64,000 nucleotides of DNA from Octopus vulgaris. Its lineage: Eukaryota. The stretch is taken from contig OX597841.1 of NCBI GenBank assembly GCA_951406725.2, positions 22,940,001 through 23,004,000 on the forward strand. The letters are read 5' to 3'. This document shows, one piece after another, positions 1 to 64,000 of this stretch; position 1 is the stretch's first letter, and every line of letters starts with the position of its first letter. The translations under genes were made by a program, and so were the position numbers. A model generated the notes under the pieces. The model made no database searches. It saw only the letters and a program-made list of their open reading frames with translations, and was not told where the DNA came from.

Positions 1-266
1 TCCAATGGGGTTCTCAGTTATTTGGTTTAACCCCTTAAAATTCAGATTATTCTGTCAAATTTAATGCTTATTCAAGATTTCCAGGTGATTGCGTTACGGC
101 AAAATTTATGACACCCCATGAGACATGGTGTGTGGTAGTGATAGATGCTTTCTCACCAAAGTATTGCAGTCTACGAAGATGTCTGATGGGGTTCTCAGTT
201 ATTTGGTTTAACCCCTTAAAATTCAGATTATTCTGTCAAATTTAAAACAATGAACTTTGATACAAC

Positions 267-1232
267 TTACGCATCTGAATGGATGGCTACGTGTTTAGTC
301 AAGTTACTTTTTTGGGAGAAAGATTTATCACAGATGTCACAATGATATGGCTTCTCTCCAGAATGAGTACGTTTGTGTATAGTTAAATCACTGTTTTGAG
401 AGAAGGATTTATCACAGATATCACACTGGTATGGCTTATCTCCCGTGTGTATACGTTTGTGTACAGTTACTTCGCCATTTCGAGAGAACGATTTACCACA
501 GATGTCACACTGAAATGGCTTCTCTCCTGTATGAATCCGAATGTGGATGGTTAAGTCACTCTTTTGAGAGAATGATTTCGTACAGATGTCACACTGATAT
601 GGCTTCTCACCTGTATGAATACGCTTGTGCTTAGTCATATAACCAATTTCAGAGAATGATTTACCACAGATATCACAGTCAAATGGCTTCTCCCCTGAAT
701 GAATACGTTTGTGTTTAGTTAAGACTCCATTATCACAGAATGATTTACCACAAGTATCACATCGATATGGTTTATCCCCAGTATGAATACGCTTGTGTGC
801 AGTTAAGTTTACGTTTTGAGAGAATGATTTTCCACAGACATCACAGCAATAAGGCTTTTCCCCTGTATGAATACGTATATGCCTGGTTAAGTCACTACTT
901 CCAGAGAAGGATTTACTACAGATATCACAATGGTACGGTTTCTCGTCTATATGGATACGCTTGTGAATGGTCAAGTTGTTTCCGTGAGAAAACGATTTAC
1001 CGCAAATATCGCAGTGGTACGGTTTCTCTCTCGTATGAATGCGTCTGTGTGTTGTTAAATTTCCGTTATGAGAGAAGGATTTACCACAGATGTCACAGTG
1101 ATATGGCTTCTCTCCTGTATGAATGCGTCTGTGGTTAATTACTTCACCGTTTCGGGAGAAAGACTTACCACAGATATCACAGTGATGTAGCTTATCATCT
1201 ACGTTAACCCGTTCGTGAGTAGTTATCTCCAT
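267..1232 (-). CDS. C2H2 zinc-finger protein ZF1, 11 tandem fingers, single coding exon (321 aa from the first ATG)
   Basis: Eleven CxxC-x12-HxxxH repeats, mostly with TGEKPY-type linkers. The ORF-track start at 1265 is TTG; the first in-frame ATG (MEITTHER) is at 1232. Confidence 0.9.
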
Positions 1233-1302
1233 GAGCGAATGATTTACCACAGATATCTTCAGCAATGTGATTTATGTCCTTTATGAGTTTGTGCCTATTT
1301 AA

Positions 1303-2501
1303 CCCTTTAGCGTCCAAATTAATATGTCATAAGTAATCCTTATTCATTTACATTTTATAAAATTAATCTGGTGAGCTGGCAGAATCGTCAGCACGCCGGG
1401 CGAAATGCGTAGCCGTATTTCGTCTGTCGTTACGTTCTGAGTTCAAATTCCGCCGAGGTCGACTTTGCCTTTCATCCTTTCGGGGTCGATAAATTAAGTA
1501 CCAGTTACGCACTGAGGTCGATGTAATCGGCTTAATACCTATGTCTGTCCTTGTTTGTCCTCTATGTGTTTAGCCCCTTGTGGGTAATAAAGAAATAGGT
1601 ATTTCGTCTGCTGTTACGTTCTGAGTTCAAATTCCGCCAAGGTCGACTTTGCCTTTCAGCCTTTCGGGGTCGATAAATTAAGTACCAGTTACGCACTGGG
1701 GTCGAAGTAATCGACTTAATACCTATGTCTGTCCTTGTTTGTCCCCTCTGTGTTTAGCCCCTTGTGGGTAGTAAAGAAATAGGTATTTCGTCTGCCGCTA
1801 CGTTCTGAGTTCAAATTCCGCCGAGGTCGACTTTGCCTTTCAGCCTTTCGGGGTTGATAAATTAAGTACCAGTTACGCACTGGGGTCGAAGTAATCGACT
1901 TAATCCGTTTGTTTGTCCTCTCTGTGTTTAGCCCCTTGTGGGTAGTAAACAAATAGGTATTTCGTCTGCTGTTACGTTCTGAGTTCAAATTCCGCCGAGG
2001 TTGACTTTGCCTTTCAGCCTTTCAGGGTCGATAAATTAAGTACCAGTTACGCACTGGGGTCGAAGTAATCAACTTAGTACCTATGTTTGTCCTTGTTTGT
2101 CCCCTCTATGTTTATCCCCTTGTGGGTAGTAAAGAAATAGGTATTATCTTGTAGCTTCAAGATTTGAAAGACGTAATTGTATATTTTTAGAATGACATTG
2201 CAAGGTAGGTGTGAGATACTGGTTCTGGCCAGTTTGAGCATAAAATGAGTAGAATATCCAGGCCGGATATAGCTGGTTTAACCCTTTAGTGCTCAGGTAA
2301 TTCAGTCAAATGTGATGTTTGTTTATTTAAAATGGTTTGAATTAATCCTGCATTATCTTGCAGTTTAGAGATTTCAGTGATGTGATTTTTTAGTTTTAGA
2401 ACGACATTGTTGAGCTGTGGTGAGAGGTGAGATCTGGTCAGTTTCAATATAAAACAGGTTAAATATTTTGGCCAGATATGGCCAGTTTGAATGCTAAAGG
2501 G
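1303..2501. mobile_element. Two tandem piggyBac-like MITEs (CCCTTTAG...CTAAAGGG ends, TTAA sites); the first carries a nested SINE array
   Basis: TTAA|CCCTTTAG at 1299-1310 and 2278-2289; right end CTAAAGGG|TCAA at 2494-2505. TTAA target and CCC/GGG termini are piggyBac hallmarks. Confidence 0.7.
1369..2143 (+). mobile_element. SINE family A: one full copy plus three head-less ~180 bp tandem copies
   Basis: tRNA-like A box (TGGCAGAATCG) and B box (GAGTTCAAATTCC), and a central GCCTTTCATCCTTTCGGGGTCGATAAA domain. Units restart at GGTATTTCGTCTG near 1597, 1782 and 1956. Confidence 0.85.
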
Positions 2502-2592
2502 TCAAACAATGATTTAAAAAGAAGGATTTACTACAGATGTATTCAGTAATAATGATTTTTTTTCCTGTACAAATAAGCTTGTGCCTAATTAA

Positions 2593-2799
2593 GCCTTTAG
2601 TGTTCACATTATTCTGCCAAAATTAATCCTTTTTTATCCACATTGCCTTGAACTAATCATTCATTAATCTTGTAGCTTTGAGATTTTGATGTGGTAGCTG
2701 TTAATTTTTAAAACAATATTGCCGGGTTGGTGTGAGATGTCAGATCTGTCCAGTTTGAACATGAAACAGGCAGAATACTTTTGGCCGAATATGGCCAGT
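2593..2799. mobile_element. piggyBac-like MITE, right end truncated
   Basis: Same internal sequence as the 2282-2501 copy; begins after TTAA at 2589-2592. Confidence 0.6.
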
Positions 2800-2814
2800 T
2801 TAAATAATGATTTA

Positions 2815-2973
<159 letters not shown>

Positions 2974-3308
2974 TTACAGATACCTCAGCGATGTCATGAT
3001 TTTCTTATCTCTTCGGTCCTTATGTAAGTTTTCTTATTCAAGTTCTGTTCCTTTTCTCACAATATTCAGATATTACACTTGTACACAGTTCTACAATTTA
3101 TTCCTTGCAATTGTTCCACTACTTTATTTCCAGTAACTGTGACCTTCGCCGCTGTTTATCTTCATCTTCAGAAGTGTTTCGGTTTAATTCACCACAGAAT
3201 TATATAAACATGCTTATATTGTTTCTTTGGTGGAACATTTTCCTTTTAATCTTTAAATGATGATAAATATGGATGGCATATCTCTCTGATGTCAATGTCA
3301 ACTGAAGA

Positions 3309-3887
3309 TCTGAAAAAAGAGAGAAACAGCAGAATAAGATACGGAGGGCATAAAAAGTGGACATTTTACAACATTGTTAAAGGAGGAATTACAACCGTGT
3401 TTCGTGGTCTGCTACCACAACAGCTCCTTTATAGGATCCAGTTAACTCAAGACATCATCAGGAGGAACCACGCCCGGTTTTGGCCCCCTACTCCTCTACC
3501 GTTTTGACGTGGCGGGGCCCTCCTTTCGGAGGTGTCTTCAGCTCTGGTGTTGGGTGCATGTCTTCTCCTTCTGTTCCCTGGCCTCTTCGATGTATCGTCA
3601 GCGAGTGTCAGCCGGTGACTGACTGTCTTGTCAATTTTTTTTTTTCTAGACATTTTACAACATTTTTTAAAGAGATAAACTTTACATAAAACCAACTACT
3701 TGATTCAATTTATTGTTTCTTTTATTTCTAAGCGGGTGTGGCTGTGTGGTGAGAAGCTTACTTACAAAGAACTCATGACTCTAGGTTCAGTCCCGCTGTG
3801 TGGTACCTTAAGCAAGTGTCTACTATAGTCTCACACCGACCAAAACCTTGTGGGAAGATTTGGCAGACGGAAACTGAAAGAAACCCG

Positions 3888-3938
<51 letters not shown>

Positions 3939-4703
3939 CGCAGGAGTGGCTGTGTGGTAGGTAGCTTGTTTACCAACCACATGGTTCCAGGTTCAGTCCC
4001 ACTGTGTGGCACCTTGGGCAAGTGTCTTCTACTATAGCCTCGGGACGACCAAAGCCTTGTGAGTGGATTTGGTAGACGGAAACTGAAAGAAGCCCATCGT
4101 ATATATGTATATAGGCGTAGGCGTGGCTGTGTGGTAAGTAGCTTGCTCACGAACCACATGGTTCCGGGTTCAGTCCCACTGCGTGGCACCTTGGGCAAGT
4201 ATCTTCTACTATAGCCTCGGGCCGACCAAAGCCTTATGAGTGGATTTGGTAGACGGAAACTGAAAGAAGCCCGTCGTATATATGTATATGTATATATATG
4301 CGTGTCTGTGTTTGTCCCCCTAGCATTGCTTGACAACCAATGCTGGTGTGTTTATGTCTCCGTTACTTAGCGGTTCGGCAAAACAGACCGATAGACTAAG
4401 TACTGGGCTTACAAAAGAATAAGTCCCGGGGTCGAGTTGCTCGATTAAAGGCAGTGCTCCAGCATGGCCGCAGTCAAATGACTGAAACAAGTAAAAGAGA
4501 GAGAGGGAGAGAGCGCAAGCATTTTTGTCCAGTGCTCTACCAATTCTATACCAGTTCACCACCTAATATGAAATAAAACATCATGTTTCAAATTTTAGCA
4601 AAATTTTAAACTTGAAAAGATCGTCATTGATCGTAATAAAGATTCCATTTTAAACTTGAAAAAAAAAAAACCCAAAAAAAGCCTTGCATATTTAGTTCTT
4701 ACC
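3309..4703 (-). other. Putative 5'UTR intron of ZF1 (donor CAG|GTAAG at 4703/4702, acceptor TTTTTTCAG at 3310)
   Basis: Consensus splice signals on the minus strand. The same layout (non-coding first exon, then a large terminal exon) is seen for ZF2 and ZF3. Confidence 0.5.
3732..4500 (+). mobile_element. SINE family B with three tandem 5' halves separated by (TA)n and one 3' half
   Basis: Repeated GTGGCTGTGTGGT...GGTTCAGTCCC...GGAAACTGAAAGAA heads at ~3732, 3937 and 4113; single tail ending GACTGAAACAAGTAAAAGAG. Confidence 0.85.
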
Positions 4704-4979
4704 TGTTTCAGGTGTGTGGATGTAAAAATCTGAAAAATTTCCAATCAGAAAACAGAATCGATCTGTCATTCGCTTCCACGGAAACACCCGAAGTGAAATA
4801 TTTTGATTTTGTCGTTTTTTTCTCTCCGACCAGTTGTTATTCCTTTGGATGCATTCACGCTTATTCCGTTCCAATTATTTTATAAATTAGACGATATTAA
4901 TTAAATATTCTGCAATTAATCTCTCGTCCTCTGAATCCAACAACAACAGGAAATCGTCATAACAATCTCTAGTGATTGG

Positions 4980-5040
4980 AGGTCAGTTTTTCTTATGCAA
5001 CCAATGTCACTTCCGTTATGTCACTTTCACTCTTCAGAAA
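4980..5040 (-). promoter_or_regulatory. Candidate ZF1 promoter (CCAAT plus ETS-type CGGAAGTG)
   Basis: CCAATGTCACTTCCG at ~5001-5015, upstream of the putative first exon. Motif-level evidence only. Confidence 0.3.
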
Positions 5041-6420
5041 ATTCACAAACATTGCAAAATATAATTACGTTATCTTGGTAATTAACTCCGCTAATTAATT
5101 AATTACACAGGTTATTCATTAGAAGTATGATGGGACGTACCTAGGAAGTACCGGATACATTTCAAGAAAGTGTTGTTTTTTTATATAAATGACGGTGCCC
5201 CAGAATGGCCACAGCTCGTGAGCTGAAACTAGATAAAATAAAATAAAAAATATGGGGGGGGGGGGGGTTAGGATTAGGGGTGGGAGAAAAGGGTTTCTGT
5301 TATCTTCAGAAATGTAAACAAAGCCACTTACGGTAGCTATACCGAAGGATCACCATATATTTTATAAGGTTCTCTACAGGTCACACGTTACTTGTATGTT
5401 AAGCTGCCTGTCTATCGACCTACCCTTCTATCATTCTACTTCGATATTTACTTTCATATCCATGAACCCTTTACATATCCATCATCTTTTGCGTCCATGA
5501 ACCTTTAAAACTTTCGCAAAATTTTAGTTTAAGCACCCCACATAAACCTCTCGTAACTTTTTATTTAAAATAAATTTCGGAAAACTTTTTGCAAAGTTGG
5601 GAACTACATTCGGGAATTCATACAAATATGCAAAAAAAAAAATTGTGTGTGATTTAAGGGCGATTTAACTGATTTTTAGCACATCCCACGACCACCTGAT
5701 ATCTTCCTCGTTTCTTTTAATGCGCCTTAATGGCGATCATTCGTTACTAGTAACATAACTGTCACTTATAAACCCACGTGGGTTTATTTACATTTCTGAA
5801 GAAAAAAGATACCCTCCCCCCACCCCTAACCCTAACCCCACATACATATATAAAAAAAAATTTACGGAAATAACTACTATTCCTGTCAAACCTTGCTTTT
5901 GCCAGTTGGATATCAATGTCTTGAAATTTACTATTTTCCATTACATTTCAGACAGATTCTGTACTGAGTTGTCCCAGCAGAAATATCTTTATAGCAAATA
6001 TTCTGCTCAATACCAGATTTGCTTGTCATACGCAAATGTCTGTTAGTGGCTGACAATATGGGCATCTCGGATGATGAGCAGGAGTAGTAGGGAAGCATCA
6101 TGGCCATGTGTTGAGAGGGATTCTTTGGGGTTTGAATAAATGTAACAAAAGCAAAATTTGCAGGAAATATTAGACAATTTTCATACTTTTTAGGGGTAAG
6201 TAAATAAGAAATAACAGTTCCTACCCAAAGACAAAAATCATGTTACACAGTGTCATTAATTCCAATTAGCCTAATTAAAGGAGGCATTTGATGGAAAACA
6301 TTGTGAATTGAACAGTCAGAAATGTGTTGACTTTCCTCAGGACAACAACACACTTCATGTTTCCTTTTGGATGCAGCAGAAATTAGTACAGCTTGGCTGG
6401 TATGTCCTATCACATCTACT

Positions 6421-6725
6421 TGTGGAGGCACATGACCTAGTGGTTAAAGCAGCGGATCTGTGGTTGAGGGATCACAGGTTCGAATCTCAGACCAGGCGAT
6501 GTGTGAGTTTATGAGCAAAACACCTAAGCTCCACGTGGCTCCAGCAGAAGGTAATGGCGAAACTTCTGCTGACTCTTCCGCCACAACTTTCTCTCACTCT
6601 TTCCTCCTGCATCTTGCAGCTCACCTACGACTGACCGGTGTCCTGTCCAGGTGGGGAACCTATACGCCAAGGAAACTGGGAAACTGGCCCTATGAGCCAG
6701 GAGTGGCTCGAGAAGGAACAAACAA
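6421..6725 (+). mobile_element. tRNA-derived SINE family C (subtype 2)
   Basis: tRNA-like head CCTAGTGGTTAAAGCAGCGG...GGTTCGAATCTC and (AAC)n tail; homologous to 43440-43748 and 50829-51107. Confidence 0.8.
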
Positions 6726-7332
6726 TCACATCCACTCTACTCACCCGATCTTGCACCTTCAGATTACCATTTTGATCCCTTCAAAATACTCTCAATGGGG
6801 GAGAACTTCAGTTCTTCAAAAGAGTGTAAAAACCAGTTCATAATCCCAAACGATGCCTATTTCTGGGTAGATGAGATCAAGAAGCTCCCTTAAAGATGGT
6901 GACAGGTACAAAACGTGGATGATTTGACAAGGTATGACAAATGCAAGTCTGCTTTGTTCCTTCAGTTGGGACCCTTTTCTAACACATTTCAGAGTGTACA
7001 GGGTGCTTTAGTCATGACACAGGTAAATATGCAACCTCTACTCAGCTTAGAAGACAAAGGTTCTCGTCAACAGGGGCTAGATTAGTGAGGGAGGTGACTT
7101 TCTGCTCAGAGACAAGAAGTTAAACTTTAAAAGAAAGGACCTTATAGACATATGGCTTAGTGGCTATGGGATTTGGCTCACAATTGTAAGGTTGTGAGTT
7201 CAATTCCAGGCAGCAATTCCTTGAGTAAGACACTTCTTGTTGCTCCAGTCCACTCAGCTGATAAAAATGAATTGTACCTGAAATTCAAATGGCCAGCCTG
7301 GTTACACTGAATCTCCCTGAGAACTACATTAA

Positions 7333-7544
7333 CCCTTTTGATACTAAATGCCTCTGGCTCTGTAATACAAATGTCTTATTTTAATAAGTTTTGAATTAAA
7401 ATTCTTCCACCAAAACTTAGTCACAATTTATGTTCCTAACACTAGCTTAATGATAACTAAGTTATTTTACTAAATTCTTTGTTATATTTAAAATTAATTG
7501 AAAGAAACACAGAGCATCTCAAAATAAATACAGTAAGGAAAGGG
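7333..7544. mobile_element. piggyBac-like MITE, second family
   Basis: TTAA|CCCTTT...AAAGGG|TTAA; homologous copies at 41708-41928 and 50467-50693. Confidence 0.8.
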
Positions 7545-8489
7545 TTAAGAGTATCTGTGTCTGTGGAATGCTCATGGTACAAGATGTTAGACTTAGGGAG
7601 ACTATGGGCAAAGAATTGGGGATAGATGGGTGGATAGGTAAGTTTGTGAGAGTGTAAAAGGGGAGTGAAAGAGAGTAGGGACAAGAAACAGAAGTGAAAA
7701 CAACACTGAAGTATTTTCTTTTTCATTCTGTATATTTATTTACAACATAACAACTGTTCACTGATTTTATCGTTTATTGTATATATAGCTACAGAAAATA
7801 TGAAATATTGTTATCACAGTTATATCATTTTTCCTGTGCCGAAGCATAATCATCATCTAATTTCAACCTTCTAAGATTGCATGGCTTGAACATGTTGACA
7901 GGTCCAGGGACTGTTTTGTCCACCAGTGTTTGCACTGGCCTTGCCAACACCAATCACTTCACTTAGTGCACTGGGTGCTTTTGTCATGACACTAGTACCA
8001 ATGAAGCTACTATGCAGCCTGCAACACTTGAAATCCCCTTCGACTGAGCAGAGCTACATTAAAGAGGGAGATAAGGGGTTAAAGTATGAAAGAAGGGGTT
8101 GTATAGTTTTATCTTGTAGGATGAATTTTAAACCTTCTCCGTGCTGTTGTCCACATGAGTTTCCTTCCTTGTAGCTGCATTTTGTCACATTGCTAAAGTT
8201 TATTTCCAGTAAACAGGGGACATTTGATTCAGAACAAGGGTTAGGGTTAGGGTTAACTTTTGTTTTCTGATGTTATTTCCATTGTTTATAAACTAAGCAC
8301 GAGGTAACCAATCTTCAAAATCGATTGCAGTTTCTTTCAGATTTTGTTTTTACTGAATCGAAATGGCCACCCCTGCATTTGAAGCTTTTTCTGAAGGAAA
8401 TCTTGTTTGATTCTGACTCAGACAATGATTTTGAAGGATTTGCTTAAGCAGACATCGATGGTGAAATTATTCAAGATGATGTCCAGTGA

Positions 8490-8720
8490 CGTGAGGACCA
8501 AAGAACTGAAGTATTTCAGATTGCAAGACAGTGTGTGAGACAAAACTGAGATGTCACAGGAGAGAAATGTGTCCACATGGATGATGGTGCACTTGCTTTC
8601 AATGATTCAGAAAAGAAAGAGGCTTGGAAAAGTCATTATGAAAGTCTGCTGAACGTGAAGAATGAATGAGAGGAGATCCTGCCAAATGTAGACCCAGTAG
8701 AGCTATCTGAATAGACAGAT
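8490..8720 (+). mobile_element. Degenerate RTE-clade LINE fragment
   Basis: Translates VFQIARQCVRQN*DVTGEKCVHMDDGALAFNDSEKKEAWKSHYESLLNV, resembling the RTE endonuclease-RT linker. Confidence 0.55.
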
Positions 8721-9567
8721 TTATCAAAGATGTCACAGTAATAGGATTCTCTCTGAAATCAATATGTTAGTGAATAGTTCATAAATAGTTATGGCCCCAT
8801 GTCTTCCTAGACATGGGATGATACATTAAAGGCTGATCACAAGACACTGAGCCTTAAAAGGAGGGACTAAGGACCTGGACATCAGGTGCATTGCTGTACT
8901 CAAGAAGACAAGTCCACCACAGCAGCATTGACACTAGTGCTGGCTCCACATAAAAAGGACTTGCGCTGGTGTCAGATAAGGGCACCCAGTACACTCAATG
9001 GAGTGGTTGGCATTAGGAAAGGCATCCAGTTGTAAAAACCCATGCCATAACAGATAGTGGTGTTTGGTGCAGCTCCAGTCAAACCATGCAACTGATACCA
9101 GCATAGAAAACGGATGTTAAATGATGCTGATGATAAGGCCGATGTTGGTGTTGTGTAGCCGGCACATAAAAAGCACCCTTCAAACGTTGGGTGATATGTT
9201 GTGCTTAAGAAAACCTGACAGTGTGAAATTGAAGTCGTGGCCAATGCTAGAGTCACCTGACTGGCACTTGAGCTGGTGGTATATAAAAAGCACCATTTAA
9301 GCTTTGGGCCACATGGAGGCAGGGACAAGTGACTGAGAACTTTGGCAATATACTGTGCTTCTGAAGACCTGTCAAGCCAATTGAGATTGATGCTGGTGTC
9401 ACATTAAGGGCATGTAAAAAAACACTGACTAAACTCTTGGCTTTAGGTAGGGCATCCAGCCATAGGAACCATGCTAAATCAGATTGTCCCCGGCTTACCA
9501 GCTTTCAGTCAAATCATCAAACCCATGTCAGCTTAGAAAATGGACGTTAAATGATGACGATAATGAT

Positions 9568-9890
9568 CATCATCATCGTTTAGCATCCGCTTTCCATGCT
9601 GGCATGGGTTGGACGGTTCAACTGGGGTCTGGGAAGCCAGGAGGCTGCACCAGGCTCCAGTCTGATCTGGCAATGTTTCTATGGCTGGATGCCTTTCCTA
9701 ACGCCAACCACTCCATTAGTGTAGTGGGTGCTTTTTACGTGCCACCAGCACAGGTGCCAGACGAGACTGGCAAACGGCCACGATTGGATGGTGCTTTTTA
9801 CATGCCACCGGCACGGAAGCCAGTCATGGCGGCACTGGCAACGGCCACGTTCGGATGGTTCTCTTATGTGCCACCGGCACTGGTATCATA
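9568..9890 (-). mobile_element. (GAT)n-tailed retroposon family D with internal subrepeats
   Basis: Diagnostic GTTGGCGTTAGGAAGGGCATCCAGC...GGACGTTAAACGATGATG. Other copies: ~11925-12258, 16510-16835, 18445-18680, 26535-26825, 37507-38090, 38800-39064, 40073-40398, 41960-42220, 42745-43095, 63057-63376. Confidence 0.8.
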
Positions 9891-9910
9891 GCCACAAAGT
9901 GATATGGTTT

Positions 9911-10747
9911 CTAAACTCTATGCTTAAGTTTATGTCTCTTTAAGTAATTATACGAAAATGATTTACCACAGATATCACAGTCAGATGGCTTCTTTTCAGA
10001 ATGAACATATTTGTGAATATTTAAGCCATTTAAGCAAGAGAAAGATTTACCACAAATATCACATAGATATAGTTTCTCTCCCGTATGAATACGTTTGTGA
10101 CCAGCTAAATCACTACTTTGAGAAAATGATTTATTACAGACATCACAGTGAAATGGTTTCTCCCCTGTATGAATACGCTTATGAACAGTTAAGGGGCTAC
10201 TTTCAGCGAATGATTTACCACAGATATTACACTGATATGGTTTTTCCCCTGTGTGAATACGTCTGTGTACAGTCAAGTGAGTACTTTGTGAGAATGATTT
10301 ATTACAGATATCACACTGATATGGTTTTTCACCGGTGTGAAAGCGCTTATGTTGAGTCAAGTCACTACTCCCAGAGAACGATTTACCACAGATGTCACAG
10401 TGAAATGGTTTCTCCCCTGTATGAATGCGTTTGTGTTTAGTCAGGGTACTCCCTACCGAGAAAGATTTACCACAAACATCGCAGGGATATGGTTTCTCTC
10501 CTGTGTGAATACGTATGTGAACAGTCAAATGAATCCTCCGAGAGAATGCTTTACCACAGATATCACAGTGATGTGACCTCTCCCTTCTGTGAATACGTTT
10601 GTGCTCATTGAGGGGCCTCTTGTCAGGGAATAATTTACCACAGATATCACACTGACATGGTGTTTTTCCTTTCTCTTTCTTTATATCATCAGGAAAATCA
10701 ATAGCTTTACATTGTCTTTCATATTCCTCACATAATATATATTCCAT
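9911..10747 (-). CDS. C2H2 zinc-finger protein ZF2, 9 fingers (last one shortened), 278 aa
   Basis: Intact ORF with a short N-terminus ([13 protein letters not shown]...) followed by C2H2 repeats with TGEKP linkers. Confidence 0.92.
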
Positions 10748-11812
10748 AATTTTTCTTCTCCAACTAAAAAATACTGTGGTTTATTAGTATTATTATTTGT
10801 ATTTTTTTTTTGCAGATATATATTTTGTTCATAACAGATATTTCTACTGCTATATTTCCATCACTTCTGATCTTTCTGGTATTTGAATGATGAGGACACC
10901 TTTGTGAATTTGTCTAAGTTTAATTACAACACAAAAACCATATTGTAAATATTCAAGGCACTTTAGGAGAAGTGTTGCTATTCCAAGAAAACCGTCCTAG
11001 AAAAATGTTGCTTTTAATTTCCATTCAGAAAACCTATTTCACTGTAATTCACTCAAAATTTATATAAACAAGATTGCATCAATTCTGTAAAACATTTTCC
11101 TTTTGGTCATCAAGAGACGATAACTAATGATGATGTATCTGCTGCAAACAATTCTTTAACCTTTGGTACACTGTCCATACATTATGTCACTGTATGAGTT
11201 TTATCCTCTGTAGCAGCAGAGCAGTGGAAGTGGAGACAATCCTAGAGAAGATGCAGGTTAATCTTAAATGTTATTTGATAATCTGAAATAAGAAAGAAAC
11301 AATAGTATAGAAGATATTTAAACAGTAGATATCCAACAATATCACAACTCCCTACAGATAAACTATAGATCATAATCATCATCATCAATTAACATCCATG
11401 CTGACATGGGTTGGATGGTAATCTGAGGGGCTGCATCAGGCTCCTGTCTGATCTAGCATGGTTTCTACAGTTTGATGCTCTTACTAGCACCAACTACTCT
11501 GAGAGAGAGTAATGGGTGCTTTTATATGCTACCAGTACAGATGACATTTCCATGACCCCAGTATCTGCTGTAAAGAAAAACCTTTGATTCAAAAACATTG
11601 TGTATAGACTCGATATTTGGAATGACCAATTTTATATACTGTTGGATTTTACTCATAAGGTATTGGAATCTTACATATATACCATTCTGCCTAAAAAATG
11701 GATCTTCAAATTCAATATCCCTACATATCTTACATCTATTTTCTTTCCTCCACCTCAATCTCTATTTTGTATCCCATCTAAACTAACTATTACTTAACCA
11801 TCCTCTTACACC

Positions 11813-11864
11813 GTCTCCGATGAAGGGATATAATTAATATATATCCTGGAAACAGCTGTAAGAC
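11813..11864 (+). ncRNA. Type I hammerhead ribozyme motif (U4C core variant) at the end of a Penelope-like relic (~11540-11900)
   Basis: Stem I GTCT/AGAC, core CCGATGA, imperfect stem II GGATAT...ATATCC, GAAA, palindromic stem III ACAGCTGT, cleavage triplet GUA. Confidence 0.65.
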
Positions 11865-12256
11865 CTGCTATCTATAAATGTTCTAAAATCTACTCAGCCT
11901 TGGTTTTTTTTATCTCATTACGAAGGAAATTGTAGTTAAGACACCTGTGCCAGTGACACGTAAAAAGCACCGTCTGAACGTGGCAGATACTAGCATCGCC
12001 TGACTGGCATCTGTGTTGGTGAAACGTAAAAGCACCAACCGATCGTGGCCGTTTGCCAGCCTGCTCTGGCTCCTGTGCCGGTGGCACGTAAAAAACACCC
12101 ACTACACTCTCGGAGTGGTTGGCATTAGGAAGGGCATCCAGCTGTAGAAACACTGCCAGATCAGACTGAAGCCTGGTGCAGCCTCCATGGCTTACCAGAT
12201 CCTGGTCGAACCGTCCAACCCATGCTAGCATGGAAAACAGACGTGAAATGATGATG

Positions 12257-12289
<33 letters not shown>

Positions 12290-13520
12290 TACATACTGTG
12301 AAGGATATGCCTGTATGTATGGGTAGCCACGATTTTACTTAGCTTGTCAGATCTTCTCAAGCACAGTTAGGGTTAGGGTTCAGAGGTCTAGGTCCCTTGT
12401 CATTTCCTCAGTAGTGCTGTAGTCACATATCTCTTCTACAGCAAGACCTTTGTACCTGTCCCTCCATCATACCTTCGTGTCTCAACAGATAACTAACAAA
12501 AGACTTTATTATATGTTCATAATCAGAAACTATAAATTTGTGTCAGAGATTCCTGTACTATCAGAGATCGTAGCTTATAGAAAGCGGTTCTGAACCAGGG
12601 TCCATAAAAGATTTAGTTAAAATTTATTTGGAAATAAATTAGTTATACGTCTATAATGCACAAAATATTTTAACAATTTTGTTTATAAAATTATTAATAA
12701 AAACTATAATAGAATTTTTTAAAACATCGAATCGCTCGTTAGGAGGGTACAACCGAGTAAAATAGGAATTAAAGAAGTCCATATATAAAATATATGTTGG
12801 AGCAGGAGTCGGGGAACTTTTTTAACCAGTTACCCCAAAATATATTTAAGTCGACGTTACCTCCCTTGAGTTGAAACTAAATAAATTTCTGATTCTTTGA
12901 ATTCAAAAGATTTATTGTATTTATTTATATGCAGAATACAATTATAAATATAAAAAGTATAAAACAAATGCGACAAAATAAGTTAATAGACTTATTACGA
13001 AACAAAAGGATTTTTCACTTCACGTTTGGGAGAAATGATGTTTCATTTTCGTTAAAATTACATCAAAACTGTGACATTTTGATGCCAGAGAAATTAGGAT
13101 AGTCTTCAGTATCCAATCGATTACTCCTTATTTTTATGTTCACTAGGGTGGAAAATCCTTGTTTGCAAAGGTGGGCTGTTGCAAAAGTCAACTTTCTGAT
13201 TCCAGACACGATTCTTTATATAATTCTACCTATGTCCAATGAGTCCTCCTTACTCCCACTTGGGGTTATTTACCCCGATTCGCCGACTCCTGATTTAGAC
13301 AATAGTCTAGAACTGGGGTTTCTCAACCAGGGTCCATATACGACTTTGAGGGGTCCACGCAACAAAATAGTCAAAAGTGGATTCGCAATAGTATTTTAAG
13401 AGCCTCTGACAAATTTCGTTTTAGGTTTATGTAATGGTATGTATTGCAAGAAACAGCTTGACGTCTCTCAACCTAAACAAGTTAATGTGGTAGACAAAAC
13501 AGGATTTTTGAAAGAAGTTG

Positions 13521-14186
13521 GGATCTTTTCGGTTTGAACGGCAGTTTTTTCTAGCGGTGTCATATGAAATTGTCACCCATAATTATGACCCTGGTCATCA
13601 TCATCATTGTTCGACTGTGGTCGAGACAATGGAATTTACCATGTTCCGCCAGACTTCACGGTCCATCATGGCATTACGGAGGTCCTGTTGCTGGATGCCT
13701 GTATCCCTGGAGATTACATCAGGGTAGGAGAGTGTGCGCTCTCTGGTATTGCGAGTAGATGGCTTCCAGAGGAAAAGAATAGAATTACCTCTTTTTCAGC
13801 TCTATAACAATGTCCAGCAAACTGGACTCTCCTACCTTTCACAAGACCCTGGTATCGATCGATTGCATTTCAATCTGTTTTAGGGTTAGAGGGAAAGAAT
13901 ATCTTATTTTTTTCAGAAATGTAAATAAACCCAATCTGTTTCTTAAACGAGGGACATATTCGTACGGCACAGAATGTTTTCACCTCAATTAAACGTCATT
14001 GATTGGTTGAAATTACAGAAATTGAAGAAAAAACAACAACAAATATCTTACAAACTATAGAATTTTCTCAATAAAGCCAAGAGAAAAAGATGTTTTATAA
14101 ACACATTCTAGCAGTATACGAAGTTTAAAATCTTTTAGTTAACTAGAAATTATGTTAAAAAACTGCCGTTCAAACCGAAAAGATCC
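13521..14186. mobile_element. MITE with 28 bp TIR GGATCTTTTCGGTTTGAACGGCAGTTTT (Merlin-like)
   Basis: Perfect TIRs; same family at 20254-20853, 24593-24700 (partial), 61670-62065 and 62275-62430. Confidence 0.75.
13596..13844 (-). mobile_element. 5'-truncated RTE-clade LINE 3' end nested in the MITE
   Basis: Translates RRVQFAGHCYRA...YPDVISRDTG...AMMDREVWRNMV*; (GAT)n tail; 9 bp TSD GACCCTGGT at 13587-13595 and 13845-13853. Confidence 0.8.
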
Positions 14187-14484
14187 GAAAGCTATAAGAC
14201 TAGTTTTTAAAAATCGAATGGTTATGGGAGTCCACCAGAATAAAATAGTAATCAAAGGGGTCCATCAGTTAAAAGAATGGTTAAAAACTGCTGGTAATTG
14301 CTTTTGTATCGTTGAAATCTGTTCGATAATTGAGGCAAAGGTGGTGGAGACCAGAACTGCTGTCTACGTCCACCGAGCAACATTGAAGGGTTTGTTTTGT
14401 GGAGGCGAAGATGCGGGAGTCAATGCAGACGATGACACACGATGTTAATTAAGAGATAGAATAGCTTCATAAGTGAATACTTAC

Positions 14485-14625
14485 AGAAATTTGTTTCTAT
14501 CGAGGTTAAATATCGATTTGGCTTCAACAGTGGACATGAGAAGCAGAAAACCAGGAACAAAGGTGCGAAGAAGGCGGATGCCACTTTTACTGCGCTTGCG
14601 TAGAACCGACATCGCTTTCCTATAG
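14485..14625 (-). promoter_or_regulatory. Putative non-coding exon 1 and core promoter of ZF2 (NRF1-like TGCGCTTGCGTA at ~14591-14602)
   Basis: Essentially identical to 25088-25228 upstream of ZF3; ends at a GTAAGT donor. Confidence 0.5.
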
Positions 14626-14665
14626 AATGTCAGTTTCGAATTCTGGCACAAGGCCAGCAATTTCG

Positions 14666-15264
14666 GGTACTACTAGCGAACGGTGGTCCCGGTGCGTGCA
14701 CACGCGCTAGCTAGTCGTAAGTAGTCGATCCTAAATAATTTTTTTTAAACTAAGTAAATAAATTATTTTTGAGTGGCTGTGTGGTAAGTAGCTTGTTTAC
14801 CAACCGCATGGTTCCGGGTTCAGTCCCACTGCGTGGCAACTTGGGCAAGTGTCTTTTGCTATAGCCTCGGGCTGACCAAAGCCTTGTGAGTGGATTTGGT
14901 AGACGGAAACTGAAAGAAGCCCGTCGTATATATGTATATATATATGTGTGTTTGTGTTTGTCCCTCTAGCATTGCTTGACAACCGATGCTGGTGTGTTTA
15001 CGTCCCCGTCACATAGCGGTTCGGCAAAAGAGACCGATAGAATAAGTACTGGGCTTACAAAATAATAAGTCCCGGGGTCGAGTTGCTCGACTAAAGGCGG
15101 TGCTCCAGCATGGCCGCAGTCAAATGACTGAAACAAGTAAAAGAGTAAAGAGAGAGAGTAAACTAAGATTAGAATTAAAATGTCGTTGTCGGATCGACTA
15201 CTTACGACTAGCTAGCACGGATGCGCGTGTGAGCGCACCGGGACCACTGTTCGCTAGTAGTACC
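14666..15264. mobile_element. MITE with ~60 bp imperfect TIRs (GGTACTACTAGCGAAC...) and a nested family B SINE (14771-15158)
   Basis: Inverted ends at 14666-14731 and ~15191-15264; 8 bp TSD-like CAATTTCG / CATATTCG; empty site at ~25261-25272 in the ZF3 copy. Confidence 0.8.
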
Positions 15265-15574
15265 CATATTCGGGGGTCGGGATTCAAATGGCAGAGTTTT
15301 TAAAATACTTTACTCGTTTCGGTCATAAGACTGCGGCCATGCTGGAACACCACCTTTAGTCGCAGAAATCGAACTGACGATGCTTGGGGTACACACACAC
15401 ACACATACATATATATATACATAGATACATATCAAAATAAGCAACTAGGATATCCTTTTTGCTTATTTTGATCCTAATCACTTTATTTTGAAATTGAATG
15501 GATGATAAAGTACTAAATTCTGGTGCCTCAACCTAAGTACCATATTCATCTGAATCTAAATTTTTGCTTAACTT

Positions 15575-16086
15575 ATATACCATACATATATCTATATATA
15601 TATGTGTGTGTGTGTGTATATATATATATGCACACACACACATATATATATATATACCTATATATATATATGTATATATACATATATATATATATACATG
15701 CATACATAAATATATATATGTGTGTATATATACATATATATATACATAAATATATATATATGCATGTATATATATATGCATATATATATGTGTATATGCA
15801 TATATATATGTATATATACATATGTATATATATATATACATATACATCTATATATATATATATATATACATATAGATCTATATATATATATACATAAATA
15901 TAAATCTATATACATGTATATATACATATACATAATACACCTATACATATACATCTACTTAAATACATAAATATATATGTCCAGATGTGTACACACATAT
16001 GCATGCATATATATATATATACACACACACACACATACATATATACATACACACATACATAATATATACACACACACATGCATAAT

Positions 16087-16110
<24 letters not shown>
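15575..16110. repeat. Long compound (TA)/(CA)/(TG) microsatellite
   Basis: Directly visible low-complexity dinucleotide tract. Confidence 0.95.
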
Positions 16111-16117
<7 letters not shown>

Positions 16118-16478
16118 GGCACTCCATCAGTTACAACAGGGTTTCTAGTTGATCCAATGAACGGAACAGCCTGCTCATGAAATTCATGTGTAAGTGGCTG
16201 AGCTCTCCACAGACACATGTACCATGAACGTATTTTTCGGGGTCATTGAGTGTAACAAGGGTGGCTCTTTGAAATACATCTACAATGGAAACAAGAAAGA
16301 GTGAGAGAAAGCTGTGTTGAAAGAGTACAGCAAGGTTTGACAACACCCCCTGTTGGAACCTCGTGTAGCTTTAGGTGTTTTCACTCAATAAACACTCACA
16401 GGACCCGGTCTGGGAATCGAAGCTACGATCCCATAACTACAAGTCTGCTGCCCTAACCACTGGACCATTGCGCCTCCA
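16111..16478 (-). mobile_element. tRNA-derived SINE family C (subtype 1)
   Basis: Head GGAGGCGCAATGGTCCAGTGGTTAGGGCAGC on the minus strand; homologous to 32366-32712, 41152-41260 and 58750-59097. Confidence 0.8.
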
Positions 16479-17304
16479 CACACACACACACACACATATC
16501 TTAATATATAACCATCCGAATGTGGCCATGCCAGCGACGCGCGACTGGCTTCCGTGCCGGTGGCCTTTGCCAGCCTCGCCTGACCTCTGTGCCGGTGGCA
16601 AATAAAAAGCACCATCCGACTGTGGCCGTTTGCCAGCCTCGTCTGGCACCTGTGCCGGTGGCACGTAAAAAGCACCCACTTCACTCACGGAGTGGTTGGC
16701 ATTAGGAAGGGCATCCAGCTGTAGAAACACTGCCAAATCAGACTGGGCCTGGTGCAGCCTTCTGGCTTCCCAGTTGCACCGTCCAACCCATGCTAGTATG
16801 GAAAGTGGACGCTAAACGATGATGATGATGATGATATATACATAATATATACATTATAGTCACAGCTCATGTCTCACTGCCATGTAGCATTGCTGTTCGT
16901 TAGAATGTTTTCTCTGCATTTGTTCTGTTTGTTGGGTCTTTGAGTTTCTATATCTTTCCTTTCCAGACTGGTTTCTTTCTTCGAGTCCTTCTAACTCTAA
17001 GTGTGAAGTCACTAACCACTTACCTATGTTGAGTTGTAAATTCTTCGTCTGGTAAAAACTCTGCAATTACAAACATCTATCCATTCTGTTTCCTGGTGAC
17101 AACATAATCTAGCTAGCACACCCACCAGATTGGTAGGTGATTGGGTGGTTCTTTTGTTTCCTTCAGTTAATTTTGCAGATCATCAAATCGTTTACATCTC
17201 AGTACTCTAACAGCCTTGCTCCCTATTCATTTCTAGAGCCAAAGCCATAATCTCCATGCACCCAATGAAATCCATTGTAGAGCTGCCTAAAATGTGTTAG
17301 TCAC

Positions 17305-17537
17305 AAGGCGGTGTGTTGGCAGAAGTGTTAGCACGCCGGGCGAAATGCTTAGCGGTATTTCATCTACCGTTACGTTCTGAGTTCAAATTCCGCCGAGGTA
17401 GACTTTGCCTTTCATCCTTTTGGGGTCGATAAATTAAGTACCAGTTACGCACTGGGGTCGATGTAATCGACTTAATCCATTTGTCTGTCCTTGTTTGTCC
17501 TCTCTGTATTTAGCCCCTTGTGGGTAGTAAAGAAATA
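17305..17537 (+). mobile_element. SINE family A
   Basis: Full-length match to the 1369 copy. Further copies at ~19663-19895, 29195-29535, 36122-36335, 50030-50236 and 61197-61661. Confidence 0.85.
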
Positions 17538-17736
17538 TGTTAGTCACCAGCCACAGTAACTAAGTCCTTGTCACTGAGGTAGTCTACAACAGGACCTCAG
17601 AAAATTCCTTCTTCTGATCTGCCAACTCAGAATGTGGAGCATATGCAAAGACAAATATAGCTACTGACTTATCTACGACTATGACAGCTTCAATTACTTT
17701 ATCTACATATTTTTCTGTCAAAAGTATGCATACATA

Positions 17737-18143
17737 GGCGTAGGAGTGGCTGTGTGGTAAGTAGCTTGTTTACCAACCACATGGTTTCGGGTTCAGTCTC
17801 ACTGCGTGGCATCTTGGGCAAGTGTCTTCTACTATAGCCGCGGGTCGACCAAAGCCTTGTGAGTGGATTTGGTAGACGGAAACTGAAAGAAGCCCGTCGT
17901 ATATATGTATATATATATATATTTGTGTATGTGTGTGTATATGTTTGTGTCTGTGTTTGTCCCCCCAACATCACTTGACAACCGATGCTGGTGTGTTTAC
18001 GACCCCGTAAATTAGCAGTTCAGCAAAAGAAACCGATAGAATAAGTACTAGGCTTACAAAGAATAAGTGCTGGGGTCGATTTGCTCAACTAAAGGCAGTA
18101 CTCCAGCACGGCCCACAGTCAAATGACTGAAACAAGTAAAAGA
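17737..18143 (+). mobile_element. SINE family B
   Basis: Full-length match. Further copies at ~33395-33755, 38276-38690, 56130-56516, 57718-58076 and 60441-60830. Confidence 0.85.
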
Positions 18144-20253
18144 TTATACATCACCCAAAATTCAAGAAGGATTTAGGGAGAGAATAGAAGTGGGACTGAA
18201 GCTAGAACCAGTCTTGGGCTGACCAAAACCTTATGAGCAGATTTGGTAGATGGAAACTGAGGATGGATGGGTGGACAGGGTAGATAGGTAAGTTTGTGAG
18301 AGAATAAAAAGAAAGTGAAAGAGAATAGGGACAAGAAACAGAAGTGAAAACAACACTGAAATATTTTCTTTTTCATTTTGTATATTTATTTACAACATAA
18401 CAACTGTTCACTAATTTTATCTTTTATTGTATATATATATACGTGCAGGTGGCGCGTAAAAAAAACCCAATCCAATCATGGCCGTTGCCAGCCTTGCCTG
18501 GCACGTAAAAAGCACCCACTACACTCTCGGAGTGTTTGGTGTTAGGAAGGGCATCCAGCTGTAGAAACACTGCCAGATCAGACTGGAGCCTGGTGCAGCC
18601 TTCTGGCTTCCCAGATCCCCGGTCGAACCGTCCAACCCATGCTAGCATGGAGAACGGACGTTAAACGATGATGATAATGATAGCTACAGAAAATATGAAA
18701 TATTGTTATCACAGTTATATCATTTTTTCTGTGCCAAAGCAAATCTAATTTCCACCTTCAAAGATCGCACGGCTTGAACATGTTGACAGGTCCAGGGACT
18801 GCTTTGTCCCCCAGCATCTGCTCTGGCCCTGTTTCTACAGCTGGGTGGCTTTGCCAACACCAATCACTTCACTTAGTGCACTGGGTGTTTTTGTCATGAC
18901 ACTAGTACCAATGAAGCTACTATGTAGCTTGCAAGACTTGAAATCCCCTTCGACTGAGCAGAGCTACATTAAAGAGGGAGATAAGGGGTTAAAGTATGAA
19001 AGAAGGGGTTGTATAGTTTATTTATCTTATAGGATAAATTTTAAACCTTCTCCGTGCTGTTGTCCATATAAGTTTCCTTCCTTGTAGCTGCATTTTGTCA
19101 CATTGCTAAAGTTTATTTCCAGTAAACAGGGGACATTTGATTCAGAACAAGGGTTAGGGTTAGGGTTAACTTTTGTTTTCTGATGTTATTTCCATTGTTT
19201 ATAAACTAAGCCCGAGGTGACCAATCTTCAAAATCGATTGCAGTTTCTTTTAGATTTTGTTTTTACTGAATCGAAATGGCCACCCCTGCATTTGAAGCTT
19301 TTTCTGAAGGAAATCTTGTTTGATTCTGACTCAGACAATGATTTTGAAGGATTTGCTTAAGCAGACATTGATGGTGAAATCATTTGAGATGATGATGAGG
19401 ATGTAGACTGTGCTTACAGTTTATACTGAGTGGATACTATCATCCATGGCTGGCCAATTTAAGGAACATACTATCCCAGGCTTACATAAAAATACTATTC
19501 ATCCTTTCCTTTATTAGTATACAGAAAAATCAAGTCTGTACACACAATATGATGTAAGTTATAACAATTTTAAACCAGTGGTGCTCCTGGCTTTTGCTCC
19601 CTCAAAAATAGTGCAGGGGCAGGGGAAACTATTTTAGGGGCAAATCAGCGTGTTAAAGGTTAATGGGTAGCTAGCAGAAACGTTACCATGCCGGGCAAAA
19701 TGCTTAGCGGTATTTTGTCTGCCGTTACGATGTAAGTTCAAATTCCGCCGAGGTCGACTTTGCCTTTCATCCTCCTGGGGGTCGATAAATTAAGTTCCAG
19801 TTAAGCACTGGGGTCGATGTAATCGACTTAATCCGTTTGTCTGTCCTTGTTTGTCCCCTCTATGTTTAGCCCCTTATGGGTAGTAAAGAAATAGGTAAAT
19901 ATAGAGCAGCAACACATAATGGAAGTTTTGTTGATTTTTTACCTTTTTCTCATTGGTATATCAAGAAATTTTATAAATACTATAACTCATCAATATTTGG
20001 CTTAACTTCTCCTTTTCCCTACAGGTACAGATTCTGCCAAACTGTGAAGAAGGCACAATGAAAAGTAGCTCAGGTGTGATTGTGGAGATGCTGGAGTGGA
20101 GAGAAATTGTGTTGCATACGAGATGTAAGACGGAAGAGGTCCTCAAACCAAATTCCTCACAGCTAAGTGACAGCAAGTGTGTATAAGTGAGATTAGTGTT
20201 TGGGTAGGGATACTGTCAGCTGAGATGGCAAAAGTAATTGGAGTAGAAAGGGT

Positions 20254-20853
20254 GGATCTTTTCGGTTTGAACAGCAGTTTTTAACACAATTTCCAGGTAA
20301 CTAAAAAATTTTAAACTTTGTATATTGGTAGAATGTGTTTATAAAACATCTTTTTCTCTTGGCTTTATTGAGAAAATTCTATAGCTTGTTAGATATTTGT
20401 TGTTTTTTTCTTCTTCAATTTCTGCAATTTCAACCAATCACTGACGTCTATTGAGGTGAAAACATTCTGTGCCATATGAATATGTCCCTCTTTTAAGAAA
20501 CACTTTTAAACTTCGTATATTGGTAGAATGTGTTTATAAAACATCTTTTTCTCTTGGCTTTATTGAGAAAATTCTATAGTTTGTAAGATATTTGTTGTTT
20601 TTTCTGCAATTTCAACCAATCACTGACGTCTATTGAGGTAAAAAAAAAAACATTCTGTGCCGTATGAATATGTCCCTCGTTTAAGAAACAGATTGGGTTT
20701 ATTTACATTTGTGAAGAAAAAAGATACCCTTCATCCCACCCCTAACCCTAAAACAGATTGAAATGCAATAGATCGATACTAGGGTCATAATTATGGGTGA
20801 CAATTTCATATGACACCGCTAGAAAAAAACTGCCGTTCAAACCGAAAAGATCC
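20254..20853. mobile_element. Merlin-like MITE with an internal ~175 bp tandem duplication
   Basis: 28 bp TIRs starting GG and a perfect 8 bp TSD GAAAGGGT (20246-20253, 20854-20861). GG termini with an 8-9 bp TSD fit Merlin/IS1016. Confidence 0.8.
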
Positions 20854-21148
20854 GAAAGGGTGTGTGACAGGATGATTAAGTTTGAGAATAATTAAAGGTA
20901 CCTCAACAGCAACATTTATCTTGGCACATGCCCTACAGGCAAGACTGTCAGAAATACAGGAGTTCCATTATGAGATCTTTCAGCAGACTCTGTCAACACC
21001 TGACAGCAACCTCATTATCATAGGCAGAAACTTGAATGGACATATTAGTTTCAAATTTTGGCACAAGGCCAGCATGGAAGATGGATGTCAACTGATGATG
21101 ATAATGATATGGTTACTAAACTCTATGGTTATGTTTATGCTTCATCAA

Positions 21149-21555
21149 GTTAAGTTAAGTTAATTTTTTGGCTCAAAAAGCAAAAAGCAAGGCCATGTAG
21201 GGGGACATGGAGTTATGTACAGGGAGGGTGTTCATGCAAAGAGTTCAGGCCATTTCTGGTAAAGAGAGATTTTGAACCGAGCCGTCGTTGGCATCTTCAC
21301 TATCTCGTCCGGCAGCTTATTCCACGGATCCGCAACCCGGACGGAGAAAGCACCTCTCCTTCGGTTGAAATGAAATCGTCGCAGATAGAGCTTTTCGGAG
21401 TGACCCCACAGCCAACGCTCTGGAGCAGGAGTGAAGAACATCTCTTTCGAGAGGTTACACTTTCCGCTTATGATGTGAGCAAGAATGAGATCACCACGGT
21501 GTCGTCGTTTTTCTAGGGAATAAAGTTCGAGCGTCTCCAGCCTTTCTTCATAAGA
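21149..21555 (-). mobile_element. 5'-truncated CR1-clade LINE inserted in the last finger of ZF3
   Basis: Translates SYEERLETLELYSLEKRRHRGDLI...FSVRVADPWNKLP, a typical CR1-type ORF2 C-terminus, followed by a short 3'UTR and (TTAAC)n tail. Confidence 0.85.
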
Positions 21556-21586
21556 GTAATTATACGAAAGTGATTTATCACAGATA

Positions 21587-22528
21587 TCACAGAGATGAAG
21601 GTTTCTTTCCTGTATGAATACGTTTGTGACTAGATAAATCACCACTTCGAGAAAATGATTTACCACACACCTCACAGTGAAATGGTTTCTCACCTGTATG
21701 AATACGCTTATGAACAGTTAAGGGGCTACTTTCAGCAAAGGATTTACCACAGATGTTACACTGATATGGCTTTTCCCCAGTGTGAATACGTTTGTGTACA
21801 GTCAATTGGGTACTGTGTGAGAATGATTTCCTACAGATATCACACTGATATGGTTTTTCACCGGTATGAAAGCGTTTGTGTTGAGTCAAGTCACCACTTA
21901 CAGAGAATGCTTTATCACAGACATCACAGTGAAATGGTTTCTCACCTGTATGAATGCGCTTATGAACAGTTAATGAACTACTTTCAGCGAATGATCTACC
22001 ACAGACATCGCAGGGATATGGCTTTTCCCCAGTGTGAATACGTCTGTGTACAGTCAAGTGAGTACTTTGTGAGAATGATTTACTACAGATATCACACTGA
22101 TATGGTTTTTCACCAGTGTGAAAGCGTTTATGTTGAGTCAAGTCACTACTCCCACAGAACGATTTACCACAGATGTCACAGTGAAATGGTTTCTCCCCTG
22201 TATGAATGCGTTTGTGTTTAGTTAGGGTACTCCCTACTGAGAAAGATTTTCCACAGACATCACAGTGATATGGTTTCTCTCCTGTGTGAATACGTATGTG
22301 AACAGTTAAATGAATCCTTCGCGAGAATGATTTGCCACAGATATCACAGTGATGTGACCTCTCTCTTCCGTGGGTAAGTTTGTGTTCATGGAGAAGCCGC
22401 TCATCAGAGAATAATTTACCACAGATATCACACTGACATGGTGTTTTTCCTTTCTCTTTCTTTATATCATCAGGAAAATCAATAGCTTTACATTGTCTTT
22501 CATAGTCCTCACATAATATATACTCCAT
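21587..22528 (-). CDS. C2H2 zinc-finger protein ZF3, 10 fingers, paralogue of ZF2
   Basis: The ATG of MEYILC at 22528 matches the ZF2 start; the ORF ends by a frameshift just before the last finger. Confidence 0.88.
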
Positions 22529-25500
22529 AATTTTTCTTTTCCAATTTATATAAACAAGATTGCATTTATATAAACAAGATTGCATCAATTCTGTAAAACA
22601 TTTTCCTTTTGGTCATCAAGAGATGATAACTAATGATGATGTATCTGCTGCAAACAATTTTTTAACCTTTTGCACACTGTCCATACATTATGTCACTGTA
22701 TGAGTTTTCTCCTCTGTAGCAGCAGAGCAGTGGAAGTGGAGAAGATGCAGTGTTTGAAAGGTCAATCTTGAATGTTATTTGATAATCTGAAATAAGAAAG
22801 AAACAATAGTATAGAAGATATTTAAACAGTAGATATCCAACAATATCACAACTCCCTACAGATAAACTGTAGATCATAATCATCATCATCATTAATTAAC
22901 ATCCGTTGTACATGCTGATATGGGTTGGATGGTTTGACCAGGGCTGGTAATCTGAGGGATTGCATCAGGTTCCTATCTGATCTAGCATGGTTTCTACAGC
23001 TGGATGCTCTTCCTAGCGCCAACTACTCTGAGAGTGTAGTGGGTGTTTTTCACGTGCCACGATAGGTTGGTGCTTTTATATGTCACCAACACTGACGCCA
23101 GTCAGGCGACGCTGGCATCTGCCACATCCGGACGGTGCTTTTTACGTGTCACCGGCACAGGTGTCTTAACTACAATTTCCATTTGATTTTTAATTTGATG
23201 TTGACGAACTTCACTCAACAGGTCTCCTCGAGAACAGCAGGTCACTCTACGATCCAAGGTTTGCACAGCAGGCCGTTCTGCGAGCCGTAAAATACAAGGA
23301 TACATCATCATTACATTGCTTAACAAAATTTTAATTATTTTTTGTCTTTGGTCAGTACCTTGTCATTTCCTCAGTAGTGATGTAGTCACATATCTCTTCT
23401 ACAGCAAGACCTTTGTACCTGTCCCTCCATCAAACCTTCGTGTCTCAACAGATAACTAACAAAAGACATAATCAGAAACTATAAATTTGTATCAGATTCC
23501 TTTACTATCAGAGATCGTAGCTTATAGAAAGTGGTTCTAAACCAAGGTCCATAAAAGATTTTGCTAAAATTTCTTTGGAAATAAATTAGTTATACGTCTA
23601 TAATACACAAAATATTTTAACAATTTTGTTTATACAATTATTAATAAAAACTATAATAGAATTTTTTAAAACATCGAATCGCTCGTTAGGAGGGTACAAC
23701 CGAGTAAAATAGGAATTAAAGAAGTCCATATATAAAATATATGTTGGAGCAGGAGTCGGGGAACTTTTTTAACCAGTTACCCCAAAATGTATTTAAGTCG
23801 ACGTTACCTCCCTTGAGTTGAAACTAAATAAATTTCTGATTCTTTGAATACAAAAGATTTATTGTATTTATTGATATGGAGAATACAATTATAAATATAA
23901 AAAGTATAAAACAAATGAAAAGCCTTATTACGAAACAAAAGGATTTTTTAAGAAACTTTTTCACTCCAGGTTTGGAAGAAATGATGTTTCATTTTTGTTA
24001 CAATTACATCAAAATTGATGCATTTTGATGCCAGAGCAATTTGGATACAGTCTTCAGGGTCCAATATATACTCTGCTTTGTTTTTATGTTCATTAGGGTG
24101 GGAAATCCTTGTCTGCGAAGGTAGGTTGTTAAAAAAGGCAACTTTTTGACTGTCTTCTGATTCCAGAAGAAAGATTTATCGTAACAAGGAACACGTTTTT
24201 TAAATATAATTTTACTTATGCCCAATGAGTCCTCATTACCCGCAAGAATTTTCTTCAACGAAAAGAAAAAGAAAATTCCAAATGATTCCCGGACGAGAGC
24301 CAGGGTCTCTCCCCGCCACCACTTTTTCCGAACCAAAATAAGGGATTTGCAGCATATTAGGTCATTTACACAGGTTCGCCGACCCCTGGCTTGGAGAAAG
24401 TTTCGAACCGGTATTTTTTAATCAGGGTCCACATAAGACTTTGAGGGGTCCACGCAACAAAATAGTCGACTGGGGATTCACAATAGTATTTTAAGAGTCC
24501 CTGACAAACTTTGTTTTAGGTTTATGCAATGGTATGCATTGCAAAAAACAGCTTGACGTCTCTCAACAAAACAGGATTTTTGAAAGAAGTTGGGATCTTT
24601 TCGGTTTGAACGGCAGTTTTTTCTAGCGGTGTCATATGAAATTGTCACCCATAATTATGACCCTAGTATCGATCTATTGCATTTCAATCTGTTTTAGGTT
24701 TATGCAATGGTATGTATTGCAAGAAACATATTGACGTCTCTCAACCTAAACAAGTTAATGTCCGGAAAACAAAACAGGAATTTTGAAAGAAGATTCTATA
24801 AGACTAGTTTTTAAAAATCGAATGGTTATGGGAGTCCACCAGAATAAAATAGTAACCAAAGGGATCCATTGGTTAAAAGAATGGTTAAAAACTGCTGGTA
24901 ATTGCTTTGTATCGTTGAAATCTGTTCGATAATTGAGGCAAAGGTGGTGGAGACCAGAACTGCTGTCTACGTCCACCGAGCAACATTAAAGGGTTTGTTT
25001 TGTGGAGGCGAAGATGCGGGAGTTGATGCAGACGATGACACACGATGTTAATTAAGAGATAGAATAGCTTCATAAGTGAATACTTACAGAAATTTGTTTC
25101 TATCGAGGTTAAATATCGATTTGGCTTCAACAGTGGACATGAGAAGCAGAAAACCAGGAACAAAGGTGCGAAGAAGGCGGATGCCACTTTTACTGCGCTT
25201 GCGTAGAACCGACATCGCTTTCCTATAGAATGTCAGTTTCGAATTCTGGCACAAGGCCAGCAATTTCGGGGGTCGGGGTGAGTCGTTCACATCGACTCCA
25301 GTGCTCAGCTGGTACTTATTTCATCGACCCTAAAAGGATGAGGTAATTTTTCAGGGTAACACCTGCACGATTTTCACTAACAAAAAAAAAAAAACCCTCC
25401 AGTTTTTTTGCGTGGAATTAAGTACCCTGACCTCCTAATATGTTGCAAATCCCTTATTTTAGTTCAGAAAAAGTGGTGGCAGGGAGAGACCCTGGCCCCC

Positions 25501-27274
25501 GTCCCGGAGTCATTGGAAATTTTCCATTTCTTTTCGTTGAATGAATTCCTATCGCATCCTAATATGCTACAAAACCATTGTTTTGGAGTCCGAAAAACGG
25601 AAATTGTACCCACTCCCAACATTTAACAGAAATAAAATTTCCAGAGAGTGAATTACATGGTTCGTTATTAAATCTATATATATTGTGCATGGTTAATGTT
25701 TACATCTTTAACCGGTTATTAAACAGAACGTAGTTTTTGTTTCCCATACATGTAATAACATGGCAATCTTTCGGTCACCCACACAATCATCCCGCATGAC
25801 ATAAAGTGGCTAGTCTGAAAAACAGGGTAAATGACGTTGTCTCCTCATGCCTCAGTCTGTATACCAGTAACTAATAATCGCCAAAAACATTACATACATT
25901 GTTTATATCGAATATATAATTACAGTTTCTACAACAAATGAGGACACTCTTGGTTTCTTATTCTTTTCCTTATACTCGTTCCACTTTTTGCATCAACCAT
26001 TATCGTGTCACTATAAACTGGTGAGATGACTTCTGTGTCATTAATAAAAGTGTATTGCAAATAATGAACAAGACACACAAGAAAATATTATACAACAGAA
26101 TTTAAGGATATATATATATCTTTTATATTTTACTCGTTTCAGTCATTAGGTTGTGGCCATGCTGGAGCACCACCTTGAAGAATTTATAGCTGAATGAGCC
26201 CATGCCAGTACTTATCAGTGTCTTTTACTGAACCACTAAGTTACAGGGTTGTAAACACACTAACACCAGTTGTCAAGTGGTGGTGGGGGAACAAACATTG
26301 ACAATGGACTTCTTTTCAGTTTCCACCTTCTCAATCAATTAGGTTTTCATTGATTCAAGGCTATAGTAGAAGATACTTGCCCAAGGTGTCACATAATGAG
26401 ACTGAACCCTACCTTATGGTTGGGAAGGTGAATGTCCTTCTACTTGAATGTAATAAAGTGTAGGATTAGATTATTATCCTGCTTCCAGCTAGTGTTGCGG
26501 TCAGGATTTGAAAAGTAGGGCAGATTTGCCCTCATCCGATCGTGGCCGTTTGCCAGCCTTCTCTGGCACCTTTGCCGGTGGCACGTAAAAAGCACCATCC
26601 GATCATAGCCGTTGCCAGCCTTGCCTGGCCCCCATGCCGGTGGCACGTAAAAAGCACCCACTACACTCATGGAGTGGTTGGCGTTAGGAAGGGCATCCAC
26701 CTGTAGAAACACTGCCAGATCAGACTGGAGCCTGGTGCAGCCTTCTGGCTTCCCAGACCCCAGTTGGACCGTTCAACCCATGCCAGCATGGAAAGCGGAC
26801 GCTAAATGATGATGATGATGATGATTTGAAAAAAAACAAGGGGGAATTCATAGAGGTGTTCAGTGAACAAATACCCAGCATTGGCTGAAACATGAACTGA
26901 TCAAGTTTCTGTATAAATTTTATACGTTTGTATAACGTAATAAATTTTATATGTTTGTTTCCTTTTACACAATATTAAACCAACGGCTAGAAATTTTCTG
27001 AAGCCACAACCCCTCCTAATTTTATCAATGAGCCACCATTGCCTGATGAAAAGGATTAGCCTGCAACAGTCCTGTGCTGGTGCCATGTAAACGTGTTCAT
27101 GCCATTGCCACATTAAAAGCACCCAATACACTTTGTGAAGTGGTTGGCATTAGGAAGGGCATCCAGCCATAGAAACCAAGCCAAATCAAAGTGGAAACTG
27201 GTGCAGCTCTCCACCTTCAGCCAGCCAATCCGACCCATGCCAGCATGGAAAACAGATGTTAAAGGTAATACCTC

Positions 27275-27455
27275 TTATTTTTTCAGCACCTTCCGGAGTA
27301 TTCGGGCGGTTCCAAGCAATGCTGTTTTCTGCAAGTGCTCTACCCTTATTGCGGCCCCTATTTGTTCCACATATTTCTCGAGATTTTTGCTCACTGTTTC
27401 CAAGGCTCCGACAATTATTGGTACTACTGCTATCTTTTTCATCGACCACAACTGC
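27275..27455 (-). mobile_element. R4/Dong-like (restriction-like endonuclease) non-LTR retrotransposon 3' fragment
   Basis: An alternative frame reads WSMKKIAVVPIIVGALETVSKNL...LQKTALLGTARILRKVL, matching the C-terminal motif of this clade as I recall it. Confidence 0.7.
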
Positions 27456-27646
27456 TTAAACGTCCCAAGCTAACCTGTCATATCTCTCGACTTATCGCAT
27501 ACCTTGGTGTCAGCTGGGCTTGCTATATCGATTAGGACAATGATGAAGATGATGATGTATAAAGAAGAATACTGAATCCATTGCAATTTTTGATAGACAA
27601 AATTTTATTTTTTTCCTACACAAAAATATAAGCAATGTCTGTGCTA

Positions 27647-27995
27647 TAATAATAATAATAATGAAATTATTGTATACAGTGCTCAGGTGCACCACAACTT
27701 GTCAGAAAGTGCATATAAAGTACATGCAGTAATGTAGAAATGTCTGGAAAGTGAACATGCTTGTGTGTGTATCAAGTGTAGTGTTGGCGAATCTCAGGAA
27801 GCATGGAAGTTTTGAAGGATGCAGTGCTCCGACAACTAACAACTGATGCCGGCAGTTTGTTCCACGCTTCAGCAACTCTCAGCGTGAAAAAAATGTTTCC
27901 TGAAAGTCATGGGAGCTGTGCTGTTTTCTGACTTTGTAAATATGTCCACGGGTGTTAGACAGGTGGAGTTTGAAAAGGTGCTCAGAGTTATTGTT
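27647..27995 (-). mobile_element. CR1-clade LINE 3' fragment with (ATT)n tail
   Basis: Translates SNTRGHIYKVRKQH...FFTLRVAEAWNKLPASVV...SFK; absent at the paralogous site ~33875. Confidence 0.75.
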
Positions 27996-28189
27996 TGAAT
28001 GTCAAAATGGCAAAAGAGTTTAAATGTTATTGTTACAATAGTGAGAAACTTAAATGTTAGTCGTGTTGCTGATCGTTCATAAACTTAGGATCCAAAGCAG
28101 GAGAAGTAGGGTTGCATCTTCTGTCGACAGTAATTTTATGTATATTTCTGGTGTCACATAAGAAAAAGCACCCGTGCTGGTGCCACATA

Positions 28190-28440
28190 GCACCCCTTCA
28201 GGGTTGGCAAAAGCGATGTGGTGGACAACGAAAAACCTGGCTGATGACAGTCAAGGCTGATCTGGAACCCAACCTAGGCCCCCATATCTTCGGCGTTCGC
28301 TGCTGGAATAAGGAGTGGTTGGAGATCACGCGGTCGTTAGCCTCAAATCGCCAGGCCTGGTCGGCGTTTGTGAGAGATGCAGCATTGAGGATGAAGGAAG
28401 CCAGCTCAACCCACCCCGGGTGAATGCTGTCTCAAGTCAA
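28190..28440 (+). mobile_element. RTE-clade LINE 3' fragment
   Basis: GWQKRCGGQRKTW...LASNRQAWSAFVRD, an RTE-type C-terminal signature. Confidence 0.7.
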
Positions 28441-29877
28441 AAAGGTCATATAACACCCTGGTGCTGTGTAATATGTCCAGTGCACTCTGTAAAGTGGTTA
28501 CCATCATGAAGGGCATCCAGTTTGTGCAAACGGTGAGGCTGATGTCATTAGGGACCCAATATGAACTGATTGCAGGCATGTGATGCTGACAGATTCTTGT
28601 TTGACAAAGAACAACAAAGAGAACCAGACAAGAATTTCTGGGTTTGTTGGTTGGTATCATCCAGTCATAAGAACTGAGCGAAAAACAGACATGGAGTCTG
28701 GGCATCTTTTCAGATGGCCAGTTGCTATCAAACCCACCGACCCATGCTGGCATTGAAAACGGACGTTAAATGATGATGTTAGCAATGAATGTGTTTGCTA
28801 AGCATCTCTAGGAATGTTGAGCAAGTGCTGGGTGCTTAAATGTGAATGTATGGATGTTGAAATGTGTGACATGTAAAGATGTTCAGGTGTATGCGTGTGT
28901 GAGCAGAAACAAAGTGAAACTAGTAAGACAGAAAAACAATCATCTTGAGAAGACCATGGCCATCCATACATACAGGCATGTCCTTTATGAACACACACCC
29001 TATTTTCCTTTTACACATGGCTTAAACCTTTTGATATCAATCTCCCTGAAACTGCCATTGCGTCTATGATACAAAAACCCCAGTTCTAAAGAGATCTAAA
29101 TTAAGACTGTTGCAAAGGTTGCAAGACGCAACGAAAATTTTAGGAAAATAAAAATAAGAAACAAGTGGAAATTTTACCAGTGAGTGTGTCGATCGCATCG
29201 ACCCCAGTGCGTAACTGGTACTTTATTTAACGACCCCAAAAGGATGAAAGGCTAAGTCGACCTCGGCGGAATTTGAACTCAGAACGTAACAGCACATCCA
29301 AACATATGTTTCTTTACTACCCACAAGGGGCTAAACACAGAGGGGACAAACAAGGACAGACATGGGTATTAAGTCGATTACATCGACCTCAGTGCGTAAC
29401 TGGTGCTTATTTAATCGACCCCGAAAGGATGAAAGGCAAAGTCGACCTCGGCGGAATTTGAACTCAGAACGTAACCGCAGACGAAATACCACTAAGCATT
29501 TCGCCTGGCGTGCTAACGTTGCTGCCAGCTCTCCGCCCACTCCAGCTAAGGTCTTTGATCTTGCGGGTGCATGTAAAATGTTCGTGTGCTGGTGCTGCAT
29601 GGATGCACCAATGCTGATGGCATGTAAAAAGGACCCAGAACAATTTGTTAAATGGTTGCTGTTAGGAAGGGCATCCAGCCATAGAAACCATGGCAAAGCA
29701 GACAATTGGGGCCTGGATGGCGCTCCATCTGGTCAGCTCCTGTCAAACTGTCCAACCCATGCCAGCATATGTGACTGTGAATATGAACACTAGAACGGTT
29801 TTTCTCAAGCGTGGATTCCTAAGTGCTTTTTTTTAATCATTTTTTGATCCAAAATATTTTCCACAGATTTCAAAGTT

Positions 29878-31119
29878 TCATGGTTTTATTGCCCTGTGTA
29901 TTCTTTGGTGAATAGCAAGACTTGATCTCCCAGGAAACGAATCACCACATGTTTTACACATGAAGCGTTTATCCCCGATATGTGTCCTTTTGTGACCTGC
30001 AAGATTAGAACTATCAGAGAAACGTTTTCCACATGTTTCACAACGGAAGGGTTTCTCCCCACTATGGATTCGTTTGTGTCTCTCCAAATTAGGATTAGTT
30101 AGAAACGACTGCCCACACGTTTCACAACGATAGGGCCTTTCTCCTGTGTGTATGCGCCGGTGAGCTCTTAAGTTACTATTAGAAGCGAAATACTTATCAC
30201 ATATTTCACACCGATAAGGTTTTTCCCCAGTATGTTTCCGTTGGTGATCTACAAGACTGGAATTCTCACTGAAAGATTTCCCACAAATTTTACAGCAGAA
30301 TGGTCGTTCTCCAGTATGAGTCCTAATGTGTGATTTTAAGTGGCTGCTAACGGTAAAAGATTTCCCACAGAGATCACAGGTGTAGGGTTTCTCTCCCGTA
30401 TGTACCCTCACGTGGTTTTTCAAATCAGATTTGACCACAAAAGTTTTCCCGCATATATCACAGTGAAAAGGCCTTTCCCCACTGTGTATTCGTCGATGAG
30501 GTATAAGAGTAGAACGTTGAGAGAATGATTTACCACAAGTTTCACAACGATACTGTTTTTCACCCGTGTGGGTTCTTTGATGAGCTACAAAAGTAAAACG
30601 ATGACAGAATGATTTACCACAAGTTTCACAATGATACCGTTTTTCTCCCGTATGAATTCTAACGTGAACTACAAGATCATATTCATCAAAGAAAGCTTTC
30701 TCACACGTTTCACAACGATACTTTTTTTCCGCTGTATGTATTCGTTTGTGCTTTGTTAAATAACTTTTACAGACAAATGATTTCTCACATAATTCACACT
30801 GATATGGTTTTTCTTCACTGTGTAATTTTTTGTGTTTTCTTAAAGCATGCTTAGTAGCAAAATCTTTCTCACACGTTTCACATCGATATAGTTTCTCTGT
30901 TTTGTGTATTTCTTTGTGCGTTAAAACTTCCTGTTCCGAAGAGAATGTTTTCCTACAAATCTCACAGCGATATTCAGGAATATTTCTTTTATCTAATAAC
31001 ATTTCTTTAGATTCATTAATTAAAGGCTTTTCGTCGCTGAATGTCCGTGTAACAGTTTCTGTATCGGTCTGAACAGTCGGGTTAGAATTGTTCAACTGAT
31101 TAATGTCCTGCATTTTCAT
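29878..31119 (-). CDS. C2H2 zinc-finger protein ZF4, 13 fingers, 413 aa
   Basis: Intact ORF with a ~50 aa leader ([10 protein letters not shown]...) followed by 13 fingers. Confidence 0.93.
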
Positions 31120-34100
31120 TCTTCAGAATTCAGGAATATATTAATATATAACGATCCAGTTCCTTGTCTTGAATCTCATAAGAATTTTGATAACGTTTGT
31201 GGAAAATATGTAATGCAGATATATATTCTATTCGCTACGAAAATGCAGATTGTCAACTGGGTCGTCTCCTTTCTCCTTTAAGAGATTTGGATATAGTTTA
31301 ATAAAGGCAAAAACAATTTTAGAGAGAGATCATAAATGACAGGTAACAGAACTTCAGGTGAACATTTTGTTTTTTCTCACAGCTTATAACAAAACAATCC
31401 CTTAGCATAACAGTAAATCATTGAAAGACAGGGCGATGCAATTTTCCATTAACGATTGTAAGGTGCGCGCAATGATATTCCGAATGAGTTACAAACAATC
31501 GACGATGTAACTTCATTTATGATGGAATTAATTAATGATGAAGGTGATAGAACACTGACCCTGAAACATGTAGGCAATCGGATGTCGTCCACAAACATTA
31601 ATGTGTCCTCGTAATATAATTATTACACATTATAACAATTAAATTGCCGAAACGATGAAGGTATCGGTGACATAGGTTAAAAGTCCCCAACAAAATTTAG
31701 AACATTCAGAAATACCATTCTTTCAAATGACCAACCCGTTGTTAATCAAAAGGTATTTGCCAGCAAAATAATTATTTCTTATCAACGAAATAGTCTCTTC
31801 GTGCTCCTTCAGCCTGCGAAAAATAGCCACCGAATTTGCCTCAAATAATGAATCCAAAGCTAAAATCTACGTGTTTAAAAGTGAAAACAAACTTAACGGC
31901 CGAATTAATGTTTCTCTTAGTTTAATGTAAGTTATTAAACAAAACGTTGTTTTTGTTTCCTATACATGGAATAACACCAACATGGCAATCTTTCGGTATT
32001 GGTAAACAATATCAGTCACCCACTCAAAGAGGTTTTTTTTCTTCACTTTCTCAGCGTCCAGCGTCCTGGTATTAAAAAAACCTACGAACAGAGCTCGAAA
32101 GATTGCTTGGAGATACATAGCATGTTTCATAAATCTGCCAGTTTAAAGTATCGTCAAGCATATACCTTTTAAAGTAGCTCTTTCGTTATTCTATATTAAA
32201 TTAATATAACGTGGGTGTATAAATTTTACATATTTTATACTAACATATAAAAATATGTACAAAACTGATTAATACGATTAATAACCAGGCTAGCAAGAAG
32301 CTGGAGGGTGTGTGTTTTTATTGGCTAAACTGGCAACATGACCATTCCGAAATACAACAATATCTGGAGGCGCAATGGCCCAGTGGTTAGGGCAGCAGAC
32401 TCGCGGTTTCGATTCCCAGACCGGGCGTTGTGAGTGTTTATTGAGCGAAAACACCTAAAGTTCCACGAGGCTCTGGCAGGTTGTGGGGTGGCGAACCCTG
32501 CTGTACTCTCTCACCACAACTTTCTCTCACTCTTACTTCCTGTTTCTGTTGTACCTGTACTTCAAAGGGCCGGCCTTGTCACTCTCTGTGTCACGCTGAA
32601 TATCCCCGAGAACTACGTTAAGGGTACACGTGTCTGTGGAGTGCTCAGCCACTTACACGTTAATTTCACGAGCAGGCTGTTCCGTTGATTCGGATCAACC
32701 GGAACCCTCGACGGAGTGCTTCTTCTACAACAATATCTGTTTCAACACACGATTTCACATAAAAAGTCTTGCACAACAAATAAATAAACATAAGATTAAA
32801 TCATTTAGCAATTAAACTGGACGTATCTAGCCAAAACATTCTTCTTAGTTTATGTTCAAACTGGTCAGGTCTGGCCTCTCATACCTATCATACAATATCT
32901 TTCTAAAAATTTAGTTTCCTCATGAAAATCTCAAAGCTACAGGATATGCAGGATTAATACAAAACGATGTGGATGAATAAGCATTACTTTTGAAAGAATT
33001 ATGTGAATGCAAAAGATTTAAATCAAAAATTGAAACTTGTTCAACTCAGTTTTGTGTAAAAGTTTAATATTTAAGTAATTTGCTATTAACTCTTTTGTTA
33101 CCATATTAAACCAACGGCTAGAAATTCTCTGAAGCAGCAACCCTCCTGATTTTATCAATGAGCCACCATTGCCTGGTGAAAAGGATTTTCCTGCAACAGT
33201 CCTGTGCTGGTGCCATGTAAACGTGTTCATGCCATTGCCACATTAAAAGCACCCAATACACACTGTGAAAAGGTTGGCATTAGGAAGGGCATCCAGCCAT
33301 AGAAACCAAGCCAAATCAGAGTGGAACCTGGTGCAGATCTCCAGCTTCAGCCAACAAATCCGACCCATGCCAGCATGGAAAACAGATCTTTATCTTCTCT
33401 TTTACTTGTTTCAGTCATTTGACTGCGGTCACGCTGGAGCACCGTCTTTAGTCGAGCAACTCGACCCCGGGACTTATTCTTTGTAAGCACAGTACTTATT
33501 CTATCGGTCTCTTTTTGCCGAACAGCTAAGTGACGGGGACATAAACACACCAGCATCGGTTGACAAGCAATGCTAAGGCAACAAACACAAACATACACGT
33601 TCACACACATATACATATATACAACAGGTTTCTTTCCTTGGTCAGCCCAAGGCTATAGTAGAAGACACTTGCCTAAGGTACCACACAGTGGGACTGAACC
33701 CGGAACCATGTGATTGGTAAGCAAGCTACTTACCACACAGCCACTCCTATGCCTATGTCAAAGGACAATAATTAAGATGATGATGTATAAAGAAGAATAC
33801 TGAATCCATTGCAATTTTTGATAGACAAAATTTTATTTTTTTCCTACACAAAAATATAAGCAATGTCTGTGCTATGAATGACAAAATGTCAAAAGAGTTG
33901 AAATGTTATTGTTACAACAGTGAGAAAGTGAAATGAGAGTCGTTGTGTTGTTGTTGCTGATCGTTCATTGTGGATGTTGTCAGCATCTGTCTATGGATAC
34001 TCGTTGCCTCATCTCTGCTGTCTTTCACTGTTCTCTCTGCTCTAACCCAATGCTCTCTGTCAAGTAGTCGTGCTGCATTTATATTGATGGTTAGGCTCAG

Positions 34101-34226
34101 AAACAAGCCTTTCTCTAATGTGACTGTGAATATGAACACTAGAACGGTTTTTCTCAAGCGTGGATTCCTAAGTGCTTTTTTTTAATCATTTTTTGATCCA
34201 AAATATTTTCCACAGATTTCAAAGTT

Positions 34227-35384
34227 TCATGGTTTTATTGCACTGTGTATTCTTTGGTGAATAGCAAGACTTGATCTCCCAGGAAACGAATTACCACATG
34301 TTTTACACATGAAGCGTTTATCCCCGATATGTGTCCTTTTGTGAACTATAAGATTAGAACTATCAGAGAACCACTTTCCACATGTTTCACAACAGAAAGG
34401 TTTCTCTCCACTATGGATTCGTTTGTGAGTCTTTAAATGGGAATTATTTTTGAATGACTGTCCACATGTTTCACAACTATAAGGCCTTTCTCCCGTATGT
34501 ATGCGCCTGTGTGCTGTTAAGTTACCATTAGAAGCGAAATACTTATCACATATTTCACACCGATAAGGTTTTTCCCCAGTATGTTTTCCTTGGTGAACCA
34601 CGAGGCTGGAATTCTCACTGAAAGATTTCCCACAAATTTTACAGCGGAATGGTCGTTCTCCAGTATGAGTCCTTCTGTGGGATTTTAAGTGGCTGCTAAC
34701 GGTAAAAGATTTCCCACAGAGATCACAGGTGTAGGGTTTCTCCCCCGTATGTACCCTCACGTGGTTTGTTAAATCACATTTGATCACAAAACTTTTCCCG
34801 CATATATCACAGTGAAAAGGCCTTTCCCCACTGTGTATTCGTTGATGGGGTATAAGTGTAGAACGATGACAGAAAGATTTACCACATATTTCACAGTGAT
34901 ACCGTTTTTCCCCCGTGTGGATTCTAACGTGAACTACAAGATCATATTCATCAAAGAAAGCTTTCTCACACGTTTCACAACGATACTTTTTTTCTGCTGT
35001 ATGTATTCGTTTGTGCTTTGTTAAATAACTTTTACAGACAAATGATTTCTCACATAATTCACACTGATATGGTTTTTCTTCACTGTGTAATTTTTTGTGT
35101 TTTCTTAAATAACGATTAGAAGCAAAATCTTTCTCACACGTTTCACATCGATATAGTTTCTCTGTTTTGTGTATTTCTTTGTGCGTTAAAACTTCCTGTT
35201 CCGAAGAGAATGTTTTCCTACAAATCTCACAGCGATATTCAGGAATATTTCTTTTATCTAATAACATTTCTTTAGATTCATTAATTAAAGGCTTTTCGTC
35301 GCTGAATGTCCGTGTAACAGTTTCTGTATCGGTCTGAACAGTCGGGTTAGAATTGTTCAACCGATTAATGTTCTGCATTTTCAT
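34227..35384 (-). CDS. C2H2 zinc-finger protein ZF5, 12 fingers, 385 aa
   Basis: Intact ORF, exactly 28 aa (one finger) shorter than ZF4. Confidence 0.93.
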
Positions 35385-36914
35385 TCTTCAGAATTCAGGA
35401 ATATATTAATATATAACGATCCAGTTCCTTGTCTTGAATATCATAAGAATTTTGATAACGTTTGTGGAAAATATGTAATGCAGATATATATTCTATTCGC
35501 TACGAAAATGCAGATTGTCAACTGGGTCGTCACTTTTCTCCTTTAAGAGATTTGGATATAGTTTAATAAAGGCAAAAACGATTTTAGAGAGAACAGAACT
35601 TCGGGTGAACATTTTGTTTTTTCTCACAGCTTATAACAAAACAATCCCTTAGCATAACAGTAAATCATTGAAAGACAGGGCGATGCAATTTTCCATTAAC
35701 GATTGTAAGGTGCGCGCAATGATATTCCGAATGAGTTACAAACAATCGACGATGTAACTTCATTTATGATGGAATTAATTAATGATGAAGGTGATAGAAC
35801 ACTGACCCTGAAACATGTAGGCAATCGGATGTCGTCCACAAACATTAATGTGTCCTCGTAATATAATTATTACACATTATAACAATTAAATTGCCGAAAC
35901 GATGGATATATCGGTGACATAGGTTAAAAGTCCCCAACAAAAATTAGTACATTCAGAAATGCCGTTCTTTGGGGTTGATTAAATGAGTACCAATTAAAAA
36001 CAGATGTTGATGTAATCTAATTACCCGCTGTCCTGAAATTTCTGGCTTTGTGGCAAAATTTGAAATCAAATATTAGCACACTTCTGTTTTAATGATATAA
36101 AGTAAAACTTAAAGGCAAATATATTTCTTTATTGCCCATATGGGGCTAAACATAGAGGGGACAAACAAGAATAGACAAAGGGATTAAGTCGATTACATCG
36201 ACCCCCAGAGCGTAACTTGTACTTAATTTATCAATCCCGAAAGGATGAAAGGCAAAGTCGACCTCGGCGTAATTTGAACTCAGAACGTAACGGCAGAGGA
36301 AATACCCTTAAGTATTTCGCCCGGCGGGCTAACGTAATATGAAAAATATCTAGCTTCTGACCAGTGTAATTCAGAATTTCAAGAAAATACTCTCATTTAA
36401 TATCTCAGAAGATTGAATTGATTCAATCAACTTAGTCTATGACAAATGCTCTAAAATACTTTTATTTCAGTCCTTTAGCATTCAAAAGTAATGCTTATTT
36501 ATTCATATTGTTTGAATTAATCATGCATTATCTCTGTTACGATATAGGTATACACGTCTGGTGTAAAATGGTATTACATAAATAAATAGTTGGTTGTGGT
36601 TATCTAACAATAACCTATAGCAGAAATATATATTAACACAGAACGCATTCCGTATTACTCAGGCGTAGGTATGATACTCAGTATTTACTGTTCAACTACC
36701 GACTGCTAAATCATCACATATCAAACTAACACCCATTTCTTTATTTTGTGCATCAGGACAAGTGAGGCCATAACTTGTGGCCTCTACCTGGGATGTAGCC
36801 AGCCCACTTATGCATACGTTTCTTCCTTGGGACACAAAACTCTGCTTGCGAGTACCTGTTGAGGCAAGTGAAATCGGAATTGAAATCGAAATTTCGTTTG
36901 CCACAGTAAGCAGG

Positions 36915-37500
36915 CAATCTTCCTCTGTATGGTAGAGGATGGCTGCCACCTGCCATGCCTCGTCAATTTCAAGGGGCAATCTACCTATCCTTACTCTGGG
37001 CGCTCGTTTGCCACAGTAAGTAGGCAGTGGTGCCCACTCAGCCGATTTCAAGGCCACAGTGGAGTATTTATTTATTTGCTTCATTTTCGTTTACAAAGCA
37101 CACCTCCACCATGCCGAATGTCCGCCCTCTGGTGTAGAACGTGGTACAGACCTTCACCTTTCTCAAACACTCTTCTACTGCTTCTGTCGCTGCTATTTCT
37201 ACCTTCTTCGTTGCTATGTTTAACGTTCTGTAGATAATAGTTCTTTTCTCGATATTCTCAATAACTTCTTTGGGAGGCGTCAGCCTAAGACAGTCTCCCT
37301 CCTTTTGCAACAAACTGTTATACTTCTTGAGGTTCTTATCTTTAACTTCTTATTCCACGGACTTGCAGTAGCTCCGCTGACAGGCTTTTGCCAGTCGCTG
37401 CAGCATAACTGCCCGCTTGTACTGGTCTATTTTCCATGTTATTTACAACTTCACCCATAAATGGGGAAGACAAATAAAAATTCCAACAAATTCATCAGGT
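36915..37500 (-). mobile_element. Degenerate Gag-like LINE ORF1 relic, short copy
   Basis: MENRPVQAGSYAAAT... through frameshifts to RGRTFGMVEVCF...PRVRIGRLPLEI; paralogous to 47165-47750. Confidence 0.55.
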
Positions 37501-39511
37501 TAACAATCATCATCATCGTTTAACGTCCGCTCTCCATGCTAGCATGAGTTGGACGATTTGACTGAGGACTGGCAAACCAGATGGCTGCACCAAGCTCCAA
37601 TCTTGATCTGACAGAGTTTCTACAGCTGGATGCCCTTCCTAATGCCAACCACTCCGAGAGTGTAGTGGGTGCTTTTGTATTCCACCAGCACAAGGGTCAG
37701 TCAGGCAGTTCTGGCAACGACCTCGCTTGAATCCTTTTACACATGCCCCCAGCACAGGTGCCAGTAAGGTGACATTGGTAACGATTCCGCTCGAATGGTT
37801 GCCCTTTTACGTCCCACTGACACGGAAGCCAGTTGGCAACGGCCACGCTCTAATGGTCTTTTTTTACATGCCACCTGGACAGCAGCCATTCCAGCGGCAC
37901 TGGCAACGACCTCACTCGAATGTTTATTCACGTGCCACCGGCACAAGTGGTAGTGAGGCGATGCTGGTAATGATCACGCTTGAATGGTGCTTTTCACGTG
38001 CCACCGGCATAGAAGCCACTAAGCCACACTAGCAACGACCACGCTCGATGGTGCTCTTAGCGCTCCACTAGCTCGGATGCCAGTCCTCGAATAAGAATTA
38101 CAGTACTCACATTTCCCAATTTACTCAAATACAACGACGACGTCAAACTATCACCCGTCAACTATTCCCATGACAGTTCTCTCAGCCCTAAGGCAGCAAG
38201 CTGGCAGAAACGTTAGCACGCCAGGCGAAAGGCTAAGCATGACTAATTCAAAACAATATGACATTTACGGTATATAGGCGCAGGAGTGGCTGTGTGGTAA
38301 GTAGCTTGTCTACCAACCACATGGTTCCGGGTTCAGTCCCACTGCGTGGCATCTTGGGCAAGTGTCTTCTGCTATAGCCCCGGGCCGACCAATGCCTTGT
38401 GAGTGGATTTGGTAGACGGAAACTGAAAGAAGCCCGTCGTATATATGTATATATATATATATGCGTGAGTGTGTTTGTGTGTCTGTGTTTGTCCCCCTAG
38501 CATTGCTTGACAGCCGATGCTGATGTGTTTGCGTCCCTGTCACTTAGCGGTTCGGCAAAAGAGACCGATAGAATAAGTACTGGGCTTACAAAGAATAAGT
38601 CCCGGGGTCGATTTGCTCGACTAAAGGCGGTGCTCCAGCATGGCCACAGTCAAATGACTGAAACAAGTAAAAGAGTAAAAGAGAGAGAGTATCTAAAGAT
38701 GGCTATAGCGAGTGTAACTCTTTAACATTCAGATTCTTGTGTGAAATGTAATGTTGAATCCAGCAAAGTCCATCTTCTCACCCCTACCATACATCAATGG
38801 AAATTGTAGTTGTGATACCAGTGCGGGTGGCACATAAATGAACCATCCGAACATGGCTGTTGCCAGCGCCGACCCGACTGGCCTCCGTGCTGGTGGCACG
38901 TAAAAAGCACCCTCTATGCTCATGGAGTGGTTGGCGTTAGGAAGGGCATCCAGCTGTAGAAACACTGCCAGATCAGACTGGAGCCTGGTGCAGCCTTCTG
39001 GCTTCCTAGACCCCAGTTGAACCGTCCAACCCATGCTAGCATGGAAAGTGGATGATGATGATGAAACAATACACTGTTTATTAAACTCACAATGGAAGTG
39101 CAAATAAAGTTATCATCTACTCTTGAATTTCAGCCGCTTGTTTTTTTGTAGTATATAATATTCTTAAGCAAGCAAAGCACCCATTACACTCTCGGAATGG
39201 TTGGTGTTAGGAAGGACATCCAGTTGTAGAAAAAACAACGCCAAACCGACTAGAGTGTGGTGCAGCCTTCCAGGCTGTCAGCCCGGTCAAACTGTCCAAC
39301 CCCATATCAGCATGGACAATGAATGTTAAATGATGATGATGACGATGATGATGATAATGAATCAACATCTCAGACAACATTTTCATTGATCATGACACTT
39401 ATAAAAACCATCCCCTTTTTTCAAGCAAGCTTTTACTGCACAAGCAATATATATATATATATATATATATCATCATCATCATCATCATCGTTTGAAATAT
39501 ATATATATATG

Positions 39512-39677
39512 TGCTTTATTTAAAAGCAGCAGATTCAACAAAACCTGTTACTTGGAGTTTCACGTTCCCGTTCGTCGGACAGTTTTGTCAAAATTTTAAC
39601 AAAACTGTCCGACGAACGGGAACGTGAAACTCCGAGTAACAGGTTTTGTTGAATTTCTGCTGCTTTTAAATAAAGCA
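39512..39677. repeat. Near-perfect ~80 bp-arm palindrome; each arm contains a minimal hammerhead motif
   Basis: Arms are reverse complements around ~39593. The right arm (39598-39650) reads stem I CTGT/ACAG, CCGACGA, stem II ACG-GGAA-CGT, GAAA, stem III ACTC/GAGT, GUA. Confidence 0.8.
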
Positions 39678-40034
39678 TATTACTCTACCCCTGGTATTTG
39701 AGTGCTCTTTTTTTCCTCCTTGTTTCACATTTATGTGTTTACTCCGGTATATATATATAATAGAAATATGTTACAAAAAGAAAATAGAGACTATACGTGG
39801 TAATGTAAGGGGAAAGTAAGAAAAATAGACGAAAATGCACGTTGTAAATCAAAAAAGTGAAGGGTTTTTATGAAAAGTAAGGAAAGATATATACAATTAG
39901 ATGAACTGTGGTAGGAATAAAAGCAATAAAAGTCATTATTGTGAAATTATTAAAGAGATTGAACCATACCGGTTTCGTAAATTACTCATCATTGCTTTGA
40001 ATACAACAATTCATTGCTTTGAATGCACACCAAT

Positions 40035-40075
<41 letters not shown>

Positions 40076-40825
40076 TCATCATTTAGCGTCCGTTTTCCAT
40101 GCTAGCATGGGTTGGACGGTTCAACTGGGGTCTGTGAAGCCGGAAGGCTGCATCAGGCCCAGTCAGATCTGGCAGTGTTTCTACAGCTGGATGCCCTTCC
40201 TAACACCAACCACTCTGTGAGTGTAGTGGGTGCTTTTTACGTGCCACCCGCACAGGTGCCAGACGGAGCTGGCAAACGGCCACGAACGGATGGTGCTTTT
40301 ACGTGCCACCGGCACGGGGGGCCAGGCGAGACTGGCAACAGACACAAACGGATGTGCTTTTACATGCCACCGGCACGGGGGCCAGGCGAGGCTGGCAATT
40401 TGTGTGTGTCTTTTGGTTTTTATTGGGATTAATTTACATTTAGGACATTTTAAGAATATAAATATTATCTTCATAATATAAAACAAACACCACAATTTTA
40501 GAGATTTTTTGTAGAGTTAAATCTTAATAAAAGTTCTCTTTTTGAGAAAGAGTTGTTTTGAAGATAGTTAAATCGGGAAGAGTCCATTTGCAAACACACA
40601 TGCACATATGTATATATATATATCTCAATAGGTGAATGAATTATCCTATGTTTATCGTCAGCATGGAAAATTCGTTGAACCGAAACCTGGGTAGCAAATT
40701 CACGTCAGAAAACACAGTTGAAGCGACCTGTCCAAGGGTAGAAACTCCGGGTTCATGTGCAGAAATTTGTGTGTTGTATATGAATAAATGAAAGAATGGA
40801 GTCGAACGAAGATGTTAACAAAATT

Positions 40826-40918
40826 CCTTTACTCTCGACATATGTTTCGAAGACAACATGGTTTCATTCCAAAGGAATAAAGGGAGCATTATGCAATCTT
40901 CTCATCAGGAAAGAAAGG
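40826..40918 (-). ncRNA. Type I hammerhead ribozyme with canonical core
   Basis: Minus strand: CCTTTCTTTC-CTGATGA-GAAGA...TCTTC-GAAA-CATATG-TC-GAGAGTAAAGG, i.e. stem I, CUGAUGA, long stem II, GAAA, palindromic stem III ACAUAUGU, GUC cleavage site (between 40837 and 40836). Confidence 0.8.
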
Positions 40919-41259
40919 GAGCCTTCGTTTTGTTTACCATGCAGGAAATCATCAAAATGTTTGTTTGTCTTGTTGTTGAGAGAGGCTCTCAAAGAAAAAA
41001 TAAGAGGAAAAGAAAAGAAATCAAAGAAAATGAAAGTAAGAACAATGTCATCTATGACAACAGTTACAAGAACAACGTAACAGAAATGAAAAGAAAAAGA
41101 ATGGTGATGAAAGGTGTGGGTGTATACTTATACATACATACTAACATACATGTGGAGGCGCAATGGCCCAGTGGATAGGGCAGTGGACTCGCGGTTTCGA
41201 TTGCCAGACCGGGCGTTGTGAGTGTTTATTGAGCGAAAACACCTAAAGCTCCACGAGGC

Positions 41260-42370
41260 TTGGACTGCATTTTGTAGTTTCATTATTTCAACTCCTTGAA
41301 GGATTGAGCAGATCTTTTCAAAGTACCATTGTCAATATAGGTAGCATGTTGCATAATGTCAAACTGAAGGTGGGGAGCTATATGCAGCGAAGAAAAATTT
41401 CAGGAGCTGTTCGATAGAGCAGAAAAAATGATTTATCAACTTGACTTTTCTCCTTTGGGGTTACCCATGCAACGAAAAGTTCCTAAAAGATACCAGGAAG
41501 GAAATGCATTAAAATATCAACACTGCACTGTTTTGGATCATTAGAAAGTGCAGTACTTGCAGGTAGTGGATACTGCAATAGCAAATTTGAAAGATAATTT
41601 CTTTTCAGGATTTAGCAGATTATGAAAAACTGAGCAATATTTTACTCAATGGAAATTTTGTGCTGAAGTGATCATGCAGTATTCAGAGCTTGATGAATTT
41701 CCTTTAACCCTTTCGATAACAACCAGGCTGAAACCGCCCCTGGTTCTGTAGTACAAATGTCTTGTTTTCATAAGTTTTGAATTAAAATCTTCCACCAAAC
41801 CTTAGTCACAATTAATGTTCCTAACACTAGCTTAATGATAACCAAGTTATTTTACTAAATTCTTTGTTGTATCTAAAATAATTGAGAGAAACATAGAGCA
41901 TCTCAAAATAAATATAGTAACAAAAGGGTTAAGGAATGAAATAGTTTTTTTATAGAAATCATCATAATCATCATTTATCATCATTTAACATCCGCTTTCC
42001 ATGCTGGCATGGGTTGGACGGTTCAACTGGGGTCTGGGGAGCCCGAAGGCTGCACCAGGCTCCAGTCTGATCTGGCAGTGTTTCTACAGCTGGATGCCCT
42101 TCCTAACGCCAACCACTCCGAGAGTGTAGTGGGTGATTTTATATGCCACCGACACAGGTGCCAGACGAGGCTGGCGAACGGCCACGATCGGATGGTGTTT
42201 GTTACGTGCCCACAGCACGGATTTGGTGAAATGCAACCAGAAGACCATCGCATGTTTCCAAATGTTGAGCGGTTGCTCAGTCTCCTTATAGTGTGTCCAA
42301 CCAGTTCTTGTGAAGATGAAAGATCTTTTAGAGCACGGCAGTGACTCAAACCTTGGCTGCGATTGACCAA
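41260..42370 (+). mobile_element. Fragmented hAT transposase relic (C-terminal half), interrupted by a MITE and a retroposon
   Basis: LFDRAEKMI...QRKVPKRY...QYLQVVDTAIANLK and [27 protein letters not shown]...LKPWLR (hAT dimerisation motif). Other copies at 43328-43810 and 49528-51170. Confidence 0.75.
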
Positions 42371-43799
42371 GACTCATCAAAAGATGGAATCACATTCTAA
42401 TAGACCACGTTCATAGAGGTGTTTTATTCTTTGCTCACTTGATATTTTAACGAAGATGCAGTCTTCACTAAAATATAAATTCTTTTTAACCCTTTAGTGT
42501 TTAAACTGGCCATATCTGACCCAGTATATTCTACGTGTATTATATTTAAACTGGCCATATCCAGCCTCTCACACCTAACCTACATTGACATTCTAAAAAT
42601 AAACAATCACATCATTGAAACCCCAAAGCTATAAGATAATGTTTTATTAATTCAAAACAATTTGAGTAAAAAATATTACATTTAACAGAGTCATCTGAAA
42701 ACTAAAGGGTTGAACTTATTTTTTATATCTGAATTTCATTTGAATCGTCATCATCATCATCGTTTAATGTCCGTTCTCCATGCTAGAATGGGTTGGACGG
42801 TTCGACCGGGGTTCTGGGAAGCCAGAAGGCTACACCAGGCTCCAGTCTTATCTGACAATGTTTCTACAGCTGGATGCCCTTCCTAACGCCAACCTGTCCG
42901 TGAGTGTAGTGGGTGCTTTTTACATGCCAACTGCACTGGTGCCAGGCGAGGCTGGCAACGGCCACGGTCGGATTGGTGTATTTTACATGCCACCGGCACA
43001 GAGGCCAGTCGAGGCAGCGCTGGCATCGGCCACGAGTCGGATAGTGCTTTTTACGTACCACCAGACCAGGGATCCTGGCTGGTTCAATTCGATTTCGATT
43101 ATATAAAATTTAATTAGCATAAAATTTTCCCCATGTGATTGGGTCCAGGAAAGGCACAATAAGCACTACGAACATGCTTCTTTAAGAATCAACATATATT
43201 GGTTTGTCTCCCTCACATTTTAAATGCAAACAAGAAACCCTGACTATGTATATGAACTCGAAGACTAGAATGGTTTTTCTCCAGGGTGGATTCTTACATG
43301 CTTTTTTAAAAATCACCAATCGAAAATATTTTATAGAAATCATCATAGTGGATCATCTCTCAAAGATCATTGTAAAATGTTTGGTGAAATGCAACCAGAA
43401 ATCCATCGCATGTTTCCAAATGTTGAGCGATTGCTCAGGCTACTATTTTTATTCCTTCTCGAGCCATTCCTGGCTCATAAGGGCCGGTTTCCCGGTTTCC
43501 TTGGCGTATAGGTTCTTCACCTGGATGGGACGCCAGTCCGTCGCAGGTGAGCTGCAAGATGCAGGAGGAAAGAGTGTGAGAAAGTTGTGGCAAAAGAGTC
43601 AGCAGAAATTCGCAATTACCTTCTGCCGGAGTCGCAAAGAGCTTAGGTGTTTCACTCATAAACACACACATTGCCCGGTCTGAGATTCGAACCCGCGATC
43701 CTTCAACCCCGAGTCCGCTGCTCTAACCACTAGGCCATGTGCCTCCACTCAGTCTCCTTATAGTGTGTCCAACCAGTTCTTGTGAGGATGAAAGATCTT

Positions 43800-44964
43800 T
43801 TAGGGCACTGCAATAGCACTGTGTACTTTTTGGTGAATAACAAGACTTGTTCTCCCAGAAAACATATTCCCACACGTTTTACACATGAAGCGTTTATTAT
43901 CCCCAGTATGAATCCTTTTGTGAACTATAAGATTAGAACTATCAGAGAAACATTTCCCACACGTCTCACAATGGTAGGGTTTCTCCCCGCTATGGATTCG
44001 TTTGTGTCTCTTCAAATGACAATTATTCTTAAATGACTCCCCACATGTCTCACAACGATAGGGCCTTTCTCCTGTGTGTACCCGCCTGTGTGTTGCTAAG
44101 TTACCATGAGAAGCGAAATATTTATCACATGTTTCACAATGATAGGGTTTTTCTCCAGAGTGTCTCCTTTGGTGAACCACAAGACTGGAATTCGTATTGA
44201 ACGATTCCCCACACATTTTACAGCAGAATGGTTTCTCTCCACTATGAATCCTCCTGTGTTTTTTTAAAACGCTTCTAACATTAAACGATTTGCCACAGAG
44301 ATCACAGGTGAAGGGTTTCTCTCCCGTATGTACCCTCACGTGGTTTTTCAAATCAGATCTGCTCACAAAACTTTTCCCACATATATCACAGTCAAAGGGC
44401 TTTTCCCCACTGTGTATTCGTTGATGAGCTACAAGAGTAGAACGTTGAGAGAATGATTTACCACACATTTCACAACGATAGTTTTTTTCCCCCGTGTGGA
44501 TTCTTACGTGAACTACAAGATCATATTCATCAAAGAAAGCTTTCTCACACGTTTCACAACGATACTTTTTTTCTGCTGTATGTATTCGTTTGTGCTTTGT
44601 TAAATAACTTTTACAGACGAATGATTTCTCACATAATTCACACTGATATGGTTTTTCTTCACTGTGTAATTTTTTATGATTTGTTAAATAACGATTAGCA
44701 GCAAAATCTTTCTCACACGTTTCACATCGATATAGTTTCTCTGTTTTGTGTATTTCTTTGTGCGTTAAAACTTCTTGTTCTGAAGAGAATGTTTTCCTAC
44801 AAATCTCACAGCGATATTCAGGAATATTCCTTTTATCTAATAATCATTTCTTTAGATTCATTAATTAAAGGCTTTTCGTCGCTGAATGTCCGTGTAACTG
44901 TTTCTGTATCGGTCTGAACAGTCGGGTTAGAAGTGTTCAACCGATTAATGTCCTGCATTTTCAT
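43800..44964 (-). pseudogene. C2H2 zinc-finger gene ZF6, 12 fingers, broken by one 1-bp insertion at ~44844 (pseudogene or assembly error)
   Basis: The paralogous ATG is at 44964. GAAATGATTATTA replaces GAAATGTTATTA and gives an early TAA; everything downstream is one open finger frame. Confidence 0.8.
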
Positions 44965-46379
44965 TCTTCAGAATTCAGGAATATATTAATATATAACGAT
45001 CCAGTTCCTTGTCTTGAATCTCATAAGAATTTTGATAACGTTTGTGGAAAATATGTAATGCAGATATATATTCTATTCGCTACGAAAATGCAGATTGTCA
45101 ACTGGGTCGTCTCTTTTCTCTTTTAAGAGATGTGGATATAGTTTAATAAAGGCAAAAACGATTTTAGAGAGAGATCATAAATGACAGGTAACAGAACTTC
45201 AGGTGAACATTTTGTTTTTTTCTCGTAGCTTATAACAAAACAATCCCTTAGCATAATAGTAAATCATTGAAAGACAGGGCGATGCAATTTTCCATTAACG
45301 ATTGTAAGGTGCGCGCAATGATATTCCGAATGAGTTACAAACAATCGACGATGTAACTTCATCTATGATGGAATTAATTAATGATGAAGGTGATAGAACA
45401 CTGACCCTGAAACATGTAGGCAATCAGATGTCGTCCACAAACATTAATATGTCCTCGTAATATAATTATTACACATTATAACAATTAAATTGCCGAAACG
45501 ATGGATTTATCGGTGACATAGGTTAAAAGTCCCCACCAAAATTTAGTACATTCAGAAATGCCGTTCTTTGGCGTTTATCAGTTTGGGGTTGATTAAATGT
45601 GTACAAATTAAAAACAGATGTTGATGTAATCTATTTACCCGCTGTCCTGAAATTTCTGGCTTTGTGGCAAAATTTGAAATCAAATATTAGCACACTTCTG
45701 TTTTAATGATATAAAGTAAAACTTATCCTTAAGTATTTCGCCCGGCGGGCTAACGTAATATGAAAAATATCTAGCTTCTGACCAGTGTAATTCAGAATTT
45801 CAAGAAAATACTCTCATTTAATATCTCAGAAGATTGAATTGATTCAATCAACTTAGTCTATGACAAATGCTCTAAAATACTTTTATTTCAGTCCTTTAGC
45901 ATTCAAAAGTAATGCTTATTTATTCATATTGTTTGAATTAATCATGCATTATCTCTGTTACGATATAGGTATACATGTCTGGTGTAAAATGGTATTACAC
46001 AATAAAATACTTGGTGTGGATATATAACAATAACGTATCGCAGAAATATATATTAACACAGAACGCATTCCGTATTACTCAGGCGTGGGTATGATACTCA
46101 GTATTCACTGTTCAACTACCGACTGCTAAATCATCACATATCGAACTAACACCCATTTATTTATTCTGGCACTACGGCCATAACTTAGGGGAGATAGCAC
46201 AAGGACAGACAAAGCAATAGATTGGGGTACATGAAAATACATATCGGATGAATCATGAATATAATTAAAATGAGAATGAAATGGCTTTCCTACCCTCCAA
46301 AGGAGGTAGTTCCATTTTACTGTTTTCTTAAATTAGTTTTACTTTGCAGTCCTGCATCTTTTCTTTAACACAAAATTAC

Positions 46380-47750
46380 AACAAATGCTGCATTATTATA
46401 TCGTCAAAAATTTCAACAGACGGCAGCTCGTCGTATCTATACTGAAATCCTGTTATTTCAACTCTTTCCCCCCCCCCCCAAATAGTTCTACTAACAACTC
46501 CCCTCTTTCTCTCTCCAACAGCACACCCTTCTTACCTTCATGGTTTTCCATTTTCACTCTGATTATATTTTTCATTATTGTTACTCTCTTTTCAATTTCA
46601 ACACTTTTTTTAATATATTATGAAGCTTCTTAATTTTCTCCCTGTACATATTGTTCTCTGATATCCTTCACCACTCGCTTCGTCCATCATAAATTTCTCT
46701 GTCTCTTTCATTTCCTTCCTTCTTCCTTGCTAGTTGAGGGCGACAGTTCATGCGTTCGCATTTCACTTGATTTTATATCTTTTCTTTCTTATTCTTCTCT
46801 TCATTTGTCTTTTTTTTTTCTTATTGGGCTTTTTGGTGGTGATTCGAAGTACTTTTTTCTTTTCCCCACCGTAAATGGCTCTTCCATTTTCTCTTCCTCT
46901 ACTGCTGTACTCTCTTGAATTTCTTTTTCTGTTATTTCACTCTCGTGTTTCTGGGGACACTTGGCCTTCATGTCTCCCCCTTACTCCACACAAAAAACAT
47001 ATTGGAGATCTAGCTTCCACAACAATCCTCAATCTAGTTTCATCCGGCAAAACCAGCTTTTCCACAATCTTATGGATGTCTGGCAGACTTATACGAACTG
47101 TCACCTCTAGCCCATATCCGTAATAGTTCACCTCCGTAGTTTTGGACACTTTCAGAATTTCTACATCTTCCTCTGTATGGTAGAGGATGGCTGCCACCTG
47201 CCATGCCTCGTCAATTTCAAGGGGCAATCTACCTATCCTTACTCTGGGCGCTCGTTTGCCACAGTAAGCAGGCAGTGGTGCCCACTCAGGTGATTTCAAG
47301 GCCACAGTGGAGTATTTATTTATTTGCTTCATTTTCGTTTACATAGCACACCTCCACCATGCCGAATTTCCGCCCTCTGGTGTAGAACGTGGTACAGACC
47401 TTCACCTCACTCAAACGCTCCTCTACTGCTTCTGTCCTTGCTGTTTCTACTTTCTTCGTTGCTATGTTTAACGTTCTGTAGATAATAGTTCTTTTCTCGA
47501 GATTCTCAATAACTTCTTTGGGAGGCGTCAGCCTAAGACAGTCTCTCTCCTTTTACAACAAACCGTTATACTTCTTGAGGTTCTTATCCTTAACTTCTAT
47601 TTCACAAACTTGCAGTAGCTCTGCTGACAGGCTTTTGCCAGTCGCTGCAGCTTAACTTCCCGCTTGTACTAGTCTATTTTCCGTGTTATTTACAACTTCA
47701 CCCATAAATGGGGAAGACAAATGAAAATTCCAACAAATTCAACAGGTTTA
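46380..47750 (-). mobile_element. Degenerate Gag-like LINE ORF1 relic with zinc-knuckle remnant, long copy
   Basis: RLRIVVEARSPICFLCGVRG then, after a frameshift, MKAKCPQ (CCHC-knuckle-like), followed by a K/E-rich tail. No ORF2 is visible. Confidence 0.6.
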
Positions 47751-49051
47751 TAATAATCATCATCATCATTTAACGTGCTCATGATAAGTATTCTTCAATG
47801 TCAGTAGATTAGAAGTTTAGATTTGTGAGAAATTTTCTTACATCAAGCAATTAAAATATTTTCCTTTTGTATATATTTGTTTGCCTTTTTAAGAGACCCA
47901 CCCTCCTCTTCACTGTCAGGAGGCACAAGCACTTACACACACATGTACACATGCAACGAGAATTTCTGCCTACCAAATTCAATCACAAAGCTTTGGTTGG
48001 CCGAAGGCTAAAGCAGAAGACACTTGCCCAAGGTGCTGTGCAGTGGGACTGAACTCGAAACCATGTGGTTGAGAAGATGGTTAATGCTAAAAGATTTACA
48101 AAGAATACTTTCAACAAATCTTCTGAATATTCTCCTCCTGGACATAACTAGTAACAACAAGGCTTTTGAATGTATAATTTTCCACAAATTTTATAGACAA
48201 ATGTTTTACTCTTGCATTTTTCTCATTAACCCCTGTACTATTCTAATCAGGATTAATGAGGGATCTCATTGTAATTCACAGTAATGGATTTCCCAAAAAC
48301 TTTAACCCTTCAGCACATAAACTAGCCATATCTGACCTCAGATACCGGTCGAACCGTCCAACCCATGCTAGCATGGAGAACAGACGTTAAACGATGATGA
48401 TGATGGTGATGACTGTAAGTTTCAATCAGTATTGAATTTTGTTTGTTCGATATTTACATCCATTTGGTAAAAATTAAGAGATAAACTCATCAATAATTTG
48501 AATGACAATTGTATGACATTTTTATATGTATTTGTCTCTCTAAGTGAATATAGAAAAATAGACAATACACTGTTTATTAAACTCACAATGGAAGTGCAAA
48601 TAAAGTTATCATCTACTCTTGAATTTCAGCCGCTTGTTTTTTTGTAGTATATAATATTCTTAAGCAAGCAAAGCACCACTACACTCTCGGAATGGTTGGC
48701 GTTAGGAAGGACATCCAGTTGTAGAAAAAACAACGCCAAACCGACTAGAGTGTGGTGCAGCCTTCCAGGCTGTCAGCCCGGTCAAACTGTCCAACCCCCA
48801 TATCAGCATGGACAATGAATGTTAAATGATGGTGACGATGATGATGATAATGAATTGTTAACATCTCAGACAACATTTTCATTGATCAGGACACTTATAA
48901 AAACCATCCCCTTTTTCCAAGCAACCTTTTACTGCACAAACAATATATATATATATATAAAATAATAATAATAAATATTAGGGAATAAATCCAAATTTAC
49001 AGGGAAAAATCAGATTTATGATTGAATCCAATTTTATAGTAAAATATAATA

Positions 49052-49288
49052 CAATATTAATTAGAGACAAAACCACTATTATGCAAATCAAACAAAGAAA
49101 GACTTAATCCAATACATTAAAAATTTTATATAAATTAAATATAATTAAGATTAATTAAGATATCTAACACCAACCATTCTGAGAGTGCAATGGGTGCTTT
49201 GCTTGCTTAAGAATATCTTAATTAATTTTTTATGTATTGGATTAAGTCTTTCTTTGTTTGATTTGCATAATAGTGGTTTTGTCTCCAA

Positions 49289-49296
<8 letters not shown>
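49052..49296. repeat. ~70 bp inverted repeat inserted in a (TA)n tract
   Basis: 49052-49125 is the reverse complement of 49224-49296. Confidence 0.8.
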
Positions 49297-49348
<52 letters not shown>

Positions 49349-51113
49349 AATATGTTACAAAAAGAAAATAGAGACTACACATGGTAATGTAAGGGGAAAG
49401 TAAGAAAATTAGACAAAAAAAACACATTGGAAATCAAAAAAAGTTAAGGCTTTTTATGCAAAGTGACGAAAGATATATACAATTAGATGTTTTGTGTTTA
49501 ACCTCTTGTGGGTAGTAAAGAAATGGGTATCTTTTAGGAACTTTTCATTGCATGGGTAGCCCCAAAGGAGAAAAGTCAAGTTGATAAATCATTTTTTCTG
49601 CTTCATCGAACAGCTCCTGAAATTTTTCTTCGCTGCATATAGCTCCCCACCTTCACCAGTTTGACATTATGCAACATGCTACCCATATTGACAATGGTAC
49701 TTTGAAAAGATCTGCTGAATCCTTCAAGGAATTGAAATAGTGAAACTACAAATTGCAGTCCAAGAATACAGTTGCCCATAGAGTGACATGTAAGAATACC
49801 ATTAGTTCTGGATGTAATGTTGGTGCCAAACTCATTGGTTGCTTCTTGTAAAGAAATGAGGACATCTGAATAATTTTGAAGGTCTTTGACTGGAGAAATT
49901 CGTTAGCCATCGAGTAGGATAAAGGCTTTAAGGGGCATGGTGATGATACTTCCTTTTTTTCATCATGTGATAAATATGTGTGCTTAAATTTCCCTTATGT
50001 ACTATATAGTTATTTCTTTACTACCCACAAGGGGCTAAACACAGAGAGGACAGACAAACGGATTAAGTCGATTATATCGACCCCAGTGCATAACTGGTAC
50101 TTAATTTATCGACCCCGAAAGGATGAAAGGCAAAGTCGACCTCGGCGGAATTTGAACTCAGAACGTAGCGGTAGGCGAAATACCACTAAGCATTTCGCCC
50201 GGCGTGCTAACGATTCTGCCAGCTAGCTGCCTTCCCAGTTCCTAAAAGATACCAGGAAGGAAATGCATTAAAATATCAACACTGCACTGTTTTGGATCAT
50301 TAGAAAGAGCAGTACTTGTAGGTAGTGGATACTGCAATAGCAAATTTGAAAGATAATTTCTTTTCGGGATTTAGCAGATTATGAAAAACTGAGCAATATT
50401 TTACTCAATGGAAATTTTGTGCTGAAGTGATCATGCAGTATTCAGAGCTTGATGAATTTCCTTTAACCCTTTCGTTACCAACCAGGCTGAAACCGCCTCT
50501 GGTTCTGTAGTACAAATGTCTTGTTTTCGTAAGTTTTGAATTAAAATCTTCCACCAAACCTTAGTCACAATTACTAGCTTAATTACTAACACTAGCTTAA
50601 TGATAACCAAGTTATTTTACTAAATTCTTTGTTGTATCTAAAATAATTGAGAGAAACATAGAGCATCTCAAAATAAATATAGTAATGAAAGGGTTAAGGA
50701 ATGAAATAGTTTTTTATAGAAATCATCATAGTGGATCATCTCTCAAGGATCATTGTAAAATATTTGGTGAAATGCAACCAGAAGACCATCGCATGTTTCC
50801 AAATGTTGAGCGGTTGCTCAGTCTACTTTTTTTATTCCTTCTCGAGCCATTCCTGGCTCATAAGGGCCGGTTTCCCGTTTCCTTGGCGTATAGGTTCTCC
50901 ACCTGGATGGGACGCCGGTCCGTTGCAGGTGAGCTGCAAGATGCAGGAGGAAAGAGTGGGAGAAAGTTGTGGCAAAAGAGTCACCAGAAATTCGCAAAGA
51001 GCTTAGGTGTTTCACTCATAAACACACACATTGCCCGGTCTGAGATTCGAACCCGCGATCCTTCAACCCCGAGTCCGCTGCTCTAACCACTAGGCCATGT
51101 GCCTCCACTCAGT

Positions 51114-52322
51114 CTACTTATAGTGTGTCCAACCAGTTCTTGTGAGGATGAAAGATCTTTTAGGGCACTGCAATAGCACTGTGTACTTTTGGTGAATAAC
51201 AAGACTTGTTCTCCCAGAAAACATATTCCCACACGTTTTACACATGAAGCGTTTATTATCCCCAGTATGAATCCTTTTGTGAACTATAAGATTAGAACTA
51301 TCAGAGAAACATTTCCCACACGTCTCACAATGGTAGGGTTTCTCCCCGCTATGGATTCGTTTGTGTCTCTTCAAATGACAATTATTTTTAAATGACTCCC
51401 CACATGTTTCACAACGATAGGGCCTTTCTCCTGTGTGTACCCGCCTGTGTGTTGCTAAGTTACCATGAGAAGCGAAATATTTATCACATATTTCACAATG
51501 ATAGGGTTTTTCTCCAGAGTGTCTCCTTTGGTGAACCACAAGACTGGAATTCGTATTGAACGATTCGCCACATATTTTACAGCAGAATGGTTTCTCTCCA
51601 CTATGAATCCTCCTGTGTGATTTTAAAACGCTTTTAACATTAAACGATTTGCCACAGAGATCACAGGTGAAGGGTTTCTCCCCCGTATGTACCCTCACGT
51701 GGTTTGTTAAATCAGATTTGATCACAAAACTTTTCCCGCATATATCACAGTGAAAAGGCCTTTCTCCGCTGTGTAGTCTTTGATGAGCTACAAGAGTAAA
51801 ACGATGACAGAAAGATTTACCACACATTTCACAGTGATACCGTTTTTCTCCCGTGTGGATTCTAACGTGAACTACAAGATCATATTCTTCAAAGAATGTT
51901 TTCTCACACGTTTCACAACGAAATTTTTTTTCTGCGGAATGTATTCGTTTGTGCTTTGTTAAATAACGTTTACAGACGAATGATTTCTCACATAATTCAC
52001 ACTGATGTGGTTTTTCTTCACTGTGTAATTTTTTATGATTTGTTAAATTACTATTAGTAGCAAAATCTTTCTCACACGTTTCACATCGATATAGTTTTTC
52101 TGTTTTGTGTATTTCTTTGTGCGTTAAAACTTCCTGTTCTGAAGAGAATGTTTTCCTACAAATCTCACAGCGATATTCAGGAATATTTTTTTTATCTAAT
52201 AATCTTTCTTTAGATTCATTAATTAAAGGCTTTTCGTCGCTGAATGTCCGTGTAACTGTTTCTGTATCAGTCTGAACAGTCGGGTTAGAAGTGTTCAACT
52301 GATTAATGTCCTGCATTTTCAT
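51114..52322 (-). CDS. C2H2 zinc-finger protein ZF7, 11 intact fingers plus a frameshifted 12th, 402 aa
   Basis: Open ORF. A 1-bp shorter T run at ~51187-51190 relative to ZF6 turns [11 protein letters not shown] into HQKYTVLL... Confidence 0.88.
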
Positions 52323-53089
52323 TCTTCAGAATTCAGGAATATATTAATATATAACGATCCAGTTCCTTGTCTTGAATATCATAAGAATTTTGATAACGTT
52401 TGTGGAAAATATGCAATGCAGATATATATTCTATTCGCTACGAAAATGCAGATTGTCAACTGGGTCGTCTCTTTTCTCCTTTAAGAGATTTGGATATAGT
52501 TTAATAAAGGCAAAAACGATTTTAGAGAGAGATCATAAATGACAGGTAACAGAACTTCAGGTGAACATTTTGTTTTTTCTCACAGCTTATAACAAAACAA
52601 TCCCTTAGCATAACAGTAAATCATTGAAAGACAGGGCGATGCAATTTTCCATTAACGATTGTAAGGTGCGCGCAATGATATTCCGAATGAGTTACAAACA
52701 ATCGACGATGTAACTTCATTTATGATGGAGGTGATAGAACACTGACCCTGAAACATGTAGGCAATCGGATGTCATCCACAAACATTAATGTGTCCTCGTA
52801 ATATAATTATTACACATTATAACAATTAAATTGCCGAAACGATGGATATATCGGTGACATAGGCTAGAAGTCCCCAACAAAATTTAGTACATTCAGAAAT
52901 GCCATTCTTTCAAATGATCCAACCCGTCGTTGGCGTTGCTACGGTATAAGTATCGGTGTACTTCTGTTGTTAATCAAAAGGCATTTGCCAGCAAAATAAT
53001 TACTTATCAACGAAATAGTCTCTTCGTGCTCCCTCAGCCTGCGAAAAATAGCCACCGAATTTGCCTCAAATCCAAAGCAATGTTTTTGT

Positions 53090-56000
53090 TTGGTGTTATT
53101 CCATGTATGTGAAACAAAAACAACATTTTGTTTAATAACTTACATAAAAACCATTAAACTAAAAGAAACATTAATTGGGCCGTTAAGTTTGTTTTCACTT
53201 TTAAACACGTAGATTTTTAGCTTTGGATTCATGATTTGAGGCAAATTCGGTGGCTATTTTTCGCAGGCTGAAGGAGCACGAAGAGACTATTTCGTTGATA
53301 AGAAATAACTATTTTGCTGGCAAATACCTTTTAATTAACAACGGGTTGGTCATTTGAAAGAATGGCATTTCTGAATGTACTAATTTTTGTTGGGGACTTT
53401 TAACCTATGTCACCGATATATCCATCGTTTCGGCAATTTAATTGTTATAATGTGTAATAATTATATTACGAGGACACATTAATGTTTGTGGACGACATCC
53501 GATTGCCTACATGTTTCAGGGTCAGTGTTCTATCACCTTCATCATTAATTAATTCCATCATAAATGAAGTTACATCGTCGATTGTTTGTAACTCATTTTA
53601 AATATCATTGCGCGCACCTTACAATCGTTAATGGAAAATTGCATCGCCCTGTCTTTCAATGATTTACTGTTATGCTAAGGGATTGTTTTGTTATAAGCTG
53701 CGAGAAAAAACAAAATGTTCACCTGAAGTTGTGTTACCTGTCATTTATGATCTCTCTCTAAAATCGTTTTTGCCTTTATTAAACTATATCCACATCTCTT
53801 AAAGGAGAAAGGAGACGACCCAGTTGACAATCTGCATTTTCGTAGCGAATAGAATATATATCTGCATTGCATATTTTCCACAAACGTTATCAAAATTCTT
53901 ATGATATTCAAGACAAGGAACTGGATCGTTATATATTAATATATTCCTGAATTCTGAAGAATGAAAATGCAGGACATTAATCGGTTGAACACTTCTAACC
54001 CGACTGTTCAGACCGATACAGAAACAGTTACACGGACATTCAGCGACGAAAAGTCTTTAATTAATGAATCTAAAGAAATGTTATTAGATAAAAGGAATAT
54101 TCTTGAATATCGCTGTGAGATTTGTAGGAAAACATTCTCTTCAGAACAGGAAGTTTTAACGCACAGAGAAATACACAAAACAGAGAAACTATATCGATGT
54201 GAAACGTGTGAGAAATATTTTGCTACTAAGCATGCTTTAAGAAAACACAAAAAATTACACAGTGAAGAAAAACCATATCAGTGTGGATTATGTGAGAAAT
54301 CATTCGTCTGTAAAAGTTATTTAACAAAGCACAAACGAATACATACGGCAGAAAAAAAGTATCGTTGTGAAACGTGTGAGAAAACATTCTTCGATGAATA
54401 TGATCTTGTAGTTCACGTTAGAATTCATACGGGAGAAAAAAACTATCGTTGTGAAACTTGTGAGAAGTCATTCAGTCATCGTTTTACTCTGGAAGCTCAT
54501 CAAAGAATCCACACCGGTGAAAAACAGTATCGTTGTGAAACTTGTGGTAAATCATTCTATCAACGTTCTACTCTTGTAGCTCATCGACGAATACACAGTG
54601 GGGAAAGGCCTTTTCACTGTGATATATGTGGGAAAACTTTTGTGGTCAAATCTGATTTAACAAACCACGTGAGGGTACATACGGGAGAGAAACCCTTCAC
54701 CTGTGATCTCTGTGGCAAATCGTTTCATGTTAAAAGCGGTTTAAAATTACACAGGAGGATTCATAGTGGAGAAAAACCCTACACCTGTGATCTCTGTGGC
54801 AAATCTTTTACCGTTAGCAGCCACTTAAAATCACACATGAGGACTCATACTGGAGAACGACCATTCTGCTGTAAAACGTGTGGGAAATCTTTCAGTGAGA
54901 ATTCCAGTCTTGTAGATCACCAACGGAAACATACTGGGGAAAAACCTTATCGGTGTGAAATATGTGATAAGTATTTCGCTTCTAATAGTAACTTAAGAGA
55001 TCACCGGCGCATACACACAGGAGAAAGGCCCTATCGTTGTGAGACGTGTGGGCAGTCGTTTCTAACTAATTCTAAATTGGAGAGACACAAACGAATCCAT
55101 AGTGGGGAGAAACCCTACCATTGTGAGACATGTGGGAAACGGTTCTCTGATAGTTCTAATCTTGCAGGTCACAAAAGGACACATATCGGGGATAAACGCT
55201 TCATGTGTAAAACATGTGGTGATTCGTTTCCTGGGAGATCAAGTCTTGCTATTCACCAAAGAATACACAGGGCAATAAAACCATGAAACTTTGAAATCTG
55301 TGGAAAATATTTTCGATCAGAAAATGATTAAAAAAAGCACTTAGGAATCCACGCTTGAGAAAAACCGTTCTAGTGTTCATATACACAGTGACATTAGAGA
55401 AAGGCATTTTCACTGCGAAATCTTTTAGCACTAATGGTCCCTTAGAAAGACCAACAAATACACACAAGCGAAAATTGTTTTAACAGACAAATGTAAGAAA
55501 ATTTCTTACGGTACCCCAACATTGAAGAATATTCATTGTGGGCATGTGTTGTAAGAATCAATCTTTTACAGATTTTATCTGAGAAAAAAAGCCTGTATCT
55601 TAATCCTTTAGCACTCACACCTGACATCTACATCAGCTACGTGATTGTTTACTTTTAGAATGAGATTGTAGGGTAGGTGTGAGAAGAAGGAGTTTGCTGG
55701 TTTCAACATAAAGACGGATACAGCTAGTGTAACCCGCTAGCTTTCAGATTCCTTGTCAAATTTAATGCTTATTTATTCGCATAGTTTTCAATTAATCCTG
55801 CATTATCTCAGAGCTTTGAAATTTTGATGATGTGATTGTATATTTTTACTATGACATTGCAGGGTAGGTGTGAGAGGTCAAATCTGGCCTGTTTGAGCAT
55901 AGAACAAGTAGAATATTTGGGCAGGCCAGATATGGCCAGTTTAAGTGCTGAAGGGTTAAAGTGTTTGGGAAATCCATTACTGTGAATTACAATGAGATCC

Positions 56001-59000
56001 CTTGTTAATCCTGATTAGATTAGTACAGGGGTTAATGAGAAAAATGCAAGGGTAAAACATTTGTCTATAAAATTTGTGGAAAATTATACATTCAAAAACC
56101 ATGTTAATCATAAGCAAATATGTCCAGAAGTGGTAAGTAGCTTGTTTACCAACCACATGGTTCCGGGTTCAGTCCCACTGCATGGCATCTTGGGCAAGTG
56201 TCTTCTACTATAGCCTCGGGCCGACCAATGCCTTGTGAGTGGATTTGGTAGACGGAAACTGAAAGAAGCCCGTCGTATATATGTATATATATATATATGC
56301 GTGAGTGTGTTTGTGTGTCTGTGTTTGTCCTCCTAGCATTGCTTGACAACCAATGCTGGTGTGTTTATGTCCCCGTTACTTAGCAGTTCGGCAAAAGAGA
56401 CCGATAGAATAAGTACTGGGCTTACAAAAGAATAAGTCCCAGGGTCGAGTTGCTCGATTAAAAAGGCGGTGCTCCAGCATGGCCGCAGTCAAATGACTGA
56501 AACAAGTTAAAGAGTAATATTCTTTGCAAATCTTTTAGCATTAATGGTCCCTTAAAAAGACAAATACATACAAAAGGAAAATCTTTTCATAGCTGAATGC
56601 AAGGAAATTTCTTACACAACTTCAGTCACTCACTCACACTCTTAGCTGCACTCACCTGGCTCTTGTACTTACATATATCTTCATCAGTTATTCCTTCATA
56701 GTATTTTTACAATTATACTCTGGCCTAACGCTTAACCAACATTTTTAATCTTGCATCACCCATTTTTTAACACATGCTCCTTTATACAATTCACATTTGC
56801 CGTTCCTGTGCCATTCTTATCATCATCATCATCATCATTTAACATCTGCTTCCCATGATTGCATGGGTTAGACGGTTTGACAGGAGCTGGCTAGTGAGAA
56901 GACTGCACCAAGCCTCAGTGTCTGTTTTGGCATGGTTTTTTTTACAGCTGGATGTCCTGCCTAACACCAACCACTCTGCAGAGCGGTTTCCATTTACTAC
57001 GAACATACATTTCACTGGTAGGAGAGTCATGAGGTGGGAATATTTAGCAATCAGATCTTTACATCCAATCTCCATCATTCACTAGAATATTATTTACATG
57101 ATAAAAAAGCTAAACTAATCTCGACTTTGTGTGAAATAGACTCCAGGAATAATTTCATCTTTTGGCAAGCTTCTTTCTGAGCCTAACCATCAATATAAAT
57201 GCAGCACGACCACTTGACAGAGAGCATTGGGTTAGAGGAGAGAGAACAGTGAAAGACAGCAGAGATGAGGCAATGAGTATCCATAGACAGATGCTGACAA
57301 CATCCACAATGAACGATCAGCAACAACAACACCACGACTCTCATTTCACTTTCTCACGGGCATGGCCGTGTGGTTAGGGAGCTTGCTTCCTAGTTACATG
57401 GTTTCGGGTTCAGTCCCACTGCGTGGCACTCTGGGTAGGTGTCTTCCACTATAGCCTCGAGCCGACCGGAGCTTTGTGATTGAATTCGGTAGGTGGAAGT
57501 TGCTGCCGTGTGTGTACATGTACGTGTAGGTGCTTGTGCCTCTCCGAAAGAGAGAGAGGGTAACAATAACATTTCAACTCTTTTGACATTCTGTCATTCA
57601 TAGCACAGACATTGCTTATATTTTTGTGTAGGAAAAGAATAAAATTTTGTCTATCAAAAATTGCAATGGATTCAGTATTCTTTATACATCATCATCTTAA
57701 TTATTGTCCTTTAACATAGGCATAGGAGTGGCTGTGTGGTTAGTAGCTTGCTTACCAACCACATGGATCCGGGTTCAGTCCCACTGCGGGGCACTTTGGG
57801 CAAGTGTCTTCTACTATAGCCTCGGGCTGACCAAAGCCTTGTGAGTGGATTTGGTAGATGGAAACTGAAAGAAGCCCGTCGTATATATATATATATATAT
57901 GGCTGTGTTTGTGCCCCTAGCATTGCTTGACAACCGATGCTGGTGTGTTTATGTCCCTGTCACTTTGCGGTTCGGCAAAAGAGGCCGATAGAAAGAATAA
58001 TTCCCGGGGTCGAGTTGCTCGACTAAAGGTGGTGCTCCAGCATGGCCGCAGTCAAATGACTGAAACAAGTAAAAGATGAAGATCTGTTTTCCATGCTGGC
58101 ATGGGTCGGATTGGTTGGCTGAAGCTAGAGAGCTGCATCAGGTCCCACTCTGATTTGCCTTGGTTTCTATGGTTGGATGCCCTTCCTAATGCCAACCACT
58201 TCACAAAGTGTATTGGGTGCTTTTAATGTGGCAATGGCATGAACACGTTTACATGGCACCAGCACAGGACTGTTGCAGGAAAATCCTTTTCACCAGGCAA
58301 TGGTGGCTCATTGATAAAATCACGAGGGTTGCTGCTTCAGAGAATTTTTAGCCGTTGGTTTAATATGGTAACAAAAGAGTTAATACCAAATTACTTAAAT
58401 ATGAGACTTTTATACAAAACTGAGTTGAACTAGTTTTAATCTTTGATTTAACTCTTTAGCATTCACATAATTCTTTCAAAAGTAATGCTTATTCATCCAC
58501 ATTGTTTTGTATTAATCCTGCATATCCTGAGATTTTCATGAGGAAACTAAATTTTTAGAAAGATATTGTATGATAGGTATGAGAGGCCAGACCTGACCAG
58601 TTTGAACATAAACTAAGAAGAATGTTTTGGCTAGATACGTCCAGTTTAATTGCTAAATGATTTAATCTTACGTTTATATATTTGTTGTGCAAGATTTTTT
58701 TATGTGAAATCGTGTGTTGAAACAGATATTGTTGTAGAAGAAGCACTCCGTCGAGGGTTCCGGTTGATCCGAATCAACGGAACAGCCTGCTCGTGAAATT
58801 AACGTGTAAGTGGCTGAGCACTCCACAGACACGTGTACCCTTAACGCAGTTCTCGGGGCTATTCAGCGTGATACAGAGAGTGACAAGGCCGGCCCTTTGA
58901 AGTACAGGTACAACAGAAACAGGAAGAAAGAGTGAGAGAAAGTTGTGGTGAAAGAGTACAGCAGGGTTCGCCACCCCACAACCTGCCGGAGCCTCGTGGA

Positions 59001-59471
59001 GCTTTAGGTGTTTTCGCTCAATAAACACTCACAACGCCCAGTCTGGGAATCAAAACCGCGAGTCCGCTGCCCTAATCACTGGGCCATTGCGCCTCCAGAT
59101 ATTGTTGTATTTCGGAATGGTCATGTTGCCAGTTTAGCCAATAAAAACACACACCCTCCAGCTTCTTGCTAGCCTGTTTATTAATCGTATTAATCAGTTT
59201 TGTACATATTTTTATATTTTAGTATAAAATATGTAAAATTTGTACACCCACATTATATTAATTTAACATAGAATAACGAAAGAGCTACTTTAAAAGGTAT
59301 ATGCTTAACTATACTTTAAACTGGCAGATTTATGAAACATGCCATGTACCTCCAAGCAATCTTTCGGGTTCTGTTCGTAGTTTTCTTAATACCAGGACGC
59401 TGAGAAAGTGAAGAAAAAAAAAGCCTCTTTGAGTCGGTGACTGATATTGTTTACCAATACCGAAAAATTGC
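53090..59471 (+). repeat. Inverted copy of one whole tandem gene unit (ZF8 unit)
   Basis: 53090-55400 is the reverse complement of ~29770-31980, and 57175-59475 is the reverse complement of ~31981-34105. Confidence 0.85.
53961..55286 (+). CDS. C2H2 zinc-finger protein ZF8, 14 fingers, 441 aa, inverted relative to the cluster
   Basis: Intact ORF with the same leader as ZF4-ZF7, 28 aa longer than ZF4. Confidence 0.93.
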
Positions 59472-59511
59472 CATGGCAATCTTTCGGTAGTGGTAAATGA
59501 TATCAGTCACC
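59436..59511. repeat. Spacer-less palindrome, 38 bp arms with 4 mismatches, at the inversion junction
   Basis: GGTGACTGATATTGTTTACCAATACCGAAAAATTGCCA|TGGCAATCTTTCGGTAGTGGTAAATGATATCAGTCACC, centred at 59473/59474. Confidence 0.9.
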
Positions 59512-62500
59512 CACACAATCATCCCGCATGATACAAAGAGGGTAGTCTGAAAAACAGGGTAAATGACGTTGTCTCCTCATGCCTCAGTCTGTATACCAGT
59601 AACTAAGGATCGCCAAAAACATTACATACATTGTTTACATCTAATGTATAATTACAGTTTCTACAAGGAATGAGGACACTCTTGGTTTCTTATTCTTTCC
59701 CTTAAATTCGTTCCACTTTTTGCATCAACCTTTTAATTGTTTTTTGCGTTTTTTTTCCTGTTTTTGTTTCTTCTTCACTTTTTCAGCATCCAGCTTCCTG
59801 GTACTAAAAAAAAAAAAAAAACGTACGAACAGAGCTCGAAAGATTGCTTGGCGATACATGGCATGTTTTTATAAATCTGCCAGTATCGTTAAGCACGTAC
59901 GTTTTAGTAGCTCTTTCATAATTGTTTCTTAAAATCGATATAACGTGTGTGTGCAAATGTTATATACTTTATACGAATAGATAAAAAAATCGTATCTTTT
60001 CCATCTCAGGCACAGATTAGATCCAAATCCGCTGTACAAAACTGATTAATACGATTTAAACTATTTAGCAATTAAACTGGAGGTATCTGGCCAAACATTC
60101 TTCTTAGTTTATGTTCCGCCTGGTCAGATCTGGCCTCTCATACCTATCATACAATATCTTTCTAAAAATTAAGTTTCCTCATCAAAATCTCAAAGCTAGA
60201 AGATATGCTTGATTAGTACAAAACGATGTGGATGAATAAGCATTACTTTTGAAAGAATTATGTGAATAAAGATTTAAATCAATAATTAAAACTTGATCAA
60301 CTCCGTTTTGTGTAAAAGTTTAATATTTAAGTAATCTGGTATTATCCCTTTTGTTACCATATTTCTGTTGAAATACACAGTTAATGCTTCAGTTAGTTTT
60401 GACAACAGTAAAGAATTTATTAAAAACAGTCAAAACTATATGCGCAGGAGTGGTTGTGTGGTAAGTAGCTTGCCACATGGTTCCGGGTTCAGTCCCACTG
60501 CGTGGCATCTTGGGCAAGTGTCTTCTTCTATAGCCCCGGGCCGACCAACGCCTTGTGAGTGGATTTGGTAGACAGAAACTGAAAGAAGCCCGTCGTATAT
60601 ATGTATATATATATGCGTTTGTGTGTCTGTGTTTGTCCCCCTAGCATTGCTTGACAACCGATGCTGGTGTGTTTACGTCCCCATCACTTAGCGGTTCGGC
60701 AAAAGAGACCGATAGAATAAGTACTGGGCTTACAAAGAATAAGTCCCGGGGTCGATTTGCTCGACTAAAGGCGGTGCTCCAGCATGGCCGCAGTCAAATG
60801 ACTGAAACAAGTAAAAGAGAGTAAAGAGTATATGCAATAACCAGATGTAAGCACCTTGTCTATATATACAGCATTATTTTTGGACAGAAAAATAAGGTGG
60901 CGAGCTGTCAGAATCGTTAGCACAGTGGGCAAAAAAATTTTTGCATTTCATCCGTCCTTATGTTTCGAGTACAAATGCCCCCCGATGTCACCCTAGTCTT
61001 TCGTACTTTCCGGGTCGATGAAATGTGTATCTCAGTTATCTATCTATCTGTCTGTCCTTCTGTCTCTCTATCCAACCATCCTCTTCGGAGTGTTTCACCA
61101 TGCACACACACATCGCGTATATATAATCGCTTTCCAAGGCAACGACGAAAGCAAACAGTAACTTGTACCTAATGTAGAAAGGGTTGTTATTATTATTAAG
61201 GTAGCGAGCTAGGTAGAATCGTTAGCAACCTGGACGAAATTCTTAGCGGTATTTCGCTCGTCGCTATGGTCTGACTTCAAATTAATTCGAGGTCAACTTT
61301 ACCTTTCGTCCTTTCAGGGTCGATAAATTAAGCACCAGTCAATTACTGGGGTGGATGTAATCGGCTTATCCCCTCCCGACAAATTTCAGACCCCGTGCCT
61401 ATAGTAGGAAGGATTATTATTAAGGCGACGAGCTGGCAGAAACGTTAGCACGCTGGACGAGATGCGTAGCCGTATTTCGTCTGCCGTTATGTTGTGAGTT
61501 CAAATTCCGCCGAGGTCGACTTTGCCTTTCATCCTTTCGGGGTCGATAAATTAAATACCAGTTACGCAATGGGGGTCGATGTAATCGACTTAATACCTAT
61601 GTCTGTCCTTGATTGTCCCCTCTGTGTTTAGCCCCTTGAGGGTAATAAAGAAATAGGTATTTCGGAATGTTTTCGGTTTGAACGGCAGTTTTTTCTAGCG
61701 GTGTCATATGAAATTGTCACCCATAATTATGACCCTAGTATCGATCTATTGCATTTCTATCTGTTTTAGGGTTAGGGTGGGGAAGGGTATCTTTTTTTTT
61801 TTCACAAATGTAAATAAACCCAATCTGTTTCTTAAACGAGGGACATATTCATACGGCACAGAATGTTTTCACCCCAATAGACGTCATTGATTGGTTGAAA
61901 TTGCAGAAAAAAAACAACAAATGTCTTACAAACTATAGAATTTTCTCAATAAAGCCAAGAGAAAAAGATGTTTTATAAACACATTCTACCAGTATACGAA
62001 GTTTAAAAGTGTTTAGTTACGTGGAAATTATTTAAAAAAACTGCCGTTCAAACCGAAAAGATCCCGACTCAATCCTAAAATAAAATGGTGAGAGTTATTT
62101 TGAACATTGTGTCATTATTTTATCTGTCACTTGTTTCGGTCCTTTGACTGCAGACCATGCTTGGGTACCGCTTTGAGAAGTTCTTCGTCGAATGAAACGA
62201 CCCCAGTACTTGTCTTTTTAAGCCTAGTACCCATTCTAACGGTTTCTTTTACCGTTTGCCGAACCGCCAAAAAAACAACAAATATCTTACAAACTATAGT
62301 ATTTTCTCAATAAAGCCAAGAGAAAAAGATGTTTTATGTAACACATTCTACCAGTATACGAAGTTTTAAAGTTTCTTAGTTACGTGGAAATTATTTTAAA
62401 AAAAACTGCCGTTCAAACCGAAAAGATCCCGGAATTGTTTTATAAAGGAGAATATTGGTGGAAGAGAGACAAGACACAGAAAAGCGGTTTGGAAGCTGAA

Positions 62501-63394
62501 TGAACTTTTATTGAGCTTACGCAGAAGAAATACAGATATATATACATTGTCATACATACAAACTTACATGAATCGAAAGTGTCCTAAGGGAAATAACTCA
62601 TAAAAGTCAATTAGATGCATTTCTATAGACGCAGACGTGGCTGTAAAGCTGAGAAGCTTGCCTTCCCGACCATGTGGTTTTACGTTCAGTTCCACTACAC
62701 AGAACATTGGACAAGAACCTTCTATAGCCCTGGGCCGAACAATGCTTTGTGAATAGATTTGATAGACGACAAATGAAATGCTTATCTTCAATCGCATTAT
62801 TTCCATAGACGTATTCGTATACGCATCGTAACTTTTAGATGTAGGTTTAGTTTATCTAGCATATAGATCTCCTATGTTAGGAGTATGTGTGTCTGTGGAG
62901 TACTCAGCCACTTGCATGTTAATTTCACAAGCAGGCTGTTCCATTGAATGAATCGAAACAATTTTTGCTGCAACCCAAGGTGAGTCAGGCCACAGTCCAG
63001 CAATACATACTAAGGAAATTTTGCAGATGGAGATGAATTTTCTAACTTCCATTGGTCATCATCATCATCATCGTTTAACGTCCGCTTTCCACGCTAGCAT
63101 GGGTAGGATGGTTTGACTGAGGACTGGCAAACCAGATGGCTGCACCAGGCTCCAGTCTGATCTGGCAGAGTTTCTACAACTGGATGCCCTTCCTAACGCC
63201 AACCACTCAGAGAGTGTAGTGGGTGCTTTTACGTGCCACTGGCACGAGGGCCAGTCAGATGTAGAAACTTTGCCAAATCAAGATAAGAGCCTGGTGCAGC
63301 CATCTGGTTCGCCAGCCCTCAGTCAAAATCGTCCAACCCATGCTAGCATGGAAAGCGGACGTTAAACGATGATGATATATAATTGACATAAGCA

Positions 63395-64000
63395 AGAAAA
63401 TGATTTACTGTAGATATCTCACTGACAGAGGTTTTTACATATGTGTGACTATATCTATGTGCAGTTGTGTTTCAATTACAATGTGTATCAACATTTTTTT
63501 TTTTTTAGCTTTGGTGCTTTGGTCAGTGGGTTTGTTTTCCTATTTGCTTCTAGCTGGAAATCAAAAGAAATTACTAATATTCACTTAAAATTTTGCTTTT
63601 GCAACCTGGACATCAATGTTCTGAAATGTAGTGGAAAATATTTCCATTACATTTCAGAGAGATTCAGCACCGAAAATATTCTGCTCAATACCACGGATTT
63701 GCTTGTCAGTTGCTTGACCATAATCACTTGAGCATATCTCTTAGCAGATGATGAGAAAGAGTAGCTAGGGAGCATCATAGCCATGTGTTAAAAGGGATTA
63801 TTTGGGGTTTGATTAAATATAACAAACGCAAAGTTTGCAGGAAATAGTAACCATTTTTCATACTTTCTAGGGGTAAGCAAGAAGGAAGTAACAGTTGCGA
63901 CCCAAGGACCAAAATCGTGAGACACAGTGTTATTTGTGAATGATTTATCACAGATGTTGCAGTGATATGGCTTGCGACTTGTATGAAAGTATTGATAAGG
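63395..64000 (-). pseudogene. Degenerate finger remnants, probably the 3' end of a further zinc-finger gene beyond the window
   Basis: Minus strand [17 protein letters not shown] at ~63935-63990 and a decayed finger at ~63395-63450. The intervening 63590-63930 is similar to 5895-6252. Confidence 0.5.

Follow-up and report, generated by a model that had tools for sequence, protein, structure and literature searches.

Six duplicates of a KRAB-less C2H2 zinc-finger gene in Octopus vulgaris bear strong signs of repeated exchange and probable finger gains

Six gene copies within a zinc-finger cluster

The DNA analysed here (the window: 64,000 nucleotides of Octopus vulgaris contig OX597841.1, positions 22,940,001 to 23,004,000) carries most of a family of six neighbouring C2H2 zinc-finger gene copies, ZF0, ZF4, ZF5, ZF6, ZF7 and ZF8. 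A preliminary description of the window had counted five paralogues; five single-ORF C2H2 arrays are indeed present at the positions given below, but the family includes a sixth copy, ZF0 (12 fingers; G000:C28:22930399-22931556), 9.6 kb to the left of the window. The six copies are found among 24 arrays of at least six fingers that cluster within 220 kb, and they are arranged both in tandem and in inverted orientation. Their 28-residue period, their C-x2-C-x12-H-x3-H units and their TGEKP-type linkers identify them as tandem (poly) C2H2 arrays, and comparison with Pfam detects 14 PF00096 stretches in ZF8. The features, in window positions, are as follows.

29878..31119, minus strand: ZF4, intact ORF with a 51-aa leader and 13 C2H2 fingers, two of them at position 5
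31120..31728, minus strand: shared 5' non-coding block of ZF4, about 610 bp, far end approximate
34227..35384, minus strand: ZF5, intact ORF with 12 fingers, a hybrid finger at position 5
35385..35975, minus strand: shared 5' block of ZF5, far end approximate
43800..44964, minus strand: ZF6, 12 fingers, leader frameshift near 44844
44965..45574, minus strand: shared 5' block of ZF6, far end approximate
51114..52322, minus strand: ZF7, 11 intact fingers, the 12th frameshifted near 51190, altered tail
52323..52915, minus strand: shared 5' block of ZF7, facing its ZF8 counterpart head to head
53352..53960, plus strand: shared non-coding 5' block of ZF8, either promoter or 5' UTR or both
53961..55286, plus strand: ZF8, intact ORF with leader and 14 fingers
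53961..54113, plus strand: ZF8 leader, about 50 aa; the conserved Met is the second one (53967)
54222..54248, plus strand: recognition helix of ZF8 finger 2, a 27-nt divergence peak
54450..54596, plus strand: ZF8 fingers 5 and 6, tandem versions of position 5, 81% identical; present in ZF4 as well
54702..54848, plus strand: ZF8 fingers 8 and 9, a ZF6/7-type finger followed by a ZF0/4/5-type finger, the linker being half of each

The shared 5' block comprises 610 alignment columns and is 1.8-3.4% divergent between copies. The initial impression that the leader, fingers 1, 3 and 4 and about 600 bp of flank are almost identical stands for the flank but not for the DNA of finger 4, whose protein sequence is near-identical, yet whose 84-nt unit is 4.8-13.1% divergent. 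Contigs from runs that we guess to be RNA cover the gene and cross its start codon without a joint; they end at differing points of the 5' block (53494 in run X1, 53356 in run X11) and stay below the bar for a hint of expression.

An in-frame stop lies 3 bases upstream of the ATG, although a further exon upstream of it is conceivable. In comparisons with Pfam, the 50-aa leader matched no family, KRAB was found neither on the leader nor among the 25 families, out of 30, displayed for the ORF, and the PRDM9 domains KRAB, SSXRD and PR/SET were not found in the ORF. The leader is common to other ZNF genes of the genome and to Octopus proteins, at 35-51% identity. A leader profile gave 21 matches, eight of which were looked up, five carrying names, all Octopus; the named ones are ZNF proteins of O. 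bimaculoides and O. sinensis, and the remaining 13 matches are partial and mostly multi-stretch. Across 12 genes, the dN/dS of the leader is 0.77 with an interval (0.52-1.07) that includes 1, which lends no support to the idea that it represents a conserved effector domain.

Clustered paralogues together with lineage-restricted relatives are in keeping with an Octopus-specific C2H2 expansion. Vertebrate ZNFs at 37-56% identity dominate the 120 matches listed for the whole protein, with no orthologue among them; searches with residues 1-75 and with the leader alignment gave no homologue, and an Atlas comparison returned generic C2H2 clusters only. Consequently, no outgroup orthologue was obtained from these searches. 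Five exact sequence look-ups had no match in the collection. An origin of the copies by retrocopying was rejected because they share kilobase flanks.

Two copies carry frameshifts. In ZF6, an extra base in the leader, near 44844, shifts the array relative to the reading frame of the start codon; in ZF7, a base is missing from an A-run in the final finger, near 51190, which costs it the last His. Neither change is present among the indels of four runs, and since contigs drop variants, either frameshift may be an error or an allele.

Exchange between copies and finger number

Exchange of DNA between the copies is strongly supported. A PHI-like permutation test yields p=1e-4 on 123 informative sites and the same value on 47 silent sites. 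Parsimony demands 69 extra steps versus 26 in data simulated on one tree (p=0.002, 500 simulations), and the non-coding flank plus leader demands 13 versus 2.7 (p=0.002, 500 simulations). In a GENECONV-like test, three of the 15 pairs reach the permutation floor and four pass Bonferroni correction. At 65 diagnostic sites, both 3' types occur as tracts in ZF0 (p=0.002) and likewise in ZF5 (p=0.002), whose 3' half is a mosaic of ZF4/8-type and ZF6/7-type tracts. As a counterpoint, the AU tests are not uniform: the 3' tree is rejected for flank plus leader (p=0.012), whereas fingers 4-6 do not reject it (p=0.10). The exchange between copies and the gain or loss of fingers that had been proposed for this locus are borne out by these tests together with the finger inventory, and trees from different parts of the gene are not congruent. 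The nearest neighbour of ZF6 changes along the gene: ZF5 is closest at the far 5' end, ZF0 from there through finger 6, and ZF7 from finger 7 onward. The spacers on either side of ZF6 are duplicates of one another, with 3.9% mismatch over 1724 aligned bases and 2.7% over 1364. ZF6 is thus likely to be a hybrid generated by unequal crossover.

Finger counts amount to 12 in four of the six copies (ZF0, ZF5, ZF6 and ZF7), 13 in ZF4 and 14 in ZF8. The presence and absence of fingers 5, 6, 8 and 9 across ZF4-ZF8 agrees with the preliminary description; its derivation of all copies from one 14-finger set, however, probably has the direction wrong, as a 12-position scaffold with gains in ZF4 and ZF8 needs fewer events, the direction not being rooted by an outgroup. 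Fingers 5/6 and fingers 8/9 of ZF8 are two versions of one position each, which makes it more probable that the count of 14 was gained than that it is ancestral. Finger 8 of ZF8 differs from its ZF7 counterpart at 3 of 63 nt, versus 43 of 252 over the next four fingers (Fisher p=0.015), and from that of ZF6 at 5 of 63 versus 42 of 252 (Fisher p=0.11); otherwise, ZF8 is 0-6% from ZF4. As to a polymorphism in finger number, runs X2, X12 and X20 are without cover over part of ZF8 finger 8 (94% likeness) and X15 is covered; a hole in contigs proves nothing, and this pattern was set aside.

Two other accounts of these copies have to be weighed here. That they are mis-assembled haplotypes of fewer loci is very unlikely. 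In their 3' halves, ZF6 and ZF7 are 0-3.6% and ZF4 and ZF8 0-6% apart, and the two frameshifts could be consensus errors, but the same pairs are 4-13% apart in fingers 4-6 and differ in flanks and orientation. Collinear flanks around the copies are 3.7-6.5% divergent and carry different insertions, the window is without any N, no assembly gap is present over 147 kb on the right and 200 kb on the left, and four different contigs of DNA run X2, representing four variants, cover finger 7. A 14-finger ancestor with independent finger losses in five copies would account for the presence of every finger type in ZF8, and the linker sequences are compatible with deletion as well as with gain. Moreover, a contig from run X15 (organism B) contains ZF8 finger 8 plus linker with 0 differences, extending 25 letters beyond the junction where the threshold for a bridge is 31, and another X15 contig bridges fingers 5-6-7, so that the long form is not unique to the assembly and could be old. 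Nevertheless, we regard such an ancestor as unlikely: beyond a prior internal duplication, it would take two or more losses at position 7 and as many as four at position 5, where a single gain at each would otherwise suffice; the single-finger copies have a common Met/Ile codon that is absent from both fingers 5 and 6 of ZF4 and ZF8; and finger 8 is closer to ZF6/7 than the fingers that follow it are.

Selection on recognition helices and on finger 2

Variation is concentrated in the recognition helices, as previously noted: 70.5 of 135.3 amino-acid changes fall onto 188 of 747 non-synonymous sites, a 3.2-fold density (p=3e-11) that amounts to 2.3-fold once six structural residues are left out. 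The contact positions -1, 2, 3 and 6 are no more variable than the other helix positions compared (0.40 changes per site versus 0.35 at positions -2, 1 and 5), and the pooled ratio bearing on positive selection at contact residues of recent paralogues is 0.61-0.98. A dN/dS of 0.01 on 72 structural codons reveals purifying selection on zinc ligands and core, the ligands being strictly conserved, and the scaffold is at 0.25-0.32 by likelihood. For the pooled helices, the ratio is 0.54-0.79 by likelihood and 0.78-0.93 by counting (0.54-0.98 over all methods), and model M2a does not improve on M1a in any of three set-ups, a comparison of low power that used our own code, a single start and six sequences. 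Helices of two neighbouring subfamilies have ratios of 0.71 and 0.49. Silent changes occur at half the density inside the helices that they have elsewhere (p=0.013), making the silent yardstick uneven; signs of an import of silent changes from other fingers are weak and mixed (p=0.03 at two-fold, 0.63 at four-fold sites). The helices of fingers 1, 3 and 4 have 0, 1 and 1 amino-acid changes, and dS between the ZF4/8 and ZF6/7 types of 3' array is about 0.22. Diversifying selection across the whole array, as had been suggested, is not demonstrated by these values: the pooled helix ratio stays below 1, and finger 2 alone exceeds it. Of the outcomes that the preliminary description named as speaking against its own reading, a helix ratio of at most 1 is observed for the pooled helices, congruent trees are not.

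The dN/dS of finger 2 is 4.8 (10 amino-acid changes on 15.4 sites versus 13 silent changes on 96.7; p=0.0005, or 0.006 after 12 tests), a value to be read in the light of the site having been picked from the same data and of clustered changes being counted as independent. It takes the form of a divergence peak inside homogenised DNA. The peak in the helix is 27 nt wide, with 10 replacement changes and a single silent one in the finger unit and a mean pairwise divergence of 0.183 versus 0.012 in the remainder of that unit, and it is bordered on both sides by near-identical DNA without an indel. The highest 27-nt window from the flank to finger 1 reaches 0.126 (mean 0.023). All five finger-2 helices read as given in the preliminary description, but its portrayal of them as a patchwork of half-helices is contradicted by the six informative sites, which split the copies 48, 48, 48, 067, 67 and 67 and are compatible with the tree of the 3' half. 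A genome search for the ZF4/8 helix with at most one mismatch returned two matches, ZF4 and ZF8 themselves, and among 264 fingers in 464 kb the nearest other finger differs at no fewer than 5 of 27 nt; a donor for micro-conversion of finger 2 was therefore found neither in the genome nor in this finger set.

How far selection has shaped the arrays can be viewed from two opposite sides. An arms race with transposons, in which array-wide diversifying selection builds a combinatorial repertoire of specificities, would fit the 3.2-fold bias and the ratio of finger 2. It would also fit the divergence of ZF0 and ZF5 from ZF4/8 in helices and silent sites of the 3' half (dS 0.18-0.29), which is 4-6 times that of the downstream flanks (0.037-0.065), as if the arrays resisted homogenisation, and the enrichment of predicted octopus ZNF motifs in transposons described in the cited part of PMC10547256. 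We nevertheless hold it to be improbable in view of the pooled ratios, the equality of M2a and M1a, the 11 of 12 finger positions that are not above 1, the neighbouring subfamilies, the contact residues that vary no more than other helix residues, and a frameshift in two of six copies. At the other extreme, everything might be neutral birth-and-death of redundant young copies with relaxed helices, where conversion stops once indels or divergence prevent pairing and finger 2 persists by chance. Helix ratios near or below 1, the two frameshifts and a divergence that climbs 3' of the finger indels are in keeping with this, but the narrow finger-2 peak with its surplus of replacements and its near-identical, indel-free borders, its height above any window from the flank to finger 1, and the conservation of helices 1, 3 and 4 speak against it, and we consider it just as improbable.

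A model for the locus and its relation to known systems

Collectively, we favour, with a probability of roughly 0.7, the reading that six duplicates of a single KRAB-less C2H2 gene, which likely encodes an octopus transcription factor, have undergone repeated exchange, probably on a 12-finger scaffold with gains in ZF4 and ZF8. Segmental duplication would have generated the tandem and inverted copies, and in-register gene conversion and crossover would keep the 5' block, the leader and fingers 1 and 3 near-identical, while patching two older types of 3' array (ZF4/8 and ZF6/7) into each other. Out-of-register exchange at a linker may have added an 84-bp finger unit twice. Purifying selection would act on the finger scaffold, with helices 1, 3 and 4 conserved and most others drifting near neutrality, and the differences in finger 2 might have been made, or kept, by selection against homogenisation; some copies may be dying. 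Such a history would yield proteins that share an N-terminal anchor but differ in their predicted DNA-binding surfaces, and the copies, judged from their predicted finger number and sequence, likely have different targets. It is a decidedly speculative extension, and a doubtful one, that we witness an octopus KRAB-free anti-transposon system in the act, in which conversion shuffles a pool of fingers, helices are protected as opsin-like peaks, finger number is polymorphic and the leader is an undescribed effector module.

Gain and loss of fingers, conversion and helix divergence among young ZNF paralogues are familiar from vertebrates, and the locus points to convergence with vertebrate ZNF clusters rather than to a new mechanism. 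We came across no such finger-level analysis for octopus. The locus offers a compact and clean case in which exchange tracts are mapped, two fingers were probably gained and one helix seems to be under selection, so that six near-identical proteins lend themselves to a comparison of binding.

PRDM9 is a single gene with a minisatellite-like array of near-identical fingers that is homogenised within the array. The octopus copies are alike in gain and exchange of 84-bp units and in variation of helix residues, but the analogy that had been drawn with PRDM9 fails on anatomy, since fingers within the ZF8 array are only 43-81% identical; exchange, moreover, occurs between genes, and KRAB, SSXRD and PR/SET are missing. 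The parallel with KRAB-ZNF genes fits as to the mode of evolution.

PMC12513265, in the part cited, puts the C2H2 genes of octopus at well over a thousand and calls the way in which they diversify elusive. As far as the cited parts of PMC12513265 and PMC9068888 go, the coleoid and octopus expansion likewise consists of clustered, lineage-specific C2H2 genes and is covered there by numbers, trees and expression, whereas we address exchange and selection at the level of fingers. The lineage-specific poly-zinc-finger expansions treated in the consulted sections of PMC2604467 share whole-finger gain and loss, short conversion tracts and helix change, but there many clades have dN/dS > 1 and conversion is mostly minor, whereas here conversion is pervasive and only finger 2 is above 1; KRAB, SCAN and BTB are absent from the octopus copies. 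Cyprinid FiNZ-ZNFs, according to the excerpt used of PMC10547256, are also KRAB-less and lineage-specific with a short shared N-terminal sequence, which is, however, highly conserved and encoded by its own exon, whereas the octopus leader lies in the array frame with a dN/dS of 0.77 (0.52-1.07). The portion of PMC3924837 on exon 5 of the red and green opsins depicts a narrow amino-acid island inside homogenised duplicates, much like finger 2, and the octopus array is, similarly, more diverged than both flanks; the difference is that we deal with six copies known from the sequence of one genome. Young mouse KRAB-ZFP clusters, in the passages cited from PMC5363842 and PMC12575710, resemble the octopus locus in segmental duplication, the use of both strands, duplicated or deleted fingerprints and pseudogenes, but the octopus copies are without a KRAB exon and their unit, at about 2 kb, is much smaller.

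The copies, their leader and their surroundings

Within the 2.8-Gb genome, the window corresponds to G000:C28:22940001-23004000, and the 464 kb around it hold 25 C2H2 arrays, 24 of them with at least six fingers, all within ~220 kb. Re-examination of open reading frames and fingers reproduced the five ORFs, the finger counts and the finger-2 helices of the preliminary description. Its inventory of five in-window copies (ZF4 to ZF8) stands, but a sixth paralogue and two putative frameshifts had been overlooked: a single-base insertion within the leader of ZF6, and a single base missing from the final finger of ZF7. ZF0 and ZF8 lie on the plus strand and ZF4, ZF5, ZF6 and ZF7 on the minus strand; ZF0 has its own last finger (VKSNLVV) and the finger-2 helix TNRYLTK.

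Zinc-finger genes added to the inventory (C28, the contig carrying the window)
C28:22930399-22931556 (loci L002, L034), plus strand: ZF0, intact, 12 fingers, 9.6 kb left of the window
Window 10001-10651 and 21614-22432, minus strand: second ZNF subfamily
C28:22893326-22917161 and C28:23004129-23019860: further members of the second subfamily

The second subfamily has a MEIKLCE-like leader and its own finger set; helices 2-4 vary and 5-8 are nearly fixed in its upstream trio, and the copy at 21614 carries an internal three-finger (252-bp) duplication. Both minus-strand genes of this subfamily sit in a multi-kilobase segmental duplication (window 9884-14667 / 21670-25270; 83-98% identity in pieces). 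Directly behind one of them runs a 161-aa open frame (window 21235-21717, minus strand), the tail of which we take to resemble the terminal part of a LINE reverse transcriptase. Two dispersed SINE-like repeats form head-to-tail arrays at window 1415-2145 and 3923-4289 (184-bp x4, 177-bp x2). A third subfamily of five or six arrays (C28:23044957-23086425) also appears by eye to be a finger mosaic, with KNSNLTQ, xNSSLxx and xKGDLTR types in varying order.

Leader plus first fingers gave at least 85 genome matches (150 of 13190 candidates scored), and the leader, searched alone, matched 4 loci in addition to the six copies. Searching with a profile built from 12 leaders retrieved 21 proteins; eight were examined, and all five with a name are ZNFs of Octopus bimaculoides or O. 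sinensis, which makes an Octopus the most likely source of the window. No Pfam family matched the leader (window 53961-54113). With a dN/dS of 0.77 (0.52-1.07), the leader is common to the lineage but under loose constraint. Leaders of this MEDVN-like, ~50-aa type occur in ZNF genes of many chromosomes and in named Octopus proteins (loci L007, L008, L010, L011, L014, L063-L068 and L076, and arrays at C28:23045000-23086500), and these genes have 5' non-coding DNA in common too.

The 5' block common to our copies spans 610 alignment columns at 1.8-3.4% divergence. ZF7 and ZF8 stand head to head, with ~440 bp between their 5' blocks (window 52915-53352), possibly a common bidirectional promoter; upstream pieces in ZF7 are common with ZF0 (~40 bp) and with ZF4/ZF8 (~110 bp). 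By eye, DNA 3' of the stop codon (window 55287-55400; matching ends of ZF0, ZF4 and ZF5) resembles a decayed extra finger.

The copies are unlikely to stem from haplotype duplication, since the window contains no N (nearest gap 147 kb to the right), copy flanks are 3-6.5% diverged with differing insertions, and four different contigs of DNA run X2 cover finger 7. A retrocopy origin is disfavoured, as kilobase flanks held in common point to segmental duplication. Run X20, labelled organism A, has many variants in common with X11 (organism B) that are absent from X1 and X2 (window 53300-55500); an X11 contig carries a SNRYL-type finger 2.

Exchange between copies and the number of fingers

Exchange was assessed on a 12-position alignment from which the extra ZF4 and ZF8 fingers were omitted, with both omission choices tried. 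Neighbouring informative sites were more compatible than shuffled ones across all 123 sites and across 47 silent sites (p=1e-4 each), with p=0.04 for the 28 coding silent sites and p=0.28 for the 19 flank and leader sites alone. Extra parsimony steps exceeded single-tree simulations over the whole alignment (69 vs 26, p=0.002), in flank plus leader (13 vs 2.7, p=0.002), in fingers 4-6 (18 vs 7, p=0.002) and in fingers 7-12 (14 vs 6, p=0.006); fingers 1-3 showed no such excess (3 vs 1.6, p=0.21). The AU test rejected the 3' tree for flank plus leader (p=0.012); fingers 4-6 gave no rejection (p=0.10). In the 3' half, sequences fall into an old ZF4/8 type and an old ZF6/7 type (dS 0.21-0.24), and ZF0 and ZF5 carry tracts of both (p=0.002 each), with switches within and between fingers. 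Site-compatibility, extra-step and tract tests thus agree with the earlier proposal of finger mosaics built by inter-copy exchange. Along ZF6, the nearest copy is ZF5, then ZF0, then ZF7, and the spacers on its two sides are homologous to each other, as expected of an unequal-crossover product; ZF6 would have arisen from ZF7-like and ZF5-like neighbours, followed by conversion.

Four of the six copies have 12 fingers. The preliminary description derived all copies from one 14-finger set; ZF8 indeed has 14 fingers, but 14 as the ancestral state is less favoured than gain. Within ZF8, identity is 81% between fingers 5 and 6 and between fingers 8 and 9 (every other pair, 43-73%), and the 12-finger copies have a single position in place of each of these pairs. 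Finger 8 belongs to the ZF6/7 type, differing from ZF7 at 3 and from ZF6 at 5 of 63 nt, and finger 9 to the ZF0/4/5 type; the linker between them is ZF6/7-type in its first half and ZF0/4/5-type in its second. Against ZF7, finger 8 differs at 3/63 positions and the next four fingers at 43/252 (p=0.015; the same comparison with ZF6, p=0.11). A single out-of-register exchange would account for the extra finger at 8/9, whereas a 14-finger ancestor with later losses requires a duplication plus several losses. The linker sequences fit deletion equally well, finger 7 is as near ZF7 as finger 8 is (3/63), and no outgroup orthologue was found to root the direction of change; we therefore give finger gain a probability of about 70-75%. 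In run X15 (organism B), contigs match ZF8 finger 8 and its linker with 0 differences and span the run of fingers 5-6-7, so that the long form is present beyond this assembly.

Tests for selection on the helices and on finger 2

Helix positions -1, 2, 3 and 6 constitute the base-contact code of C2H2 fingers. Replacement changes are 3.2-fold denser in the helices (p=3e-11). Pooled helix dN/dS was 0.78-0.93 by tree-free counting; likelihood with two codon models put it at 0.54 (significantly below 1) and 0.79, the scaffold at 0.25-0.32 and zinc ligands and core at 0.01. M2a was never better than M1a (three set-ups; custom code, one start). The ratio exceeded 1 at one of 12 finger positions, and finger 4 lay below 1 (p=0.007); two neighbouring subfamilies gave 0.71 and 0.49. 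Helices have half the density of silent change seen outside them (p=0.013), with a helix-only ratio of 1.5 (p=0.09), and the 3' arrays of ZF0 and ZF5 are 4-6 times more diverged than their downstream flank; standard dN/dS may therefore understate selection keeping old array types apart. In the pairs ZF4/8 and ZF6/7, array divergence matches the flanks.

Finger 2 forms a 27-nt divergence peak (0.18) within DNA otherwise 1-3% diverged. Its 10 replacement changes compare with 13 silent ones over 96.7 sites nearby, giving a ratio of 4.8 (p=0.0005; 0.006 for 12 tests); against the whole-array silent rate, the ratio is 1.6 (p=0.12). The proposed diversifying selection or arms race is backed at this one finger only, pooled helices lying below 1. 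The reading of finger 2 as a patchwork of half-helices did not hold up: the six informative sites nest on the tree of the 3' half, so half-helix shuffling is not required, and no donor helix was found among genome matches or fingers in the surrounding 464 kb. The peak could reflect either new changes being favoured or old differences being protected. Selection acting under gene conversion is reported to give such a pattern (PMC3924837).

Comparison with known zinc-finger systems

The locus is of neither the PRDM9 nor the KRAB-ZFP type; the PRDM9 array is minisatellite-like, with near-identical fingers. It is established that young poly-ZF paralogues gain and lose whole fingers, undergo conversion and diverge in their helices (PMC2604467; PMC5363842; PMC12575710). 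KRAB-less ZNF families under positive selection are known, predicted octopus ZNF motifs are enriched in transposons (PMC10547256), and the octopus C2H2 expansion is documented (PMC12513265; PMC9068888). A finger-level study of octopus ZNF paralogues was not found among the open-literature papers listed (supplements and the 2015 genome paper lay outside our scope), and the process seems undescribed at finger level in this lineage. Set beside these systems, the locus is a real and well-resolved instance of a known process.

What the first reader, a model, noticed from the sequence alone, without database searches (positions are those of the whole stretch)
53071..59511. Exactly one tandem unit was flipped, with both breakpoints at the same paralogous site
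Seen: the uninverted spacer reads GGAATAACACCAA|CATGGCAATCTTTCGG at 31980/31981. The inverted block starts at 53090 with the reverse complement of the left half and ends at ~59471 with the reverse complement of the right half. Re-inverting 53090-59471 restores the intact site at the right junction, while the left junction shows deletions. A third copy of the site (~25745-25780) also carries two small deletions. Recombination between direct repeats gives deletions or duplications, not inversions. Inference: two breaks at the same sequence in adjacent units (a sequence-specific fragile or cut site), or re-integration of an excised unit circle opened at that site.
Basis: partly seen in the sequence, partly recalled or inferred. 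Interest (0 to 1): 0.7.

Follow-up and report, generated by a model that had tools for sequence, protein, structure and literature searches.

The report
Transposon ends flipped one gene repeat
One 6.4-kb zinc-finger gene repeat lies flipped, and both of its breakpoints sit at the tip of a small DNA transposon that was copied along with the repeat, so the transposon's own cutting enzyme likely caused the inversion.

Summary
The inversion is real. Block 53090-59471 is one reversed period of a C2H2 zinc-finger gene array, and re-inverting it restores the site. A contig from one run bridges the right joint. Contigs from three other studies match the left joint's geometry.

The shared site is the left terminus of a ~140-bp MITE with GGC ends, carried into each period by tandem duplication. 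Elements sharing its terminal motif have 8-bp target duplications. The right joint is two MITE ends tail-to-tail, 2 bp apart. The left joint is flank-to-flank with deletions.

These ends are joined tail-to-tail at 26 other places in the genome, always 3-6 bp apart. A strict pattern finds 13, against 0.02 expected. A sister family is about as diverged (2.9%) as the flipped unit is from its closest paralogue (2.6-5%).

Best reading: a probably Merlin-type transposase acted on two directly repeated ends (0.75). The partner transposase was not found, and the 2-bp spacer lies outside the 3-6 bp range. New variant of alternative transposition.

The parts
53090..59471 (.). Inverted period (orphan MITE end, spacer, ZNF gene E, upstream flank)
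59475..59614 (+). Complete ~140-bp MITE, GGC...GCC, the resident element at the right joint
59422..59472 (-). Orphan left end of the same MITE inside the block; its right end was removed by a ~230-bp deletion shared with the 31984 copy
59473..59474 (.). 2-bp spacer between the two tail-to-tail MITE ends (right joint)
   Evidence: bridged by a contig of X1
59615..59622 (+). Right copy of the 8-bp target duplication; 7 of 8 identical to the left flank of the 25762 copy, 6 of 8 to that of the 31984 copy
53062..53092 (.). Left joint: flank joined to flank, no transposon end, four deletions on the left arm
   Evidence: geometry in X2, X4, X17
31968..32033 (+). Uninverted site; orphan MITE left end starts at 31984
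25762..25882 (+). Third MITE copy with a 19-bp deletion in its left TIR, preceded by ~50 bp of the same flank
53958..55286 (+). C2H2 zinc-finger gene E, open frame of 442 aa, now on the + strand
51114..52325 (-). C2H2 zinc-finger gene D, now head-to-head with E
51297..54989 (.). Imperfect palindrome around the left joint, arms about 1.8 kb, 83% alike overall
33100..33107 (+). Head-to-tail duplication seam of the array; its copy inside the block is at 58362-58369

Best explanation
Both breakpoints of this one-period inversion lie within 3 bp of the left tip of a MITE that tandem duplication placed in each period, and a transposase recognising these ends likely cut there and joined end to end, leaving host repair to join flank to flank. 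Steps: (1) a ~140-bp MITE inserted upstream of the ancestral gene (shown: TIRs and 8-bp duplication); (2) tandem duplication made directly repeated ends one period apart (shown); (3) the transposase, probably Merlin-type, engaged two of these ends (inferred); (4) the orphan end was joined 2-3 bp outside the next, complete MITE (product shown, chemistry inferred); (5) the two freed flanks were joined and one arm was eroded, either at repair or later as a palindrome (product shown, timing inferred). My split of the 0.75: end-targeted strand transfer on the same chromatid 0.35; both ends cut and inserted beside the sister chromatid's end 0.2; both ends cut and fused by end joining 0.2.
For: Homology to dispersed copies starts at the site and ends 140 bp later in an inverted repeat. 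Perfect 8-bp TSD in 10 of 16 paired elements with this terminus, 0 of 16 at 6, 7, 9, 10 or 11 bp; the 140-bp family alone has at most 1 mismatch at 8 bp in 5 of 18. Chance that a shared breakpoint falls within 3 bp of this terminus is about 0.001 (post hoc). Tail-to-tail joints: 13 with the strict pattern, all 3-6 bp apart, against 1 at 13-40 bp and 0.02 and 0.04 expected. The loose pattern gives 27 including this one, control 1. In 8 of 26 other joints (20 had a far end to test) the spacer is the tail of a resident element's own TSD, against at most 0.47 expected. The ~420-bp sister family has a median divergence of 2.9% over 55 pairs, and block E is 2.6-5% from A and the 31981 spacer. Merlin-type transposases in this genome: 150 of 150 scored candidates over the cut-off, several with GGC ends and perfect 8-bp TSDs. 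Precedent: IR-targeting by IS30 (PMC9333248); fused Ac/Ds ends (PMC3470690).
Against: The spacer here is 2 bp, and 0 of 26 other joints have 2; a 3-bp attack needs one later base loss. The joint can equally be read as a 4-bp CATG microhomology. No transposase gene flanked by this exact TIR was found in the 20, 20 and 50 loci examined (the sets overlap); the closest end matches 10 of 12. The 140-bp family itself is old (median 20%), so cross-mobilisation is assumed. There is no TSD or second end at the left joint. 18 of 26 other joints did not show the TSD-tail signature. The age match is indirect: it dates the duplication, not the flip.
Confidence: 0.75

Rival explanations
1. Transposase-independent: both sites broke because of DNA structure (hairpin at the TIR) or open chromatin, and the four ends were rejoined crosswise using the palindromic CATG.
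For: One shared CATG at the right joint. An 11-bp inverted repeat pairs the TIR with a neighbouring repeat 100 bp (31981 copy) or 350 bp (59472 copy) away. The 301-nt region folds at z = -2.6.
Against: 1.8% of the window lies this close to such an arm, so the repeat is weak evidence, and it is absent from the inverted copy's list. The centroid structure is nearly unpaired. It does not account for 26 other end-to-end joints at a fixed spacing.
Confidence: 0.1
2. An excised one-period circle was opened at the site and inserted in reverse at the paralogous site next to gene D, with or without a transposase.
For: Both ends of the block resemble the 31980/31981 copy, and the block is a circular permutation of that period.
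Against: It needs the same two cuts plus a circle. An in-place flip predicts the same relationships, because the right flank is the terminal, undeleted form.
Confidence: 0.07
3. One break in both sister chromatids (or fold-back), sister fusions on both sides, then recombination between paralogues and collapse of the right palindrome.
For: It explains same-site palindromic joints from a single break. The remnant of D's arm shares one variant with E's arm.
Against: The arms are not sisters. The right arm differs from the right flank from the 19th base on and shares the 230-bp deletion and substitutions with the 31981 copy (3-5% versus 9-16%). The left arms are D-E 5.0% and A-E 1.9% over about 100 bp. 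The upstream 600 bp are uninformative (D-E 1.9%, A-E 2.5%).
Confidence: 0.05
4. Assembly or fold-back artefact.
For: Palindromic joints are typical of chimeric long reads. The right joint is bridged in only one run, possibly the source sample. No long reads were seen.
Against: The arms differ by substitutions and indels, and the block has its own variants. The left-joint geometry appears in three other studies.
Confidence: 0.03

Closest known systems
Alternative transposition of Ac/Ds (directly oriented and reversed ends; fused ends), PMC3470690
   Same: Ends of two different elements act together; products include inversions and end-to-end fusions.
   Different: There, inversions come from reversed ends and carry an 8-bp TSD at both breakpoints, and directly oriented ends give deletions and inverted duplications. 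Here directly repeated ends give a balanced inversion, with both ends at one joint and none at the other. The reported fused ends had 3-5 nt of non-flank filler; this spacer matches the flank.
IS30 (and IS911) IR-targeting and IR-IR junctions, PMC9333248
   Same: An end is joined a fixed few bases outside another end; IS30 junctions involve two bases; inversions are among the products.
   Different: Those are bacterial copy-out-paste-in elements with a 2-bp TSD. Here it is a eukaryotic MITE with an 8-bp TSD and mostly 3-6-bp spacers. No circle or strand-transfer intermediate was observed.
Merlin superfamily / IS1595-like DNA transposons, PMC8101967
   Same: Terminal GG and 8-9-bp TSD match; Merlin transposases with GGC ends exist in this genome.
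   Different: The element is non-autonomous, its TIR is about 20 bp (the paper gives 24-462), and no transposase with this exact TIR was found.
Transposon-generated natural inversions by ectopic recombination or hybrid element insertion (Galileo), PMC2775673
   Same: Transposon copies mark the breakpoints of a natural inversion.
   Different: Those have one element at each breakpoint with exchanged TSDs. Here both ends sit at one breakpoint.
Inversional V(D)J recombination (recalled, no call)
   Same: Same product geometry: a near-precise end-to-end joint plus an imprecise flank-to-flank joint from signals in the same orientation.
   Different: Unprogrammed, apparently inherited, no RSS, and the joint has a 2-bp spacer rather than being flush.

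Membership tests
MITE (non-autonomous TIR DNA transposon) | Short, non-coding, terminal inverted repeats | tested here: met
   140 bp with ~20-bp imperfect TIRs
MITE (non-autonomous TIR DNA transposon) | Dispersed copies with unrelated flanks and a TSD | tested here: met
   56 exact 20-mer sites; flanks unrelated; TSD
Merlin superfamily | Terminal 5' GG | tested here: met
   criterion from PMC8101967
Merlin superfamily | 8-9-bp TSD | tested here: met
   10 of 16 perfect at 8 bp
Merlin superfamily | TIR of 24-462 bp | tested here: inconclusive
   about 20 bp visible in this old family; longer in the younger sister family
Merlin superfamily | Autonomous partner with a DDE_Tnp_IS1595 transposase between the same TIRs | tested here: inconclusive
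   best end matches 10 of 12, in L118/L178, L200, L207; only part of the hits was examined
Alternative transposition product (Ac/Ds type) | Breakpoints at termini of two different elements | tested here: met
Alternative transposition product (Ac/Ds type) | One end and one TSD copy at each inversion breakpoint | tested here: not met
   left joint has no end and no TSD
IS30/IS911-type IR-targeting | Excess of end-to-end joints at a fixed short spacing made of flank DNA | tested here: met
IS30/IS911-type IR-targeting | Single-strand transfer intermediate or circles, dependent on the transposase | not testable with these tools
   needs biochemistry or circle sequencing
Inversion by recombination between inverted repeats | Homologous repeats in inverted orientation at both breakpoints | tested here: not met
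   the shared site is directly repeated; only 4 bp are palindromic
Fold-back inverted triplication (ODIRA / DUP-TRP-INV-DUP; names recalled) | Each inverted arm is a copy of its own flank | tested here: not met

The most novel reading that the evidence does not exclude
Merlin-type MITEs in this genome use IS30/IS911-like end targeting, a behaviour my searches did not find described for a eukaryotic element. Where tandem duplication repeats an end, the transposase acts as a site-specific invertase that flips whole gene periods with a V(D)J-like pair of joints, reorienting genes in zinc-finger arrays.
Probability: 0.3. Interest if true: 0.78.

Novelty: new variant of a known kind. Interest (0 to 1): 0.58.

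Why it matters
A 2026 review says that assigning causes to coleoid cephalopod rearrangements needs breakpoint analysis that has yet to be done (PMC12988792, passage seen). This is one base-level case pointing to a DNA transposon rather than a SINE, inside a C2H2 array. It gives a searchable signature: tail-to-tail TIRs plus a flank-to-flank palindrome. The 26 other joints give a testable clue to how Merlin-type transposases pick targets; my search on that mechanism listed no paper devoted to it. The flip also left two open zinc-finger frames head-to-head across a ~1.6-kb palindromic upstream region; its effect on expression is untested. It is a single, apparently old event, and transposon-made inversions as such are well known.

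Tried and rejected
Raw reads X21-X23: about 3% of each run was read, with no cover of unique sequence, so no test. X16 showed only the intact site among its 8 listed pieces and single-contig depth over 31760-31975; contigs cannot show absence, so this is only a hint of an uninverted lineage.

The 41-bp extra in D's flank was first taken as a lineage marker, then dropped: it is a remnant of a related MITE and is missing from D-type contigs in X4 and X17. The dispersed repeat at 32033-32208 was first suspected, but it starts 50 bp or more from the site. The inverted-repeat hairpin idea is weak. The 16-mer has one hit outside the locus, without further homology.

The search for the autonomous partner failed. 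A second large inversion reaching 25715 was looked for in the flanks and not shown. Our-findings look-ups returned nothing. Paper searches for precedent listed no report of this exact geometry; the library lacks most subscription papers. Supplements were not read.

Full report
Setting. The window is a cluster of single-frame C2H2 zinc-finger genes in a 2.8-Gb genome, place G000:C28:22940001-23004000. 'Octopus-type' is my recalled reading of its SINEs and genes. One subfamily has copies A (29878-31122), B (34227-35387), C (43800-44843) and D (51114-52325) on the minus strand, E (53958-55286) on the plus strand, and a sixth copy G on the plus strand about 9 kb left of the window.

Observation. 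Block 53090-59471 is the reverse complement of spacer plus gene plus upstream flank, and its two ends meet at 31980/31981 in the uninverted copy. Re-inversion restores the site on the right. On the left, D's flank lacks about 7, 92, 3 and 25 bp, while E's arm is intact to the 31980-equivalent base. The head-to-tail seam of the duplication is elsewhere, at 33100-33107, and E carries it internally. The site is therefore not simply the unit boundary.

Reality. A 260-nt contig of run X1 spans the right joint with no difference; X1 may be the source sample. Laid on 31640-32340, runs X2, X4 and X17 (3 of 4; three studies, three organism labels) each hold an E-type contig that stops at 31980 with 47 further letters, beside an intact-site contig. 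A k=31 simulation predicts 47. The letters were not shown. No strand-change joint was listed, so the right joint is not confirmed in those four runs. X16 showed only the intact form, and raw reads gave no cover. The event is thus very likely inherited and shared, not somatic or an artefact.

Relationships. E's 3' part is 2.6% from A, 10.8% from B and 15.8% from D. E's spacer is 3-5% from the 31981 copy and 9-16% from the right flank, and shares a ~230-bp deletion with the 31981 copy. The arms are not copies of their flanks, which argues against fold-back or single-break models. The upstream 600 bp are star-like (about 2%) and say nothing. An in-place flip of the last period of the array fits: internal periods carry the short spacer, and the terminal flank is long.

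What the site is. Searching with the right flank showed a dispersed family matching from its first bases. Aligned copies share ~140 bp that begin GGC(A/G)ATC(C/T)TTCGGTA and end in its inverse, with unrelated flanks. In the window the element is complete at 59475-59614 and at 25762-25882, and is an orphan left end at 31984 and at 59472 (minus). The terminal 12-mer occurs 4,180 times (control 151) and is shared by several MITE families. Of 16 paired elements taken from the first 100 listed sites, 10 have a perfect 8-bp TSD, 1 a perfect 5-bp match, and none one of 6, 7, 9, 10 or 11 bp. GG ends and 8-9-bp TSDs define Merlin (PMC8101967, passages). Merlin transposases are abundant here, some with GGC ends and 8-bp TSDs. 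The nearest end matches 10 of 12, and no exact partner was found. The superfamily is therefore probable, not shown.

The joints re-read. Right: TIR tip, AT, TIR tip, tail-to-tail. Left: flank to flank, with no transposon sequence. E's flank ends 3 bp outside the terminus of the complete MITE. A join 3 bp outside would need one later base loss; a join 2 bp outside would need one base lost from E's flank. A 4-bp CATG microhomology describes the same joint.

Family behaviour. A strict pattern finds 13 tail-to-tail joints with spacers of 0-12 bp, all 3-6 bp, and 1 at 13-40 bp; chance gives 0.02 and 0.04. A looser pattern finds 27 including this one: spacers of 2 (1, this locus), 3 (4), 4 (8), 5 (13) and 6 (1); control 1 (tally by hand). 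All 26 others were fetched. In 8 the spacer equals the tail of one element's own TSD (20 had a far end to test; at most 0.47 expected), so an end was joined inside a resident's flank. Many second arms are truncated to a few tens of bp, and whether they mark rearrangements is untested. The ~420-bp sister family has a median divergence of 2.9% (11 copies, 55 pairs), while the 140-bp family is at 20%. A transposase able to use this terminus was probably active at about the age of E's duplication; the flip is no older than that duplication.

Mechanism. Shown: the MITE, its duplication into direct repeats, the two joints, and the family's end-to-end excess. Inferred: transposase action and its chemistry. 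I put 0.75 on a transposase-made inversion, split between same-chromatid end-targeted transfer (0.35), two-end cleavage with insertion beside the sister's end (0.2), and two-end cleavage with fused ends (0.2). Against it stand the 2-bp spacer outside the family range, the missing partner and the indirect dating. Rivals: structure-driven breaks with CATG joining 0.10, circle insertion 0.07, single-break sister fusion 0.05, artefact 0.03.

Comparison. Ac/Ds alternative transposition gives inversions from reversed ends with a TSD at both breakpoints, and fused ends with non-flank filler (PMC3470690, passages and Introduction); the TSD test is not met here. IS30 inserts next to its own IRs and forms IR-IR junctions (PMC9333248, passages); this works alike, but the intermediate is untestable here. 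Galileo inversions carry an element at each breakpoint (PMC2775673, passages). The V(D)J likeness is recalled. Ten paper searches (seen as listings except the five papers named) showed no report of this geometry or of end targeting by Merlin elements; the library is incomplete and older genetics papers are largely missing. A review notes that breakpoint analysis is lacking for coleoids (PMC12988792, passages).

Verdict. It is a new variant of a known kind, interest 0.58. The bolder reading, end-targeting Merlin elements acting as invertases in gene arrays, has probability 0.3.

Noticed in passing
G000: L128-L137, L163-L165, L176, L087, L094, L228-L236: 26 tail-to-tail joints of MITE ends with 3-6-bp spacers; several second arms are only 12-40 bp of TIR followed by duplicated tip or unrelated DNA.
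   Followed up: partly
L041 (window coordinates -10531 to -1980): A sixth paralogue G lies in inverted orientation, and its upstream homology stops at a ~300-bp MITE of a related terminus with non-matching flanks: possibly a second transposon-bounded rearrangement.
   Followed up: partly
window 52932-52966: Remnant of that related MITE's TIR in D's flank, at a position that is empty in A and E; absent from D-type contigs in X4 and X17.
   Followed up: partly
window 25715-26001: Isolated 290-bp piece of flank plus MITE plus spacer left of A; may be the stump of a lost or inverted unit.
   Followed up: partly
window 35970-43329 and 45569-50745: Second kind of duplication seam and spacer between B, C and D; genes B and G are mosaics of A/E-type and C/D-type sequence.
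   Followed up: partly
window 51114-51180: Gene D's frame differs at its C-terminus from C and runs on past the usual stop, consistent with a 1-bp frameshift.
   Followed up: no
window 32033-32208 and 59649-59954: Second dispersed repeat, about 70-80% to many loci, copies ending in microsatellites; unclassified. It holds an 11-bp inverse match to the MITE TIR.
   Followed up: partly
L122, L123, L125, L126, L187, L190, L192: A Merlin family with near-perfect TIRs and perfect 8-bp TSDs; L122 and L125 have open frames of 316-320 aa, so it may be recently active.
   Followed up: no
L177: 22-bp minimal element made only of two overlapping TIR tips, with a perfect 8-bp TSD.
   Followed up: no
window 31980 (runs X4, X17): The intact site carries a substitution 4 bp outside the MITE terminus in two runs.
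   Followed up: no
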